Origin: Candidatus Poribacteria bacterium
Lineage (GTDB): Bacteria > Poribacteria > WGA-4E > PCPOR2b
DNA: 64,000 bases
Direction of reading: 5' to 3'
NCBI GenBank assembly: GCA_965116925.1
Contig: OZ220744.1
Span: forward strand, 1,248,001-1,312,000
In this document: positions 1 through 64,000 of the stretch, one piece after another
Position numbering within the stretch: position 1 is the stretch's first letter
Layout of the letters: every line of letters starts with the position of its first letter
Notes under the pieces: generated by a model
What the model was told of the DNA's origin: nothing
The model's database searches: none
The model's input: the letters and a program-made list of their open reading frames with translations, nothing else
Program-made: the position numbers and the translations under genes

Positions 1-1
1 G

Positions 2-847
2 TTGGATCTGCGAGATGGAGTAGACAGGACAGATTTCTTTGAGGCAGCAAAGGCGAAAACAGAGGCTCACGGGCTAGAACTATACAGCATCTTTATGGCG
101 GGCTGGGATGAAATCGCACTGGCGATGCCCAATCGTGATGAAAAGATTGAGGCATGGTGTACAATGCTTCGAGGTATCAGCGCGGCGGGCATCCCCGCGT
201 TGGGATACAACTTCAAACCGATGGGCAATTTCCGCACAACGTCCGCCACAGGTAGAGGAGGCACCTCCTACAGTACCTTTGATTACGACGAATTTTCGCA
301 GAACCGCCCCAAACCGCACGACCCACCGGTCTCAGAGGAAGAAATGTGGGAGCATATAACCTATTTCCTCGAAGGGGTGATTCCGGTGGCGGACAAAGTC
401 GGGGTGCGGATGGCGCTGCATCCAGATGACCCACCAATCCCTGAACCGTTAGGGGGCGTAGCGCAGATCGTATCAACGCTCGACCAATACCGGCGGATTT
501 TCGACATTGTTCCATCCGACTCCAACGGAATGCTGTTCTGTCAGGGCTGCGTCACCGAGATGGGAGTGAATGTGTATGAAGCAATTCGGGAGATGGCTAC
601 CAAAAACAAAATCATCTTCGTTCACTTCCGCAATGTTCGCGGCTGCCTGCCCAGCTTCCAAGAGGTGTTTCTCGATGAAGGCGATATAGATATGCACAAA
701 GCAATGTCAATATATCGGGATGCAGGCTTTAACGGACCCTTTATGATGGATCACACGCCGGGTTTTCCCCAAACGGATGCAGGCAGAGCGGGTCAGGCAT
801 ACGCAGTCGGATATATTCGGGGGGTGATTCAATCAGTGTATCGGTGA
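2..847 (+). CDS. uxuA: Mannonate dehydratase (UxuA) family protein, probably 5'-truncated by window edge
   Basis: Motifs YNF, MALHPDDPP, FCQG, VHFRNV and MMDHTP typical of the UxuA family. Confidence 0.8.
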   Translation: MDLRDGVDRTDFFEAAKAKTEAHGLELYSIFMAGWDEIALAMPNRDEKIEAWCTMLRGISAAGIPALGYNFKPMGNFRTTSATGRGGTSYSTFDYDEFSQNRPKPHDPPVSEEEMWEHITYFLEGVIPVADKVGVRMALHPDDPPIPEPLGGVAQIVSTLDQYRRIFDIVPSDSNGMLFCQGCVTEMGVNVYEAIREMATKNKIIFVHFRNVRGCLPSFQEVFLDEGDIDMHKAMSIYRDAGFNGPFMMDHTPGFPQTDAGRAGQAYAVGYIRGVIQSVYR

Positions 848-961
848 AATGCCGGGCGTGCAGAGAAAGCATAGCAAAACTAATCGTGGCGCAGGTTGCC
901 TAACCTGCGATTGATGGCACGCTAGCAGCTGGATTACTTTGGACTGTGTTAGCACACCCTC

Positions 962-1813
962 TTACACACGAACAAACTTATGCAGCAAGTTTTCAACGCC
1001 GACTTCGCCGATATAGATGTCGCCATGCCGGTCTACCCAGATGCCATGAGCACCATGGGGTGCATCGTCCGGTCCGCCTAGCACGTTCCAACAGGTGAGC
1101 AGCTTTCCGTCCCGGTTAAAGATGCTGACGCCGCCGCCTTCAGCAATGTAAACGGTGTCGTCTGCATCAATGTATAATCCACAAGGACCAAGCCGCCCTG
1201 GCCACTCAGAAAGGAAACCGCCGTCAGGGTCAAAAATTTGGATGCGATTATTCGTCTCTCTATCAGCGACCAACACTCTGCCTTCTCGGTCCGTAAAGAC
1301 ATTATGGGGGAGGGTAAATTGCCCCGGTAATGCCCCTTCTTTACCCCATGTGTTTAGCAGGGTTCCATCGGGCGAGAACCGATGTATCTGATGCTGACCG
1401 TAACCGTCCGAGACATAAATATCACCAGATGGGGCAATGACAGCGCGAGTCGGCATATTGAATGGCTCACCGTAGCCACCTGGCTCATTTGGGGTTCCAA
1501 GTGTCTTTAGGATTTGGCCATCTGTGGTACAGATGCGCACCGTGTGGTCACCACAGTCGGCGATATAGATCCGATCTTCTGAGTCAATAAAAACATCGTG
1601 AGGTAGGCTAAGAAAGTCCTCGCCCCACGATGAGAGAAAGCGACCATCTCGGTCATAGACCACCATGGCGGGGTTCGGTTCGCGGTCGAGAACGTATACC
1701 TTGTCCTGCGAATCAGCAGCAACCCCCGAAGCGATGCCCAGCGTTCGACCGTCGGGCCCTTGTCCCCAACCTTTAACAACTTGGTAAGAATATTTACCAC
1801 TTCCTAATATCAT
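962..1813 (-). CDS. NHL-repeat beta-propeller protein (peptidyl-alpha-hydroxyglycine lyase-like)
   Basis: Repeated F..PH.V..D..G.IYVAD NHL units; GGAGG upstream of ATG at 1813. Confidence 0.85.
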   Translation of the reverse strand: MILGSGKYSYQVVKGWGQGPDGRTLGIASGVAADSQDKVYVLDREPNPAMVVYDRDGRFLSSWGEDFLSLPHDVFIDSEDRIYIADCGDHTVRICTTDGQILKTLGTPNEPGGYGEPFNMPTRAVIAPSGDIYVSDGYGQHQIHRFSPDGTLLNTWGKEGALPGQFTLPHNVFTDREGRVLVADRETNNRIQIFDPDGGFLSEWPGRLGPCGLYIDADDTVYIAEGGGVSIFNRDGKLLTCWNVLGGPDDAPHGAHGIWVDRHGDIYIGEVGVENLLHKFVRV

Positions 1814-1873
1814 AATTAACACCTCCGGCTTTAATTTGTAGATACTGAGTTCCCAAACTGAAAGAATACTCGT

Positions 1874-2005
1874 CGCTCATGTTAAGATTTAGTGCAAAGA
1901 AACCGAATATTCGTAGGGGTTGGGGGACCCAACCCTTACGGCGGGCGGGGCCTCTCCGCCCCTACGATTTCGCTTCGTGTTTTGCACTTTCTTTTTACAT
2001 GAGCC
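1874..2005. mobile_element. MITE family C (IS1595-like ends) carrying an inverted pair of GTAG hairpins
   Basis: Ends CGCTCATGTTAAG / TTTTACATGAGCC; TACTCGT flanks both sides; related copies at 26728, 27856, 31193, 58743. Confidence 0.8.
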
Positions 2006-2111
2006 TACTCGTTTTATCCAAAGGCGACTATTATAGCACACTATTTCAAATATCCTGAATCTAAAAAAACAGTTTCTTCATCGGAGATATAAACCTATTA
2101 GGATTGCCCAA

Positions 2112-2900
2112 ATGAGAATACAGGAAATGTTTGAACTTCATGATCGGGTCGCCATCATTACCGGCGGTGCAACACACTTGGGACGTGCAATGGCGACCGC
2201 CCTCGGCGAGTTAGGGGCAGCTACAGTTATTGCTAGCCGCAGGAAAGCCTTGTGTGAGCAGGTTGCAGCGGAGTTACAGGAAACAGGCATCAAATGCGTC
2301 GGACTTGGCTGCGATGTCACCGACGAAGCGCAGGTCAACACACTCGTGGATGAGGTGGTCGAGATGCACGGGCGGTTGGACATAATGGTGTGCAACGCCG
2401 GCGGTGCTGCGACAGCGAGTTATATCCCGAACGCTTCGATTGATGAGTTCACCCAGACATGGGAGATGAATGTCAAAAGTACCTATATGTGTGCACAAGC
2501 CGCAGCCCGTGTGATGATTCCCCAACGCAGCGGTACAATCATCACCCTCGGATCCATCCACGGCTTTCTGAGTGCCGACAAACGCCTCTACGAAGGATTG
2601 GATTTTAATCGTTCGGGTCCTCCCTATCAGGCAGCGAAAGGCGGTATAGTGAACCTGACGCGGGCACTCGCAGTTGAGTTGGGTGAATATAATATCACCG
2701 TCAACTGTATCAGTCCCGGACAGATCCCAAAATTGACGACAGACCCGGAACTAGCAGAGCGGTGCCGCCTGAGCAACCCGCTTGAACGCACCGGGGTCGC
2801 CGATGACATCAAAGGTGCTGTTGCCCTGCTCGCCTCACGTGCCGGCGATTGGATCACCGGACATAACCTCGTGGTCGATGGTGGTTGGAGCCTTTGGTAA
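2112..2900 (+). CDS. SDR family oxidoreductase
   Basis: TG...LG Rossmann motif, NAG, YQAAK catalytic motif, VDGG C-terminus. Confidence 0.9.
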   Translation: MRIQEMFELHDRVAIITGGATHLGRAMATALGELGAATVIASRRKALCEQVAAELQETGIKCVGLGCDVTDEAQVNTLVDEVVEMHGRLDIMVCNAGGAATASYIPNASIDEFTQTWEMNVKSTYMCAQAAARVMIPQRSGTIITLGSIHGFLSADKRLYEGLDFNRSGPPYQAAKGGIVNLTRALAVELGEYNITVNCISPGQIPKLTTDPELAERCRLSNPLERTGVADDIKGAVALLASRAGDWITGHNLVVDGGWSLW

Positions 2901-2948
2901 ACAGTAAGACATAACTTCATACAAATACCTAAACGAAAGAGGTAAAAC

Positions 2949-3827
2949 ATGAAAAAACTCCCCATGGGTCCACTTTACTATGAGTTTAGTCGCCATAACG
3001 AACCACGCTTACGAATTACACCGGGCGAAACTGTGTTGGTGGAGGCAGAGGACGCCTTTTCCGGGCAGATTCGCACCAATGATGATCGGCGGGATAAGAC
3101 CAAGAAACCCTACGGCAATCCACAAACAGGGCCCATCTGGATCGAGGATGCTGAACCGGGTGACGCACTGGCGGTTAAAATTGAAGAGATTCGTCCAAGC
3201 ATCGGTCAATGTGCCACCCGAACCTCGGATCCCCGACAGCTTGCCGAATGGTTGGGCGATGACTGTCCACACGGTGTGCACGTCTGCCCCATCAGCGACG
3301 GACAGATTTATTGGAGCGATGACATCACCATTCCCTACACCCCGATGCTCGGTTGTATCGGGACAGCGCCGGATACCGGTGTGCCGACAACAGGACCCGC
3401 AGGTCCCCACGGCGGAAATATGGACATCATCGAAACCTGTCCCGGCAATACCGTTTATTTGCCGGTATTTGTATCAGGCGGATACCTGTATTTGGGCGAT
3501 GCACACGCTGCAATGGGGCACGGCGAACTCTCCGCTTCCGGGTTGGAGATGCCGTCGGAGACGACAATTACCGTCGATCTGATCAAAGACAAGAACCTGC
3601 CGGGTCCGCGAATAGAATCCCCTACAGAAATTATGACCGTCGCCACCGGCTGCCCGATGGAGCGTTCAACCGCTCAGGCTTATGCGTGGTTAATCTTATG
3701 GATGGAAGAAGAGTTCGGTTGGGATCGTTGGAAGGCGTATGACATCTTGACGCATGTCGGACAGATCTCAGTCGGTTACTATCAGATTGGGACAGTGGCA
3801 GCAAAAATCGCCAAGCGATATTTGTAA
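2949..3827 (+). CDS. Acetamidase/formamidase family protein
   Basis: NPQTGPI, GPHGGNMD and GDAHA.MG.GE motifs. Confidence 0.9.
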   Translation: MKKLPMGPLYYEFSRHNEPRLRITPGETVLVEAEDAFSGQIRTNDDRRDKTKKPYGNPQTGPIWIEDAEPGDALAVKIEEIRPSIGQCATRTSDPRQLAEWLGDDCPHGVHVCPISDGQIYWSDDITIPYTPMLGCIGTAPDTGVPTTGPAGPHGGNMDIIETCPGNTVYLPVFVSGGYLYLGDAHAAMGHGELSASGLEMPSETTITVDLIKDKNLPGPRIESPTEIMTVATGCPMERSTAQAYAWLILWMEEEFGWDRWKAYDILTHVGQISVGYYQIGTVAAKIAKRYL

Positions 3828-3885
3828 AACAGTCGTAGGGAACGCAGATCTGCGTTCCCTCTAGCGTAAATAAGAGGTGATAACA

Positions 3886-4608
3886 ATGTACGGACAGAAC
3901 GGACGAATCGGATTGTTAGTGCCATCAGTGAATACAGTTGTCGAACCAGAATTTAACCGTATGATTCCAGAGGGCATCAATGTCTATGCGGCACGGATGC
4001 GGAATACGCGGTCGGATGTAGAAGACTCCAAGGCGATGCTTCAACATGTGGCGCGTGCTGCGGATGAACTCGGCAGTGCACATGCAGATGTGATAGCCTT
4101 TGCTTGCACTGCGAGTAGTTTTGTGGAAGGCGTTGAAGGGGAAATTGAATTGCGAGACCGGATCGAACGGGCAGGAGAAGCAAAAGCGGTGACGACATCG
4201 GGTTCCGTCGCAGGCGCGTTGCGGACGCTCGGTATTCGGCGTGTCGCAGTCGCCACACCCTATCCAGATGAACTGAACGTGCTAGAAAAACAATTCTTGG
4301 AGGACGAAGGGATCGAAGTCCTAACAATCGCCGGCATGGGTATCGTGGACGCATTCAGCATCGGAAAAGTAACGCCGCAAGAGACGTATGAATTTGCCCG
4401 ACGTGTCTGGCAGGCCGACGCCGATGGAATGTTTATCAGCTGCACTAACCTGCGCACCATTGATGTGCTAGCACGACTGGAAGCAGAACTCGGTGTGCCG
4501 GTTATCTCCAGCAATTTGGCGACATGTTGGGGGTGTTTGCGAGCCTTGGGACATCAGGATCCGATTGATGGGTACGGGAGGCTTTTGTCAGAGCGTCTCG
4601 ATGCGTAA
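3886..4608 (+). CDS. Maleate cis-trans isomerase / arylmalonate decarboxylase (Asp/Glu racemase superfamily)
   Basis: RIGLLVPSVN, ACTA, ATPY and SCTNL motifs; GAGGTG upstream of ATG at 3886. Confidence 0.88.
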   Translation: MYGQNGRIGLLVPSVNTVVEPEFNRMIPEGINVYAARMRNTRSDVEDSKAMLQHVARAADELGSAHADVIAFACTASSFVEGVEGEIELRDRIERAGEAKAVTTSGSVAGALRTLGIRRVAVATPYPDELNVLEKQFLEDEGIEVLTIAGMGIVDAFSIGKVTPQETYEFARRVWQADADGMFISCTNLRTIDVLARLEAELGVPVISSNLATCWGCLRALGHQDPIDGYGRLLSERLDA

Positions 4609-4620
4609 AGGAACAGACCG

Positions 4621-6855
4621 ATGTCTAGTATCGTCGATATGTTCAACCTCATGAGTTTGGATGCGCCCGGATTGGAAGTGGTCAAAGCAGCGGTTAAAGC
4701 TGAGGATTACTCCGCTGCCGAGTCTGCCTATCTGGCGTACTACCGTGCGCGAAAGCCACCGGCCCTCGATTGGCACACCGAGCATAGGAATGGACGCTCC
4801 TTTGAGACTAACTCAACCGGCTGGAATTTCCTGACCACCATCCCAGACTTAATCACTTGGCGCGACCGTGAGAAGGTCAAGGGGCTAATCAACCGTGAAA
4901 AGGGTTACACCTTCAGCCGCACCGAGGGGATACAGCTGTCTGATTACACCGTGTTAGATCTGGCTGAGATGCTCTTAGAGAACAAGGTTTTTATCCCGTA
5001 TCACCCCGAAGACGGTGTCCAAGATCTCGGTCCCGATTGGAACTGGGAGCATGTGCCTCCTGTCGTTGGGCAGCGATGGACGCTGAGTCTACCATACCAA
5101 TACTGTCTGCGTGCTCTCGCACAGGCGTATTGGCTGACCGATGATGAGCGGTATATCGCCAAACTCGTCAAGATTGCGACCCACTATGCCAGCTATGTAG
5201 ATGGGAGGAGTTCGTGGATCTGGATTCCCGACATGCAGCTCGCACGCAACTATCAGCAATTGATGCCCTTCATGCTTTCGTGGGACGGGTTGTCACCCCA
5301 TGATTTTTGTGCAATTCAATCTTGGTTGTCGGGTGGTTGCGCTGCATCAATGGAAGCGGTGACCAATGCGCGGGGCAATCAACTCCTGTTTAACGGCTTG
5401 GGACTGGCGTGGATAGGGGTGGGAATGCCCGAATTCAAAGACGCAGCAAGGTGGCGTGAACGTGGCTTCAGTCAAGTCGAAGAGTTCTTCGGTCAGGGAG
5501 CATTCTATCCGGATGGCTCATCGAAAGAAAACTCCTACGGTTACGTCGTCGGTGCCTCCGCAGCCGGGTTGGAAGCCCTAAAATTGGCGCAGGCGAATGG
5601 ATGGAATTTTCTGAAAAATCTGAATCATCCGATGTTGTTGCGAGCTGAATTCCTCGCCTATACCGCCAAACCGGATGGCAGTTATGTATGGACGGGCGAT
5701 AGCACACGCGGTTCTGCCTTTGACTATATAGAGACTATCGCTGATTCAGAAAATCGGACGGACCTGCAATACATCGTCAGTTTCGGGGAACGTGGCACTC
5801 CCCCGCCGCGTAAATCGTCGTGGTACACTTACGGCGGCGTTGGTGTGATGCGAAGCGATTGGGAACGCGAAGCCAACTACCTGTTTTTCGATGTAGGTCC
5901 GGTGGGGGTACTGCACGGACACGAAGGGAAGTTAGCGGTGGAGGTTGTCGCCTACGGCCGCTCTATGGTAGAGGATTTGGGGATCCACACCTATGCAACA
6001 ACTGAACGCGATATGAAATTTCACGATTTCTTCACGGCTTCCGCTGCACACAACACAGTCATCGTACATGGAAAGAGCCAAGTTCGACTGAAAACAGGGC
6101 CATTCACGACCGAGCAACCCCTATCGAATCCGTGGTTCAGCACAGCGACCTGTGATTTTCTTTCGGGCAGCTATACCGAAGGCTATGGAGATGCGGGAAG
6201 TGACGAAATTGATCAATCGGTCGTCCACCATCGCAGCGTCATTTTTGTCAAAGGGCGCGAGGAGAATGATATAGAATATTGGATCATCACCGACCATCTG
6301 ACCGGCGACGGTGTTCACACCTGCGAACAGCTATTTCATCTCATTCCGGTCGAGGTTGATGTCGATCCGGATACGAAAACTGTACAAACAGTTACGCCAA
6401 ACCAACCCAATCTGGCGTTCATCCCATCGGTCTCCAACGGGATTGAATTGGAGGTTGTTGAAGGTCGCACTAAACCTAGCCTGCAAGGCTGGTATTGCGG
6501 CGGAGGTCCTCGTCCAACACCGGCTCCTTGTGTAACCTATCGCCGGACGGGAATGCTGCCCACTATTTTTCAGACAATCCTTTTGCCAATGAAAGCGGAT
6601 AAAGCAGCCTTACCCAAAGTCGAATCGCTTGGCACTCTCGGTGACAGTTGGAGCCGTATTATATTCCCGGATGGTCGGGAGGACACCTACTGTTCACCAG
6701 CACAAATGGGACATCAGCAGTTGGAAGACATCACCTTCACCGGGGAAGCAGCACTGATACGCCGCGACAGCAGTGGAAAACTCTTGGATTGGGCGGTTGT
6801 TGGCGGGAACAACCTACAATATTGCGGCGAAACCTTTCCCTCTACCCGCGACTAA
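4621..6855 (+). CDS. Heparinase II/III family polysaccharide lyase
   Basis: N-terminal helical region (AYWLT, DGSSKENS); C-terminal MRSDW, HGH and SAAHNTV motifs. Confidence 0.8.
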   Translation: MSSIVDMFNLMSLDAPGLEVVKAAVKAEDYSAAESAYLAYYRARKPPALDWHTEHRNGRSFETNSTGWNFLTTIPDLITWRDREKVKGLINREKGYTFSRTEGIQLSDYTVLDLAEMLLENKVFIPYHPEDGVQDLGPDWNWEHVPPVVGQRWTLSLPYQYCLRALAQAYWLTDDERYIAKLVKIATHYASYVDGRSSWIWIPDMQLARNYQQLMPFMLSWDGLSPHDFCAIQSWLSGGCAASMEAVTNARGNQLLFNGLGLAWIGVGMPEFKDAARWRERGFSQVEEFFGQGAFYPDGSSKENSYGYVVGASAAGLEALKLAQANGWNFLKNLNHPMLLRAEFLAYTAKPDGSYVWTGDSTRGSAFDYIETIADSENRTDLQYIVSFGERGTPPPRKSSWYTYGGVGVMRSDWEREANYLFFDVGPVGVLHGHEGKLAVEVVAYGRSMVEDLGIHTYATTERDMKFHDFFTASAAHNTVIVHGKSQVRLKTGPFTTEQPLSNPWFSTATCDFLSGSYTEGYGDAGSDEIDQSVVHHRSVIFVKGREENDIEYWIITDHLTGDGVHTCEQLFHLIPVEVDVDPDTKTVQTVTPNQPNLAFIPSVSNGIELEVVEGRTKPSLQGWYCGGGPRPTPAPCVTYRRTGMLPTIFQTILLPMKADKAALPKVESLGTLGDSWSRIIFPDGREDTYCSPAQMGHQQLEDITFTGEAALIRRDSSGKLLDWAVVGGNNLQYCGETFPSTRD

Positions 6856-6959
6856 CCTAAAGCAAGTTGCGACAAAGTAGTAGGCATACTCCGTATGCCG
6901 TAACCTCAAAAGTTAATTATTGCACAAATGAATTAATGAACCAACAAGGGAAACATATC

Positions 6960-7727
6960 ATGCAGCTATCTAATGAACAGGTAGGACAGTTCTGGGAAGA
7001 TGGATTCATCATCCTGAAAAATTTGCTTGACCCCGATGAGGTCGCATCACTCCTTGCCCACGCCGAGTGGGTAGCAAGTGGCAAAGCCGCCCACATCCCG
7101 GAAGGACAACTCCAGATCGAGCCACGTGTCAGAGCAGGGGAGGCTCAAGCGGAGAATTACGCCGATTCCCTGCGTAAGATGAGCCATCTTGCCTTTTACG
7201 ATGAAGGATTTGAAAACCATGCCCGCAATCCCAAAATTCTAGACGTGATCGAATCGCTGCTGGGCCCCGACATCAAACTCTACCAAGACCAGCTTTTTAT
7301 GAAGCCACCACGGATCGGTTCACGACAGGGCTACCATCAGGATATGCCGCTCGGATTCTACATCGATCCACCCGACATGGTGACCTGCTGGGCGGCACTT
7401 ACCGATTCGACAATCGAGAATGGGTGCGTCTGGGTATTACCCGGCACACACAAATTTGGCATCACGGAAAAGTCGGAATGGGCAGAATATGAGCAGATGT
7501 CGATTGAGGGAAGGCTAGCCGAAGAACGTCCATTGGAGTTGCAAGGGGGTGATTGCAGCTTCCACCACGGGCTCATTCTCCACAGCAGTCGTCCTAACAG
7601 GACGAATCAGAGGCGGCGAGGCTACGCGACGCACTACGTCAGTGCCAAATGTCGATATACAGGTCCGCCGGAAAGGGAAAACGATGCGATGCTGATGCGC
7701 GGCAAATCAATGCCGGGGTGCATCTAA
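6960..7727 (+). CDS. Phytanoyl-CoA dioxygenase (PhyH) family Fe/2OG dioxygenase
   Basis: HQD, WAALTD..ENGC, PGTH, distal LH.S..N and RR motifs. Confidence 0.9.
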   Translation: MQLSNEQVGQFWEDGFIILKNLLDPDEVASLLAHAEWVASGKAAHIPEGQLQIEPRVRAGEAQAENYADSLRKMSHLAFYDEGFENHARNPKILDVIESLLGPDIKLYQDQLFMKPPRIGSRQGYHQDMPLGFYIDPPDMVTCWAALTDSTIENGCVWVLPGTHKFGITEKSEWAEYEQMSIEGRLAEERPLELQGGDCSFHHGLILHSSRPNRTNQRRRGYATHYVSAKCRYTGPPERENDAMLMRGKSMPGCI

Positions 7728-7833
7728 AAGATTTATCCCTTTCTGTTTGCCCTTTAAGGAATATCGTAGGTTGGGTTGAGCAATGGCGAAACCCAACTCT
7801 AATAAACCAATGAACTAACGAACCAACACAACT

Positions 7834-8559
7834 ATGCACACGAGCAAATTACTAAGATCCTCAGACTTTCAATATTGGCGACTTGCTGGGGAAGAGCGTA
7901 TCAACGTTGACTTCAAAGCGTTCTGTCCGGATTATCATGAACTGGACCGTATCGGTGTAATCTCTCCTTGTCTGGAAGACGGGGTGCTCTACACCGGAGA
8001 CGCACTACTAGCGTTGACCACTGCCTTTTATGATGTTCTCCGCGCACGAGAAACCGATTTCTTTGACTACCCACAACACTTTGCCTTTATTGGTACAAGT
8101 GAAGGGGTTGTTCACACTCATAGCGAAAAATTACCGATGGATCGCATTGGGACAGGCTGGGGAAATCTGGATGTTTGGCCCGATTCAAAATGGATCCCAA
8201 CACCGAGAGACGTTACGGGGATGCTGAGAAAAGTTTTCGATTTTCAGATAAATCGATTGTTCCTGCCGCACGGTTTCAAGCCTGCTTCTAACCAATCCCT
8301 CCTCCCCGCCTATGCGCGTAAGATGCTCGGAACTCGGCTCAAAGCAATTTACTACTACAATACGCCAATGCCCAACATAGAACTTCGCGCCTCACAACAG
8401 GTAGCGGACCTCATTCAAAGGAGCATTGCCGAATTCCCTGACGTCGGAAATGAGATCGAACACCCCGTACAGACTGATTTCCCTGCTGTTGGACGCTATC
8501 AGCAAGTGGGTGTCGATGATTTCCTTGAAGATATGGCGGGTTGTTTCGACGGTAGTTGA
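7834..8559 (+). CDS. Hypothetical protein
   Basis: 241-aa ORF inside a co-directional cluster; no family recognised. Confidence 0.7.
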   Translation: MHTSKLLRSSDFQYWRLAGEERINVDFKAFCPDYHELDRIGVISPCLEDGVLYTGDALLALTTAFYDVLRARETDFFDYPQHFAFIGTSEGVVHTHSEKLPMDRIGTGWGNLDVWPDSKWIPTPRDVTGMLRKVFDFQINRLFLPHGFKPASNQSLLPAYARKMLGTRLKAIYYYNTPMPNIELRASQQVADLIQRSIAEFPDVGNEIEHPVQTDFPAVGRYQQVGVDDFLEDMAGCFDGS

Positions 8560-8576
8560 CCGGAGGAGATCGAGAA

Positions 8577-9503
8577 ATGGCACGCTATCCCCAAGCGGTT
8601 CTGGTATCCTGTGAGATACCGTGGGACGAAAACGAGAACCTGATGGAAGATCTGTTTCGAGAGGAGATACAGCATACCCTCAAGGCGGAATTCAATCACC
8701 TGTATATCTTTGGCACCGCCGGCGAAGGACATGCGGTCGATACCGCCCGCTTTCAACAGATTGTTCAGATTTTCTACGAAGAAACGCGGGGATCCGATGT
8801 CCACCCAATGGTTGGAGCAATTGGTCTGTCCACAGCGAACATCGTGGAACGTGTGGGATTCGCGCACGATGTCGGCTTCCGCACGTTTCAAACTGTGCTA
8901 CCGAGTTGGGGTGCGGTGAACGATGATGAGTTAATAACCTTTTTCAAGGACTTATGTGGCACGTTCTCTGATTCACAGTTTCTACACTACAACCTGCCGC
9001 GCGCAAAACGGGTCTTGGGTGGTGCGGACTATCGACGATTGATCGATGCCGTGCCCAACCTCGTGGCAACAAAAACGACAAGCGGTGGCTTGCCTGGTGC
9101 GGCCGATCTGATGCGCCACTCGTCTGAACTTCAACACTTCTTTGGAGAATGGAATTTTCCACACGGCTGCATGTTTGGGGAGTGCTCGCTACTCGCTTCA
9201 TTTGGTCCGATGACACCTCACAAGACGTGGGAGTATTTTGAGGCAGGACGGACACAGCAGGTCGAAAAACTTTTTCGATTGCAGCACGACTTTCACAGAG
9301 TGTGCATGGATATACTTAGCCCGGTGTGGGACAAGGAACGGATAGATGGTGCCTACGACAAAATCATTGTGCGGTTGGGCGGACTGGAGGATATGCCGCT
9401 ACGACTGCTCTCACCGTATCAAAGCCTCACCGAAGTGGAGTATCAGGCGTGTAAGCGGATACTCCACGAAAAGTACCCAGATTGGGTTCAGAGGGAGTTA
9501 TGA
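8577..9503 (+). CDS. DHDPS/N-acetylneuraminate lyase family aldolase
   Basis: GTAGEG, HYNLP and Schiff-base Lys (VATKTT); GGAGGAG RBS. Confidence 0.85.
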   Translation: MARYPQAVLVSCEIPWDENENLMEDLFREEIQHTLKAEFNHLYIFGTAGEGHAVDTARFQQIVQIFYEETRGSDVHPMVGAIGLSTANIVERVGFAHDVGFRTFQTVLPSWGAVNDDELITFFKDLCGTFSDSQFLHYNLPRAKRVLGGADYRRLIDAVPNLVATKTTSGGLPGAADLMRHSSELQHFFGEWNFPHGCMFGECSLLASFGPMTPHKTWEYFEAGRTQQVEKLFRLQHDFHRVCMDILSPVWDKERIDGAYDKIIVRLGGLEDMPLRLLSPYQSLTEVEYQACKRILHEKYPDWVQREL

Positions 9504-10258
9504 CATCACTTAATTTCAAATCGAGAGTACCTGTTTTTGATGCCAACGTGAGGGTTGGCGATCTACTAGACGAACCCGCCCCCTACCGCGATCGGGAGGG
9601 GTTGTTGGCAGAGATGGATCGGCACGGGGTGGAGCGAGCCCTCATCTACCACGCACACGCCGACAATGTTAGCGCGATTGTAGGCAACAACTACCTTGAA
9701 TCATGGATCGGTGATGACGGACGCACCCATCCGCAGTGGATGGTTATCCCCACAGCGGACTCGCTCGCGCAGATTCAATCGCTTCATGCTGAAGGAAGGG
9801 TTAATTGTGTGCGATTGTTCGATACCGGGCAACGGGATCTGCCCTTCCGTCCTTGGGCTTACGACACACTGTTATCTTGGCTCAGTGAGGCGCGAATTCC
9901 GGTCTGGATCCTCTTGACGGACGCCGATGCAGATGCGATAGTTACCACACTTCAGGCGTATCCAGATCTGGTATCGGTCTTGGTGGGAGCGCATTATGTC
10001 CATGCACTTTGGTTGCGTCCAATGTTGACCGCTTTACCGAATGCCTATTTGGAGTTAAGTCGCTATGAGCCGATCGGCGAGATAGAGTCTCTGCGCGACG
10101 AGTTCGGGGCTGAGCGATTGGTCTACGGTTCGTGGTATTCCCGCCTTGCAATGGGACCGATGCTGTTCTATCTGCATCATACGAACCTGACCGATGCCGA
10201 ACTCACGGCAGTTTGTGCCGGGAATCTTGAACGTATTCTACAAGGAGGGACGAAATGA
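9500..10258 (+). CDS. Amidohydrolase_2 family protein, metal ligands degenerate
   Basis: FDANVR in place of DxHxH; YGSW in place of FGSD; ATGA overlaps at both ends. Confidence 0.75.
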   Translation: MTSLNFKSRVPVFDANVRVGDLLDEPAPYRDREGLLAEMDRHGVERALIYHAHADNVSAIVGNNYLESWIGDDGRTHPQWMVIPTADSLAQIQSLHAEGRVNCVRLFDTGQRDLPFRPWAYDTLLSWLSEARIPVWILLTDADADAIVTTLQAYPDLVSVLVGAHYVHALWLRPMLTALPNAYLELSRYEPIGEIESLRDEFGAERLVYGSWYSRLAMGPMLFYLHHTNLTDAELTAVCAGNLERILQGGTK

Positions 10259-11004
10259 TTGATGGAATGCAAGTCATCGACTATCACGGGCATGTAGGTT
10301 GCTGGGACCCGATCGGCATGAAGGACGATCCCAAATTAATGCTCCATGCAATGGACTTGGCAGGGATCGACATATCTTGTGTGTTCGGCATCTTCCATCC
10401 TGACGGTACGACGAGCAATGACCAAGCTGCCCACTTTATCGCGCAGCATCCGGATCGCTTTATCGGTTTCGCCTATGTTTCACCGATGATGCCAGAACGT
10501 ATGATACCGGAATTGAATCGTGCAATTGATGAACTAAAATTTCCCGCGATTAAACTTTATCCGCCCTACACCCTTTGGCCCTTTAACCAACCCCAGTGGC
10601 ATCCTATCTACGAGTTCGCAAACGAGCGAGGATTGGCGGTCCTTTTCCACACCGATGGTGGAGAATTAAGCCGACCCCGGTATCTGTCCGAAATTGCGCC
10701 GCAATATCCAAATGCTAAGTTTGTCGCGGGACATGCCGGCAACGTCGTCGAACCTCGCACCGAGGCTATCGCCGCTGCACAGGCATATCCAAACGTCTAT
10801 CTCGAAACCTGCTCGACCTATCGAACGCCCGGTGTGATTGAGCAGTTAGTGAATGAGGCAGGTGCAGATCGGGTGCTGTTTGGATCGGATACACCTCTGA
10901 TGGATCCACGTCCCCAGATCGGCAAAATTATCACCGCTGATATTTCCGACGACGCCAAGCGGCTGATCTTGGGTGGGAATGCCCGCCGTTTGTTGGGGAT
11001 TTAA
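10255..11004 (+). CDS. Amidohydrolase_2 family metallohydrolase
   Basis: IDYHGH, IKLYP, FHT, GHAG and LFGSD motifs. Confidence 0.88.
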   Translation: MIDGMQVIDYHGHVGCWDPIGMKDDPKLMLHAMDLAGIDISCVFGIFHPDGTTSNDQAAHFIAQHPDRFIGFAYVSPMMPERMIPELNRAIDELKFPAIKLYPPYTLWPFNQPQWHPIYEFANERGLAVLFHTDGGELSRPRYLSEIAPQYPNAKFVAGHAGNVVEPRTEAIAAAQAYPNVYLETCSTYRTPGVIEQLVNEAGADRVLFGSDTPLMDPRPQIGKIITADISDDAKRLILGGNARRLLGI

Positions 11005-11034
11005 CCCGCCTATTCTCTGGGGTAGTACGGACCA

Positions 11035-13566
11035 TTAACCGAGTGCTGCTAGCAACTCGCGCTGACCTGATAAACGTTGCTCCCGCTCACTAGCGAAGCG
11101 TTTAATCCCAGCAAAGATTGATTCAGCATCGAGATGTGCTTCCGCTATGACATCCGGTTCAGTTCCACCGGTGAGCCACTGGTTATCCCAGTCTGCGGTC
11201 AGCGAATAGGCCTCCGCCAACGGTCCGAGATTTCTAATAGGCCAAACGCGTTGTGTTCCCGTGCTCACCACCATCAGGTCATAGCGCGCTTCTGGGGGCA
11301 ATACGGACCGACGATAGGCTTCGGGTTGTAGATCGAACAACTCTTCGCTCACAGCCGCGATGATTTTTACGTTTATTCCCTCTGCCTCTAAGCGGGGGAT
11401 AGCCTGGACGAGGTTGACGGTAGAGTTAGAACCTTGGACGACCACATAGCCGTGCTTGGGACTGTCCGGGTCAAAATCGCGGATGACATATAGCCCTTTG
11501 GACGCAGCTGTGAGATCACTATCTGCAAACGTGGCACGGTCTGCTACCGGAAAATCTGGCCGCGCGACTTCGATGATAATGACCCCAACCCGCGGATCGC
11601 GAGCGGCTACCTCGGCAGCAGCAAAATAGCCCGGTGCAACATCGTTGTAATCCCAAAAACTAACATTTATCGCCTGCCCCCGCGGGAAGAGCTTCCACAC
11701 CTGCGGTGCAAAAATACCGAAGTGCGTACGTGCATCGGCGGCGGTCTCTGGCCCTGAATGCCCAGCGAGGACGTTAAGAACGCCCATTCGGAAAGGGCTG
11801 TCCTGATTCTGTTGGCTCCATACACGGGCGGGCAGGTACATCAACGGTGTAAAAGCACCATATGTACCGCTCAATGCCCAAACCCCAGCGAACTTCTCCG
11901 GATCGAGCGATGCGCTTTGACCAACCAACCCGATAGCACTTGACACATTTCCCGCTTCTTGGATAGGGGCTTTAAACCGCGTACCGGCAGGATTGCTAAC
12001 CGGATTGTAATGTCCCCAGAGGCTGCCATGTTCAACATTGATGGACTCTGAAAGGTCAGCGGCGAGGGTGATAAAGCGGTTATCTGTCACATAGTTCATC
12101 CATTTGATAATTTCCGAAATTGCCCGACGGGTTCCGGCGACCTCTCCGGGTTCCTTGAACAGGCTGATACTCACCTCCTGTTCCTCACCCGATACTGGAT
12201 TCTTCACGCTAGGCGTCTGCGGCTCAACCGGCAGATTTTCGACCCGAAGCCGGTCATCCAGAAACGGATCGCGGTTGGTATCAACCCGGAGCGGTAAATT
12301 ATCCTGAACCGCGCTACCAATATCGACGAGTCGATTGGCAAGCCAGTCTCCCAACCCTTTTTGCTCAAGTACCGACATCACAACGTCAATGTTGGTCTTG
12401 AATTGTATCAGACGCTCGCGCTCATCGGTTACCGGTCCATTGCGAATCCCCTCGAATTCTACCCCGTAACGCTTCTCAAAGGTTCCTGCTAAGGCAACGA
12501 AATAGTCTTCGTTCATCTTTAGCTGGTACGGGTGGCTTGGGTAGCTGACTAACTGATCGCCGTACCCCTCAATCTTCCCATCTGTCGCACTGGGCCAATA
12601 GCCCTTGACCGTCCTGCCAATAACGATCATGGGGCGCCGGTCATCGGGATCCCAATCTTCCATTGTTTTGAGAACCGCAAGAATCTGGTCATAATCATTG
12701 CCGTTTTCAAGGGAAAACACATTCCAACCGTAGGAAGTCCACTGCTCCTCGAGTTCGTACTGCTTGTACCTAGAATCGATCACCCCACCCACTAAGGTAT
12801 CATCGATGCCGGCGTTATTATAAGAAAGCAGGATACGCAAACGTTTTCCCACCTGCATTGCAAGGCCTTGCGTTTTTAGCTCTTGGGCGTGTCCCTCGGT
12901 CATGGCAAATTCACCCTCAAGTGCGAGCACCTTCAATGAATCAGGAGCATCCAGAAAGTTCCAGAACGCCGCTTTGCCAGCAGCTGTCGCAATACCAATA
13001 CCTGAAGGCCCCCCGTTGACATCGTTAGTCAGATCGGTTGTTTCGGAATGTCCCGCCAGCGACCGAATACCGCGTAACTTTGCCTGTGCAAAAAGCGGAT
13101 GGTCCTCCAAATCGTTCTCTTGCAACAAGGTCTTTAGTGCCCCTGCACCGCGTCGAAAGCCTAGTACATCTATCGGCAACATCGCGATTTCCGGCGCAAC
13201 CTTGTAACGCGGATCTCCTGTAGCTGTGTGTGCCCGCGCCATTGCCTCACCCATAATCATCCACAACGCATACGCGGTAGGAATGTTATGCCCGCCAGCG
13301 AGCATGAACTTATCGCAGAACGGATGCTTGGGGTTACGATAGTCGTAGCGCAACCCTCCAAGCTCTGGACCCGCTAAATGGAGCGCGACATTGTAGGGCG
13401 TATAAGCCAGTGGACCGCCGAAGTGGCCCGTCTGTGCGTAATTACCAAGCAGCACCAACGTCATACAGGTCATGTGCCCGATATCCTCAAAGCGCGCCTG
13501 ATCATATGTCGCGGTTAATGCCTCAACAGGTGATAGTAAGGTGTTCGCATTGAGCGTATTTTGCAT
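11035..13566 (-). CDS. Transketolase-like ThDP enzyme, single polypeptide
   Basis: GHFGG, AGGH, LAGH, RTVKG, ADL..S and I.EA motifs in transketolase order. Confidence 0.8.
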   Translation of the reverse strand: MQNTLNANTLLSPVEALTATYDQARFEDIGHMTCMTLVLLGNYAQTGHFGGPLAYTPYNVALHLAGPELGGLRYDYRNPKHPFCDKFMLAGGHNIPTAYALWMIMGEAMARAHTATGDPRYKVAPEIAMLPIDVLGFRRGAGALKTLLQENDLEDHPLFAQAKLRGIRSLAGHSETTDLTNDVNGGPSGIGIATAAGKAAFWNFLDAPDSLKVLALEGEFAMTEGHAQELKTQGLAMQVGKRLRILLSYNNAGIDDTLVGGVIDSRYKQYELEEQWTSYGWNVFSLENGNDYDQILAVLKTMEDWDPDDRRPMIVIGRTVKGYWPSATDGKIEGYGDQLVSYPSHPYQLKMNEDYFVALAGTFEKRYGVEFEGIRNGPVTDERERLIQFKTNIDVVMSVLEQKGLGDWLANRLVDIGSAVQDNLPLRVDTNRDPFLDDRLRVENLPVEPQTPSVKNPVSGEEQEVSISLFKEPGEVAGTRRAISEIIKWMNYVTDNRFITLAADLSESINVEHGSLWGHYNPVSNPAGTRFKAPIQEAGNVSSAIGLVGQSASLDPEKFAGVWALSGTYGAFTPLMYLPARVWSQQNQDSPFRMGVLNVLAGHSGPETAADARTHFGIFAPQVWKLFPRGQAINVSFWDYNDVAPGYFAAAEVAARDPRVGVIIIEVARPDFPVADRATFADSDLTAASKGLYVIRDFDPDSPKHGYVVVQGSNSTVNLVQAIPRLEAEGINVKIIAAVSEELFDLQPEAYRRSVLPPEARYDLMVVSTGTQRVWPIRNLGPLAEAYSLTADWDNQWLTGGTEPDVIAEAHLDAESIFAGIKRFASEREQRLSGQRELLAALG

Positions 13567-13790
13567 CTTTATTCCTAATATGTTAGAGGTTTGTGAGTGA
13601 ATATGTCGGAGAATCCCGAACCTTGAGCAAAATTCTGTTTCGATGCTGTTGTACAGCAGTTACTTTGCCGCGATGTGACAAATTGAGTGTACTGAAATTC
13701 CTGGCTATTGAGAAAACAGTAGCAGAAGTTTAGGGTAGGCAGATTGTTCGATGAAACCGACTTTATCAATGATTGACCTTTAGGAAAAAA

Positions 13791-14774
13791 TTAATAGCTT
13801 AAACGTCCCGTCACATGAGCCAAATTATCGCCGACATGAACACGGTGAATCCGTCGCAACATAATAACAACACCAGCATTCTCGGTCATTATCTCCGCCA
13901 CGACTGCACCGAAGGGATCGCGAACAGTGCCCAAACGTTGACCGGCACTAACTTCGTCCAACAAAGCTACGTCGGACCGAAAGTAGCCAGCAGCGGGTGT
14001 CGAAATGACGCTGTCCATATTCCCATCACCGGACAGGTGATGGGTGATAGGTTGGGGTTGGGGTTGACCGTCCAGCATATCAAGATGCTTCATCACATTG
14101 ATTACGCCGGTGGTAAAGCAATCGACATCGGATGGGTGGGCATAGCCGCCACCACCAGCTTCGGTATAGATCGCTGGTACACCTAATTCCGTAGCGGCTG
14201 ACAAACTCCGACCGGGCGGCATTGGTGGTGGATGCTCCCAAACCACCGGGGTGCCAAATGCCAACGCACCGGCTCGCGAGCGTCTGCCAAGCTCATCGTC
14301 GCTGTGGGTATAGCCAATGAGTGATGGAATTTCGGAGGCGACACCGCCACTGTGGAGGTCAATAACGAAGTCAGCGGGTTTGAATAGCTTTTGAGTAATC
14401 CAGTAAGCAATCCGTTGCGTGATAGTACCGTCAGGATCCCCCGGAAAGACGCGCGCCAGATTCAATCCATCGATAGGGCTGCTGCGGAGAACGGATTCAT
14501 AGGCGGGTACGTTACAAATTGGAACCATCAGTAATGCACCGCGTAGCGCATTAGGGGCTACCCGCCGGAATACTTCGGGGATCGTCTCAACCCCTTCATA
14601 TTCATCGCCGTGCACCGCTCCGAGGACAATCAATGTGGGACCAGCGGTTGCCCCTATCACGTAAAGGAATGGTAAACGCCAGTCGCCTCCGTCTGCCCGT
14701 GGTCCAACTTCTAGCCATGCGGACGCTTTGGAATCACAAGGCAATTGTGAAATGTCAAATTCTTGAAAACGCAC
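13791..14774 (-). CDS. Succinylglutamate desuccinylase/aspartoacylase (M14) family
   Basis: HGDE, NLARVFPG, IDLHSGG, TEAG motifs and C-terminal biotinyl-like domain. Confidence 0.9.
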   Translation of the reverse strand: MRFQEFDISQLPCDSKASAWLEVGPRADGGDWRLPFLYVIGATAGPTLIVLGAVHGDEYEGVETIPEVFRRVAPNALRGALLMVPICNVPAYESVLRSSPIDGLNLARVFPGDPDGTITQRIAYWITQKLFKPADFVIDLHSGGVASEIPSLIGYTHSDDELGRRSRAGALAFGTPVVWEHPPPMPPGRSLSAATELGVPAIYTEAGGGGYAHPSDVDCFTTGVINVMKHLDMLDGQPQPQPITHHLSGDGNMDSVISTPAAGYFRSDVALLDEVSAGQRLGTVRDPFGAVVAEIMTENAGVVIMLRRIHRVHVGDNLAHVTGRLSY

Positions 14775-14779
14775 TGCGT

Positions 14780-15508
14780 CTAGTGTCCTCCGACTTCACC
14801 AACCTGAATCTCAATTTCATCCCGATCTCGGATCCGTTCGACCAATCCGTCCCGGATATCAACGATCCGGTCTGAAACATCGAGCATCTTTAAGTCGTGG
14901 GTCGCCGAAATAACAGTTACGCCCTGATCGACATTAAGTTGCTTAATTAAATCGATAATTTCACGTCCGATGACCGTATCGAGGTTCGCCGTCGGTTCAT
15001 CCGCCAAAATAATGCTTGGACCATTTGCGAACGCGCGCGCAATTGCAACCCGCTGCCGCTGACCACCAGATAATTCATCGGGTCTATGGTGAATCCGTTC
15101 CCCTAAGCCAACTCGTTCCAGCAGCTCTTCACCTTTATCACGACGCTCACTGTGCGATAGACCTGCGAAAATCATCGGCAGAGTGACATTTTCGAGTGCC
15201 GTCATGACGTGTAGCAGATTGTAGCTTTGGAAGATGTAACCGACCCTGTGACAGCGGAACCATGCGATTTGGGACTGGCTGAGCTGCCCCATATCTTGAC
15301 CATCAATGAAAACTTTACCTGCGGTCGGAAGGTCTAAGGCACCAATCATATTAAAGAGAGTTGATTTGCCTGAACCAGATGGACCCATCAATGAGATATA
15401 CTCTCCGGTATAGATCTCTAAATCAATCCCGTCGAGTGCTCTGAGCACGTTAGTGCCCATACGGTATTCCTTAACAACCTTTTCAGTTTTAACTACAACG
15501 TCTGCCAT
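14780..15508 (-). CDS. ABC transporter ATP-binding protein (LolD/MacB type)
   Basis: GPSGSGKST, LSGGQRQR, ILADEPT and TH motifs. Confidence 0.95.
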   Translation of the reverse strand: MADVVVKTEKVVKEYRMGTNVLRALDGIDLEIYTGEYISLMGPSGSGKSTLFNMIGALDLPTAGKVFIDGQDMGQLSQSQIAWFRCHRVGYIFQSYNLLHVMTALENVTLPMIFAGLSHSERRDKGEELLERVGLGERIHHRPDELSGGQRQRVAIARAFANGPSIILADEPTANLDTVIGREIIDLIKQLNVDQGVTVISATHDLKMLDVSDRIVDIRDGLVERIRDRDEIEIQVGEVGGH

Positions 15509-15519
15509 TAGCGTCCCTC

Positions 15520-16200
15520 CTAAACTTCAGTCCGCATCGCTTCCGCTGGGGGTAGCTTTGCAGCGCGCCACGCTGGAAACGCCGCGCCGATAACAGACAG
15601 AATCATGCCGAGCACACAACCAGCGAGGATAATCAGTAACACCCCGAATCTAGTAGGCTGCGCGTTTAGCACCGGCAGCAGGGGGAAGTAAAAGAATAGA
15701 TCTAAACCGTAATCCTTAAGTCCTAGGAGAAGTGATCCAAGACAACCGATGAGAGCTCCGATAAGTGCACCCGCTAACCCTTGAAATCCAGATTCTAACA
15801 GGAATAATCTCACGACGAAGCGATCCAAAGCACCGAGACACTTCATCGTACCGATTTCTTGAAAACGTTCTGTGACCGCCATCAGCATCGAATTCGCGAT
15901 GCCTACGACGCAGACAATTAGGGACATGATAATCAACCACTTATCTTTCATCGAAATCCCGGTCGTTTCTTCCTCTTCAAAAGTGGTGATTTCCTGTCTT
16001 GAGCCGCTCTCTTTCATTGCGACAGTTACCTCATTATTTACCAATACTGACACCAGAAATGCGATCCCCAACGTAATGCCCGCGGTTGTAATGACTGATC
16101 GTCCGAAACGGATCATCAAGCTCTGAAAACTAATCCTCACAGATTCCATGAATGGGAGCTCAATCTGTTGTCCAATAGTACTTCGTGTCTGTTGTTCCAA
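15520..16200 (-). CDS. Short FtsX-like ABC permease
   Basis: Four TM segments; VTER..EIGTMKCLGA and PAWRAAKLPP.EA motifs; TTG start after AGGAGG. Confidence 0.85.
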   Translation of the reverse strand: MEQQTRSTIGQQIELPFMESVRISFQSLMIRFGRSVITTAGITLGIAFLVSVLVNNEVTVAMKESGSRQEITTFEEEETTGISMKDKWLIIMSLIVCVVGIANSMLMAVTERFQEIGTMKCLGALDRFVVRLFLLESGFQGLAGALIGALIGCLGSLLLGLKDYGLDLFFYFPLLPVLNAQPTRFGVLLIILAGCVLGMILSVIGAAFPAWRAAKLPPAEAMRTEV

Positions 16201-16235
16201 ATTCCAGTCCTCCTGATTTCTAAAATTGCAAAGTC

Positions 16236-16264
16236 ATTTTATCATGATGCGAGGATAAAGTCAA
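16236..16264 (-). promoter_or_regulatory. Sigma70-type promoter for permease/ATPase operon
   Basis: TTGACT-17 bp-TAAAAT with TG extension. Confidence 0.55.
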
Positions 16265-16321
16265 GCCTTGCACTAGTGAATTTAGGGCATTAAATTTCAA
16301 AGACTCATGGCAGGGCTAGAG

Positions 16322-17779
16322 TCAATCGTTCAATCCGACCGGATATGGACCGTATTCAACGAGAATTTCTACATCTTCGACGGTAACTCCGCCCACGAAT
16401 CCCATAGGTCGTTCCTTGAGCGCAACCTCCAACACATTTGACCCCTTCTGCGGGCGTACACGTTCCAAGTGAAATTCCAACCACTGACCGGCATACGGGT
16501 CTCGCGATCTGATGATGCTGCGTGTGCACCGCTCCCCCACCAACGACTGTCCATTCAACCGCACATCAAATGTATCCGCAGTTACCAGATTGGTCACACC
16601 AAGCCGGAGTTGAACACTTTGCACTCGGTCATTTTGGGTGTCATCAGCGATGAAAAACGGGATTTGATAACGTCTCTCTGCATCCGCCGATGGGATTTCA
16701 ACTGGCAAAAAGGCTTCATAATCGTGACCGCTTGTCGCATCGGAATGTCGGCGCAGGAAATAATGTTTATCGCCTTCCTTGACCAATTCCGGGTCCCCTA
16801 ACTCTGTGAGCGTGCGGCGTTCCGCATCGCCTAGGGGCCACGGCAGAAACCAAGCGTAAAGTCCATCGACCCCACGTTCCCAAAAGTTAGCAGCGGCTGC
16901 CCGCATCATGGGGGGCGTCGCATCTTCTACCGAGTAGAAACGACGATTCTCCTCGCTGTAGTAGGGTTGTAACATGCCGTATACCGAAATATCGTTTTCG
17001 TGCGCCTCCTGTACCAACCAATCAATTGGCATGTTAGCATCAAGCACAAAGAACGCATAGACCATCGGAACGACGAAGTCAACTAACCCTTCTTGTAGCC
17101 AAGTTTGTACATCCAACCCCGTTTTCTTGTTTAACTCCAAGGTCGGATATATCCGCGCACCGATCTGCCCGGGTTCCCCCGGTCGATTGCGTACCATCTC
17201 CGCGACATTCCGAACAAAATCGGTCATCACCGGTGTATACTCCGGGACGTCTTCGGGTGTGAGCCAGAAGGGGCTTCCGCCCGGAGCCGCAGCGAAATCC
17301 AACTCCACGCCTTCTACAGGATACTGTGTGGCGAGCTCTTCCAACACCGCAAACTGATGGTCACGCACTTCTGGGTGGGCAAATCCTCGTCCACCGTTTG
17401 CCAGCGCGTGCTGTGGATCCATACCACCATAACCTCCCATGCGCAGACTAGCGAAAAAGTCCATCCCTTTCTCATGTGCCCGGTCGATGAGGAGCATCAA
17501 CGGATCGATTCCTCGGTTTATCAAGCTTTGCATGTTTTCCCAGATGCGCCAGTAAGGGGCACTGTCAAAGGGGCGGATGTCATCTCCAAACTGCATACCG
17601 ACTTTGGAGGGATAGAATAGCCCATCAGCGCGGGATACCCCATAGATAAAGGTGTCGCAGCTTGTCCCGGCGACCTCGTCCACAGCCGACCACGCCTCTT
17701 CCAACCGGATCGGTGGCTCAAAAACGAACAGATAGTAATGACGGGCATCATTGAAATAAATTGTTCTATGTCGTCTCAT
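16322..17779 (-). CDS. Glycoside hydrolase-like TIM-barrel protein (GHL10-like) with C-terminal beta domain
   Basis: YPSKVG, FFASLRM, F..PEVRD and YPVEGVELDF motifs. Confidence 0.6.
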   Translation of the reverse strand: MRRHRTIYFNDARHYYLFVFEPPIRLEEAWSAVDEVAGTSCDTFIYGVSRADGLFYPSKVGMQFGDDIRPFDSAPYWRIWENMQSLINRGIDPLMLLIDRAHEKGMDFFASLRMGGYGGMDPQHALANGGRGFAHPEVRDHQFAVLEELATQYPVEGVELDFAAAPGGSPFWLTPEDVPEYTPVMTDFVRNVAEMVRNRPGEPGQIGARIYPTLELNKKTGLDVQTWLQEGLVDFVVPMVYAFFVLDANMPIDWLVQEAHENDISVYGMLQPYYSEENRRFYSVEDATPPMMRAAAANFWERGVDGLYAWFLPWPLGDAERRTLTELGDPELVKEGDKHYFLRRHSDATSGHDYEAFLPVEIPSADAERRYQIPFFIADDTQNDRVQSVQLRLGVTNLVTADTFDVRLNGQSLVGERCTRSIIRSRDPYAGQWLEFHLERVRPQKGSNVLEVALKERPMGFVGGVTVEDVEILVEYGPYPVGLND

Positions 17780-17841
17780 AGCGGGTGTCCCTTCTTGTAC
17801 CCTAGAGATGGAGGTGGGTAGTATCCTCTGTTTTTTCGATC

Positions 17842-17870
17842 TTGACATTCAATCCTCAACCTATTATAAT
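17842..17870 (+). promoter_or_regulatory. Consensus sigma70 promoter upstream of thiO
   Basis: TTGACA-17 bp-TATAAT, perfect consensus. Confidence 0.75.
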
Positions 17871-17937
17871 CGAAGGTGAGAACATAGTCACTATAATTTT
17901 ATACTTTTCAGGCGTTTTTATGGGATTGAATAGGATC

Positions 17938-19041
17938 ATGAATAAAGAATCTCTCCGTGCAGATGTGATCATTATTGGCGGCGGTGTAATCGGCTGTGCA
18001 ATCGCTTATAACCTTGCCAAAGCACAAATAAAAACACTGGTTATTGATAAAGCGGACAACGTTGGGCGTGAGGCGTCGTGGGCGGGTGCAGGAATCCTAG
18101 CATCTCACGCATCAACGCACGACCCCTATGCCGAACTCTGTCGTGCGAGTTTGGGGCTTTATCCGGCGTTGGCAGAAGCGTTGCAAGCGGAAACGCAGAT
18201 AGATATTGAGTTTATTAGGTCTGGATCTATCGCCGTGTTTTTCACCGATGAAGAGAAACAGGGGTTGACGGGACTAGCTGCACGGCGGTTGGATCGCGGT
18301 TTTTCTGCGGAGGTACTCATACCTGAAGAGGTCTGGGAACTGGAGCCTGCAATTTCCCCATCGATTGTCGGCGGAGTACGCTTCCCACACGATGCACAGG
18401 TCAGAAATCCTAAATTGGTGCAGGCGTTGGCAAAAGGGGCAGCACTGCTTGGAACGGAATTTCTGTTCGGCAATCCTGTGACTGCATTTCTGCGAGAAGG
18501 GGAGCGGGTGGTAGGCGTTGAGGTGAACGGAGAGCGCATTCACGCCGACACATTTGTAATCGCATCGGGGTGCTGGTCCGGGACAATCGCTGCCCAACTC
18601 GGCAGCGCGCTGCCCATGGAGCCAGCACGTGGACAGATGGTGTTAGCAGAAGCGATGCCGCCAATTCTACGGCACGTCATTGATGGCTTGGGCGTTTACT
18701 TGGTTCCCCGGTCTGATGGCAAAATCCTAATCGGTGCCACCGTTGAGTTTGTTGGCTACGACAAACGAACAACGCTAGAGGGCACGCGACAGATGATTGA
18801 AGCCGGCATCGGGTTGATGCCAACCCTCGCCGAAAAATCCTTTGTACAGACATGGGCGGGGCTGCGTCCTTACGCAAAGGGCGGTCCATATATTGGAGCG
18901 CTGCCCGGCTTTGACAATGTGTTTGTCGCCGCCGGACACTTCAAGAACGGCATTCTGCTTGCGCCAATCACAGGGAAACTGATCAGTGAGTTGATTACAA
19001 CAGGAAATCCATCAATGTCGCTAGCACCATTTAGCCTGTAA
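17938..19041 (+). CDS. thiO: Glycine oxidase ThiO / FAD-dependent D-amino acid oxidase
   Basis: GGGVIG, ASWAGAGIL, RGQM, YLVPR.DG, WAGLRP and GHFKNGILLAP motifs. Confidence 0.8.
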   Translation: MNKESLRADVIIIGGGVIGCAIAYNLAKAQIKTLVIDKADNVGREASWAGAGILASHASTHDPYAELCRASLGLYPALAEALQAETQIDIEFIRSGSIAVFFTDEEKQGLTGLAARRLDRGFSAEVLIPEEVWELEPAISPSIVGGVRFPHDAQVRNPKLVQALAKGAALLGTEFLFGNPVTAFLREGERVVGVEVNGERIHADTFVIASGCWSGTIAAQLGSALPMEPARGQMVLAEAMPPILRHVIDGLGVYLVPRSDGKILIGATVEFVGYDKRTTLEGTRQMIEAGIGLMPTLAEKSFVQTWAGLRPYAKGGPYIGALPGFDNVFVAAGHFKNGILLAPITGKLISELITTGNPSMSLAPFSL

Positions 19042-19218
19042 CGGGCAAATTGGTAACGTAGGAGAAGGAGTTCATGGGCGTTATATCCCTACCCACAGGC
19101 GAAACCATCCGCAGTGAAGTCTTCCCAGGCTTTCAACTAGCTGTGAACGCAATTTTTACCTAATACCATCGGCACTTCCCTGCGGCGTTTTACGTTTCAC
19201 GCATCACGTTTCACGCGC

Positions 19219-20457
19219 TTACGTATGTCTAATCGCATCAATTGGCGTGAGCTTCGCTGCACGGCTTGCCGGGTAATATCCGAAAAATACGCCAACACCC
19301 CCGCCAGCCATTACAGCCGTCAACACCGATTCAACGGTGATGACCGAGGGCCACTCAATAAAATCCCTCATAAATTTACTGACCGCCCATGCAAAGCCGC
19401 TGCCTAACGCCGCCCCCAGAACGATGCCAATCATACTCCCGATAAGACACAGAATAATAGACTCAATCAGAAACTGTATGCGTATATCAAAGCTCTTCGC
19501 GCCAACAGCTTTCCGCAACCCAATCTCAGGGATCCGCTCTGTAACAGATACCAGCATGATATTCAGGATGCCGATTCCGCCGACAATCAAAGCAACAGAG
19601 GCGATGATGACGAGAATCATTTCAATAACCATGATAATGCGGTTCGCAGATTCTAGCTCCTCCTTCATCACCCATGTTTCAAAGAACTCCTCACCGTCGT
19701 GGTTGCGCTTCAATACCGTTTTGACTTCCTCCACCGCTTGATCGACAGATTGATGGTCTTTTGCACGGATCAGAATATGCCCCACCTGATCGTTGCCCCA
19801 AAAATGGGTCTGCGCTGTGGTAATTGGAATAAATACTTGGTTGTCCTCGCTATTCTCCGTGTCGAGCCCTTTGCCTCTAGACTCCATTACCCCCACGACG
19901 GTAAACCGCTGATTGTTAATTTTTATCTCCCTACCGATTGGGTCAAGCTCCGCAAACAGATCCTTCCAGATCTCCTCACCAATCACACAGACCTTGCTCC
20001 AGAGACTAAGATCATCATCAGACAAAAATCTACCATATCCACTGTACCACTTGCGTGCAATTTGATACTCGTGAGCGGTGGCTTGCATCTGAGCGAACTT
20101 GCGTTTCCCTCCAACCGAAATCGTTGCACTACCCCCAGCTTCGGGGGTTGCCACCTCAACGGAAGGACACTCGGTTTGGATCGCGCGTACATCCTCCATC
20201 TTCAGATAGTGTTTGCTCGGATTCCGCATCCATTTCTCATTCTTACGAATCCACTCGCGCCGATATACCCCGAACATACTCGGTCCGCCAACCTTTTCGA
20301 CTTCCCACATCAGGAGTGTCTTCGCTCCCGCCCCGAAGGACATCATCGCAATGACACCCGCAATGCCGATCACGATGCCCAACATCGTCAAAAATGACCT
20401 CAGCTTGTTTGAGCGTAAAATTGAGAATGCAGTGAATACCCCTTCTAACAGTTTCAT
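19219..20457 (-). CDS. MacB-type ABC transporter permease
   Basis: LRSFLTMLGIVIG, periplasmic domain, VGGIGILNIMLVSVTER and FFGYYPA motifs. Confidence 0.92.
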   Translation of the reverse strand: MKLLEGVFTAFSILRSNKLRSFLTMLGIVIGIAGVIAMMSFGAGAKTLLMWEVEKVGGPSMFGVYRREWIRKNEKWMRNPSKHYLKMEDVRAIQTECPSVEVATPEAGGSATISVGGKRKFAQMQATAHEYQIARKWYSGYGRFLSDDDLSLWSKVCVIGEEIWKDLFAELDPIGREIKINNQRFTVVGVMESRGKGLDTENSEDNQVFIPITTAQTHFWGNDQVGHILIRAKDHQSVDQAVEEVKTVLKRNHDGEEFFETWVMKEELESANRIIMVIEMILVIIASVALIVGGIGILNIMLVSVTERIPEIGLRKAVGAKSFDIRIQFLIESIILCLIGSMIGIVLGAALGSGFAWAVSKFMRDFIEWPSVITVESVLTAVMAGGGVGVFFGYYPASRAAKLTPIDAIRHT

Positions 20458-20634
20458 CTAATTTCCTTTTCTGATAGGAGTTTCACACTTCAGTAAGAAA
20501 CAACGATCATTGTTCCCTACAAAGCAAAACCGATACCTAAGGATCTACTATAAGTTACCCAATTTATCTGCTATCTATACAGAAACGATGGATAACCGAA
20601 CGGCGGAGTATTAAGTTATTTCGGCACTACTTGA

Positions 20635-21144
20635 CTACTTTGATAGGAATTCATATGGATCTATCCCCGCAGATTTATAGTCAACAATCCTGATTCCTTC
20701 TGGGGGTTCCCCATTATTGAGTTGATCCATAATTTTACTACTATCATTCGGACCCGATGTCAAAACACTGCTAGCGTACCGATATATTGTGCCGTCCGGC
20801 TCTTCGTTCTGGGCCCATTCCACATAGACAACGTCGGGATAGAGTGGATAAAATATGCCATTCTCAATAACGCCACCGGTAAAATCGCGATTCCCTTCGC
20901 TCCATAACTTCACCATAACCATACTTAACAACTCCTGTTCTCTAACCAGCACAGACGGTAGCTGTGCCCGCTCTGCTGCAGGGCGCTGCCAGAAGACTTG
21001 ACGTGGATAGTCCTCGGGCACTTCAGGATACTCGAAGCCAGTAACAGATCTGTCTGCTTTCGACCCTACTATCGCGCATCCATATATCACGAAGCAAACG
21101 ACGGTTGCAATGCAGGTAATAAGAATTCTCTGGAGATATTTCAT
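20635..21144 (-). CDS. Hypothetical lipoprotein
   Basis: MKYLQR, hydrophobic stretch and lipobox-like IYGC. Confidence 0.6.
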   Translation of the reverse strand: MKYLQRILITCIATVVCFVIYGCAIVGSKADRSVTGFEYPEVPEDYPRQVFWQRPAAERAQLPSVLVREQELLSMVMVKLWSEGNRDFTGGVIENGIFYPLYPDVVYVEWAQNEEPDGTIYRYASSVLTSGPNDSSKIMDQLNNGEPPEGIRIVDYKSAGIDPYEFLSK

Positions 21145-21359
21145 GTCCTGCCCCTTCCCTTGTTGTGGTAATAATTGGTATGAGTCTATGGCTGCCGATT
21201 GACAATTGACGACTTTGATCCTCGTTGGGGTTTTTCTATTATTGAGTGGATCCATGATCACATCACTATCATTCACACTAGTTTAGTTTGTCCGATTTAA
21301 CTCTGAGTTGTCAAGTTGAAAACTCTCAGTACGGAGGAGAAATAGCCCTCGCTTTTTTA

Positions 21360-21388
21360 TTGCGATGTTGAACCCTGTGTGATAGAAT
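21360..21388 (+). promoter_or_regulatory. Sigma70-type promoter
   Basis: TTGCGA-17 bp-TAGAAT with TG extension. Confidence 0.5.
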
Positions 21389-21445
21389 CACCCGCAATTA
21401 TGGAACAATAATAACCTTATTCATTCAGACGGAAAACAATCCTCA

Positions 21446-23287
21446 ATGTTTAGAAATCAGGGAGAAGTATTGCTCCCATACCCGCGTCTCACTACCCAGA
21501 AAGAGATTGATGCCCATCGCAAAAAACTCCAGCAGTTGAAGCATAAGAACATAGCCGCGTGGCTTTTGCTGGATACCGTGACTACCGACACCCGCTTCTG
21601 GCTCAATTTTGTCGAACATACGTTTCATCAAACTGAGCGGCAAGAAACCATCCAGAACCAACTCCGGGGGTGGGCACACACCTCCCAAAGGTCCGACCGT
21701 ATCTACCTCCTTGCGGAGGCGAACGCAGACGCCCCCTGTTACGATATAACCGACTACATCCAACGTTGTGTGGACGGCGATCTCTCCATTGCAGACCGGT
21801 TAAAAGGACGAACAATCTTTCGCCTGTATCAGACAGAGACACAAGGGTATGATCTGTTAAGCCAGCAGGGTGTCGATGCGCTCGCTCTCCAGATTTTGGA
21901 AAGGTATATCCACACATTTCACGATCTGATAGAACATTCCGTGGCAGGATTCTGCTGCGAATTCCCGACATTTCTTTCTCCTCTCAAGGTGTCCGCGACT
22001 TCGATTCCTTGGAGCGATGCGTTGGGGAAAACTTTGGAACCAGAGCTACTAGCTCACCTGCCGCTAATTCATTATGAAACCTACGATTCAGCAACAATCC
22101 GCAGCCTCTTTTGGGAGCGATTAACCCAACAGTTTGCAGCGGTCTGTGTCGGAGGATTGGGGGACTTCTCCCACCAATGGGATCTACAATTTGCCATCAA
22201 CTTCCCATCAACGACGAAAGCGTTAGAGGTCGATATCGGGACAATTCTGAAAGCCGCAGACCGCCCCATCCTCAACGCAAATAAGCTGGATAAACCCAAG
22301 CCGTTTTTAATTGCAAAGCAGATTGCCAGTCGAAAACTATCGGAACGGAGCCATTTTGAATCCCCAGGAGGTTCAGGTCAAATCAGCCTATGCCGATCTG
22401 GTTCAAACGCAGATCGACTCGTTACTGATAGTGCGTTGGGATTCAATTCATGGATGAGTCATGGGGACTATAACAACAGCAAGATTGCATCAGAAGGCAA
22501 CGAGGCACATTACTTTAGTCAATTTCTATCAATCGGTGTTCCAAAAAGACCTGTTCTTGTTCTCTCTCCGATCCACAGTCTATGGACGAAACCCGATCCA
22601 AAGGGATGGAATTGGCTGGTGAAAGAATGGAGTTGGCTCTGCCAGACAGTCTGGGAGCTTGGATACGATTTTGATGTCGCCTCCGAGACGGGGCTTGCTA
22701 CGGAGGAAGTAGATAAATCCAATCGCACATTGCGCCTGAACGGAGGAGATTATTCATCGGTTTTGCTACCGCCCTGTTTAGCACTTCAGGAGGGAACAGT
22801 AGAGGTGTTGACTCAGTTTGTCAAAGCACGGGGCGGGCTAATCGCCGTAGATCCGGTCCCTTACCTGCTCAACGGTCGAATCGGCTTGGATCCCTACCCG
22901 CTTGAACGATTACTTTATCGACGACGCACCTCTATCCTACGGGGAACGGCAAACGAAAAAGTTGCAGCCCTTGAGCGATTGCTACGCAAGCGAATTAAGC
23001 TGCCGATACAGATTTACGCTAAACCCGAGAATACCCCAACCCGCGCAATCGTTGCCCAGCACCGCGAATCTGCGAATCTGGATCTGTTCTATCTATTCAA
23101 TCGCGGTGAACAACCAATCGAAACACTGATTGAAATTCAATGGGAATCAACCGTTGAGGAGTGGGATTCGACAAGTGGAGAGCGACATGCGCGATCCCAT
23201 TGGCACGCGGATGGAAAGACATACACGCAGTTATCCTTTGATTGTGGACAGGGAAGATTTATCGCTGCACGCCGAGGTGTACCATAA
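21446..23287 (+). CDS. Divergent glycoside hydrolase-like protein (GH106-like) with GATase-like domain
   Basis: IPWS, GYDFDV.SE, YSSVLLPP, FYLFN and WD..SG segments as in alpha-L-rhamnosidase-like proteins. Confidence 0.5.
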   Translation: MFRNQGEVLLPYPRLTTQKEIDAHRKKLQQLKHKNIAAWLLLDTVTTDTRFWLNFVEHTFHQTERQETIQNQLRGWAHTSQRSDRIYLLAEANADAPCYDITDYIQRCVDGDLSIADRLKGRTIFRLYQTETQGYDLLSQQGVDALALQILERYIHTFHDLIEHSVAGFCCEFPTFLSPLKVSATSIPWSDALGKTLEPELLAHLPLIHYETYDSATIRSLFWERLTQQFAAVCVGGLGDFSHQWDLQFAINFPSTTKALEVDIGTILKAADRPILNANKLDKPKPFLIAKQIASRKLSERSHFESPGGSGQISLCRSGSNADRLVTDSALGFNSWMSHGDYNNSKIASEGNEAHYFSQFLSIGVPKRPVLVLSPIHSLWTKPDPKGWNWLVKEWSWLCQTVWELGYDFDVASETGLATEEVDKSNRTLRLNGGDYSSVLLPPCLALQEGTVEVLTQFVKARGGLIAVDPVPYLLNGRIGLDPYPLERLLYRRRTSILRGTANEKVAALERLLRKRIKLPIQIYAKPENTPTRAIVAQHRESANLDLFYLFNRGEQPIETLIEIQWESTVEEWDSTSGERHARSHWHADGKTYTQLSFDCGQGRFIAARRGVP

Positions 23288-23469
23288 TGAATCTGAGTAT
23301 GCCATACTTCAACCAATGTTTTGCGCTTGTGTTTTAAGTTCTATAGTGGTATCCTAACACAAGTTGTCATAAGGTAATAGGCATATTCCGTATGCCGTAA
23401 CTGTGTACATTGAGTTGTAGGTTGGGTTGAACGGTAACCGTGAAACCCAACACCATCGGGGCAGCCATT

Positions 23470-23547
23470 TTCGCTCCAGCGGAGGACATGTCTATAGAAA
23501 ATGATGCGTCCATCTCTCGCGCTCTAGCGGAGCGCAATGTATAGAGA
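23470..23547 (+). repeat. Repeat family E (GCTCCAGNGGAGC hairpin + ATGTCTATAG), two units
   Basis: Homologous to 41778-41895 and 44505-44575. Confidence 0.7.
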
Positions 23548-23605
23548 GCGTTAGTTTAATGAACTAATAAACCTACAAATCCCTAGTGGGACGAAGCAAC
23601 TGAAT

Positions 23606-23713
23606 TATAGTGAATTCAAAAAATAAAGAAACACGTGCGCCCCCCATGTTTGGTAGGCACTGTTTCCAATTGCGCCGGTTCAGAGTGTCCCATTAATTCT
23701 AAAATCTACTATA
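23606..23713 (+). mobile_element. MITE family A (TATAGTGAATTC...TAAAATCTACTATA)
   Basis: One of seven copies in the window; TA-bounded imperfect TIRs. Confidence 0.85.
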
Positions 23714-23740
23714 AAATAATCAATCCAAAGGAGTGTATTA

Positions 23741-25315
23741 ATGACAGGAGGAGAACTTTTTGTCGAATGTTTGAAAGCACAAGGCGTTAAGGACATTTTT
23801 GGCATACCGGGCGGACATTTAGATCCGGTTTATGAATCACTCTACAAAAATCGCGATACAATTCGCCACTATGTGGGTCGCCATGAGGGAGGGTGTGCTT
23901 TCATGGCGGATGGATATGCCCGCACGACTGGCGAAGTCGGTGTATGTATGACCGTGCCGGGACCCGGCGCAGCCAACGCTGCAATCGGGATTGGTGAAGC
24001 ATACACGGCTTGCTCGCCGGTGCTGCTGGTCACCGGACAAAATCCCTCCCATCTTGCCAAGAAAGATCCGGGGAAGATGTTTCACGGTTTAGACCAGAAA
24101 GCCGCGTTTGCGACAATGACGAAGCACATAGAGCTTGTCCACAATATCCGAGAAATCCCCGGTGCCGTCAACCGAGCCTTCGGCGCATTACGGTCAGGAC
24201 GACCCCGACCCGTTTTAATCGAGCTTGCCACTGATGCGTTACATGCAGAGGTGGACGACTCCGACGTATTCATTCCACCGATGAACAAAGGACTCCGACC
24301 AGGAGCAAGTCCGGAGGAGATTGATGAGGCTATTCAGCTAATCCAGAGAGCGGAACGTCCATTTATTTTCGCAGGCGGCGGGATCTGCCATACACGAGCA
24401 ACGGAAGAGCTACTTGAATTTGCGAGACTGCTCAACGCACCTGTCGCAACGAGCGCGAAGGCAAAGGGGGCAATCCCTGAAGATTCACCATACTCACTGC
24501 GTGTTTTCAACAATCCCACCACGCACAGGGCGTTGAAGGAATCTGATTTGATGATTGCCATCGGTACGCGCTTTACCTACCGGGACACAGGCAACTGGTC
24601 GCTGAAGATTAACCAACCGCTGCTGCACATCGAAGCGGATCCCGCAGAGATTAATCGGGACTATCCCGCCGCCGTTGGAATTAGTGCGAATCCGAAGGTG
24701 GTCTTGCAGCAACTGAATACTGAACTTAAAGAGAGGACAGAGGGTTGGGGTGAGCGATTGCACGAATTACACAGACAGGCGGCTTATGCGGAACGTTCAC
24801 CCATTATTGAACAACTCCGCGCTGCAATGCCCCTTGATGCTATTTTGAGCGTTGATGTCAATATCACCGGATATGCTGCGACGCAAGACTTCACGGTTTA
24901 CGGACCAGGCATGTATATCTGGTCCGGAATTTCCGTTGCGATGGGAATTGGATTGACAGGGGCAATCGGTGCACAAGTTGCCCATCCAGATCGTAAAGTG
25001 GTTGCCCTCTGCGGCGACGGTGGTTTCCTGATGAACAGTCCGGAGCTAGCAACAGCTGTGAAGTATAATCTGCCAGTCGTCACAATCGTCATGAACGATA
25101 ACACCTTCAGCTCAATCGCACGGACTCAGGTCGATCGGTTCGGGACAGGGTTAGGCGTCGATGTGGTCAATCCCGATTTCGTCAAATTTGCGGAATCGTT
25201 CGGTGCGGTCGGCTTTTGCGTCGAAGATGAAGCGGATTTCAAACCGACAGTCGATAAAGCGTTGACGCTGGACAAGCCTTCCCTGATTGAGGTTGTCAAA
25301 CATAAGCAATATTAA
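23741..25315 (+). CDS. ThDP-binding protein, acetolactate synthase-like
   Basis: FGIPG, RHEG..FMADGYAR, GPG..N and GDGGF..NDN motifs. Confidence 0.9.
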   Translation: MTGGELFVECLKAQGVKDIFGIPGGHLDPVYESLYKNRDTIRHYVGRHEGGCAFMADGYARTTGEVGVCMTVPGPGAANAAIGIGEAYTACSPVLLVTGQNPSHLAKKDPGKMFHGLDQKAAFATMTKHIELVHNIREIPGAVNRAFGALRSGRPRPVLIELATDALHAEVDDSDVFIPPMNKGLRPGASPEEIDEAIQLIQRAERPFIFAGGGICHTRATEELLEFARLLNAPVATSAKAKGAIPEDSPYSLRVFNNPTTHRALKESDLMIAIGTRFTYRDTGNWSLKINQPLLHIEADPAEINRDYPAAVGISANPKVVLQQLNTELKERTEGWGERLHELHRQAAYAERSPIIEQLRAAMPLDAILSVDVNITGYAATQDFTVYGPGMYIWSGISVAMGIGLTGAIGAQVAHPDRKVVALCGDGGFLMNSPELATAVKYNLPVVTIVMNDNTFSSIARTQVDRFGTGLGVDVVNPDFVKFAESFGAVGFCVEDEADFKPTVDKALTLDKPSLIEVVKHKQY

Positions 25316-25463
25316 TTCAAATCGCTTTGGAGTCAAGTCCTATCAAGGAAACGTGAGGGATAGTGCATAACGGGTAATGCGTGAGCCGCCTACCTTTACA
25401 TATTACGCATTACTCGTTATATATGCATTACAATAAAAAAAGATGTATTAGTTCAACCTCCCC

Positions 25464-26564
25464 ATGAACCTGCCAGATCCTCCACAAGTAATCGAACAGA
25501 TTGCTGCATATCTCCATATTTCACCGGATCAGATAAAATGCGTCCCGATCCGACACGGCACGCTCGAAAGAAACAACGTCTGGCGGCTAACGGCGATGGG
25601 GCGCACTTACCTTCTTAAACAACATCTGATAACCCAGCCAGTCGGTGAATCTACCTTTACGCCATTTCAGATCGAATCCGTGGTGCTCTTGAGGTTGCAT
25701 CAGGCGGGCTGCCGTGTGCCAGAGCTTTATTGGTGGTCAGATGCAGCGAGCTGTTTACTCATGGAATGGTGCGGGGATACGACGCTTGATGACCTTGCCC
25801 AAGAAACGCCAACTGATAAGCTGAAGCCGATTGTTGAAAACACCATCCGAGCGTTCTGTCAACTGGAGGCGGGATTCGCCAAAACTGCCCACGCGCTCAA
25901 TCCCTACATATACCCCCTCGACTATTCGGTGTTTTTACAGGATATGCTGCAGACGCTATTGGATCAGGGGAGAAAAACCCTCGACTATTTAGCATGGATG
26001 AAGGGCGAGCCAATGCCCGCCGATCGAGCAGCAAGGCTTGACGCAATTTGGGAGCGGATGTCAAATTGCTTGCATCGCGCAACGCCAACGCTGGGCACTT
26101 TGGATTATAACGCACGGAACATCGTAGTAAATGGAGAAACTCCAACCTTCATCGATTTTGGGGGGATCGGTTGGGATTGGAGTGAGCGGCGTCTGGTGCA
26201 ATCACTCAACAGCCTAAGCGCAAATCGGACAAACGGGAATTTTGTCAGTTTGTTAAACCGGGGAATCGTGGAGGAATACGCAGAGCAAATCGCCGAATAT
26301 CGTGAGGACTGGTCAAAAGCGGAGATTGCCGCACAAGTTGATTGCCACCAACTGCTCTTTTACCTGTCGGTCGTCCATCGACTCCTCCAATCGACAGCGC
26401 AACCGGAGACAGCAGAAAGCAAAGCCACCCTACAGGCATGGGGCAACCCAAAAGCGAGATTTCAACACGCTTTAACGCTCCTCACCGATTCTCACTTGAG
26501 TGAGGACACTGATGCCGCACACCTCCGAGAATCCATCGCCGCTTTTAGGGAGGCATCAAACTAG
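25464..26564 (+). CDS. Aminoglycoside phosphotransferase/choline kinase-like protein
   Basis: YLLK, LLMEW.G, DYNARN and FIDF kinase-fold motifs. Confidence 0.7.
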   Translation: MNLPDPPQVIEQIAAYLHISPDQIKCVPIRHGTLERNNVWRLTAMGRTYLLKQHLITQPVGESTFTPFQIESVVLLRLHQAGCRVPELYWWSDAASCLLMEWCGDTTLDDLAQETPTDKLKPIVENTIRAFCQLEAGFAKTAHALNPYIYPLDYSVFLQDMLQTLLDQGRKTLDYLAWMKGEPMPADRAARLDAIWERMSNCLHRATPTLGTLDYNARNIVVNGETPTFIDFGGIGWDWSERRLVQSLNSLSANRTNGNFVSLLNRGIVEEYAEQIAEYREDWSKAEIAAQVDCHQLLFYLSVVHRLLQSTAQPETAESKATLQAWGNPKARFQHALTLLTDSHLSEDTDAAHLRESIAAFREASN

Positions 26565-26568
26565 AACA

Positions 26569-26933
26569 ACGCAAGTTGCTAGCAGCCTATTGCTTTGAAT
26601 GCCAATCTGATTGGTGCTCCCTATACCCTAACCTCGCTCCGTATTCATAAGTTCCCTAACCTGTGAAATGAACCAATGAACTAATGAACTAACACGGTCG
26701 TATCAGGACGACATGCGTTTAGGATTAGGCTCATGTAAAAAGAAAGTGCAAAACGCGAAGCGAAATCGTAGGGGCGGGGTCTCCCCGCCCGTGGCACATC
26801 CCGCCTGTCCCGATTCATCGGGGATTTATCGGGGTAGTAAGGGTTGGGGGACCCAACCCCTACAAAGATTCGATTGCCGTTGCACGCTTTCTTAACATGA
26901 GTTTAGAATTATAACGCAACTAGCAACTTAGGT
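26569..26933. mobile_element. MITE family D enclosing a family C element
   Basis: Ends ACGCAAGTTGCTAG / CTAGCAACTTAGGT. Confidence 0.7.
26728..26903. mobile_element. MITE family C
   Basis: Ends GGCTCATGTAAAAAG / CTTAACATGAGTT; 8-bp flanks TAGGATTA / TAGAATTA. Confidence 0.8.
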
Positions 26934-26942
26934 TATCATAGC

Positions 26943-27824
26943 TTACCACGTCCGTTCCTTCAATAACTCTTCGATAGCATCTCTCGGTACTGGCAGCTCA
27001 TCAATATGGTCCTCCAACCAGTCAGAGAAATCTTTCTCGATGTCGTCCGTCCATCGCGCGTCGATCTGGCCCGGCGTGTATTTACCTTCGCTCAAGCGGG
27101 TTTTCCCGAACTGATCCCTCAGACGAACAAGCTCAGAGGTTCTCACAACCGTCTCCGCAAGATGCGGTGGAATAAAAATAACCCCATCCTCTTTTCCGAG
27201 GACAACATCCCCCGGCATCACCGTCGCCTGACCGATCCGTATCGGCGTATTGACCCCCGTTAGCATAATCGTCGGTGAAGCATAGGTTGGGCTCCATCCC
27301 CTGACAAAACTGGTAAAACCGGGAATTTCCTTGATACCGTCCAAGTCACGCACAGCGGCATCGTGGACGACACCATTGCCGGATTTCGCGTGGATGGCGA
27401 TTGCAAGGTTGTCACCAATAACGGGACCTTCCTCAACCTTCCCGAAAACATCGGCGACATAGACATCGCCTTGAACTAGCATGTCGATGGGCCAAGAGAT
27501 TTGGTCCCCGACGCAGCCACACCTGTCCCCCTTCTCCTCCATCAGCGTTCGCATCGCCGGGCGTCTGGGCATATAGACCGCCGTCAACGCCCTACCAACA
27601 AGCACGCCGTCCGGGTGTGTACATTGCCAATTGCCTTCATACTGCCACTGGTATCCGTTACCTCGCAGAGTGCCCCACGCTTGGGTTACCGATACACTTT
27701 TCATCCGTTCGATGATATCATCCGAAACCTTCGGACGACCGTCCGGAAATCGTTCTCCCTGCCACTCGTGAGTATACTCAATCATCTCATCTCGTGTCAG
27801 ATTCAGCGGTGCAAATTTTTCCAT
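26943..27824 (-). CDS. RraA / HMG aldolase family protein
   Basis: LVGRALTA, IGDNLA, VRD and VMPGDVVLG..DGVIFIP motifs; GGAGGAG RBS. Confidence 0.85.
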   Translation of the reverse strand: MEKFAPLNLTRDEMIEYTHEWQGERFPDGRPKVSDDIIERMKSVSVTQAWGTLRGNGYQWQYEGNWQCTHPDGVLVGRALTAVYMPRRPAMRTLMEEKGDRCGCVGDQISWPIDMLVQGDVYVADVFGKVEEGPVIGDNLAIAIHAKSGNGVVHDAAVRDLDGIKEIPGFTSFVRGWSPTYASPTIMLTGVNTPIRIGQATVMPGDVVLGKEDGVIFIPPHLAETVVRTSELVRLRDQFGKTRLSEGKYTPGQIDARWTDDIEKDFSDWLEDHIDELPVPRDAIEELLKERTW

Positions 27825-27855
27825 CGTCATCTCCTCCCAAAAATATAAAGTCAAT

Positions 27856-28052
27856 CGCCCATGTTAAGAAAGCGTGAAACAGAAACCGAGTTTTTTCTTC
27901 AAAACTCGGTTTCTGTTCGGATTTGCACTGTCTTTTTTTCGCCCTGTGGGTTGGGCTTGCCAGTCCGACTGCCCTAACGAACGAATGGTTTTCACGTTTC
28001 ACGCATCACGTTTCACGTTTTTTGTGCTTTGCACTTTCTTTTTATATGAGCC
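27856..28052. mobile_element. MITE family C with perfect 8-bp target duplication
   Basis: AAGTCAAT at 27848-27855 and 28053-28060. Confidence 0.88.
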
Positions 28053-28068
28053 AAGTCAATATATTCGC

Positions 28069-28097
28069 ATTATAGTGGACAGTCCCAATAAAATCAA
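28069..28097 (-). promoter_or_regulatory. Sigma70-type promoter for the RraA-family gene
   Basis: TTGATT-17 bp-TATAAT on the minus strand. Confidence 0.55.
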
Positions 28098-28173
28098 GAC
28101 GACAATTCAGTTTTTTCGACTAGAACCTCTTGGAAGAGAGATCTCCGAATTCCGATACTTTACTAGGGCTATT

Positions 28174-28275
28174 TATAGTGAATTCAAAAAATAAAGAAAC
28201 ACTTGCGCCCCCCGGTGGGTACGGTTTGTAACCGCACCGGTTTGGCGTGTCCCATTAATTCTAAAATCTACTATA
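28174..28275 (+). mobile_element. MITE family A
   Basis: TATAGTGAATTC...TAAAATCTACTATA with internal GGTACGGTTTGTAACCGCACC hairpin. Confidence 0.85.
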
Positions 28276-28605
28276 ATTTTCCATTTTTTGACCGATTTCG
28301 GGATGACACGAATCCGCAGGCGGGGCAGCCGGTCTCCCCACAGTTTGTAGTAGCGCGTTCATTGCGCGTTCTTGTGCCAACTGTCCATAGCATCTTTTAT
28401 CCGTGTAATCTGTTAATCCGCGTCTATCCGTGATTCAGACAATAATATGGGAAAATTAAATGACCCTAATACTTCACTGTAGGTGCTTGCATAAATTCCT
28501 TAAATAGTTGTATAATTTTAGTAAGGCAAGGGTTTCCTAAACAATCTGACCTTTATCGCCCCCAAAGAACAGAAAAGTGATTTGAGAGCAGAGGAGGCAT
28601 AACAA

Positions 28606-29553
28606 ATGCAACGAAGATACAATCTCACACATTTGATTTTAGCCGGCGTTGTCGTCTTGGGTCTAACGCCGCTGATGGCGGTCGTAGACGCACAAGGACG
28701 AATTGCCTTCATGTCTGATAGGGATTGGAACTGGGAAATCTACGTGATGGACGCCGATGGGGGCAATCTGCAGAACCTCACTAACAATCCTGGTGCTGAT
28801 AGGGACCCCTCATGGTCACCGGACGCTAAACGCATTGCCTTTACTTCCGGTAGGGAGTGGAACCGGCAAATCTACGTCATGGACGCCGATGGAGGCAATC
28901 CGCAAAACCTTTCTAACAACGACTCTGATGAATGGGATCCTTCATGGTCGCCGGATGGTAAACGCATTCTCTTTGTTTCCACGGTGGACATCTACGTGAT
29001 GGATGCCGATGGAGACAACCCCAGAAACCTCACCCATGGCCGCCGCCTGAATGAATGGGCCCCCTCATGGTCTCCGGACGGTCAACACATTGTCTTTGTT
29101 GGCATTGGAGCGGATGTGGGCTCGGACATCTACGTGATGGACGCCGATGGAGCGAATCCGCGAAACCTCACTAACAATCCTGATGCTGATAGAGACCCCT
29201 CATGGTCCCCTAACGGTAAGCGTATTGCTTTTTCGTCCACGAGGAATGGGCAAACAGACATCTATGTGATGGACGCCGATGGGGGTAATGAGCAAAACAT
29301 CACCAATCATCCCGATAAGGACTGGCATCCCTCATGGTCGCCGGACAGTGAACGGATTGCCTTCGTGTCGAGTCGGACGAGGGATTTGAATCGGGACATC
29401 TACGTAATGGACGCCGATGGAGCGAATCCGCGAAACATCACCAATCATCTTGAGGATGACGAAGATCCTGCATGGCTTAACCCTGTGCTTTCAGTTGCTC
29501 CCGTAGGCAAAAAATTCACGACATGGGGATGGCTGAAACAGGTTGACCGATAA
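28606..29553 (+). CDS. Secreted TolB-like (PD40) six-bladed propeller, paralog 1
   Basis: Signal peptide; six IYVMDADG..LT..PSWSPDG repeats; C-terminal VAPVGKKFTTWGWLK. Confidence 0.9.
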   Translation: MQRRYNLTHLILAGVVVLGLTPLMAVVDAQGRIAFMSDRDWNWEIYVMDADGGNLQNLTNNPGADRDPSWSPDAKRIAFTSGREWNRQIYVMDADGGNPQNLSNNDSDEWDPSWSPDGKRILFVSTVDIYVMDADGDNPRNLTHGRRLNEWAPSWSPDGQHIVFVGIGADVGSDIYVMDADGANPRNLTNNPDADRDPSWSPNGKRIAFSSTRNGQTDIYVMDADGGNEQNITNHPDKDWHPSWSPDSERIAFVSSRTRDLNRDIYVMDADGANPRNITNHLEDDEDPAWLNPVLSVAPVGKKFTTWGWLKQVDR

Positions 29554-29562
29554 CTGCCATTT

Positions 29563-30063
29563 TATGGTGAATACCAAAAACAGATAGGCACTTTCGCCCC
29601 TCGGTTTCGATCCTGATTTATCGGGGCCGGTAGGTGCGGTTTCCTAACCGCACCGGTTTGGAGTGTCTAGGGCGTGTTGACATTTTGAAGCTGCTCATTC
29701 GGCAGACGCTGTAATCATCAGGCAATCTGACAAATGTAGCGCAAACTGTTAGTTTGCAGACTCGGATACCAATCTAACAGATCGGGGGACAAAAGGAGAT
29801 TGTAGGTCGAGATTCATATCTCGACAAAATACACACCGTGGCGTACAACAAGCCGGGTTCATTGAGCAAAAACTATCGCATGATGTGCTACGGGGTGTCG
29901 ATTTTGGAAAATCGACCTACAGAAATCCGAAGCTATATCTAGTGTGTGAATAAAGGGGTGGGAGACCCAACCCCTACGAGGAGCTATGTGTCTGTATGCC
30001 CTCTTGATTATCTGATTGCGCTGAAATGTCAACAGAACCTAAGTAATTATAAAATCTACTATA
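29563..30063 (+). mobile_element. MITE family A interrupted by a family B element
   Basis: Removing 29670-30041 restores the 32-bp right end of family A. Confidence 0.8.
29670..30039 (+). mobile_element. MITE family B (370 bp)
   Basis: TIRs GGGCGTGTTGACATTT / AAATGTCAACAGAACC, flanked by TA; homologs at ~44560-44862 and 33846-33934 (minus strand). Confidence 0.8.
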
Positions 30064-30147
30064 ATTGCAAAGAGTTTGCCAACCCAAGCTGACCGCTATT
30101 ACCCCAAAGAATAATAAACCGATTTGACAACAGAGGAGGAATAACAG

Positions 30148-31176
30148 ATGCAACGGAGATATAATCTCGCCCATTTGATTTTAGCTAATGTGGTAGTCTT
30201 CGTACTGACACCGTTGATGATAGCCGTTGCGGCACAGGCACGGATTGTCTTCCAGTCTAATAGGGATGGGCATGTCCACCCCAGATTCGGTTGGACCTCT
30301 TTTGAAATCTATGTGATGGAGGTTGATGGGAACAATCAGCGTAGACTCACCAATAATCCCAATTGGGACACACAGCCCTCATGGTCTCCTGACGGTAAAC
30401 GGATTGCATTCAGGTCTGATAGGGATGGGAACGACGAAATCTACGTGATGGACGCCGATGGGGGCAATCCTCAAAACCTCACTAACAATCCCAATAGTGA
30501 TTCGTCTCCCTCATGGTCTCCTGACGGTGAACGGATTGTCTTCTCGTCTGATAGGGATGGGAATAGGGATGGGAACCGGGAAAACTATGAAATCTACGTG
30601 ATGGACAACGATGGGAACAATCAGCACAGACTCACTGACAACGGTTTTTTTGACACAGCTCCCTCATGCTCCCCTGACGGTAAACGGATTGCATTCAGGT
30701 CTCGGCGGGATGGGCACTTTATAGGCGAATTTGGACTCACTTATGAAATCTACGTGATGGACATCGATGGGGGGAATGAACAGAGGCTCACTGAAAATCG
30801 TAAGGCAGATTCGTCTCCCTCATGGTCTCCTGACGGTAAATGGATTGTCTTCTCGGCTGATAGGAAGGGAGACGGTGTAAACTATGAAATCTACGTGATG
30901 GACGCCGATGGGAACAACCAGCGTAGACTCACCAATAATCGCCATCATGACAAAACTCCCTCATGGTCGTCTGACGGCAAACGTATTGTCTTTTCGTCTT
31001 ATAGGGATGGGAACGCAGAAATCTACGTGATGGATGCCGATGGGGGGAATCAACAAAAACTTACCAATAATCCCCATCTTGACGGTGCTCCTGCGTGGTT
31101 TGGTCCTGCCTTTGCAGTTGCTCCCACAGGCAAAAAATTCACGACATGGGGACGGCTGAAACAGGTTGACCGATAA
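30148..31176 (+). CDS. Secreted TolB-like (PD40) propeller, paralog 2
   Basis: Six repeats; C-terminal VAPTGKKFTTWGRLK. Confidence 0.9.
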   Translation: MQRRYNLAHLILANVVVFVLTPLMIAVAAQARIVFQSNRDGHVHPRFGWTSFEIYVMEVDGNNQRRLTNNPNWDTQPSWSPDGKRIAFRSDRDGNDEIYVMDADGGNPQNLTNNPNSDSSPSWSPDGERIVFSSDRDGNRDGNRENYEIYVMDNDGNNQHRLTDNGFFDTAPSCSPDGKRIAFRSRRDGHFIGEFGLTYEIYVMDIDGGNEQRLTENRKADSSPSWSPDGKWIVFSADRKGDGVNYEIYVMDADGNNQRRLTNNRHHDKTPSWSSDGKRIVFSSYRDGNAEIYVMDADGGNQQKLTNNPHLDGAPAWFGPAFAVAPTGKKFTTWGRLKQVDR

Positions 31177-31192
31177 CTATTATTATTAAGAA

Positions 31193-31284
31193 GGCTCATG
31201 TAAAAAGAAAATGCAAAACATGAAGAGAAACCGAGTTTTTTCTTGAAAACTCGGTTTCTTTGCACTAAAATCTTAACATGAGCG
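31193..31284. mobile_element. MITE family C with GAAACCGAGTTTT..AAAACTCGGTTTC hairpin
   Basis: Ends GGCTCATGTAAAAAG / CTTAACATGAGCG. Confidence 0.8.
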
Positions 31285-31490
31285 ATGGTGAATACCAAAA
31301 ATAAATAGACACTTTCGTCCCTCGGTTTCGATCCCCCCGATAAATCGGGGTAAACTTATTATCGGGGCCGGTAGGTGCGGTTTCCAACCGCACCGAATAG
31401 ACGCAGCTAGAAACAGCGCCTACCAAACGGTCGTTTCGCTTTCCTAACCCCCCGGTTTGGAGTGTCTCATTAATTCTAAAATCTACCATA
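31285..31490 (+). mobile_element. MITE family A, expanded
   Basis: ATGGTGAATACC...TAAAATCTACCATA with extra hairpins. Confidence 0.75.
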
Positions 31491-31510
31491 ATTGTAAAGG
31501 AAGTGCCTAA

Positions 31511-32396
31511 GAACCTGTTTTAAAAAGATCCATTCTACTCAAGAGTTCATGTTTACGTTTATTCATTGGAACTGTAAATACCATTCCAATGAAAGGGCTA
31601 AACATGACCCAAACAACCTATCCCACAGATTTGACCGATGCCCAGTGGGACAACCTGTTACCCTATCTGCCAGAACCTTCACCGGTAGGCAGACCGCTCA
31701 AATGGGGGTTGCGCGCAATTATCAACGCTATTTTTTATGTAGTCAAATCCGGCTGTCAATGGCGAATGCTCCCCCATCAGATGCCACCATGGCAAACGGT
31801 CTATTCCCGTTTCAGAAAATGGAAAACTGATGGCACATGGATTCTGATTCATCAAGCACTTCATAACCAAATCCGTTGTGATATTGGCAAAGCCCCTTCA
31901 CCGACAGTCGCTATCATTGACAGCCAATCGGTCAAGACGACCGAACTGGCAGATAGTAGCGGCTTTGATGCACATAAGAAAGTCAAAGGGCGTAAACGTC
32001 ATGTAGTCACCGATACCATTGGCATCCCATTGGGAGTCAAGGTCACCGATGCCAATGTCAGTGATAATCAAGTCGCAATAGAGTTACTCAAAGAGGTCTT
32101 TAATTGGCACATAACGATTCAATTAGTCTGTGCTGATGCTGGTTATCGTGGAGAATTAGGTGACTGGTTATATATGGCGCATCAGTGTCGATTGGACATT
32201 GCGCCATCTGTTAAGCAATCAGGATTTACAGGGGTCCCATTGCGATGGATTGTGGAGCGCACCTTTTCTTGGTTCGCTTGGTTTCGCCGATTGACTGTGG
32301 ACTATGAACGGTCTGCTCAGACTGCTGAAGCTATGGTGTATATTGCTTCCATTTACTTGATGCAAAACCATATCAAATGAATTTTAAAACAGGCTC
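31511..32396 (+). mobile_element. IS5 family (IS1031 group) insertion sequence, 886 bp
   Basis: TIRs GAACCTGTTTTAAAA / TTTTAAAACAGGCTC; TAA duplication at 31508-31510 and 32397-32399. Confidence 0.93.
31604..32380 (+). CDS. IS5 family transposase
   Basis: YPTDLTDAQW, GCQWRMLP, IIDSQSVK, GRKRH, ADAGY and RWIVERTFSW motifs. Confidence 0.95.
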   Translation: MTQTTYPTDLTDAQWDNLLPYLPEPSPVGRPLKWGLRAIINAIFYVVKSGCQWRMLPHQMPPWQTVYSRFRKWKTDGTWILIHQALHNQIRCDIGKAPSPTVAIIDSQSVKTTELADSSGFDAHKKVKGRKRHVVTDTIGIPLGVKVTDANVSDNQVAIELLKEVFNWHITIQLVCADAGYRGELGDWLYMAHQCRLDIAPSVKQSGFTGVPLRWIVERTFSWFAWFRRLTVDYERSAQTAEAMVYIASIYLMQNHIK

Positions 32397-32465
32397 TAAA
32401 CAACCTGAACTCTATTACCCCTAAAAGAAAAATAAACCGATTTGAAAATAGAGGAGGAAAGACAG

Positions 32466-33536
32466 ATGCAACGGAGAGAGAATCTCACCCATTTGATTTT
32501 AACTAACGTAGTAGTCTTGGTACTAGCACCGCTGATGGGAGTCGTAGACGCACAGGCACGGATTGTCTTCCAGTCTAATAGGGATGGGCATGTCCACCCT
32601 AGACTCGGTTGGCCCACTTCTGAAATCTATGTGATGGACACCGATGGGAGCAATCCGCGTAGACTCACCAATCATCCCAATTTTGACACAGGTCCCTCAT
32701 GGTCCCCGGACGGCAAACGGATTGCCTTCTCGTCTGATAGGGATGAGCACGTTATAGAGAATGACCCCGGAGGACTACCCAATTATGAAATCTATGTGAT
32801 GGACGCCGATGGGGGCAATCCGCGAAACCTCACTAACAATCCCAATGATGATTCGGTTCCCTCATGGTCTCCGGATGGTAAACGGATTGCCTTCGTGTCT
32901 GATAGGGATGGGAATAGGGATGGGAACCGGAACAACTATGAAATCTACGTGATGGACACCGATGGGAACAATCAGCAAAGACTCACTGACAACGGTTTTT
33001 ATGACATCGGTCCCTCATGGTCTCCGGACGGTAAACGGATTGCATTCATGTCTCGGCGGGATGGGCACTTTATAGGCGAATTTGGACTCACTTATGAAAT
33101 CTACGTGATGGACGCCGATGGGGGGAATGAACAGAGACTCACCAATAATCGCAAGACTGATTCGTCTCCCTCATGGTCTCCTGACAGCAAACAGATTGTC
33201 TTCTCGTCTGATAGGAAGGGAGACGATGTAAACTTTGAAATCTACGTGATGGACGCCGATGGGGAGAATACGCGTAGACTCACCAATAATCGCGTATATG
33301 ATTCGGTTCCCTCATGGTCTCCGGATGGTAAACGGATTGTCTTCGTGTCTAATCCGGATGGGAAACATGAAAACTATGAAATCTACGTGATGGACAATGA
33401 TGGAGGAAATCAACAAAAACTCACTAATAATCCACACCGTGACAGTGCTCCTGAGTGGTTGAACTCTCCTTTTTCGGTTTCTCCCGCCGGCAAAAAATTT
33501 ACAATGTGGGGATGGCTCAAACAGCTCGACCGATAA
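32466..33536 (+). CDS. Secreted TolB-like (PD40) propeller, paralog 3
   Basis: Six repeats; C-terminal VSPAGKKFTMWGWLK; GAGGAGG upstream of ATG at 32466. Confidence 0.9.
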   Translation: MQRRENLTHLILTNVVVLVLAPLMGVVDAQARIVFQSNRDGHVHPRLGWPTSEIYVMDTDGSNPRRLTNHPNFDTGPSWSPDGKRIAFSSDRDEHVIENDPGGLPNYEIYVMDADGGNPRNLTNNPNDDSVPSWSPDGKRIAFVSDRDGNRDGNRNNYEIYVMDTDGNNQQRLTDNGFYDIGPSWSPDGKRIAFMSRRDGHFIGEFGLTYEIYVMDADGGNEQRLTNNRKTDSSPSWSPDSKQIVFSSDRKGDDVNFEIYVMDADGENTRRLTNNRVYDSVPSWSPDGKRIVFVSNPDGKHENYEIYVMDNDGGNQQKLTNNPHRDSAPEWLNSPFSVSPAGKKFTMWGWLKQLDR

Positions 33537-33565
33537 CTGCCACTCTTGAGAAGATTCATATAATA

Positions 33566-33790
33566 ACGCAAGTTGCTAGTTGATAAACCAAGCACTATAA
33601 ACCGAGTTTTTTCTTCAAAACTCGGTTTCTTTCTGATTCTAACCACTTGGGTTATGTTATAGAATCCTAGTAGGAGTGTAAATGTTGTCAATCGTGGCGC
33701 AGATTGCCTAATCTGCGATCTTTCGCATTACGTATTACGCTTCGTTTCACGATTTAGACAAACACCAGAACAACAACTAGCAACTTAGGT
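33566..33790. mobile_element. MITE family D with 7-bp target duplication
   Basis: Ends ACGCAAGTTGCTAGTTG / CAACTAGCAACTTAGGT; TATAATA on both sides. Confidence 0.82.
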
Positions 33791-33981
33791 TATAATAGGT
33801 CGAGTTTTCATACCTAACATCTATCGCCCCTCCCTGATCCCCTCTTGCAAGCTAACAGTTTGCGTTACATTTGTCAGACTGCCCGGTGATTACAACCTTT
33901 GCCGACTCAGCAACACCAAAATGCCAGCACGTCCTAGTTAAGCACAAATCTCCATTCCCCAATCATCCCTATATTTCCGCT

Positions 33982-34010
33982 TTGCACAACTGCACCATGT
34001 CGGTTATAAT
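33982..34010 (+). promoter_or_regulatory. Sigma70-type promoter
   Basis: TTGCAC-17 bp-TATAAT upstream of 34081. Confidence 0.6.
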
Positions 34011-34080
34011 AATCACTAGACAGAGGGCAAAAATTTCCGTTTGAGTTTCTGAGAGAACCCCCGACAGAAAGGACAAAGGG

Positions 34081-35157
34081 ATGAAAATCACAAAAATCGA
34101 GACAATTCAAATCGAAACACCACGTTATACCGGTCAGATATCGGGACATGTCATTGTCAAAGTGCATGTAGACGACGGACCAATAGGTCTTGGAGAAGCC
34201 TCGGATAGCAGAGCCGACGATCTCGGCGCGATAACCCGACGCTACAACGAGCTATTGGTGGGACGTGACGCCACCCGTATCACGGAGATTAACGAGTTCC
34301 TACGAACACAGGACTTCGGCAGCACTGTTACCAATCTACACCTCGCCTCCGCCATCGACTTGGCACTCTACGACCTCAACGGCAAGGTACAGGGAGTGCC
34401 CCTCTACCAAATGCTGGGCGGCAAAATGCGTGATAGCGTCTACTGTTGTTATCCAACCTGGGGCGTACAGGTGCGCGAGGACTTTGAGAGGACCGCAGGC
34501 TACCTGCAACGGTTGGTGGATTTGGGTCATCATCTCTTTCGTTACTACGTGTCGGGCGACAGCACATTGGATAACGACTTCTTGACGGAGATGAAGGCGA
34601 GATTTGGCGATCAGATTCGTCTCAAGCAACTCGATTTCTCCGGTCGCTTCAACGACTGGGAGACCGCTCTACGCTACGCCGATGTGCTTCGGCATCACGC
34701 ACCGTTCCACTTTGAGCAGCCCTCGCGCGACCTACGGGTATGCGCGGAATTTACCAAACGGATGGATTTGCCAGTAAGCCTTCACATCAACGATTTGGCA
34801 CTTGGCTACGAAGCAGCCGAGCGCGGTGCCTGCACGGTCTTCAATGTGGCGTGTGTGTCAGGAGGACCCACCCATATCCGCCGCCTGTTTGCCTTAGCAG
34901 AATCGGCGGGGCTCAGGTGTCTGATTGGTACAGATCAGGAATCGACGCTTGGTACATCCGCACAGGTCCAACTAGGCGTTTCGATGCCAAATCTCACCTT
35001 CCCCTGTGATCCGATGGGCCCCGTACTTTACACGGCATCACCGGCGAAGGAGCGCGTCCGAGCGGAAGGCAGCCACCTCTATCCGCCCGAAGGACCGGGG
35101 CTTGGCGTTGAGTTAGATCCGGACAAACTGAGCGAATTGACCGTCGCATCGGCATAA
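34081..35157 (+). CDS. Enolase-superfamily acid-sugar dehydratase (galactarate dehydratase II-like)
   Basis: AIDLALYDL.GK, FRYY (RxY), DFS, FEQP, SLH, DP.GP and PGLGVELD motifs. Confidence 0.8.
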   Translation: MKITKIETIQIETPRYTGQISGHVIVKVHVDDGPIGLGEASDSRADDLGAITRRYNELLVGRDATRITEINEFLRTQDFGSTVTNLHLASAIDLALYDLNGKVQGVPLYQMLGGKMRDSVYCCYPTWGVQVREDFERTAGYLQRLVDLGHHLFRYYVSGDSTLDNDFLTEMKARFGDQIRLKQLDFSGRFNDWETALRYADVLRHHAPFHFEQPSRDLRVCAEFTKRMDLPVSLHINDLALGYEAAERGACTVFNVACVSGGPTHIRRLFALAESAGLRCLIGTDQESTLGTSAQVQLGVSMPNLTFPCDPMGPVLYTASPAKERVRAEGSHLYPPEGPGLGVELDPDKLSELTVASA

Positions 35158-35182
35158 GGCGAGCAGCGAGGAGGATATCCCA

Positions 35183-36280
35183 ATGAGGACAGGACAAGTT
35201 GCTATTTTTACGGAGCCACAAGCACCAATGGAGTTCCGTGAGTATCCCGTACCATCAACAGAGCCAGACGATCTCTTGGTCAAAATGAGCATGGCGAATA
35301 TCTGCGGCTCAGACCTACACTTTTGGCGGGGGCACGGACCTAAAATTCCGAGTGGTGTTCCTCAAGTGTTGGGGCATGAGATGATCGGCACCATCGAAGA
35401 ACTTGGCAAAAATATCCAGACCGATAGCATGGGACAGCCGTTGGAAGAGGGAGATCGAATCACCTACTCCTATTTCAAGCCGTGCAACTGTTGTTGGATG
35501 TGCCTCAATGGTAAGCCGGGTTGTCCGAACCGCTATCGAGATTGGCTCGGTGTGCCGAGCGATCAATCTCCGCATTTTCACGGGGCTTACGGCGAATACT
35601 ACTACATGAAACCGGGACACTGGATCTTCAAAGTTCCCGATGAACTACCTGACGCGCTCGTTTCGCCAGTCAACTGTGCGTTGTCGGAGGTCATCTACGG
35701 GCTTAACCAGATCGGTATTACACTTGGCGATACGGTTGTGATTCAAGGTGCTGGCGGACTTGGGCTTTATGCGACGGCTGTGGCAAAGGAGATGGGGGCT
35801 GGACAAATCATCGTCTTGGATCGGTTGCCGGCACGGCTGGAGCTCGCACGCGAGTTTGGGGCCGACCATCTCATCAACGTCGATGAACTTTCGGTGAAAG
35901 ACCGTGTTGAATATGTGCTTGACCACACGCGAGGAGTCGGGGCAGATCTAGTCGCTGAGTTTGTCGGTTCGCCGCGTGTCCTATCCGAAGGGGTTGAGAT
36001 GCTCCGTTGGGGCGGCCGTTACCTCTGGATCGGGAACATCAATCTCGGTATGCCCACCGAAATTGATCCGGGCAGTATTGTCCGATGCAGCAGAACGATC
36101 CGAGGGGTGATAGTATATGAAGGTTGGGTTATTGCACGGGCACTGGATTTGCTGCTACGGACACAGGAAAAATATCCGTTCCACAAGATTATGTCCCACA
36201 CCTTCCCCTTCGATCAGATTAACGAAGCGTTTGAATTCGCCGAGGAGGGCGGGGCAATTCGTGTTGGGTTGACGTTCTAA
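35183..36280 (+). CDS. Zinc-dependent alcohol dehydrogenase
   Basis: ICGSDLH, LGHEM.G, C..C..C and GAGGLG motifs. Confidence 0.92.
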   Translation: MRTGQVAIFTEPQAPMEFREYPVPSTEPDDLLVKMSMANICGSDLHFWRGHGPKIPSGVPQVLGHEMIGTIEELGKNIQTDSMGQPLEEGDRITYSYFKPCNCCWMCLNGKPGCPNRYRDWLGVPSDQSPHFHGAYGEYYYMKPGHWIFKVPDELPDALVSPVNCALSEVIYGLNQIGITLGDTVVIQGAGGLGLYATAVAKEMGAGQIIVLDRLPARLELAREFGADHLINVDELSVKDRVEYVLDHTRGVGADLVAEFVGSPRVLSEGVEMLRWGGRYLWIGNINLGMPTEIDPGSIVRCSRTIRGVIVYEGWVIARALDLLLRTQEKYPFHKIMSHTFPFDQINEAFEFAEEGGAIRVGLTF

Positions 36281-36295
36281 CATGAAGGTTTAAAT

Positions 36296-37690
36296 ATGAT
36301 CTACCATCATCTGTTTGACCAAATTAAAGAGAGGCGAACCGTCCGCGCCGGACTGATTGGCAGCGGACACTACGGCACAGCGGTTATCACCCAAGCGCGT
36401 TATATACCCCTTCTGGAGATTCCGATTATTGCGGATGTCGATCCCCAAGCCGCACGGCTCGCCTATCATCGTGCTGGCATCACCGACGATGAAATTGTTG
36501 TGTGCGACAGTCGTGCTGCTGCAATGCGCGCCATGGAAGCCGGGAAATTTGTGATCACGGAAGATCCGATACTCCTGATGGATATACCGATAGATGTTGT
36601 TGTCGAATCCACAGGTGTTCCAGAGGCCGGTGCCCGCCACGCCTATAAAGCCATCCAGCACGGAAAGCATGTCGCCATGATTAACAAGGAGACAGATGCG
36701 GTTATCGGACCAATCCTCAAGCATTTGGCAGACACCGCAGGGGTTGTTTATACCCCTGTGGATGGCGATCAACATGGGTTGTTAATCGGCTTGGTTCTGT
36801 GGGCACGGAGTCTGGGGTTAGAGGTGCTTTCCGGTGGCAAGGCGCGGAACAATGAATGTATCTATGACTCGGAAGCGAAGACAGTATCCTGTGCGCGTTC
36901 TACGGTCTCCATAAATGAATCAGAGGCATGGGCACTCAATCGCATTCCTGATGGAGAGGCTAACCGATACATCTCTGCCCGCCGTGAAATTCTAGCCGCC
37001 CTTCCCAAAACCTCTAACTCAGATCTGGGAGAAATGACAGTAGCAGCAAATGCCACAGGACTGATGCCCGATATTCCTGAATTGCACCTGCCCGTTGTTC
37101 GGACCTCTGAGATTCCTGAGGTGCTCTGTCCGGTAGAGGAAGGCGGCATTCTAGAAACAAAAGGTGCGATCGAAATCGTCACCTGCTTGAGGGGTGCTGA
37201 CGACGCTGGCTTGGGCGGTGGCGTATTCATTGTGGTTTCGTGCGAAAACGAATACTCCCGCACGATTCTCACCACCAAAGGGCTAATACCTAACAGTCGT
37301 GGCTCGACGGCGGTAATTTATCGTCCTTACCACCTCTGTGGTGTGGAAACCCCAATCTCCATCCTCTCCGCAGTGCTCCTGAATGTTCCCACCGGTGCCG
37401 CTACAGTCAAGCCACATGTAGATCTCGTCGCAAAATCAAACTGTGAACTAAAGACAGGTACAATCTTAGGCGGCGGCCATAGCAACGATATTGACGCAGC
37501 TATCCTCCCCGCGTCTCCCATTGCCAAAGGCAACCCTCTGCCGCTTTATCTCTTGACTAGTAATCGTTTGTCCAGAGATGTGGCAGCGGAAACACTAATC
37601 ACGCAAGAGATGGTTGACCCACCAGCAGATTCGCTGCTTTGGTCACTCAGACAGCAACAGGACGCACATTTCGGACTCAAAGAAGCCTGA
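36296..37690 (+). CDS. Homoserine-dehydrogenase-like oxidoreductase with C-terminal SAF domain
   Basis: GLIGSGHYG, VVESTG.PE.GA, NKETD..GP.L, GDQ and YRPYHL.G.E motifs. Confidence 0.8.
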   Translation: MIYHHLFDQIKERRTVRAGLIGSGHYGTAVITQARYIPLLEIPIIADVDPQAARLAYHRAGITDDEIVVCDSRAAAMRAMEAGKFVITEDPILLMDIPIDVVVESTGVPEAGARHAYKAIQHGKHVAMINKETDAVIGPILKHLADTAGVVYTPVDGDQHGLLIGLVLWARSLGLEVLSGGKARNNECIYDSEAKTVSCARSTVSINESEAWALNRIPDGEANRYISARREILAALPKTSNSDLGEMTVAANATGLMPDIPELHLPVVRTSEIPEVLCPVEEGGILETKGAIEIVTCLRGADDAGLGGGVFIVVSCENEYSRTILTTKGLIPNSRGSTAVIYRPYHLCGVETPISILSAVLLNVPTGAATVKPHVDLVAKSNCELKTGTILGGGHSNDIDAAILPASPIAKGNPLPLYLLTSNRLSRDVAAETLITQEMVDPPADSLLWSLRQQQDAHFGLKEA

Positions 37691-37714
37691 GGGGGTGGAG
37701 CTCCAACCTGAAAT

Positions 37715-39529
37715 ATGATGACAAAAGCAAGTAAGTGGCGCATTGCTCTGGCGCGTAGAATCATGCCAATCTATGCAAACCATCCGAAAGTTAAAGTTGT
37801 AATTGTCGGTGGCTCGGTGGGACGCGGAATTGCCGACCAATATTCGGATCTTGAAATCGGCGTTTTCTGGACTGAACCACCTTCTGAGGCAGAGCGCGAG
37901 ACGCTCGCAGAACAGGTTGGTGTCGTTTATAGAGAGCGAATGAGCTCCTATAAATTTGACCCCCGCCAGCCGGGTGAAGAAGAAGCTGACGAGGATATCT
38001 ACATTGGTGGCGATAAAGATTGTGGCTTCAATGTTGACATCAAGCACAAAACGATTGTGGCAGTAGAACAATACTTGGTAGAGATGTTTGATCGCTGTCG
38101 CCCTCATGACAACCGACTCGCCGAAGTCCTATCTCATTCAATTCCGTTATACGGTCAGGCATTGGTTGAACAGTGGCGTAGGAAAGTTGCAACGTATCCA
38201 ACCGAGCTTGCACAAAAACTTGTCCAAACTCAATTACAGTTTGAGCAATGGTGGCTTTGCGAACAATTTGCTAAAGAAGAAGATATGATCCTTGTGCAAG
38301 AGCAATTTAGTGAATGCTTGACGAAAATCATCTCGGTGCTCGCTGCACTTAATCGTGTCTACGTACTGGAAATAAAATGGACTAACTGGTCAATCGATCG
38401 GTTGAAAATTGCTCCGTCGAATCTGCTACACCGAGCGCGGCGGATGTTTGGACAGTCGCCCCAAGTTGCAGCCCAACAACTCCGCGAACTGATTGAGGAG
38501 ACATATGATTTAGTGAAGCTACATTTGCCAGATATTGACATCGAATCGCAGCGGCAGAAAGCGTTTGAAAGAGTTCCCAAATGGGTCATTCGGTCTAAGG
38601 TAGACCTTGCAAACTTAGAAAGTTGGCAGCACGAATTACTACAGAAGGTTAAACAAGCCTATGTTTCCAATCCTAATGTCAAGGCAATGATGCTCAGTGG
38701 ACTTGCTTCTCAGCGGCATATCAGTGGGCTTACCTCTCGGCAGCGCGCTAGCAGCAACTACGGCGATCTTGAATTTACGGTCTTCTGGGCGGAGGCTCCT
38801 TCTGAAACGGAAAGAAGACAGGCAATCCATGCTGTCTGTGGAGCGCTGAAGTCTATCGAATCTTTCGACGATAAGCAGGAAGGCGGAAGAGACAACTACA
38901 GCGTTTTTGGTGTGAACCTTGAGGTCCGGCATGTAACAGTTGGACAAATAATGAGTATATTGACATCGGTTCTTAAACAATTTGACCCGAGCATGAACAA
39001 GCAGGCAATGCTAGCAACACTAGTACATGGGATTCCCTTGCACAATGAAAATCTGATTCAGCAATGGCAAGAGAAATCCACTTTATATCCTGATGAGTTG
39101 ATGCAGTCAACCGTGAGCCAGATCTTGTCTGACTTTAAGTGGGCATGGAGCAATCGTGTAAAGATCTACGCACAGCGCGATGGATCTCTATTTTTCCGTG
39201 GACTATTTACCTATCAAGTTCAGGAAATGTTAAAGATTCTACTCAGCCTTAATCGCATGTACGTCCCCAAATACGGGAATCACCTTAATCCCTTCATTGA
39301 AGCATTACAGTTCGCGCCTCCGGATTTCGCCTTTCGGTTCAAGAGGATGTTTCAATTGCCTCCGGCAAGTGCGGTTGATGAATTATGGTGTCTTATTGAG
39401 GAGACGTTTTCGCTAATCACTACGAACTTTCCAGCGATAGACACCAAGGGAGCACAGGAAAAGTTCAAACTCGAGCGTCGCAAATCTTGGAATGAATCAC
39501 CCGAAAGCATATTGTCTGGAGGATTGTAA
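37715..39529 (+). CDS. Protein with two tandem nucleotidyltransferase + helical modules
   Basis: GGSVGRG.ADQYSDLE.GVFW and a second GDLEFTVFW; duplicated YP.EL, LNR.Y and L.EET..L segments. Confidence 0.75.
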   Translation: MMTKASKWRIALARRIMPIYANHPKVKVVIVGGSVGRGIADQYSDLEIGVFWTEPPSEAERETLAEQVGVVYRERMSSYKFDPRQPGEEEADEDIYIGGDKDCGFNVDIKHKTIVAVEQYLVEMFDRCRPHDNRLAEVLSHSIPLYGQALVEQWRRKVATYPTELAQKLVQTQLQFEQWWLCEQFAKEEDMILVQEQFSECLTKIISVLAALNRVYVLEIKWTNWSIDRLKIAPSNLLHRARRMFGQSPQVAAQQLRELIEETYDLVKLHLPDIDIESQRQKAFERVPKWVIRSKVDLANLESWQHELLQKVKQAYVSNPNVKAMMLSGLASQRHISGLTSRQRASSNYGDLEFTVFWAEAPSETERRQAIHAVCGALKSIESFDDKQEGGRDNYSVFGVNLEVRHVTVGQIMSILTSVLKQFDPSMNKQAMLATLVHGIPLHNENLIQQWQEKSTLYPDELMQSTVSQILSDFKWAWSNRVKIYAQRDGSLFFRGLFTYQVQEMLKILLSLNRMYVPKYGNHLNPFIEALQFAPPDFAFRFKRMFQLPPASAVDELWCLIEETFSLITTNFPAIDTKGAQEKFKLERRKSWNESPESILSGGL

Positions 39530-39934
39530 ACAGTTACAGAAGATGTCTATAACGCTTCACATTTAACACTCTCTACGGAACAATCCTTGATTTGCACAAT
39601 TCCTGCAGCTCCAACTAACCCTTGATTTCAATTCAACTTGGTGTTACACTGAAACGCATGTACGATTGAAAGTTTCAATTTGAATATAGATTAGTAGATT
39701 TCGCGGATTTGGGAGTTACACACTTCAGTAGGGAACAACGATCGTTGTTCCCTACGGGATTCTTGGTGGTGCTCCTGCTGTAGTTGCCCGATTTATCGGG
39801 CGTTGGAAATTGTGTCCTATTGCTTTGAATCCTGATTTATCGGGGCAATAATCCGCGCAATCCGTGTCATCAGTTTAATCCGCGATTCAGACAATAATTA
39901 TCCATATCCCTCATATACAGAGGTGTAACCATCT

Positions 39935-41005
39935 ATGCGCCACAAAAACGAGCTGCAAAGTCAAGTTCCCTCAACAATGAAAGCCAGTGTGTACCGAGAA
40001 TTTGGCGGCCCCGAGGTACTGCGCTACGAAGATATACCAACACCAGAACCATCAGAGGGCGAAGTACTCGTCAAGGTGCTCGCTGTCGCCATTGATTACA
40101 TTCAACTCCACATCCGACACGGTGGCAGCGGTCGCATCGGATCTTCGCAGGAAACGCATTACGGCATCACAGATCCGCCTCACATTCCCGGCGGCATGGC
40201 GTGCGTGGAAGTGGTAGGGCTTGGACCCAATACCGAAGGAGTCGAAATTGGTTCACGCCATCTAGTTGGTGGGCTGCGACCGGGATCATATGTCGAATAC
40301 GGGGTAGTTGATGCAAAAAGTCTACAACCCCGGCCGGATGGGCAGCCCAGTCCCACGGCTTATCCATCATCATTTACGCCAGAGCAGGCAGCCGCTTTTG
40401 ACTATGCTCCCGTAGCGTATCATACGTTGAAAATTGCCGCAGGTTTGCAGTCAGGGGAGACGATCCTGATTCACGCTGCGGCAGGTGGCACAGGTGTCCT
40501 TGCCGTTCAACTCGCCAAATATTTCGGCGCGAAGGTCATCGCAACGGCGGGTAGCGAAGCAAAACTTCAACTAGTCCGAGAACTTGGTGCCGATATGGCG
40601 ATTAACTACCGAACAGATGACTTTGTAGCGATGACGTTAGAAGCTACAAGCGGACGCGGTGTGGATGTTGTGTGGGAGTCAATCGGCGGTGAAGTCTTCA
40701 CGCGAAACCTCGATTGCATGGCAGAAGCCGGGCGAATGGTGAGTTTTGGATCAAACTCTTTCACAGGAATAGGACAGGTCGATTTCTGGCCCTTCTGGAT
40801 GAAAAACCTAAAGCTGATTGGATGGGGCGGCGTGAGCAATACACAATCTCGCGCTCCTGAGATTATGGAGGAACTGATTGACCTTGCCCAAGCTGGCAAA
40901 CTCAAGCCGGTGGTGCGGCATGTATACCGATTCGCAGAGGCATCTGAGGCACACCGCTTAATCGAGGAACGGGGTTCAATTGGGAAAGTAGTGTTAACGC
41001 CGTGA
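39935..41005 (+). CDS. NADPH:quinone oxidoreductase (MDR family)
   Basis: FGGPEVL, IHAAAGGTG and GKVVL motifs. Confidence 0.88.
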   Translation: MRHKNELQSQVPSTMKASVYREFGGPEVLRYEDIPTPEPSEGEVLVKVLAVAIDYIQLHIRHGGSGRIGSSQETHYGITDPPHIPGGMACVEVVGLGPNTEGVEIGSRHLVGGLRPGSYVEYGVVDAKSLQPRPDGQPSPTAYPSSFTPEQAAAFDYAPVAYHTLKIAAGLQSGETILIHAAAGGTGVLAVQLAKYFGAKVIATAGSEAKLQLVRELGADMAINYRTDDFVAMTLEATSGRGVDVVWESIGGEVFTRNLDCMAEAGRMVSFGSNSFTGIGQVDFWPFWMKNLKLIGWGGVSNTQSRAPEIMEELIDLAQAGKLKPVVRHVYRFAEASEAHRLIEERGSIGKVVLTP

Positions 41006-41051
41006 GGATTTCCGGTAGGCTGTGAGAGACACGTTCAAGTCGCCGACAGAT

Positions 41052-41738
41052 ATGAAAAAAGTGGCAGCAACTGTTACGACTCTGCTGTTGATAACCGGTA
41101 TAGCGAAAGCGCATGCCCAACTCTACGAACATCCTTTCAACCTCCATCAATTAAAGATGGGACAGGTAAGCGTTGCGGTCGGAGCAGAGTTTGTTAACGA
41201 ACGGATCGCCGCCGTTGGCAATCTTGAATACGGTTTGTTACCGACTATTGAAGGGTATGTGAAAGCGGGACAGCTTTATTTCGATGACGAACACTCAACC
41301 ACGCAGTCACCAATTTCGTTCTTTTATTCTGGGCTTAGTTCGATCCAACCGCTAATCAGAAGCGATTGGGAGTGTTTGGCGAGTGCGAGTTTCTTCGGAA
41401 GTTTTGCAGATGAGAGAACAGGTGCCGAGAACAGTACGCTAGGGTTTTCCATTGGATTCGGATTCTTCCATAAAATCGTCGGAGATTCGGTGCTGTCCGT
41501 TGCACCGTACGCCCTCGCATCTTATGACATGAGTTGGTGGACTCTGGGGGAGGAAACCTCACGCGGCGGTGCCTTCTCTGGACAGATCGGCTTAGAGGTT
41601 GACCTGTCACCAAATATGAGTTTGCTGGGAAGCATTATCTATCCCCTTAAAGCAGATAGAGGAACGTTATATGGCATTTTTTTCTCCTTTCATCCCAGCG
41701 TCACGCGCAGTGATATAGCCCAAGCTGCTAGGTATTGA
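41052..41738 (+). CDS. Putative outer-membrane beta-barrel protein
   Basis: Signal peptide ending AHA; alternating Gly/aromatic beta-strands. Confidence 0.55.
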   Translation: MKKVAATVTTLLLITGIAKAHAQLYEHPFNLHQLKMGQVSVAVGAEFVNERIAAVGNLEYGLLPTIEGYVKAGQLYFDDEHSTTQSPISFFYSGLSSIQPLIRSDWECLASASFFGSFADERTGAENSTLGFSIGFGFFHKIVGDSVLSVAPYALASYDMSWWTLGEETSRGGAFSGQIGLEVDLSPNMSLLGSIIYPLKADRGTLYGIFFSFHPSVTRSDIAQAARY

Positions 41739-41777
41739 GTTCCATCGATTTTCTGTTAAAATTGATGGGGCCTATCT

Positions 41778-41895
41778 TTCGCTCCAGAGGAGCGATATGT
41801 TTATAGAGTGTTGATGCTCTAATGCCTGCACTCCAGAGGAGTGCAATATGTATAGAAATACCGAAACCATGCATCTCAAAGCCCCAAAGGGGCAA
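41778..41895 (+). repeat. Repeat family E, three spaced hairpin units
   Basis: CGCTCCAGAGGAGCG, GCACTCCAGAGGAGTGC and GCCCCAAAGGGGC. Confidence 0.75.
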
Positions 41896-41950
41896 TAAGT
41901 GGCAGCTTGTGCTATCATAATTCATCGACATTACGCAAAATGAGGATTAA

Positions 41951-42943
41951 ATGAAAAAAACAGTAACAGTCATCTGCCATCACGAGCACGGCATTCCCGA
42001 AGAAGTCGCCCAAGTTGAAGCGTGGGACACCCCCGTCATCGCTCCCAACCAAGTTCTAGTTGAGATGAAAGCTTCACCGATTAATCCCGCCGACATCAAC
42101 AGACTTGAGGGGAAGTATCCGATTCGCTCCCCGCTACCGGCAATTGCGGGAAACGAAGGCGTTGGTATCATTGCAAAAACAGGCAGTGCCGTTTCCAATC
42201 TGCGTGTCGGTCAACCCGTGATCTCGCTAGACCGAGTGGGTCACTGGTGCGATGCGTATGCCTCAGACGCCCAAAGCCTGATTCCCCTGCCAGATGATAT
42301 TCCGCTGGAGCAAGCAGCAATGCTATCGGTCAACCCGCCAACCGCTTGGCGGATGCTTGAAGGGTTCGTTGACCTCAAACCCGGCGATTGGGTGATTCAG
42401 AACGCCGCCAACTCCGGCGTCGGTCGGGCTGTGATTCAGATTGCACGGCTCCGCGGCTTGAGAACCATTAATGTCGTGCGCCGAAAAGATCTGATCCCCG
42501 AACTTGAGGCGGAAGGTGCCGATATCGTCGTCACCGATGAGATTCCACTATCGAAACAAATTCGGGACTTGACCGGTAACGCTGATGTGCCACTTGGATT
42601 GAACGCTGTCGGTGGGGAGAGTGCACGGGAGATAGCCAAATCACTCAGCGATCACGGCACATTGGTCACCTACGGTGCGATGGGACTCCAGCCACTGCAA
42701 ATGAGCAATAGCCTGTTGATCTTCAAAGACCTCTGTTTCCGTGGCTTTTGGATTAATGCTTGGTATAAACGCGCTGATACTAAGGACATTCATGATATGT
42801 TCAATCAATTAATCCCTCTCATAACGTCAGGAAAATTGACAGTGCCGGTTGAGAAGGTCTATCCACTCACCGATGCCAAGACGGCTCTAGCCCATGCGTG
42901 TCAGAACGCTCGGAAAGGAAAAATCCTGTTCGTGATGAATTGA
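41951..42943 (+). CDS. 2-enoyl thioester reductase (MECR-like MDR)
   Basis: SPINPADIN, GNEGVG, VNPPTAWRML, QNAANSGVG and VTYGAM motifs. Confidence 0.9.
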   Translation: MKKTVTVICHHEHGIPEEVAQVEAWDTPVIAPNQVLVEMKASPINPADINRLEGKYPIRSPLPAIAGNEGVGIIAKTGSAVSNLRVGQPVISLDRVGHWCDAYASDAQSLIPLPDDIPLEQAAMLSVNPPTAWRMLEGFVDLKPGDWVIQNAANSGVGRAVIQIARLRGLRTINVVRRKDLIPELEAEGADIVVTDEIPLSKQIRDLTGNADVPLGLNAVGGESAREIAKSLSDHGTLVTYGAMGLQPLQMSNSLLIFKDLCFRGFWINAWYKRADTKDIHDMFNQLIPLITSGKLTVPVEKVYPLTDAKTALAHACQNARKGKILFVMN

Positions 42944-43130
42944 GACGTGATGCGTGAAATGAAGTTGTTGTATCTGTCCCTTTGATATTACCTTTACGAC
43001 TTACGCAGCTAGCTCATAAGTCCCTCTGATTTTTCCAAGTCTCCCTGACAAGGGGGATTTAGGGGGTTAAAAAATCGAGTGCCTTGGGTAGATTATCTCC
43101 TTAACCTGTGGGAGGATTGTGCCGTAAGAA

Positions 43131-44441
43131 ATGGAAGTATCCCATAGTCGCCTTGTTAGTAAATCGCCGATTTTCTACGGCTGGATTATCATGTTGATCG
43201 GGACGCTGGGAATGATTATGAGCAGTCCCGGTCAGACCTATGTGGTATCGATCTTTATTGAGTCCTTCATCACGGACCTAGGGATTAGTCGGTCGCTTGT
43301 CAGTACGCTCTACACACTGGGCACACTTGTGGGAAGTTTCGTCTTGCCGATTGTGGGATACCAAATCGATCGGCATGGTGCCCGGTTAATAGTGGTGCTG
43401 ATTACCGCGCTTTTCGGATTTGCTTGCGTCTACATGGGCTACGTGCAGAATGCCTTCATGCTCGGTTTAGGGTTCATCGCACTCCGCATGCTCGGTCAAG
43501 GAAGTTTGGGATTGGTCTGCACGAACATTATTAATCAGTGGTGGGTGCGTCGGCGGGGCATGGTGATGGGGATTTCCGGTATGGCAGGCTCCCTTATCAG
43601 TTTGGGCGGTTTTCCAAATCTTGTCAACTGGTTAATTCCTACCTACGGTTGGAGGTCCACTTATATATTCCTTGGGATAATACTTACGTTTGTGATGGCG
43701 CCGGTGGCGTTTATATTTTTTCGTAACCATCCGGAGGATTATGGACTCCAACCAGATGGAGGGGAATCAAGTACATTCAGGTTTCGCAAAAGAAAACAGG
43801 GGACTACGAGATTAACGGAGGTGAACTGGACGCTAGGAGAAGCGATGTGCACAGCCGCTTTCTGGATTTTGGTGGCAAGTCTTTCTGCGATCAGTATGCT
43901 GTCCACCGGTCTATTTTTCCATATGGTCAGCATCTTTACCGATAACGGATTGACACGCAATCTCGCCGCAGCAGTTTTTGTGCCTATCGCTGTGACCACT
44001 GCGGTCGTTAACTGGGGCAGCGGTCTTCTCGTAGATCGAGTCCCGGTGCGTATATTGCTGGCTACTGGTCTGTTCTTCCAAGCACTGTCGCTGTTGATGG
44101 CATGCTCGCTTGCCGACATTACCCTTGCATTGCTGTTTGGCGTTGTCCTCGGAATTTCCAGCGGGCTCATTCGTATCTTGGGCAGCGTAGTCTGGGCGAT
44201 GTACTTCGGACGGCGCCACCTAGGCAGTATCACAGGACTCACCTCAATGGTTACGATTATCGGCTCTGCGCTGGGACCGATGCCCTTGGGAATTGGTCGA
44301 GACCTGTTGGGAAGTTATAATCTTGCGTTAATAATTTCGGCGGCCATTCCACTTCTGCTAGGGATTCTTGCCCTCTTTATTGCTGATCCCGTCCGTTTGA
44401 CGGGGCAGCTGCAAAAGCACAAACAAGAAACAGACGAATAA
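43131..44441 (+). CDS. MFS transporter
   Basis: About 12 TM segments; G..IDRHG.R motif A; FGRRHLG. Confidence 0.9.
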   Translation: MEVSHSRLVSKSPIFYGWIIMLIGTLGMIMSSPGQTYVVSIFIESFITDLGISRSLVSTLYTLGTLVGSFVLPIVGYQIDRHGARLIVVLITALFGFACVYMGYVQNAFMLGLGFIALRMLGQGSLGLVCTNIINQWWVRRRGMVMGISGMAGSLISLGGFPNLVNWLIPTYGWRSTYIFLGIILTFVMAPVAFIFFRNHPEDYGLQPDGGESSTFRFRKRKQGTTRLTEVNWTLGEAMCTAAFWILVASLSAISMLSTGLFFHMVSIFTDNGLTRNLAAAVFVPIAVTTAVVNWGSGLLVDRVPVRILLATGLFFQALSLLMACSLADITLALLFGVVLGISSGLIRILGSVVWAMYFGRRHLGSITGLTSMVTIIGSALGPMPLGIGRDLLGSYNLALIISAAIPLLLGILALFIADPVRLTGQLQKHKQETDE

Positions 44442-44559
44442 ACGAGCCGAACCCCTTTGTTTTCTAGTAAGTCGATTTTCCAAGAGCACCATTCTAGTTT
44501 GCTTTTCGCTCCAGAGGAGCGATATGTCTATAGAACGGCGATATGTCCAATACCTGCGC

Positions 44560-44862
44560 TCCAAAGGAGCGCACAAACGCATGGTTCTTCGTAGGGATTG
44601 GGTCTCCCAACCCGTTGTTCACCCGTCATAGACGATTTCGGACTTCTGTAGGTCGATTTTCCAAAATCGACACTCCCTAGCACATAGCGCAATGTTCCAG
44701 TATTTTGTCGAGATATGAATCTTGACCTACAATCTCCTTTTGTACCACGATCTGTTAGATTGTGATCTTAGTCTGCAAACTAACAGTTTGCGCTACTTAT
44801 GGCAGATTGCCTGGTGATTACAGCGTTTACCGAATGAGCAGCTTCAAAATGTCAACACGCCC
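44560..44862 (-). mobile_element. MITE family B copy (one TIR retained)
   Basis: Reverse-complement homology to 29670-~30005; ends AAATGTCAACACGCCC then TA. Confidence 0.75.
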
Positions 44863-44931
44863 TAACAACTTACGTTATAATATGTGGATTTTCCAAGACG
44901 TAATATTTTCAATATAAAGGGAGAAAGCTAT

Positions 44932-45906
44932 ATGCCGACAGAAACCTCAACCCGAGCCAAAATTGTCGTTCCCGGCGACAACCCACCACAGATACAAGGT
45001 TCCCCACATCTAGAGCGACTCGAGCCCTACGGCGATGTCACTTTGTACACAGATCGTCCAGAGTCACTTGAGGAACAGATTGACCGCACAAAAGACGCAG
45101 ATGTTATCATGAACACACGCGGCATTGTGACGTGGTACGCCGAAGCCTTACACCAAGTCCCGAAACTACGGCTAATTGCGACCTGCTCAATCGGGACAGA
45201 CAATATCGATCTGGACACAGCAAGGGAGCTTGGTGTTGTAATTTGCAATCAACCCGGCAGGACAGCCCCCGTTGTCGCTGAACACGGGTTTGGATTGATG
45301 TTCGCTGCAGCCAAACGTGCTGCCTTCATGACGGCAGCCGTGAAGGAAGGCGGTTGGCCCCGAATGGACAACATTTATCTGCAAGACAAAACACTGGGGA
45401 TTGTCGGCACAGGGCACATCGGGGCAGAGATGGCAAGACTTGGTCGCGCCATCGGGATGAACGTAATCGCATGGACTTTCAATCCTTCACCCGAACGGGC
45501 AGCGCAACTCGGAGTCCAGTACGTCGAATTGGATGAACTATTGCAAACGTCGGATGTTGTCAGTCTCCATGTCAAGCTGACCGATGATAGCCGCGAAATG
45601 ATTGGGCAACGGGAGCTCGAACTGATGAAGTCCAACGCTCTGTTGATTAATGTTGCACGTGGTGATATAGTGAATACAGACGCACTCATCGAAGTACTAA
45701 ATGCTGGGCATCTCGGCGGTGCTGGAATTGATGTCTACGATGAGGAACCACCGCCTGCCAACCATCCGCTCCTCGCTTGTGAACAGGTTATTCTGTCGCC
45801 CCATTGTGCGGATATGACACCAGAGGGCGTTAATCTGCTAAATGAGGGAATTGTGGATAACGTCATCGCCTTCCTGGAAGGCAAACCGCAAAATGTAGTG
45901 GTATAA
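44932..45906 (+). CDS. D-isomer-specific 2-hydroxyacid dehydrogenase
   Basis: GTDNID, VAEH, GTGHIG, INVARG, DV..EP and SPH motifs. Confidence 0.92.
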   Translation: MPTETSTRAKIVVPGDNPPQIQGSPHLERLEPYGDVTLYTDRPESLEEQIDRTKDADVIMNTRGIVTWYAEALHQVPKLRLIATCSIGTDNIDLDTARELGVVICNQPGRTAPVVAEHGFGLMFAAAKRAAFMTAAVKEGGWPRMDNIYLQDKTLGIVGTGHIGAEMARLGRAIGMNVIAWTFNPSPERAAQLGVQYVELDELLQTSDVVSLHVKLTDDSREMIGQRELELMKSNALLINVARGDIVNTDALIEVLNAGHLGGAGIDVYDEEPPPANHPLLACEQVILSPHCADMTPEGVNLLNEGIVDNVIAFLEGKPQNVVV

Positions 45907-45921
45907 TGCGTAAAATGTAGT

Positions 45922-46126
45922 TATAGTGAATTAGAGAAATAAGTAGACATTTACCAATAACTTCAACCTACTCGAAATTGTCAAAGTCCCCCTGAACCCC
46001 TCTGATAAGAGGGGAAAGACAAGGGAGAAGATCCTCTCTTATCTTCTCCCCTTGTCAGGGGAGTTGGGGGATTTAGGGGGTTAGCTGTACGTTGGGAGTG
46101 TCTAAATAATGCTAAAATCTACTATA
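45922..46126 (+). mobile_element. MITE family A shell with a different cargo (CCCCCT..GGGGGATTTAGGGGG)
   Basis: TATAGTGAATT...TAAAATCTACTATA; cargo related to 43037-43070. Confidence 0.75.
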
Positions 46127-46176
46127 CTTGACACTGGTCAAACTCCACTAATTTATGCCAATGGGGTAGAGGTATC

Positions 46177-46986
46177 ATGATGACAACTTCTGAACGGGAA
46201 GAACTCCGACGGTTAATGCAGGCATCGGGCACACTGTATGCCGACGAGATGCCACTCGCTCATACAAGCTGGAATGAATTGGATCTGTGGCGATTTAGGG
46301 ATTTCTACAGGCAGCAATACGATCAGGAAATTGACCAACTTAACACTCTCACTGAACGCAGTCTATCAAATCTAAAACTCCTTAAATCAGGACATCTGAC
46401 ATTAGCAGGACTTCTCCTTTTTGGCAAAGAACCGCAACAGATTCGACCACAATTCATGGTCAAATCGGTCGCATTTATCGGCAACCGCTTGGAGGGAACA
46501 GAATATCTGGACAGCGAGGACATCGGATCAACCTTAGCCGAACAGTTCAAAGGGACGATGGGATTTCTCAAACGTAATCTACGAAAGCAACAAAACGGTC
46601 AGAACTTTAATTTTCCCGGTATAATGGAAATTCCCCAAATTGCCTTGGAAGAAGCAGTCGTCAACGCGCTTGTTCACCGGGACTACCTGATCAGCAGTAG
46701 CGTCCGCGTCTTTATCTTCGATAATCGTATCGAAATCATCAGCCCCGGCAAGCTGCCTAATACAGCGACGGTCGAGTCGATCCGAGCGGGAATACAGATT
46801 GTCAGGAATCCTGTCTTAATCTCATTTGTCCCGAAGCTAGGAATTCCTTATCGCGGTTTAGGTTCTGGAGTTCCCCGCATGATCGAGGAATGTCGCAAAG
46901 CCAATCTCCCTGAACCTCAATTCATTGAAGATAAGGCTGCTGAAACATTTACAGTTGTCTTTGATAGACCATCAAACACCCATTAA
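46177..46986 (+). CDS. RecG-C-like ATPase-fold (HATPase_c_4) protein lacking the usual N-terminal AlbA_2 domain
   Basis: LTLAGLLLFG, EAVVNALVHRDY, IEIISPG.LP, RNP and G.G.G motifs. Confidence 0.75.
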   Translation: MMTTSEREELRRLMQASGTLYADEMPLAHTSWNELDLWRFRDFYRQQYDQEIDQLNTLTERSLSNLKLLKSGHLTLAGLLLFGKEPQQIRPQFMVKSVAFIGNRLEGTEYLDSEDIGSTLAEQFKGTMGFLKRNLRKQQNGQNFNFPGIMEIPQIALEEAVVNALVHRDYLISSSVRVFIFDNRIEIISPGKLPNTATVESIRAGIQIVRNPVLISFVPKLGIPYRGLGSGVPRMIEECRKANLPEPQFIEDKAAETFTVVFDRPSNTH

Positions 46987-47043
46987 GAAGCAATTTTTGT
47001 ATTCCTAATAGAACTTACACACATGGTCAGAAAATAGTTATCA

Positions 47044-47200
47044 TCCTAAGTTGCTAGTTATTGGAAATCCATCTGTAGGTCGAGATTCACATCTCGACAC
47101 CCCACCGTCGATTTTGGAAAATCGACCTACAGAAATGATACAATTTGCACAGAGATTAGGGGCTATTGGTTTGAATATGCCGGCTACTAGCAACTTGCGT
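47044..47200. mobile_element. MITE family D, opposite orientation, with GTAGGTCGA hairpin pair
   Basis: Ends CCTAAGTTGCTAG / CTAGCAACTTGCGT. Confidence 0.7.
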
Positions 47201-47289
47201 TGTAATACTCAACGGTTTGCCACAAGAGCTAATCAAGACAACCGACTCTTTAATCTTAACGATAGCTGAAAGGAGTTCTAAAGAGGATT

Positions 47290-47907
47290 ATGAGACCAAA
47301 ATTGCCACTCTTTTCCCTATCTGTTGTCAAGATAGCAACTTGGGTTCTTTTGCTTACACTCTCCAATCCCGCTTTCTGTGAGAGACGTGGAATTATATTT
47401 GCCTTTAATATAGGCTGGCCCTCAAGCGGCCTGATACTGGGTTACGGCTTGACAGACAAACTCGCGATTGAAGCCCATCTTGCTGCAAACGCTTGTCCCA
47501 CCGCGTCTTGGGGTACAACGGTAGGCATTTCTATGAAATATCGACCCATCCCTGATAATGAAAAGTTCTATCTCTTGGCGGGTTGGTCAAAAATTGCGGA
47601 TGAATCACGGTCGCCCCACTTCCGCCCTAGAACAGACGACCAAGGGAATAAATATGTAACAGCAGGTTACAGTGCTGGATTGAAGTTCGGACTCGGACAC
47701 GAGTTTAGTATTAATCAAGAAAGAGGTCTCGCGGAAAATGTCTTCTGGGCGGTTGAAGGTGGGCTTTATCTGGCGCTGAAAGATGAGAACTGGCGAATTA
47801 CACTCAAGGACGGAGAGCAGGTAATCTCCGAGGAGGAAGAGGACTTTTTTTGGCGTAAATCCCCGTTTTTTCACTCGGGGCCGATCTTCTATTCCAAACG
47901 AGAGTGA
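47290..47907 (+). CDS. Putative secreted/outer-membrane beta-barrel protein
   Basis: Signal-peptide-like N-terminus; amphipathic beta-strands. Confidence 0.5.
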   Translation: MRPKLPLFSLSVVKIATWVLLLTLSNPAFCERRGIIFAFNIGWPSSGLILGYGLTDKLAIEAHLAANACPTASWGTTVGISMKYRPIPDNEKFYLLAGWSKIADESRSPHFRPRTDDQGNKYVTAGYSAGLKFGLGHEFSINQERGLAENVFWAVEGGLYLALKDENWRITLKDGEQVISEEEEDFFWRKSPFFHSGPIFYSKRE

Positions 47908-48087
47908 TTTGTAAAATCTTGCGGGTGAAACCCCACACCGGCGGATATGTCGCCAATCGAGTCGAACGGACTGCGGCACTGACTCCTGCCCATAAAAAAA
48001 CATAACCTTTCGTGTGTGAAAGATTATGTTTTAGGCCTTACACAACTGATGTGCATAAGTTCTACCTAATTATTGAAGTACCGGAAA

Positions 48088-49932
48088 ATGAACCAACAGA
48101 TTAGCGATAAACTCTCAAACCTACCTGCCGGTCCCGGTGTCTATCTGATGAAAGACGCAGCGGAAAAAGTGCTATACGTCGGCAAGGCAACCTCCTTGCG
48201 CCAGCGGGTCAGATCCTACTTCCAAAATGCTGCCACCCCACACGCCTTGACCAAACCAATGCTGCGCTATGTCGCCGATATCGACGCCATCCTTACTGCA
48301 AGCGATGTTGAGGCGTTAATCCTTGAAAATAACCTCATTAAGGAGTATCAGCCACGCTACAACATTAGACTCAAGGACGACAAACGCTATCCGTATCTAA
48401 AAGTGACCGTCAATGAACCGTTTCCGGGGCTTTACATTACGCGTCAAAAAGAGAATGATGGCGCAAAATATTTTGGTCCCTTTGTACATACCCGTGCGAC
48501 GCGGCAGACCATCAAGCAGCTGACAAAGGTCTTCCCTATCCGCACCTGTAATTTGGAATTGAAAGCATCAGGAAATCCACACCGTGTGTGCTTAGATTAT
48601 CACATTCAACGTTGTCCCGGTCCCTGTGCAGATCTCACCACCGTTGAGGATTACGATCAGATTGTGAAGAGTGTCCGCCGGTTTTTGAGCGGGGACACAG
48701 CGACGGTTCTAAAAGATCTGAAAGAAAAAATGCAGTCCGCTGCAACCGCACTCGATTTTGAAAGTGCCGCGAAATATCGAGACCAGATCGAGAATGTCAA
48801 GGACGCGATTGCCAAGCAGAACCTCGACAACGCGTCCGCAGAAAATGAGGACGTGATTGGTGTAGCGCGAGCGGGAGATGAAGCGTGTGCACAGGTGTTG
48901 ATGATACGCGATGGGAAGCTGATCGAACGCGAGCACTACTTCCTGAAGAATTCGTCTGACTCCATCATTGAGACGCTGACTGCATTTGTTCAGCAGTACT
49001 ATCAAGATGCCTCATTCATTCCGAAAACCATTTTGTTGCCTGACGACATCGAGATGCCGGGAGCCATCCAGCGTTGGCTATCCGAGAAGCGTGGTAGTCA
49101 GGTCACATTGTACATCCCACAGCGGGGGCGTAAACGTCAGTTAGTAGAGATGGCAGCGAAGAATGCGAGTATCATCCTTGAGCAGAAGGAACAGAACGTC
49201 GTCTTCAAAGCCGATGACAACCCCGCCCTGATTGAGTTACAAGAGTTGTTGAACCTACCTCACCCGCCAGCCCGTATTGAGGGGTTTGATATCTCCAATC
49301 TGGGAGATCGATTCCCTGTCGCCTCGATGGTGGTGATGGAAGATGCACAACCCGCGAAATCTGAGTATCGACGCTTTAAGATTCGTACCGTTGAAGGGCA
49401 GAATGACTATGCAATGATGCAGGAGGTCGTCACCCGTCGATTTCGTCGTGCTATTGACGAAAATCGTTTCCCAGATCTGATATTAATCGATGGAGGTAAG
49501 GGACAGTTAAGTGCCGCATACGAAATACTGCAAACACTGGATTTAAGCCATCTTCCAATTATTGGGCTTGCCAAGCGGTTCGAGCATATCTTTCTTCCCG
49601 GCAGATCTGATCCAATCGTGCTCCGGCGCGACAATCCGACACTTCACCTAATCCAGCGGTTGCGCGACGAAGCGCATAGATTCGCTATCACGTATCACCG
49701 AAAACGCCGCAGCCGCGCACTCAGTCACTCAATCCTTGATGAAATTCCGAATGTTGGTGTCAAGCGAAAACAGGCACTGCTTCAACATTTTGGGGCAATT
49801 GAAAAGATTCGTCAGGCCAGCCTTGATGAGCTGCTATCTGTGAAAGGGATACCGCACGGTGTTGCGGCAACTATTCACAAACACTTGAGGGAACAAGAAG
49901 GACAAACTATAGTGAATTCAAAAAATAAATGA
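48088..49932 (+). CDS. uvrC: Excinuclease ABC subunit C
   Basis: GIY-YIG domain (PGVYLM, YVGKA), FE.AA..RD, IEGFDIS, LIDGGKGQL, RDEAHRFA and HhH motifs. Confidence 0.98.
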   Translation: MNQQISDKLSNLPAGPGVYLMKDAAEKVLYVGKATSLRQRVRSYFQNAATPHALTKPMLRYVADIDAILTASDVEALILENNLIKEYQPRYNIRLKDDKRYPYLKVTVNEPFPGLYITRQKENDGAKYFGPFVHTRATRQTIKQLTKVFPIRTCNLELKASGNPHRVCLDYHIQRCPGPCADLTTVEDYDQIVKSVRRFLSGDTATVLKDLKEKMQSAATALDFESAAKYRDQIENVKDAIAKQNLDNASAENEDVIGVARAGDEACAQVLMIRDGKLIEREHYFLKNSSDSIIETLTAFVQQYYQDASFIPKTILLPDDIEMPGAIQRWLSEKRGSQVTLYIPQRGRKRQLVEMAAKNASIILEQKEQNVVFKADDNPALIELQELLNLPHPPARIEGFDISNLGDRFPVASMVVMEDAQPAKSEYRRFKIRTVEGQNDYAMMQEVVTRRFRRAIDENRFPDLILIDGGKGQLSAAYEILQTLDLSHLPIIGLAKRFEHIFLPGRSDPIVLRRDNPTLHLIQRLRDEAHRFAITYHRKRRSRALSHSILDEIPNVGVKRKQALLQHFGAIEKIRQASLDELLSVKGIPHGVAATIHKHLREQEGQTIVNSKNK

Positions 49933-50074
49933 ACACTTTCGCTCCTCGGTTTCGATCTCCCCGATAAATCCCCGATGCTCGGGGTAAACTTGTAAACTTA
50001 TTATCGGGACTTGGTAGGCGCTGTTTGTAACTGCGCCGATTTGGAGTGTCTCATTAATTCTAAAATCTACTATA
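49908..50074 (+). mobile_element. MITE family A overlapping the uvrC 3' end
   Basis: TATAGTGAATTCAAAAAATAAATGA contains the uvrC stop codon. Confidence 0.85.
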
Positions 50075-50352
50075 GTAACAAATTATCGCCATAAATCAGA
50101 AAAAACAAAATTGGAAATATCTGCTTCTGCCAATCTGCTATCAGGTATGAAAATTGCGCTTATTGAGTATATCCTAAACTTGCTGGGAGGGATTACCTGT
50201 CAATTAAGGATAAAGGTCCAGTTTGGTTCCATTACACTCTGTGCTGCCGCACCGAGATGGGCAATCAAACTGTACCAAGTAGTGCAAATCTGAGAAATCT
50301 CAGAGACAGAAAGAAGGAAAACTATTGGTCAATAGGGAGAAGGAAAATTGCA

Positions 50353-52962
50353 ATGAATGAAAGAAATCTAAAAATCCTCGGGATACTGGCAATTCTCGTC
50401 ATCGTCCTGGTGCTGCACATCAAACTGTTCCAATTTAATGAAATCGTCCAACACGGTAACCTGCAAACGCTAGTCTGCCTCGGACGGGTGACAAAGATAG
50501 ACACGAGTGAAGAGGTCGATCAGATTATAACCTTCCGCGTGATTTCCGGGAGATTTCGCGGCGAAACTGTTCAGGTCAATAACATCTGGACAGGACGCGC
50601 ATTCGGTGATCGGGTGATACGAAAAAAGGACGTGCTTTTCCTTGAGATGCCCCTCAGACGCCAAGCGAAAACGACCCTGAGCGAAATACGTGACAACGTA
50701 CGAATGCTTGAATATTTCCGAACACCTTTTCTGCTCTATCTTGCGGGGATGTTGGGCATCCTAATAATTATGGTCGCTGGTATGAAGGGTATACGTGCAA
50801 TTTTGACGTTGTTCGTCACTGCCTTTGGCATTTTATACATTCTAGTGCCCTTAATGCTTAAAGGCTTCAATCCGATTGCCGCTGCCCTGCTTGTTGCAGC
50901 TTTGCTGACTGTCTCAACCTTTGTGCTGATTGCCGGGTTCAGTTTTAAGGTGATTCCCGGCGTGCTAGGCACCCTCGGTGGATTGGTCGCCGTTGGCCTC
51001 CTATCAGTCATCAGCCAAAAGGCAATGCTCTTCACCGGATTGGCACAAGAATTCGGATTTCTTGAACTCGGTATTGCCCTTTGGCGGACACCAGCTTCAC
51101 ACGGTTGGGATTTCAAGGGAATCCTTGCAGCGGGGATGATTCTGGGAGCCGTTGGTGCCATGATGGATGTCGGTATGTCTATCTCCTCCTCTGTCTATGA
51201 AGTCAAACAGGTCAACCCAAACGTCACTGTACGGCAAGCTATCCGTGCCGGGCTTAACGTAGGTCGGGACATCATGGGGACAATGGCGGACACCCTCATT
51301 TTTGCCTATCTTGGCGCGTACATGATCACGATGCTACTCCCTCGTATTGAATTTCCCGAAGTCGGATACCTCTACCCATTCCTCCGTCTGGCGAATGATG
51401 AAACAACCGCCGTCGCTATCACACAAGCGATCGTCGGAACCATCGGGTTGGTTTTGACTGTTCCAATCGCTGCGGTCATCGCCGGTGTCCTTACCAAATA
51501 TCGAAAAATCGCCCCTTCCGAGATTGATGAAGACCTGCCTTCAGAGGAAGAACTTGAAGAGCTTTTCCGCACTGATGACCCAAAAAGCAAAGCGCGTTTG
51601 GCCGTGCCGATAGCATTAATCGTCGTGCTTGTAGGCACACAATACTTCTACCATCGAATCAACCGCGCTTCAGCGGTCATTGTCGAGCATCATGACGCAA
51701 ACGGTAATCTCACCTCTAGATCGGAATATGCCAAGGGCAAGGTGATTAGTCTCCTTGAATCCAACGCTCCCCTCCTGTTTAGTGTGGACGTAACGGAGAA
51801 AGATAGTTTGGAACGTCGGCAGATTTCCGACGACCTACGGCGAGCATTTGAGCGTCATAACGTGCCACTATCAGAAGACCTCACTGTGTCAATCAAGGAA
51901 TGGAGAGATACCAAATGGCTCATTAGGGATGAGAAGAACGAGGTCACGTTTTCTGTTGGCGAGACGGAGGGGAAACTCAACGTTTACGACGCGACAACAG
52001 AACATCACATCCTAAAAATCGAGATGCTGTCAGGACTCTACAAAGGACAAACAGTCATCCTGCGGAACATTCTCAACCATAAAGTCGATCTACTGAGTAT
52101 CCCCGCCGAACCCGGAGATGTGATCTTATGTCGTATGGGCGGAACGCCGGATCAGGTCAGTCTAGTCAATCTCGTTCAAGAGTATGGGCGAGATCAGTTT
52201 CTAATTTGGATGTTTGGGTTGATGTTGGTGGTGATTATCATCGTGGGACGAAACGAGGGGGTGCGTACCGCCTGTGCGATGATTGGTTCAGGCTTAATCC
52301 TTTACTTTTTCATGATCCCGTTGATCTCGCGTGGCGAAAACGCTGTGTTGATTGTCACCCTGAGCTCCGGCATGATTGCTTTTGTATCCCTTGTATTCGT
52401 TATTGGTCCCAGTCGAAAGACCTTTTCCGCTGTGCTTGGCACGATGGGAGGTATCCTTGTCGCTGGGCTGCTTGTCATGTTCGCCCAAAATTACCTCCGT
52501 TTTTCAGGCTTGGAGAATGCGGTCTCGGCGGACATCATAGAAGCCACCCGCACACCGCCTTTCGATTTCCGACAGGTGCTGCTCGCAGGGATGTTAATGG
52601 GAGTGCTCGGTGTGGCTGTTGATGGTGCGATTGAGGTCGCATCCTCAATGGAGGAGATTCGACGAGCAAATCCAAACATGCCGACGTGGAGATTAATCAC
52701 TTCCGGGATGAACGTCGGCACCGATATCCTTGGGACCATGGTTAATACATTGGTGTTCGCTTATCTGGGTGTGGAATTCCTGTTTATCATGGCAGTCGCG
52801 ACACCCAATCTTGATCTCTTCCAATCTCCTACAATAGAGCTTTTGAGCGTCGGCATTGCATCCTCCGAAATTGTGCGCTTACTCGCTGGCACACTCGGAC
52901 TCGTCCTCACCATCCCGATGACCGCCACAATTTCAGCCATCTGGAATCGGCGTAGAAACTAG
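50353..52962 (+). CDS. Membrane protein with two tandem YibE/F modules
   Basis: Two copies of AG...G..G...D.....SS..E and NVG.DI.GTM..TL.FAY. Confidence 0.85.
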   Translation: MNERNLKILGILAILVIVLVLHIKLFQFNEIVQHGNLQTLVCLGRVTKIDTSEEVDQIITFRVISGRFRGETVQVNNIWTGRAFGDRVIRKKDVLFLEMPLRRQAKTTLSEIRDNVRMLEYFRTPFLLYLAGMLGILIIMVAGMKGIRAILTLFVTAFGILYILVPLMLKGFNPIAAALLVAALLTVSTFVLIAGFSFKVIPGVLGTLGGLVAVGLLSVISQKAMLFTGLAQEFGFLELGIALWRTPASHGWDFKGILAAGMILGAVGAMMDVGMSISSSVYEVKQVNPNVTVRQAIRAGLNVGRDIMGTMADTLIFAYLGAYMITMLLPRIEFPEVGYLYPFLRLANDETTAVAITQAIVGTIGLVLTVPIAAVIAGVLTKYRKIAPSEIDEDLPSEEELEELFRTDDPKSKARLAVPIALIVVLVGTQYFYHRINRASAVIVEHHDANGNLTSRSEYAKGKVISLLESNAPLLFSVDVTEKDSLERRQISDDLRRAFERHNVPLSEDLTVSIKEWRDTKWLIRDEKNEVTFSVGETEGKLNVYDATTEHHILKIEMLSGLYKGQTVILRNILNHKVDLLSIPAEPGDVILCRMGGTPDQVSLVNLVQEYGRDQFLIWMFGLMLVVIIIVGRNEGVRTACAMIGSGLILYFFMIPLISRGENAVLIVTLSSGMIAFVSLVFVIGPSRKTFSAVLGTMGGILVAGLLVMFAQNYLRFSGLENAVSADIIEATRTPPFDFRQVLLAGMLMGVLGVAVDGAIEVASSMEEIRRANPNMPTWRLITSGMNVGTDILGTMVNTLVFAYLGVEFLFIMAVATPNLDLFQSPTIELLSVGIASSEIVRLLAGTLGLVLTIPMTATISAIWNRRRN

Positions 52963-53077
52963 TGCTCTGTCAGGCAAATTATGCTTGTCTATATGGATTG
53001 AGACTCATAATACTTCGTAGGGGTCGGGTCACCCGACCCCCTTGTTGATATGCAAAACTTATATGACTGAGTACTAG
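52959..53077. mobile_element. MITE family H with one GTAG hairpin
   Basis: Ends CTAGTGCTCTGTCA / TGACTGAGTACTAG (12/14 inverted match). Confidence 0.65.
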
Positions 53078-53098
53078 CACCAAAGGTTCATAGTTGGA

Positions 53099-53944
53099 TC
53101 AATACTCAACCCGTGGACGGACGACTGTCTCTCCATCTTCTTCAAGCAGTGGACGATTATAGATGTACGGCGGTTCCAAAAGCGCGCGTTGCGCCTCGGT
53201 CAACTCATCAGCCCATTCGGGAAATGTCACATCATAGTATCCCCCGGCATAGTGCAGGTACTTTGGCGAATAACGGACAAGCAGCGAACGGCGTTCGCGC
53301 TCGTGGTTTTTCCAAGGGAGTGTCCCGTGGATTGTCGCCTCGTTGAAGATAATCATATCGCCTGCTTTCGCGGGAACATTATAAACAATCTCCTGATTGG
53401 CTTCCCACTCCCTGATCTCCTTTGGACAGGGGAAATTTGCCTTGTGGCTCCCCGGAACGACACACAGTCCGCCATCTCCCTCCTCGACATCTACAAGCTG
53501 ATACTGAAGTACCACCATCCCGCAACGCATCTGTCCGTTGGTGTAAATATAGTAAGCCGCGCCAAAAAAGTGGTGGTTAGTCGCACCGTGAAGGAGCAAG
53601 CCCTCGGTGCCGGGATCAGACGTTAAGATGAAAGGGGAGTGGTCCAACCGCCAGCCTCTTCCATGGATAGCATCTAGATAGGGAATCGCCTTCTTATGGA
53701 CAATGATCTCTCGAAATGGTTGGCACCACGGCTTGGGCCACGACAACATGCCGGTGAACATACCGCGTTTGTGTGTGCCGGCAAGCGTTTTGGATTCACC
53801 GACAGCCGAGTTATCGTCGTCAACCTGTTTATCGAGATTGGCGTCAACAGCGGCGTTGAGAGCATCAACTTCCTCTGGTGCCAGGACATCTTTCACCACA
53901 AGAAAGCCCTGTAAATCAAATAAGAATTTTTCGCGTTCGTTCAT
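53099..53944 (-). CDS. PhyH family Fe/2OG enzyme with HxA motif
   Basis: FDLQGFLVV, LHGA, VPGSHK, AGD.IIF and distal IHGT motifs. Confidence 0.85.
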   Translation of the reverse strand: MNEREKFLFDLQGFLVVKDVLAPEEVDALNAAVDANLDKQVDDDNSAVGESKTLAGTHKRGMFTGMLSWPKPWCQPFREIIVHKKAIPYLDAIHGRGWRLDHSPFILTSDPGTEGLLLHGATNHHFFGAAYYIYTNGQMRCGMVVLQYQLVDVEEGDGGLCVVPGSHKANFPCPKEIREWEANQEIVYNVPAKAGDMIIFNEATIHGTLPWKNHERERRSLLVRYSPKYLHYAGGYYDVTFPEWADELTEAQRALLEPPYIYNRPLLEEDGETVVRPRVEY

Positions 53945-54215
53945 TTTTCTCCTTCCAATACCGAACATAGTTGTAGCTGAAGTGTAAGTCATAATGATAG
54001 ACGTTTTGTCCTTGTCGTCATCATACAGAAAAGCACTACATCTGTCAATTCCTTTTCGCTCATATGATACTCCAACTCCTCTCGTGGGTACAGGTTTCTA
54101 ACCTGTACGAGCCCGGAAGTCAGCCAATCTGCGCGACGCCAAGGATTCACCCAGTGTTCTGATTGCTCAACTGCCTGATTCCTATAACAGATGCGATTGC
54201 CATTGAAAAAAGCCG

Positions 54216-54244
54216 TTGACTCACCAATCAATCTGATGTAGAAT
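54216..54244 (+). promoter_or_regulatory. Sigma70-type promoter
   Basis: TTGACT-17 bp-TAGAAT. Confidence 0.6.
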
Positions 54245-54268
54245 GAGACGATGGATTATCCATTAATT

Positions 54269-54372
54269 TATAGTGAATTCAAAAAACAAATGGACACTTC
54301 CCCCAGACCCGGTAGGTGCGGTTTTCAACCGCACCGGTTTGGTGTGTCTCATTAATTCTAAGATCTACTATA
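54269..54372 (+). mobile_element. MITE family A
   Basis: TATAGTGAATTC...TAAGATCTACTATA with GTAGGTGCGGTTTTCAACCGCACC hairpin. Confidence 0.85.
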
Positions 54373-54428
54373 AATTTGTCTATTTTCAAAAGCGGGCTTG
54401 TCCCATTCCACAACAAAGGAGCATACAG

Positions 54429-55460
54429 ATGAGCAACGATACAATTCGTGTAGGTGTTGTCGGTGCTGGTGCGAACACAAGAACACACCATATTCCAAAA
54501 CTCCAAGCCATTGACGGCGTCGAAGTTATCAGTGTTTGCAACCGGAGCCGCGAATCCTCAGAGCGGGTCGCGCAGGAATTCGGTATTCCGACAATCTACG
54601 AAAACTGGCAGGAGTTGGTTGCCGCTTCAGATACCAATGCAATCGTTATCGGCACCTGGCCCTATATGCACTGTCGCGTCACATTGGCAGGGCTAACAGC
54701 AAACAAGCACGTGATGTGTGAAGCGCGGATGGCGATGAATGCACAGGAAGCACACGCGATGCGAAATGCTTCCCGTGAAAACACACATCTGATCGCGCAA
54801 ATCGTCCCTTCTCCGTTCTCGCTGCGCGTGGATAACACCATCAAACGTCTCCTCGCTGACGGTTATATCGGTGATGTCTATGCGGTTGAAGTCCGTGCCG
54901 GCGGCACGTTCTTGGACCCTGACGAACCCATGCACTGGCGCGATGACTTCAACCTGAGTGGGTTCAATATCATGAGCATGGGAATCTGGTACGAGGCACT
55001 GTTGCGTTGGGTCGGTGAGGCGACCGAGATCATGGCAAAGGGGAAAACCTATGTCAGGATGCGCAAGGATGACGACGGTATCATGCGTCCTATCAGGATT
55101 CCACAGCATATCGACATTGTAGGGGACATGGCGTGTGGCGCACAGCTTCACATACAGATTTCCAACGTCGCCGGTTTGGTTGACGGTCCCGAAGCGTTCA
55201 TCTTTGGCAGTGAAGGCACCTTGCGGTTTGCCAATAACAGCCTCTACGGTGGACAGAGGAGTGACGACGCACTTGCTGAAATCCCCATCCCTGCTGATGA
55301 GGAAGGTGGTTGGCGGGTGGAAGAGGAGTTTGTCAGCGCGATTCGTGGGCATGAAGGCATCACCCATACGAACTTTGAAGATGGCGTGAAATATATGGAA
55401 TTTACCGAAGCCGTTACGCGCAGCATGACGAGCGGCAAAGCGATTTCGCTACCGTTGTAG
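54429..55460 (+). CDS. Gfo/Idh/MocA family oxidoreductase
   Basis: IRVGVVGAG, IGTWPYMH and HVMCEARMA motifs; AAGGAG upstream of ATG at 54429. Confidence 0.88.
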   Translation: MSNDTIRVGVVGAGANTRTHHIPKLQAIDGVEVISVCNRSRESSERVAQEFGIPTIYENWQELVAASDTNAIVIGTWPYMHCRVTLAGLTANKHVMCEARMAMNAQEAHAMRNASRENTHLIAQIVPSPFSLRVDNTIKRLLADGYIGDVYAVEVRAGGTFLDPDEPMHWRDDFNLSGFNIMSMGIWYEALLRWVGEATEIMAKGKTYVRMRKDDDGIMRPIRIPQHIDIVGDMACGAQLHIQISNVAGLVDGPEAFIFGSEGTLRFANNSLYGGQRSDDALAEIPIPADEEGGWRVEEEFVSAIRGHEGITHTNFEDGVKYMEFTEAVTRSMTSGKAISLPL

Positions 55461-55540
55461 TTTGAAGTCGTAAAAAGCGATAGGTTCGTATATTCTTTCC
55501 GTGAGGCGTTGAACAAACAATCTTTAGAGAGGGGGAACCG

Positions 55541-56383
55541 ATGAATATCGTGAAAACCGATTGGCGTACGCTGTCGCTGCCTGAACAGATTCGTCACCTT
55601 GAGGTCGAGGGCTATGTGGTGCTCCCTGATGCGCTTACGCCGGAGAAGGTGGAGCAGCTGCGAGTGGAAACTGCCCATCTTCCTACCGAGCGCAGCAGCT
55701 ACCATGACCGACAGGGCAACGCTACCTGTCAACCCCAGTGGCATGGACTAGGCTTGGGCGAACTGATCGCCAATCCACCGGTCATTGAATTCCTTGAGCA
55801 AGTGATCGGGACTGATATAATCTTCTTCAGCGGTGGCTACCGATACTACGAACCGGGTGCGATTGGTGTCGCTATGCACACCGACGGCTACCCTTACGGC
55901 TCAAATCTCGGTGGTTACCTCTGGACAGCCCCGGTAATCGTCAGGGTTTCATACTATCTGGATGATCTCACGCCGGAGAACGGTCCTTTCCGCATCCTCC
56001 CACGTTCACACCTCTGCCTTCATCCCGATGCACAACCTTATATCCGGTACGACGCCCATCCCGAAGAGGTCGCGCTCCCGGCGAAGGCGGGTGACGCGGT
56101 GCTTTTTGGTCCCCGTATCTTCCACGGTGCCCATCCGTACAAGGGAGCAACTGGTATACGTCGAGTGTTGCTCTACGGCTATCGTCCCGCGTGGGCATCA
56201 CCCGTTCAACCTGTGGACGAGTGGGATGCGGAGGATTTAGCGGAAGCTCCCGATGTTGCACGTCGTTTCCTTCAACCGCTTAACACCAAAGGTTGGAGTT
56301 GGGACCTTGACCATCGTCCTGAGGACATGTTCGGGCGCGACGGTGCCGGTGTAAACCCAAGTCGGTGGGGGAACGTCGATTAA
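55541..56383 (+). CDS. PhyH family dioxygenase
   Basis: MHTD, YLDDLT.ENGP, PRSH, AGDAVLF and FHGA motifs. Confidence 0.88.
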   Translation: MNIVKTDWRTLSLPEQIRHLEVEGYVVLPDALTPEKVEQLRVETAHLPTERSSYHDRQGNATCQPQWHGLGLGELIANPPVIEFLEQVIGTDIIFFSGGYRYYEPGAIGVAMHTDGYPYGSNLGGYLWTAPVIVRVSYYLDDLTPENGPFRILPRSHLCLHPDAQPYIRYDAHPEEVALPAKAGDAVLFGPRIFHGAHPYKGATGIRRVLLYGYRPAWASPVQPVDEWDAEDLAEAPDVARRFLQPLNTKGWSWDLDHRPEDMFGRDGAGVNPSRWGNVD

Positions 56384-56708
56384 TTACTAACACGTCATTA
56401 TCAGGACTAACGCCTTTCATCTTATAGTTGTCCGGTTCATCAGGTGTTTCGGCGCATGGTCAAAATCCACAGCCATCGTAGGCGGGGCATCATGGGTTTT
56501 AAGAAATTAAACGGGTAATTTTATATTTCCCTAGACCCGGTAGGTGCGGTTTCCAACCGCACCGGACATCGCTCGGAAATTACCCAATTAATAAATTAAT
56601 CTTCATCTTGCCCTGCATTGGCACGGAAGCATTGAAATATAAAACCTCAGCATTCAACTGCGTAGGTCCTAATTGTATCGAATCTCCTAAAGGAGGTGGC
56701 ATCACGTA

Positions 56709-58736
56709 ATGAGAACTATACGGTTTAGATGCCTCAGCTTGGGTCAGGGAAGTAGTGCTGCTCACCCGAATCAATGTATGTGGCAGGCACTAAAGATACT
56801 GATTCTAGTCGTCGCGGTAGGAATTACGCAGAATGCTTGCCTTTCAACAAACACCTACAGACTAGCGGAACAACGTGTCCAAGAGAAGGACTATCAAGGC
56901 GCGATTGATATCTACCAAACGGTAATTGACGAAAAGCCGAGCACATCCGACGCACGCAAAGCACAACTAGCCATTGCCGAATTACACATTGATAAAATAG
57001 ATCAGCCAGAAGTAGGAGTGCGCATGTATCAAGAGCTGATCGCCGCCGCCCCTGACAGTGACGAGACCGTAGAAGCACACTATCGTTTAGGGATTTACTA
57101 TTTCAGTACGATGGACTATGAATCGGCACAGAAATCCTTTGACACTATCGTCAACCAATTTCCACACCTTGAGCGCAGCCATAACGCACAACTGATGCTT
57201 GCAAAGAGCCACGAAAAGGCGCAAAACTTTGAGAAAGCAGTGGAGATCTACGACAATGTCGCATATCGCCATCCGAATACAAAGCGCGCGAGTCAAGCAC
57301 TCATCAATAAAGCGCGTATTCAGAAGGACTTTCTAAAAGACAAAAACGAAGCAAAGCGAACCTATCAATCGCTGGTCAAACGGTACGGAAGAATCAAAGA
57401 AGCGGGTGAAGCAATTGAACAGGCAAAACAGGAACTCCGATTCATGGGGGCAAGTATCCCTGAACCGGATTCGTTGTTAACGACAAAATATGAACGCCTA
57501 TCAGAACAGCGAAAAGAACGTCGTGAACAAGACCGTCTGAAGAATAGAGTTACTCGTAGTCCGGTAATGGATGATGCAAACTTAGCTATAGAATCCGCTT
57601 TTGGCGTAAATCTTCAGGAAGTCATACAAGGTGTAGGACCAATTCGATTGGATGAGCAGGGTACGCATTATAATGCCATGCTGATGATTGCTACTGCTAT
57701 GTTCCAAGCCGAGAATTATCGGGAGGCAGGTGCATTATACCACCGAGGAATCAAGATTGCAGTGCAGAATGAGGCAAGGGTGGATCCATATCACTACGTG
57801 TCCCTGTCCGTCTGCTACCGCAAGATTGGATTACATCAGCGGGCGCGTCAAGTGTTGAAAGAAGCGCTGAAAAAAGACAAGAAGATTCTTGATTCCATCA
57901 TACTATCGGGGTCAAACCACTATGTCAATGGGGAGTACAAAAAAGCAATTGAGGTCTATAGTTCTGTCTTAGGACTGAGTCCTACCAAGACACCAGGACT
58001 TTACTGGAGACTTGGTTTAGTTTACCAAAAGATGGGGGAAGTGGAAAAGGAGCGGGAGTACTTTGAACGTGCTATCGCCGCCGACACGGACCACACCGAC
58101 GCGCTGCAAAGCCTTGCTGAAGTGCTTCACTATCGCCTGAACGATACAGCAAGTGCTGAAATCTTCCAAAATCTTGTTGATGCACAAAACGGCAGTGCCC
58201 TGTCCGTCGAAACAACCTACGCCGGCGAAAAAGCATTGGCGGATATCTGTTACAAGTATGGTAATTATCCCCGTGCAAAATCGAAATACGAGGCTGCCGC
58301 ACGTATCAACCAGCGCGAAAAAGGAAACGTTACCAGCAAAGTCAAAGAGCGAATACTTAATAACCAGAGCATTTACGCGATCGTTCATGCTGCGATGGCC
58401 GCATACAAGAGTGAAATGGAAGATGCAGCACAAGCCATGATAGATGCACTTATCACCGAGTATCCTGAACACTCCCTGATACCATACGGACAGGGACAAC
58501 TTGCTCTGCTAAAAGGAGAAATGGGAACCGCACTTGCCGCCTTTAAGGCATCTATGGAGAAAGACCCGCATTCGGATATCGTACCTCTCGCGCTTGGTGA
58601 ATACTACCTGTCGCAAGGATTTGCGGATGATGCCGTAGCGTTATGGGAGGAATTCATCAAAACCAATCCCAATCCGAATCACCATCATCGTGTGCAGCGT
58701 CATCTCAAAGCGGCAAAGACTCAGATAGCGCATTAA
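56709..58736 (+). CDS. Exported tetratricopeptide-repeat protein
   Basis: Hydrophobic N-terminal segment followed by Cys; many TPR-like helical pairs; AAGGAGG RBS. Confidence 0.85.
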   Translation: MRTIRFRCLSLGQGSSAAHPNQCMWQALKILILVVAVGITQNACLSTNTYRLAEQRVQEKDYQGAIDIYQTVIDEKPSTSDARKAQLAIAELHIDKIDQPEVGVRMYQELIAAAPDSDETVEAHYRLGIYYFSTMDYESAQKSFDTIVNQFPHLERSHNAQLMLAKSHEKAQNFEKAVEIYDNVAYRHPNTKRASQALINKARIQKDFLKDKNEAKRTYQSLVKRYGRIKEAGEAIEQAKQELRFMGASIPEPDSLLTTKYERLSEQRKERREQDRLKNRVTRSPVMDDANLAIESAFGVNLQEVIQGVGPIRLDEQGTHYNAMLMIATAMFQAENYREAGALYHRGIKIAVQNEARVDPYHYVSLSVCYRKIGLHQRARQVLKEALKKDKKILDSIILSGSNHYVNGEYKKAIEVYSSVLGLSPTKTPGLYWRLGLVYQKMGEVEKEREYFERAIAADTDHTDALQSLAEVLHYRLNDTASAEIFQNLVDAQNGSALSVETTYAGEKALADICYKYGNYPRAKSKYEAAARINQREKGNVTSKVKERILNNQSIYAIVHAAMAAYKSEMEDAAQAMIDALITEYPEHSLIPYGQGQLALLKGEMGTALAAFKASMEKDPHSDIVPLALGEYYLSQGFADDAVALWEEFIKTNPNPNHHHRVQRHLKAAKTQIAH

Positions 58737-58742
58737 CGTATT

Positions 58743-58833
58743 GGCTTATGTTAAGAAATAGTGCAAAGAAACCGAGTTTTTTCTTGAAAACTCGGTTTCT
58801 CTTTGCATTTTGCACTTTCTTTTGATATGAACC
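58743..58833. mobile_element. MITE family C
   Basis: Ends GGCTTATGTTAAG / GATATGAACC; flanks AACGTATT / AACGTACT. Confidence 0.8.
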
Positions 58834-58901
58834 AACGTACTTAAGTCCATTCTTTAAGAATAGTGCGTAATGCGTAAAATCTTTTCTTTATGTATCACAC
58901 A

Positions 58902-60176
58902 TCACAAACGCATATCCTCCGGCAAGTCACACATCTCCGCCATCGGACCGAAAATCCCGGTGACATCCTTTCGATATACATTCCCGCTGAGGATGTCAAC
59001 AATACCCTGTTGGCATTCTGGAAAGCGTTTCAAAAATCTTGCGAAACTGAAATCTTTGGTATAGAAGGCGTAAACCAGTTTACGGATAGCTTCCATTCCC
59101 GCCACAAATTCAGCACCGAAACTTCCCAACTGATCCGCTGAAAAATTCTCCTTTTCCAACGCTTCATTGATGGTATCCGCTGCCATTTCGCCGGATTTAA
59201 GCGCGAGAAATAATCCAGAAGAGTAGACGGGATCCAGAAATCCGAAGGCATCTCCCACTAACACCCAGCCGTCTCCAGCCATACGGTTGGCGCGATACGA
59301 AAAATCCGTTGTGACCTTGACCGGGAACAGTTGCTTGGCATCAGCAAGACGTGGTCTCAAGGCAGGACACTTCGCGAGTTCTTCGTCAAAAATCGCTTGG
59401 TGGGATAGGGTGCCATCACTCCTCCTTCGGTCTTGCAGGAGATACCCAAGATCGCCCACGACACCCACACTCACACGATCATAGGGGAGCGGAATAGACC
59501 AGAACCAGGAATCCTTGCTCTCTGTGTGGAGAATTAATGTCGCCCCCTCATCAATTCCTTCGTCCCGAATCCCGCCCTCAAAATGGGTGAAGATCGACGC
59601 TTTTTTCAGTGTTGGTTCTATAGTGTTTATCTTCAACTTCCGTGAAATCAAGGCACTCTGACCTGTCGAATCCACCACCACCTTTGCCGAAAGCTCTTCC
59701 ACCCTTCCGTCCGCAAGTTTCGCTCGGACACCAACAGCCCTCTCTCCGTCAAACAACACCTCATGCACACTGACACCGCGCCGAACTTCCGCCCCTTTTT
59801 TCTCTGCGTTTTCGAGCAGCATCTGGTCAAACTCACTCCGCAACACCTGCCAAGTCATAGAGGATTCGTGGGGATCATTTCGGTAAAAATAGAAGGGCGC
59901 AGACGCTTTACCAGAGCTCGAATAAAATTGGACACTATACTTTTCAGGAAAGTGACTATCTTTCAATTTTTCTAGAACCCCCAATCGCTGAAATGTCCAG
60001 TAAGTCGCTGGCATTAGCGATTCGCCTACTTTGAATTGGGGAGACTTATCACGTTCCAAAAGCAGCACCCGATGACCTTTTTCTCCCACTAACGTCGCAG
60101 CGGTACTTCCCCCGGGCCCACCACCAATAACGATTACATCGTAATTTTCATTCTGAATTGCGTCTGCTTTTTTCAT
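58902..60176 (-). CDS. Flavin-dependent halogenase-like oxidoreductase
   Basis: GGGPGG, VGESLMP, WFWSIP and VGDAFGFLDPVYSSG motifs. Confidence 0.8.
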   Translation of the reverse strand: MKKADAIQNENYDVIVIGGGPGGSTAATLVGEKGHRVLLLERDKSPQFKVGESLMPATYWTFQRLGVLEKLKDSHFPEKYSVQFYSSSGKASAPFYFYRNDPHESSMTWQVLRSEFDQMLLENAEKKGAEVRRGVSVHEVLFDGERAVGVRAKLADGRVEELSAKVVVDSTGQSALISRKLKINTIEPTLKKASIFTHFEGGIRDEGIDEGATLILHTESKDSWFWSIPLPYDRVSVGVVGDLGYLLQDRRRSDGTLSHQAIFDEELAKCPALRPRLADAKQLFPVKVTTDFSYRANRMAGDGWVLVGDAFGFLDPVYSSGLFLALKSGEMAADTINEALEKENFSADQLGSFGAEFVAGMEAIRKLVYAFYTKDFSFARFLKRFPECQQGIVDILSGNVYRKDVTGIFGPMAEMCDLPEDMRL

Positions 60177-60232
60177 AGTTCAAATAGCTGTTGTGTCTCA
60201 TGCCAGCTAAACAGTTCGGAATAGACATTATA

Positions 60233-63200
60233 TCATTTCTCCGATGGCTGTTTGTCATCTTCCGGGTTCTGACCATTCAAACGCCACTCCTCAGATTGCC
60301 GCTCTAGTCTCCCATAATCCTCTGGATTCTGAATATCAATGATATGCGGTGTGATAATGATGACAACCTCAGAATTTTCTGCTACGGTTTCCGTCTTTTT
60401 GAAGATACTACCGATAAAGGGAAGATCTCCTAGAATAGGCAGCTTGCTTTCGATTTGCTGGCGTTTCTCCTTTATCATGCCTCCCACCACGATCTGTTGT
60501 CCATCTTCTACATCAATGAAGGCACTGATTGAGCTGTCCTCCGTGATAGGCGCGTTGAAATCGGTGAACTCTACAAAATTGCTTAAAGTGATCTGGTCGA
60601 TGTCTAAGCCGATAGTGCGTTTTTTGGTATCTGCTGTCTGTGATTTCGCGATATGCGGCGTAAGCGTGATAGTGACCCCAACCGGTGGGTCAATGAAGTC
60701 GTAGTTGAACAGCGGCTGCGTCAGATTATCAGCCAGACTCGTAACATCTGCGCTTTGCAGAAACGGGACGCGTCTGCCAGAACTCCATGTTGCCTCACGA
60801 TTATCGCGTGTGAGCAGTGCCGGCGTTGATATGGTCTGCACCTTATTTTCGCGTATCAACGTGTGGAGCAAAGCCATATATTCCTTTGTTGCCAAGCTAA
60901 TGTTGAAGCCGCTGATTTCCTGATTCAATCCAAGTTCTGCTCCGAACTCTCCGACGAGCGGGTTGCGATTTCGGACCTCTGCACCGAACAAGCCACGTTC
61001 TCGTGCTGTCAACTCCACCCCAAGTTTCGTGCTCTCATCAAGGGTCACTTCGAGGATCTGTATATCAATCCAAACCTGTCCCCGCACAAAGTCAAGTTCA
61101 CGGATCATAGCTTCTACCTGCTCCATGTACCGTTGCGCCGTCGTCACGAGCACCGAATTGGTTTGGTTGTCCGCCTCGACTTGGACCTGACCCCGCAGCG
61201 AGTTGATGTCATTCTGTTCGAGCGTCCCGCCGCGTGCAAGGAAACGCCCAAAATTGAACCCACCACGGTCGTCTCCTGACTCTTCGCCCCACACATCTTC
61301 GAGCAGATCTTCAGTATCTTCGGCGTTTGCGTATTCGAGGCGAATCAGTTTGGTAACTTCTCGTTGTTCTTCAGGAGTTGGCGTGTCGAGCTCTTCGACA
61401 AATTGCGTAATGAGTGTAAAATTTCGTTGCGTCGCGGTGGAGATAATTATGGCGTTGAGTGTCGGGTAAGCCTCTGCGGTTACATTTCCAGCGAGGGATC
61501 CTTGGTTCTGATTCCGCGCCCGTCCGGGCACAAAAAAGAAGAAGCCACCACTTCTATTGTTCGAGCCTTGATAGACATTGTTAATAATATTGGCGACATT
61601 TTCTGCGTCCGCATATCGTAGCTTATAAATGCGAGTTCCCCACTCCTGATCGGGCATATTGACATCGAGACGGTTAATCAAGCTGTCAATCGTCTCAAAG
61701 TTTTGGGAAGCTGTCGAGACTAGCAGGGCGTTCAAGCGGGTATCCGGCACAAGGTGAACCTCCCCTTGGACCCCAAATCCGCCCTCGCTTCCACCCCGAT
61801 CCTCATTCCGACGACGCCACCACCACGGCATGTCGTCATCCCGACCGGAATCGCCGCCTTCAAAGAGATCGCGCAGGTTGTCGGATAGGCTTTGCGATTC
61901 GGCAAATTGAAGGAAGTAAATCCGGATCTCCTCTTGTGGATCCGCCTGATCGAGTTGTGCGATAATTTTCTCAATAATAGGAAAGTTTCGCGGATCGGAT
62001 GATACAAGCACAGCGTTCAAGCGATCGCTCGATGAGATATTTACCGCGCCGACGATACTTTGATAATCTTGATCGCCTTCAGCCCGCCTTCGCATCAGAT
62101 TTTGGCGACTTCGTTGCCACTCCCGCCGTTCCCACCATTCCGAATTGCTCCCAGGCCGCCTGCCGGCGCTCACGCCTGTGATCAACTCCTCAAGTACCTG
62201 TGCCACATCTTGAGCAATTGCATAATTTAGCCGAAAGATCCGAATCTCCGTTTGAATGCTCGGTGCCGTGTCGAGTTGTCTAATCAAATCTCTCAACACA
62301 ACGAGGTTGGCTTCGGAGGCTTTGACAACCAGCGAGTTTGAGCTCTCGTCCGCAGAAATCTGGATCCGCCCACGAATCATGTCGATGCCGCCGCCCTCCT
62401 CTCTCACACGCTCCATCATCTCCTGCATCTCTTCAGGCTTGCTCGTTGAACCCATCTTTCGCAAGAGGTTCGCAACCTCGCCTTCCTGCTGGAACACATT
62501 ATTCAAGGTCTGCGCAAGTGATGCCGCAGTGGCGTTCTGCAGCGGAATGATCTCCACTTTGAGCGGGGCTTCCGGTGCCTCATCCGTTACCTGCAAAATA
62601 GTTGCAATTCGATGAATATTGGAAGCGACGTCGGTAATAATCAACGAGTTACTATTACCATCCGCGAAAATATTCGCCGCTTTGCTCAACAGTGGTTTGA
62701 GACTATTCACTAGCTCCGATGCGACAGCACTGTTCAGTTGAATCATATATGTCTGGATCTCGTCGGTCTGTTCAATCAGACTTGGATCTGCCGTAATTCG
62801 CTTCACTGGCACTTTCATTCTGACTGCCTTCTCGAATGTCGTAATCAGCAAGGTATTATTCGTCCGAATCATGGTCAGATCGTATTGAGCAAGAACCGTT
62901 TTAATCTCTTCTAATGTTTCGTCGATTGTTACATTCTTGAGGTTAGTCAGTGCAAACTTCTTGTCCTTGATTTCGTTTTCGGAGGCAATAATCGTCAGAT
63001 TCGTCTCTGCGCTGATGAATTTAATTAAACTTTGCAGATTCCCGCTTGGAAAGTCAAAGTTAAATCGAATCGCTTGACCGGCTTCGTCGCGTTCAGCAAC
63101 TTCCATCCCTCTCTGATCAGCCTCCTGTGCCAACACTGATGCAGTAAAAAATCCGGCAATGCAACCAATGGATATTGATAACATAACAAAGATAAGTGCC

Positions 63201-63301
63201 CGCGCGGCAGTTGGAAAACGGGAGTGCTTGTTTTCCCGCTGTCTCGTTTTCTCGTTGGTCAGGTACTTATAACATCTGAATTGTCGTAAACACATTGTCA
63301 A
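60233..63301 (-). CDS. gspD: Type II secretion system secretin (GspD-like), elongated
   Basis: N0 domain; six Secretin_N repeats; QVWIDIQILEV, DGQQIVVGG, P.LGDLPFIG.IF and IITPHI motifs. Confidence 0.85.
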   Translation of the reverse strand: MTMCLRQFRCYKYLTNEKTRQRENKHSRFPTAARALIFVMLSISIGCIAGFFTASVLAQEADQRGMEVAERDEAGQAIRFNFDFPSGNLQSLIKFISAETNLTIIASENEIKDKKFALTNLKNVTIDETLEEIKTVLAQYDLTMIRTNNTLLITTFEKAVRMKVPVKRITADPSLIEQTDEIQTYMIQLNSAVASELVNSLKPLLSKAANIFADGNSNSLIITDVASNIHRIATILQVTDEAPEAPLKVEIIPLQNATAASLAQTLNNVFQQEGEVANLLRKMGSTSKPEEMQEMMERVREEGGGIDMIRGRIQISADESSNSLVVKASEANLVVLRDLIRQLDTAPSIQTEIRIFRLNYAIAQDVAQVLEELITGVSAGRRPGSNSEWWERREWQRSRQNLMRRRAEGDQDYQSIVGAVNISSSDRLNAVLVSSDPRNFPIIEKIIAQLDQADPQEEIRIYFLQFAESQSLSDNLRDLFEGGDSGRDDDMPWWWRRRNEDRGGSEGGFGVQGEVHLVPDTRLNALLVSTASQNFETIDSLINRLDVNMPDQEWGTRIYKLRYADAENVANIINNVYQGSNNRSGGFFFFVPGRARNQNQGSLAGNVTAEAYPTLNAIIISTATQRNFTLITQFVEELDTPTPEEQREVTKLIRLEYANAEDTEDLLEDVWGEESGDDRGGFNFGRFLARGGTLEQNDINSLRGQVQVEADNQTNSVLVTTAQRYMEQVEAMIRELDFVRGQVWIDIQILEVTLDESTKLGVELTARERGLFGAEVRNRNPLVGEFGAELGLNQEISGFNISLATKEYMALLHTLIRENKVQTISTPALLTRDNREATWSSGRRVPFLQSADVTSLADNLTQPLFNYDFIDPPVGVTITLTPHIAKSQTADTKKRTIGLDIDQITLSNFVEFTDFNAPITEDSSISAFIDVEDGQQIVVGGMIKEKRQQIESKLPILGDLPFIGSIFKKTETVAENSEVVIIITPHIIDIQNPEDYGRLERQSEEWRLNGQNPEDDKQPSEK

Positions 63302-63445
63302 AACCTTCCTTTAAACATTTGGAGAAAATAGAACGCTAGAACACAGAGAAACAAAGAAAAAAACTCGCCCCTTTGGGTTTCATCACGTCTCACGAGCACA
63401 TCACGAAAGGCAGAAACCTTCTCACATTTTACGTTTCACGTTTCA

Positions 63446-64000
63446 TTATAGCACCCTAGCGATCATTGAGAGATTTGCACTGATGGTCGTTTCCTTTTTG
63501 TCCGCTATAGTGATTTGCAGATCTCTGACCTGCAACCATTTCGAGCTTGATTCAATTGCGTAAATGAGTCGAACCACGCGCTCAATCCTGTTACTAAAGC
63601 GCATATCAACGATGTAAGTCTCAGGCTGATGGGTAGAGGGAACAGAGGCAAGCCAACTGTGCAGTTGATCTTCTCGTTCCAAAATCTGATCAACGTATTG
63701 GGTGAGCGCACGGAGTTGCCGGTCGTAATCCAACGTCCTTTCAGTATCTTCTGCATAATATTTCTCATAGCGATTAATTAATGTCTCGAATTTCGACAGT
63801 AGGACACTGTTAGGCTTGAACTTAATAGCCGTTGTCTGCTTTCTGGCACCGATGCCCAAAAATCCACCACTCGCTTCGTCGGTTTCTGCAGCGATTTGAG
63901 CCGCAAGAAATCCCCCCCTAAATTCAACTGTACCAGCCAGTTGTTGTTCCAGGTTTGATTGGATGAACTGTAGCAATTCGATTCGCAGCGTTAAAGGGAT
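63446..64000 (-). CDS. PilO/GspM-like protein, 5' part outside the window
   Basis: Open to the window edge; C-terminal RLIYAIESS..WLQV..LQI pattern; upstream of the secretin. Confidence 0.5.
   Translation of the reverse strand: MPLTLRIELLQFIQSNLEQQLAGTVEFRGGFLAAQIAAETDEASGGFLGIGARKQTTAIKFKPNSVLLSKFETLINRYEKYYAEDTERTLDYDRQLRALTQYVDQILEREDQLHSWLASVPSTHQPETYIVDMRFSNRIERVVRLIYAIESSSKWLQVRDLQITIADKKETTISANLSMIARVL

Follow-up and report, generated by a model that had tools for sequence, protein, structure and literature searches.

A palindromic repeat of about 23 nt in a 64,000-nt stretch of a Candidatus Poribacteria genome (contig OZ220744.1; the window, from whose first base all positions are counted) is one member of a family of mobile units of 20–33 nt, mostly 20–27 nt, in the genomes of these sponge symbionts. 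Each unit consists of a 5–18-nt tail, a 6-bp hairpin and one purine. Predicted pairing between the two ends of the unit hints at how such short DNA moves.

Anatomy and distribution of the family

The pyrimidine–hairpin–purine core occurs at 137 loci in this genome (about 140 hairpin loci), compared with 0–2 in five shuffled genomes. A strict 17-nt version of the pattern is present in 20/20 genomes of the genus at 6–191 copies each, where the control gave 0 matches, and units are also present in three other genera. The units are mainly extragenic, with 38 of 282 strand matches in open reading frames (ORFs) of at least 200 aa, which cover 80% of the genome; their insertion hosts include other repeats, genes, mini-transposons and fellow units. 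By comparison, the exact 23-nt pattern of the preliminary description is rare (3 copies genome-wide, 9 including variants) and too narrow a definition, capturing one subfamily among many tails. It does occur outside the family A repeats in which it was first noticed, in five or more host settings across the genus and in one of the nine copies in this genome.

The 5-nt tails start with TTTA, CCTG or CTTG, of which TTTA and CCTG belong to the type II DNA tetraloops (PMC9975016). Loop types in the units include 2-base loops, GNA triloops and, in a 33-nt unit, a GC-GAA-GC mini-hairpin. None of 43 units carries a GTAG or GTGG tag 0–2 nt before the stem, none of the 43 matches the published degenerate SRM pattern, and head-to-tail tandems of units number zero, leaving rolling-circle multimers unsupported. 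Of 60 strict copies, 39 lie on the G-rich strand (p = 0.03), but this possible sign of a replication-strand bias was dropped, as the cumulative skew had no clear origin or terminus. Searches of the open-access literature for the palindrome words of the units and for palindromic insertions in Poribacteria returned nothing relevant.

Nested insertions in a miniature transposon

Three sites at the equivalent position in copies of family A, a TA-ended MITE, had been read as three stages of self-insertion, and their letters agree with that account. Because the first of them is itself already filled and empty copies exist, four stages are visible, not three. Stage (i) (29601–29626, + strand) is a clean insertion in the MITE of a 26-nt unit made up of an 11-nt tail, the hairpin and G; MITE copies without the unit lie at 28174–28275 (+; stage 0), at 23606 and at dozens of places elsewhere in the genome. 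Stage (ii) (31322–31367, +) is the same 26-nt unit split by a second, oppositely oriented one, namely the unit first described (31335–31357, −): a 20-nt core at 31335–31354 (TTTA-loop tail, hairpin, G) and three extra bases ending in AG that replace four target bases. Stage (iii) (49946–50009, +) is a triple nest of the host unit, the second unit (49959–49969 and 49992–49999) and a third unit of 22 nt (49970–49991, −) that takes the place of four bases in the stem of the second. The third-level unit has 7 copies and 47 empty sites, and its loops vary between genomes.

An independent contig from another study bridges this triple nest, covering 48072–50058 with 56 differing letters and one gap (alignment summary row), and seven triple nests exist in four genomes, this one and three others, which rules out an assembly artefact. 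The MITE that bears the nest (49908–50074, +) lies within the 3′ end of a gene (48073–49932) that is probably UvrC-like, judging from its length and an N-terminal GIY-YIG match. Family A is missing from this position in 18/18 relatives with both anchors, and the interval is 164 nt shorter in genome G005. The nesting is real, but the stages spread within family A mostly as passengers of the MITE, which came in as one piece.

The preliminary description was correct in seeing a mobile unit of very small size, able to nest in its own hairpin and making no target duplication. It went too far in having the unit target solely its own palindrome, as 29–40 distinct target clusters were found for the wider family, and in naming small deletions as the rule: duplications are indeed missing, but most family members lose no target base, and the loss of 3–4 bases is confined to the TTTA-loop subfamily. 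A clean 20-nt form of the TTTA-loop unit lacking the AG was seen once, in G007. Since this form exists and the first base of the 23-nt version varies (T, A or C), a 23-nt dumbbell was dropped as a model of that unit. The AG-plus-deletion junction of the subfamily is unexplained by the mechanism proposed below.

The related palindromes reported at 26804–26834, 39787 and 39830 are all present, but they are not all of one kind. A 23-nt unit in a REP pair (26792–26834, +; 8-nt tail, GNA loop) is split by a 20-nt CCTG-loop unit (26804–26823, +), a clean insertion in another unit's stem with three empty homologues and eight contexts. The 26-nt unit at 39820–39845 (+) has the commonest tail type, which recurs at nine target contexts; a search for an empty site of this copy found none. 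The element at 39780–39801 (+) is a GTAG-tagged REP that shares its hairpin top with the units; it is not itself a unit but a host and perhaps a relative.

Clean insertion next to a target word

Among 244 matched cores with an empty homologue, 131 are clean insertions with neither duplication nor loss (73 tail-by-context events, 43 tails); the 113 others score best with some target loss, many of them being misfits, as checked in part. Duplication of 3 or 4 bases is seen in 0–1 of 62 events, and a single tail is found in up to nine target contexts. In comparisons of orthologues, a 33-nt unit lies in frame in a single-copy gene, present in G000, G019 and G002 and absent in G005 and G018, and a 27-nt unit lies in frame within a gene family; two of four coding-region sites have no empty homologue among five relatives. 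By adding 9 or 11 codons in frame, the units supply the genes of sponge symbionts with small insertions. The hallmarks of DDE-type MITEs, terminal inverted repeats and a duplicated target, are not found in the units; the MITE is the host, family A.

Comparison of the target sites shows a common word, C-M-N-G, just 5′ of the cut, which is new here. Across 29 target clusters, C stands at −4 in 21, A or C at −3 in 25 and G at −1 in 22, each at p<1e-4 against local background, in a target set biased towards repeats, where most empty sites are visible. In the TTTA-loop subfamily, C at −4 is missing in most targets. The first base of the target equals that of the unit in just 10 of 62 events. Targeting of hairpin tips was rejected as an account of site choice: none of seven position pairs spanning the cut covaries.

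Pairing of the tail ends and proposed mechanism

A second feature new to this study, shown by covariation, is that the first bases of the tail pair with its last. The second pair across the joint is Watson–Crick in 30 of 40 tails, where permutation gives 13.3 (0/20000), made up of T-A (12), G-C (10) and C-G (8), and the first is so in 30 of 43 against 25.9 expected (p = 0.05), with three C-G swaps; as tails and contexts share descent, these p-values overstate the significance. The third pair is not above chance, and slid registers pair in 0–13 of 32. Such compensatory changes indicate that a unit joined end to end would be a closed DNA dumbbell, with a minimum of 8 base pairs and two 2-base loops. 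Circular folding beats tail shuffles in 32 of 43 tails; 11 of 43 fold no better.

We propose, with confidence only slightly short of even, that these non-coding units of 20–33 nt move as single-stranded DNA. As the covariation shows, the last base of the tail pairs with the final purine and its first one to three bases with those preceding, giving a dumbbell with one fixed nick. As the filled and empty sites show, the unit enters a target strand just 3′ of C-M-N-G, with no base duplicated or lost. We infer that the unit, once excised, is either sealed into a closed dumbbell or handled nicked, and is then attached at a nick of the target strand. Insertion within a host stem would then create a four-way junction, which may be resolved back or across, and resolution across would swap hairpin tips and so yield new tails. 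The TTTA-loop 20-mer would have entered other units repeatedly, replacing 3–4 target bases, with the MITE then multiplying the nests. Mobility is deduced here from sequence comparison, Logan contigs being unable to reveal free circles.

One host hairpin exists in plain, filled and tip-swapped form, an observation that is also new: this REP keeps its plain tip in 76 copies and is filled by a unit in 4, and in 4 the tail of the unit has replaced the tip. Another tail is identical to the tip of a REP present in about 59 copies. In total, 2 of 14 tails tried match the tips of other hairpins, with no match for tails of 10–11 nt.

A candidate nuclease

GIY-YIG enzymes are not known to make a covalent intermediate, so joining would require host enzymes. 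The likeliest cutter, which we favour with less than even confidence, would be a small stand-alone SLX1/UPF0213-like GIY-YIG nuclease, with host ligase sealing. Genes of this kind (83–91 aa, single-domain) have a unit-type hairpin beside them in 28 of 80 metagenome loci, many of these loci being near-duplicates, compared with 2.2 in shuffles, and in 25 of the 80 the hairpin is within 150 nt of the gene. This flanking is reported here for the first time. The hairpins are closed by T-A (25) or C-G (7), as in the units, and three loci carry the exact palindrome first described. At the junctions of GIY-YIG loci, which are the anticodon arms of hairpin-plugged tRNA copies, C-M-N-G is not apparent by eye. 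The closest solved structures to the candidate are UPF0213 and SLX1; it has no NCBIfam match above cut-off and is 33% alike to an Ssn-type neighbour. PMC11893778 describes SsnA, a GIY-YIG protein of 94 aa, as binding a single-stranded DNA hairpin and cutting a few bases upstream.

Close homologues of the candidate are found in 7 of 41 relatives, all 7 of which carry units. This genome lacks the gene, as do 13 of 19 genus genomes, the unit-rich G011 among them, and within the genus the presence of the gene does not follow unit counts; there, its flanking hairpin differs from that of the units by one base pair and lacks the tail. Among 99 ORFs neighbouring units in other phyla, there was one GIY-YIG gene, no transposase and no Y1_Tnp. 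The open-access literature on GIY-YIG enzymes with short palindromes yielded only unrelated reviews.

A broader claim, which we regard as rather unlikely, would make these units the smallest known replicators: single-stranded DNA closed into dumbbells of 20–33 bases, which a stand-alone SLX1-like GIY-YIG enzyme excises from hairpin-rich DNA and inserts there through one-strand exchange and the formation and resolution of four-way junctions, with tip swaps breeding variants. The tRNA copies, and perhaps the Nostoc SDRs, would be explained likewise.

Alternative routes of movement

The preliminary description had suggested looking for an IS110-type or HUH enzyme. PF02371 of the IS110 type was found in 0 of 20 genus genomes (the control rang in 6 of 14), and an IS91-type Y2 transposase in 0 of 41 genomes, with a silent control; among HUH enzymes, a RAYT stays as a rival. 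In IS200/IS605 elements, the target is set by the four bases that precede the hairpin, through an exact pairing rule. Peel-and-paste by a HUH Y1 enzyme (RAYT or IS200/IS605 TnpA), which would bind the hairpin, make a tyrosine-linked cut, close the circle and insert it 3′ of a tetranucleotide, is in our judgement unlikely. In G005 and G007, three REPs with the hairpin top of the units flank a 145-aa RAYT, of which 9 of 19 genus genomes have close homologues, but those REPs close with G-C and not pyrimidine–purine, the presence of the RAYT does not follow unit counts, and it is missing from this genome and outside the genus, although units reach three other genera. Y1_Tnp in general (36 of 41 genomes) does not track units and was missing from the neighbouring ORFs in other phyla. 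The signature of IS200/IS605 is insertion without duplication on the 3′ side of a 4-base word (PMC3479197, PMC6006769), and the last two bases of the tail pair with nick-flanking bases just like G4 and A3 of the TnpA-REP guide. Against this, the tag is missing from all 43 units, first-base identity is low, and the guide rule does not hold in the event table as judged by eye, since tail ends vary while the target word stays constant.

An enzyme specific to the units may not be needed if host enzymes join them: topoisomerase I would break one strand of unwound target DNA and transfer the end linked to its tyrosine to the 3′-OH of a small folded DNA, with ligase sealing the other side and hairpin-binding proteins just supplying the pieces. 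This improbable route would account for the lack of an element-specific gene that tracks units, and for the C at −4, given that bacterial topoisomerase I favours cytosine four bases upstream of its cut (PMC3467081). It leaves the G at −1, the A or C at −3, the fixed hairpin and the faithful tail subfamilies unexplained, and the TTTA-loop targets speak against it; no open-access paper was found on type IA topoisomerase in illegitimate recombination. RNA-mediated copying, the reverse transcription of a small structured RNA, has reportedly been proposed for the Nostoc SDR elements, which the units recall in small size, conserved fold and nesting, and it would suit the one precise and one imprecise end of the TTTA-loop subfamily. 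We consider it quite improbable here: there is neither duplication nor poly-A, and 2-base loops, GNA triloops and the GC-GAA-GC mini-hairpin are favoured in DNA, as are the tetraloops by their stability (PMC9975016). Least probable is that no units move, and that the nests arise among repeats by slippage, template switching and gene conversion. An 8-base tandem within site (iii) and recombinant left/right combinations are consistent with this, shortened nests could come from slippage between 11-base repeats, and identical junctions in hosts with differing tails may be conversion. The inserts, however, have no repeat in common with most targets, one tail recurs in several contexts, and the in-frame presence and absence of the 33-nt unit in a single-copy gene largely refutes this reading; conversion may spread nests but cannot make first insertions.

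The mobility of DNA of 20–30 bases has been an open problem since the SDR elements were described. Two candidate enzymes, a fixed nick, a predicted dumbbell fold and a target word make it open to an oligonucleotide assay. If the GIY-YIG route is true, it would represent transposition chemistry without a transposase and scarless insertion of short DNA into single strands.

Comparison with known systems

SDR1–8 of Nostoc punctiforme, reportedly described by Elhai et al. in 2008 (Genome Res 18:1484; cited in PMC3116915 and PMC2884548), are said to be dispersed units of 21–27 nt in heptamer repeats, mini-transposons and their own copies, with a structure inferred from compensatory changes and the mover left open. 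The units, compared by description only, share this size class, the compensatory changes and the insertion in tandem heptamers, mini-transposons and own copies; they differ in phylum, in the predicted closed dumbbell, C-M-N-G and tip swapping, and in a DNA rather than RNA route.

The Ssn nucleases with their NTS/SRM repeats (PMC11893778) resemble the candidate in that their genes are small, encode a lone GIY-YIG domain and have beside them a cognate hairpin, which has also spread through genomes; their single-stranded substrate and cut upstream of the hairpin would be a further likeness. The SRM is missing from the units, the candidate is only distantly like its Ssn-type neighbour, and what the paper shows is cleavage, not repeat movement. 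REPs with RAYT/TnpA-REP and the ends of IS200/IS605 (PMC3479197, PMC6006769 and PMC3116915) are likewise short extragenic hairpins with no duplication and a 4-base 5′ word, and one REP family here has the hairpin top of the units. The units differ in lacking GTAG, in being singles and not doublets, in a right end fixed at the hairpin foot and in a target that does not depend on which bases precede the hairpin.

Larger rolling-circle elements, IS91/ISCR and Helitrons, start at a nick after a target word and finish at a hairpin without duplication. The units are alike in start, end and lack of duplication, and are ten to a hundred times smaller and free of tandems.

Nested sites and their multiplication

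At 29601-29626, 31322-31367 and 49946-50009, the sequence is exactly as set out in the preliminary description, and all three sites fall at a single position of repeat family A. The third lies in a TA-ended family A copy of 164 nt, the whole of which is absent from 18/18 relatives for which both anchors could be located, and family A is therefore a MITE. Since positions 28174 and 23606 of the window hold empty family A MITEs, the staged nesting stands but has four stages rather than three, the first reported stage being already an insertion. The triple nest occurs seven times across four genomes and is spanned by a contig from a different study, which excludes an assembly error. Triple nests have formed on each of the two second-level variants and in two hosts whose loops differ, which requires either several events or conversion. 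The two-level form recurs in a relative (G005) with the same MITE flanks at different loci, and most nest copies have been multiplied by the family A MITE.

The exact pattern first described is rare in the genome under study (G000, a single 6.47-Mb contig), with 3 copies, or 9 including variants. The core hairpin is much commoner, at 137 pyrimidine/purine-closed loci versus 0-2 in shuffled genomes, and 96 further copies lie within a separate GTAG-tagged repeat, a REP sharing the hairpin top. A strict hairpin pattern is found in 20/20 genus genomes (6-191 copies each), 3/5 other genomes of the family and 0/16 of the order, with no control matches.

The interval 28606-33536 holds a run of three TolB-like beta-propeller genes that have a C-terminal motif in common and are separated by repeat clusters and also by a transposase-like ORF (31589-32380).

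A very small mobile unit

Filled and empty sites were paired across G000 and 219 relatives' loci. An empty homologue exists for 244 of 894 strand matches; zero target loss fits 131 and some loss is best for 113, the latter including misfits and the TTTA-loop subfamily described below. When only tails 5-19 nt long and lacking an inner hairpin were kept, 114 matches remained, representing 73 tail-by-context events and 43 tails. Each unit measures 20-33 nt and comprises a tail, a hairpin whose 6-bp stem carries a variable loop, and a single purine, which always forms the right end. The register is fixed by sites with A or C preceding the cut. A single G is common to both junctions in 43/62 events and target duplications of 3 or 4 bases are seen in 0-1 of 62; the earlier view that insertion leaves small deletions rather than duplications thus holds for the duplications, while 131 of the 244 pairs show no target loss.

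The commonest tail occurs in nine contexts. A 33-nt unit lies in frame in a single-copy gene of G000, G019 and G002 and is absent from G005 and G018; a 27-nt unit is likewise present or absent, in frame, in a gene family. For two other coding-region sites no empty homologue was found, and units avoid long ORFs. The proposed very small mobile element is real and is one of a family. In G005 (L289), another hairpin repeat sits in frame at the codon position where paralogues have a 27-nt unit.

The palindrome first noticed is, on the minus strand, a TTTA-loop 20-mer, and it also occurs outside family A, inside units with four other tails, a long-tail loop and a 9-base tandem repeat. Across five settings, CG precedes the right junction, and at the left one 3-4 target bases are replaced by 2-4 bases ending in AG. 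A CTTG-loop unit behaves identically, with AG-ended replacement of target bases, and T-closed 20-mers mostly enter cleanly. The AG may be a relic of a previous site or a product of repair.

Target word, tip swap and putative dumbbell

In the 29 empty-site clusters, position -4 is C in 21, -3 is A or C in 25 and -1 is G in 22; -2 is free. This word is constant whatever the tail and requires no hairpin geometry; the unit's own palindrome, suggested earlier as the target, is not the only one. One REP exists in three states: 76 copies have its plain tip, 4 are filled by a unit, and in 4 the tail of that unit has taken the place of the tip. Another tail is identical to the tip of an abundant REP. 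A unit inserted in a stem could form a four-way junction, cross-resolution of which would be expected to yield the swapped tip. An ordinary deletion is a possible alternative source of this form; the loss occurred without microhomology and restored a perfect hairpin. Elsewhere in G000 (794057, 794418 and 4180264), a tail-less 16-nt hairpin replaces 7 bases of another repeat's hairpin, comparable to the anticodon-arm replacements described below.

When the last base of a unit is joined to its first, the hairpin helix continues across the joint. T-A predominates at the first pair, where C-G replaces it three times; the second is Watson-Crick in 30/40 tails versus 13.3 by permutation (T-A, G-C and C-G all occur). 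The third pair is not above chance, and slid registers give 0-13 of 32. Because the tails are related by descent, p-values for these pairings are overstated. Circular folding with DNA parameters, in a program that cannot form 2-base loops, places 32/43 units above their own tail shuffles. In the shortest units, 8 base pairs join two 2-base loops and the tail starts with TTTA, CCTG or CTTG, of which PMC9975016 classes the first two as type II DNA tetraloops; GNA triloops are common within 8-nt tails. As two base pairs are unstable alone, the pairing is sensible only if stacked on the hairpin, which suggests from sequence that the unit is a closed or nicked dumbbell.

Candidate enzymes

No enzyme of the suggested IS110 type was found in the genus, and a Y2 transposase search of 41 genomes gave 0 matches, its control being silent too. 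A RAYT and a stand-alone GIY-YIG protein, each associated with the hairpin, are candidates. Both are absent from G000, and neither tracks unit copy number. The GIY-YIG protein (83-91 aa; nearest solved relatives UPF0213 and SLX1) is encoded amid tRNA-Pro copies whose anticodon arm is swapped for a near-identical hairpin, and is intact in 4/19 and broken in 2/19 genus genomes, and also present in G022. At 80 metagenome loci of its relatives, the hairpin occurs at 28 versus 2.2 expected, 25 of them within 150 nt of the gene; these hairpins are T-A or C-G closed, like units, and three loci carry the initially described palindrome letter for letter. PMC11893778 describes a 94-aa GIY-YIG (Ssn) cutting single-stranded DNA upstream of its own hairpin. 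The stand-alone GIY-YIG is tentatively favoured as the mover, with appreciable doubt. An HUH enzyme, as the preliminary description envisaged, seems unlikely in this role; a RAYT whose flanking REP has the same hairpin top is present in 9/19 genus genomes. Host topoisomerase I is a still more doubtful mover, its preference for C at -4, given in PMC3467081, matching the target word at that position.

Small GIY-YIG genes lie within tRNA-Pro arrays with hairpin anticodon arms in G003, G017, G009 and G018 (L344-L347) and at L374 and L376, G003 having 11 tandem hairpin-armed copies; the equivalent G000 locus (about 5148470-5149130) has plain tRNA only. In Caldithrix (L086:1500-1851), the hairpin precedes a 99-aa GIY-YIG gene by 35 nt, amid repeats resembling SRMs, the hairpin repeats of Ssn nucleases. 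A 145-aa RAYT in G007 (L286) and G005 (L287) has on its flanks REPs of the family seen at window position 39780; G000 has many such REPs and no close homologue of this gene. At 6301768-6302249, G000 has a RAYT-like gene that the Pfam search did not pick up; it contains REP insertions and is interrupted by an in-frame stop. A family A MITE splits a Y1 transposase gene (L001; G000 6296300), and another Y1 gene lies between cas-like genes (L004; named by eye from translation). In IS200/IS605-type elements the hairpin is also present, close to the right end and within the expected TnpB guide RNA region (L206 in G007; G000 4797884 and 4931359).

Wider range and kinship

A scan of species genomes found the hairpin in at least 121 stretches. 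Among the 80 matches listed, 17 are from Poribacteria and the remainder from Bacteroidota, Ignavibacteria, Desulfobacterota, Patescibacteria and others; the non-Poribacteria matches listed are mostly tail-less palindromes, several from Desulfobacterota appearing tailed. In an Omnitrophota locus (L048:1501), the same hairpin lies in the apparent V1 region of a 16S rRNA gene.

By the tests applied here, the unit family is neither REP, SRM nor MITE. It works like the SDRs of Nostoc. New from this locus are a target word, tip swapping, the putative closure into a dumbbell and a link to a named nuclease family; the mechanism of movement is inferred.
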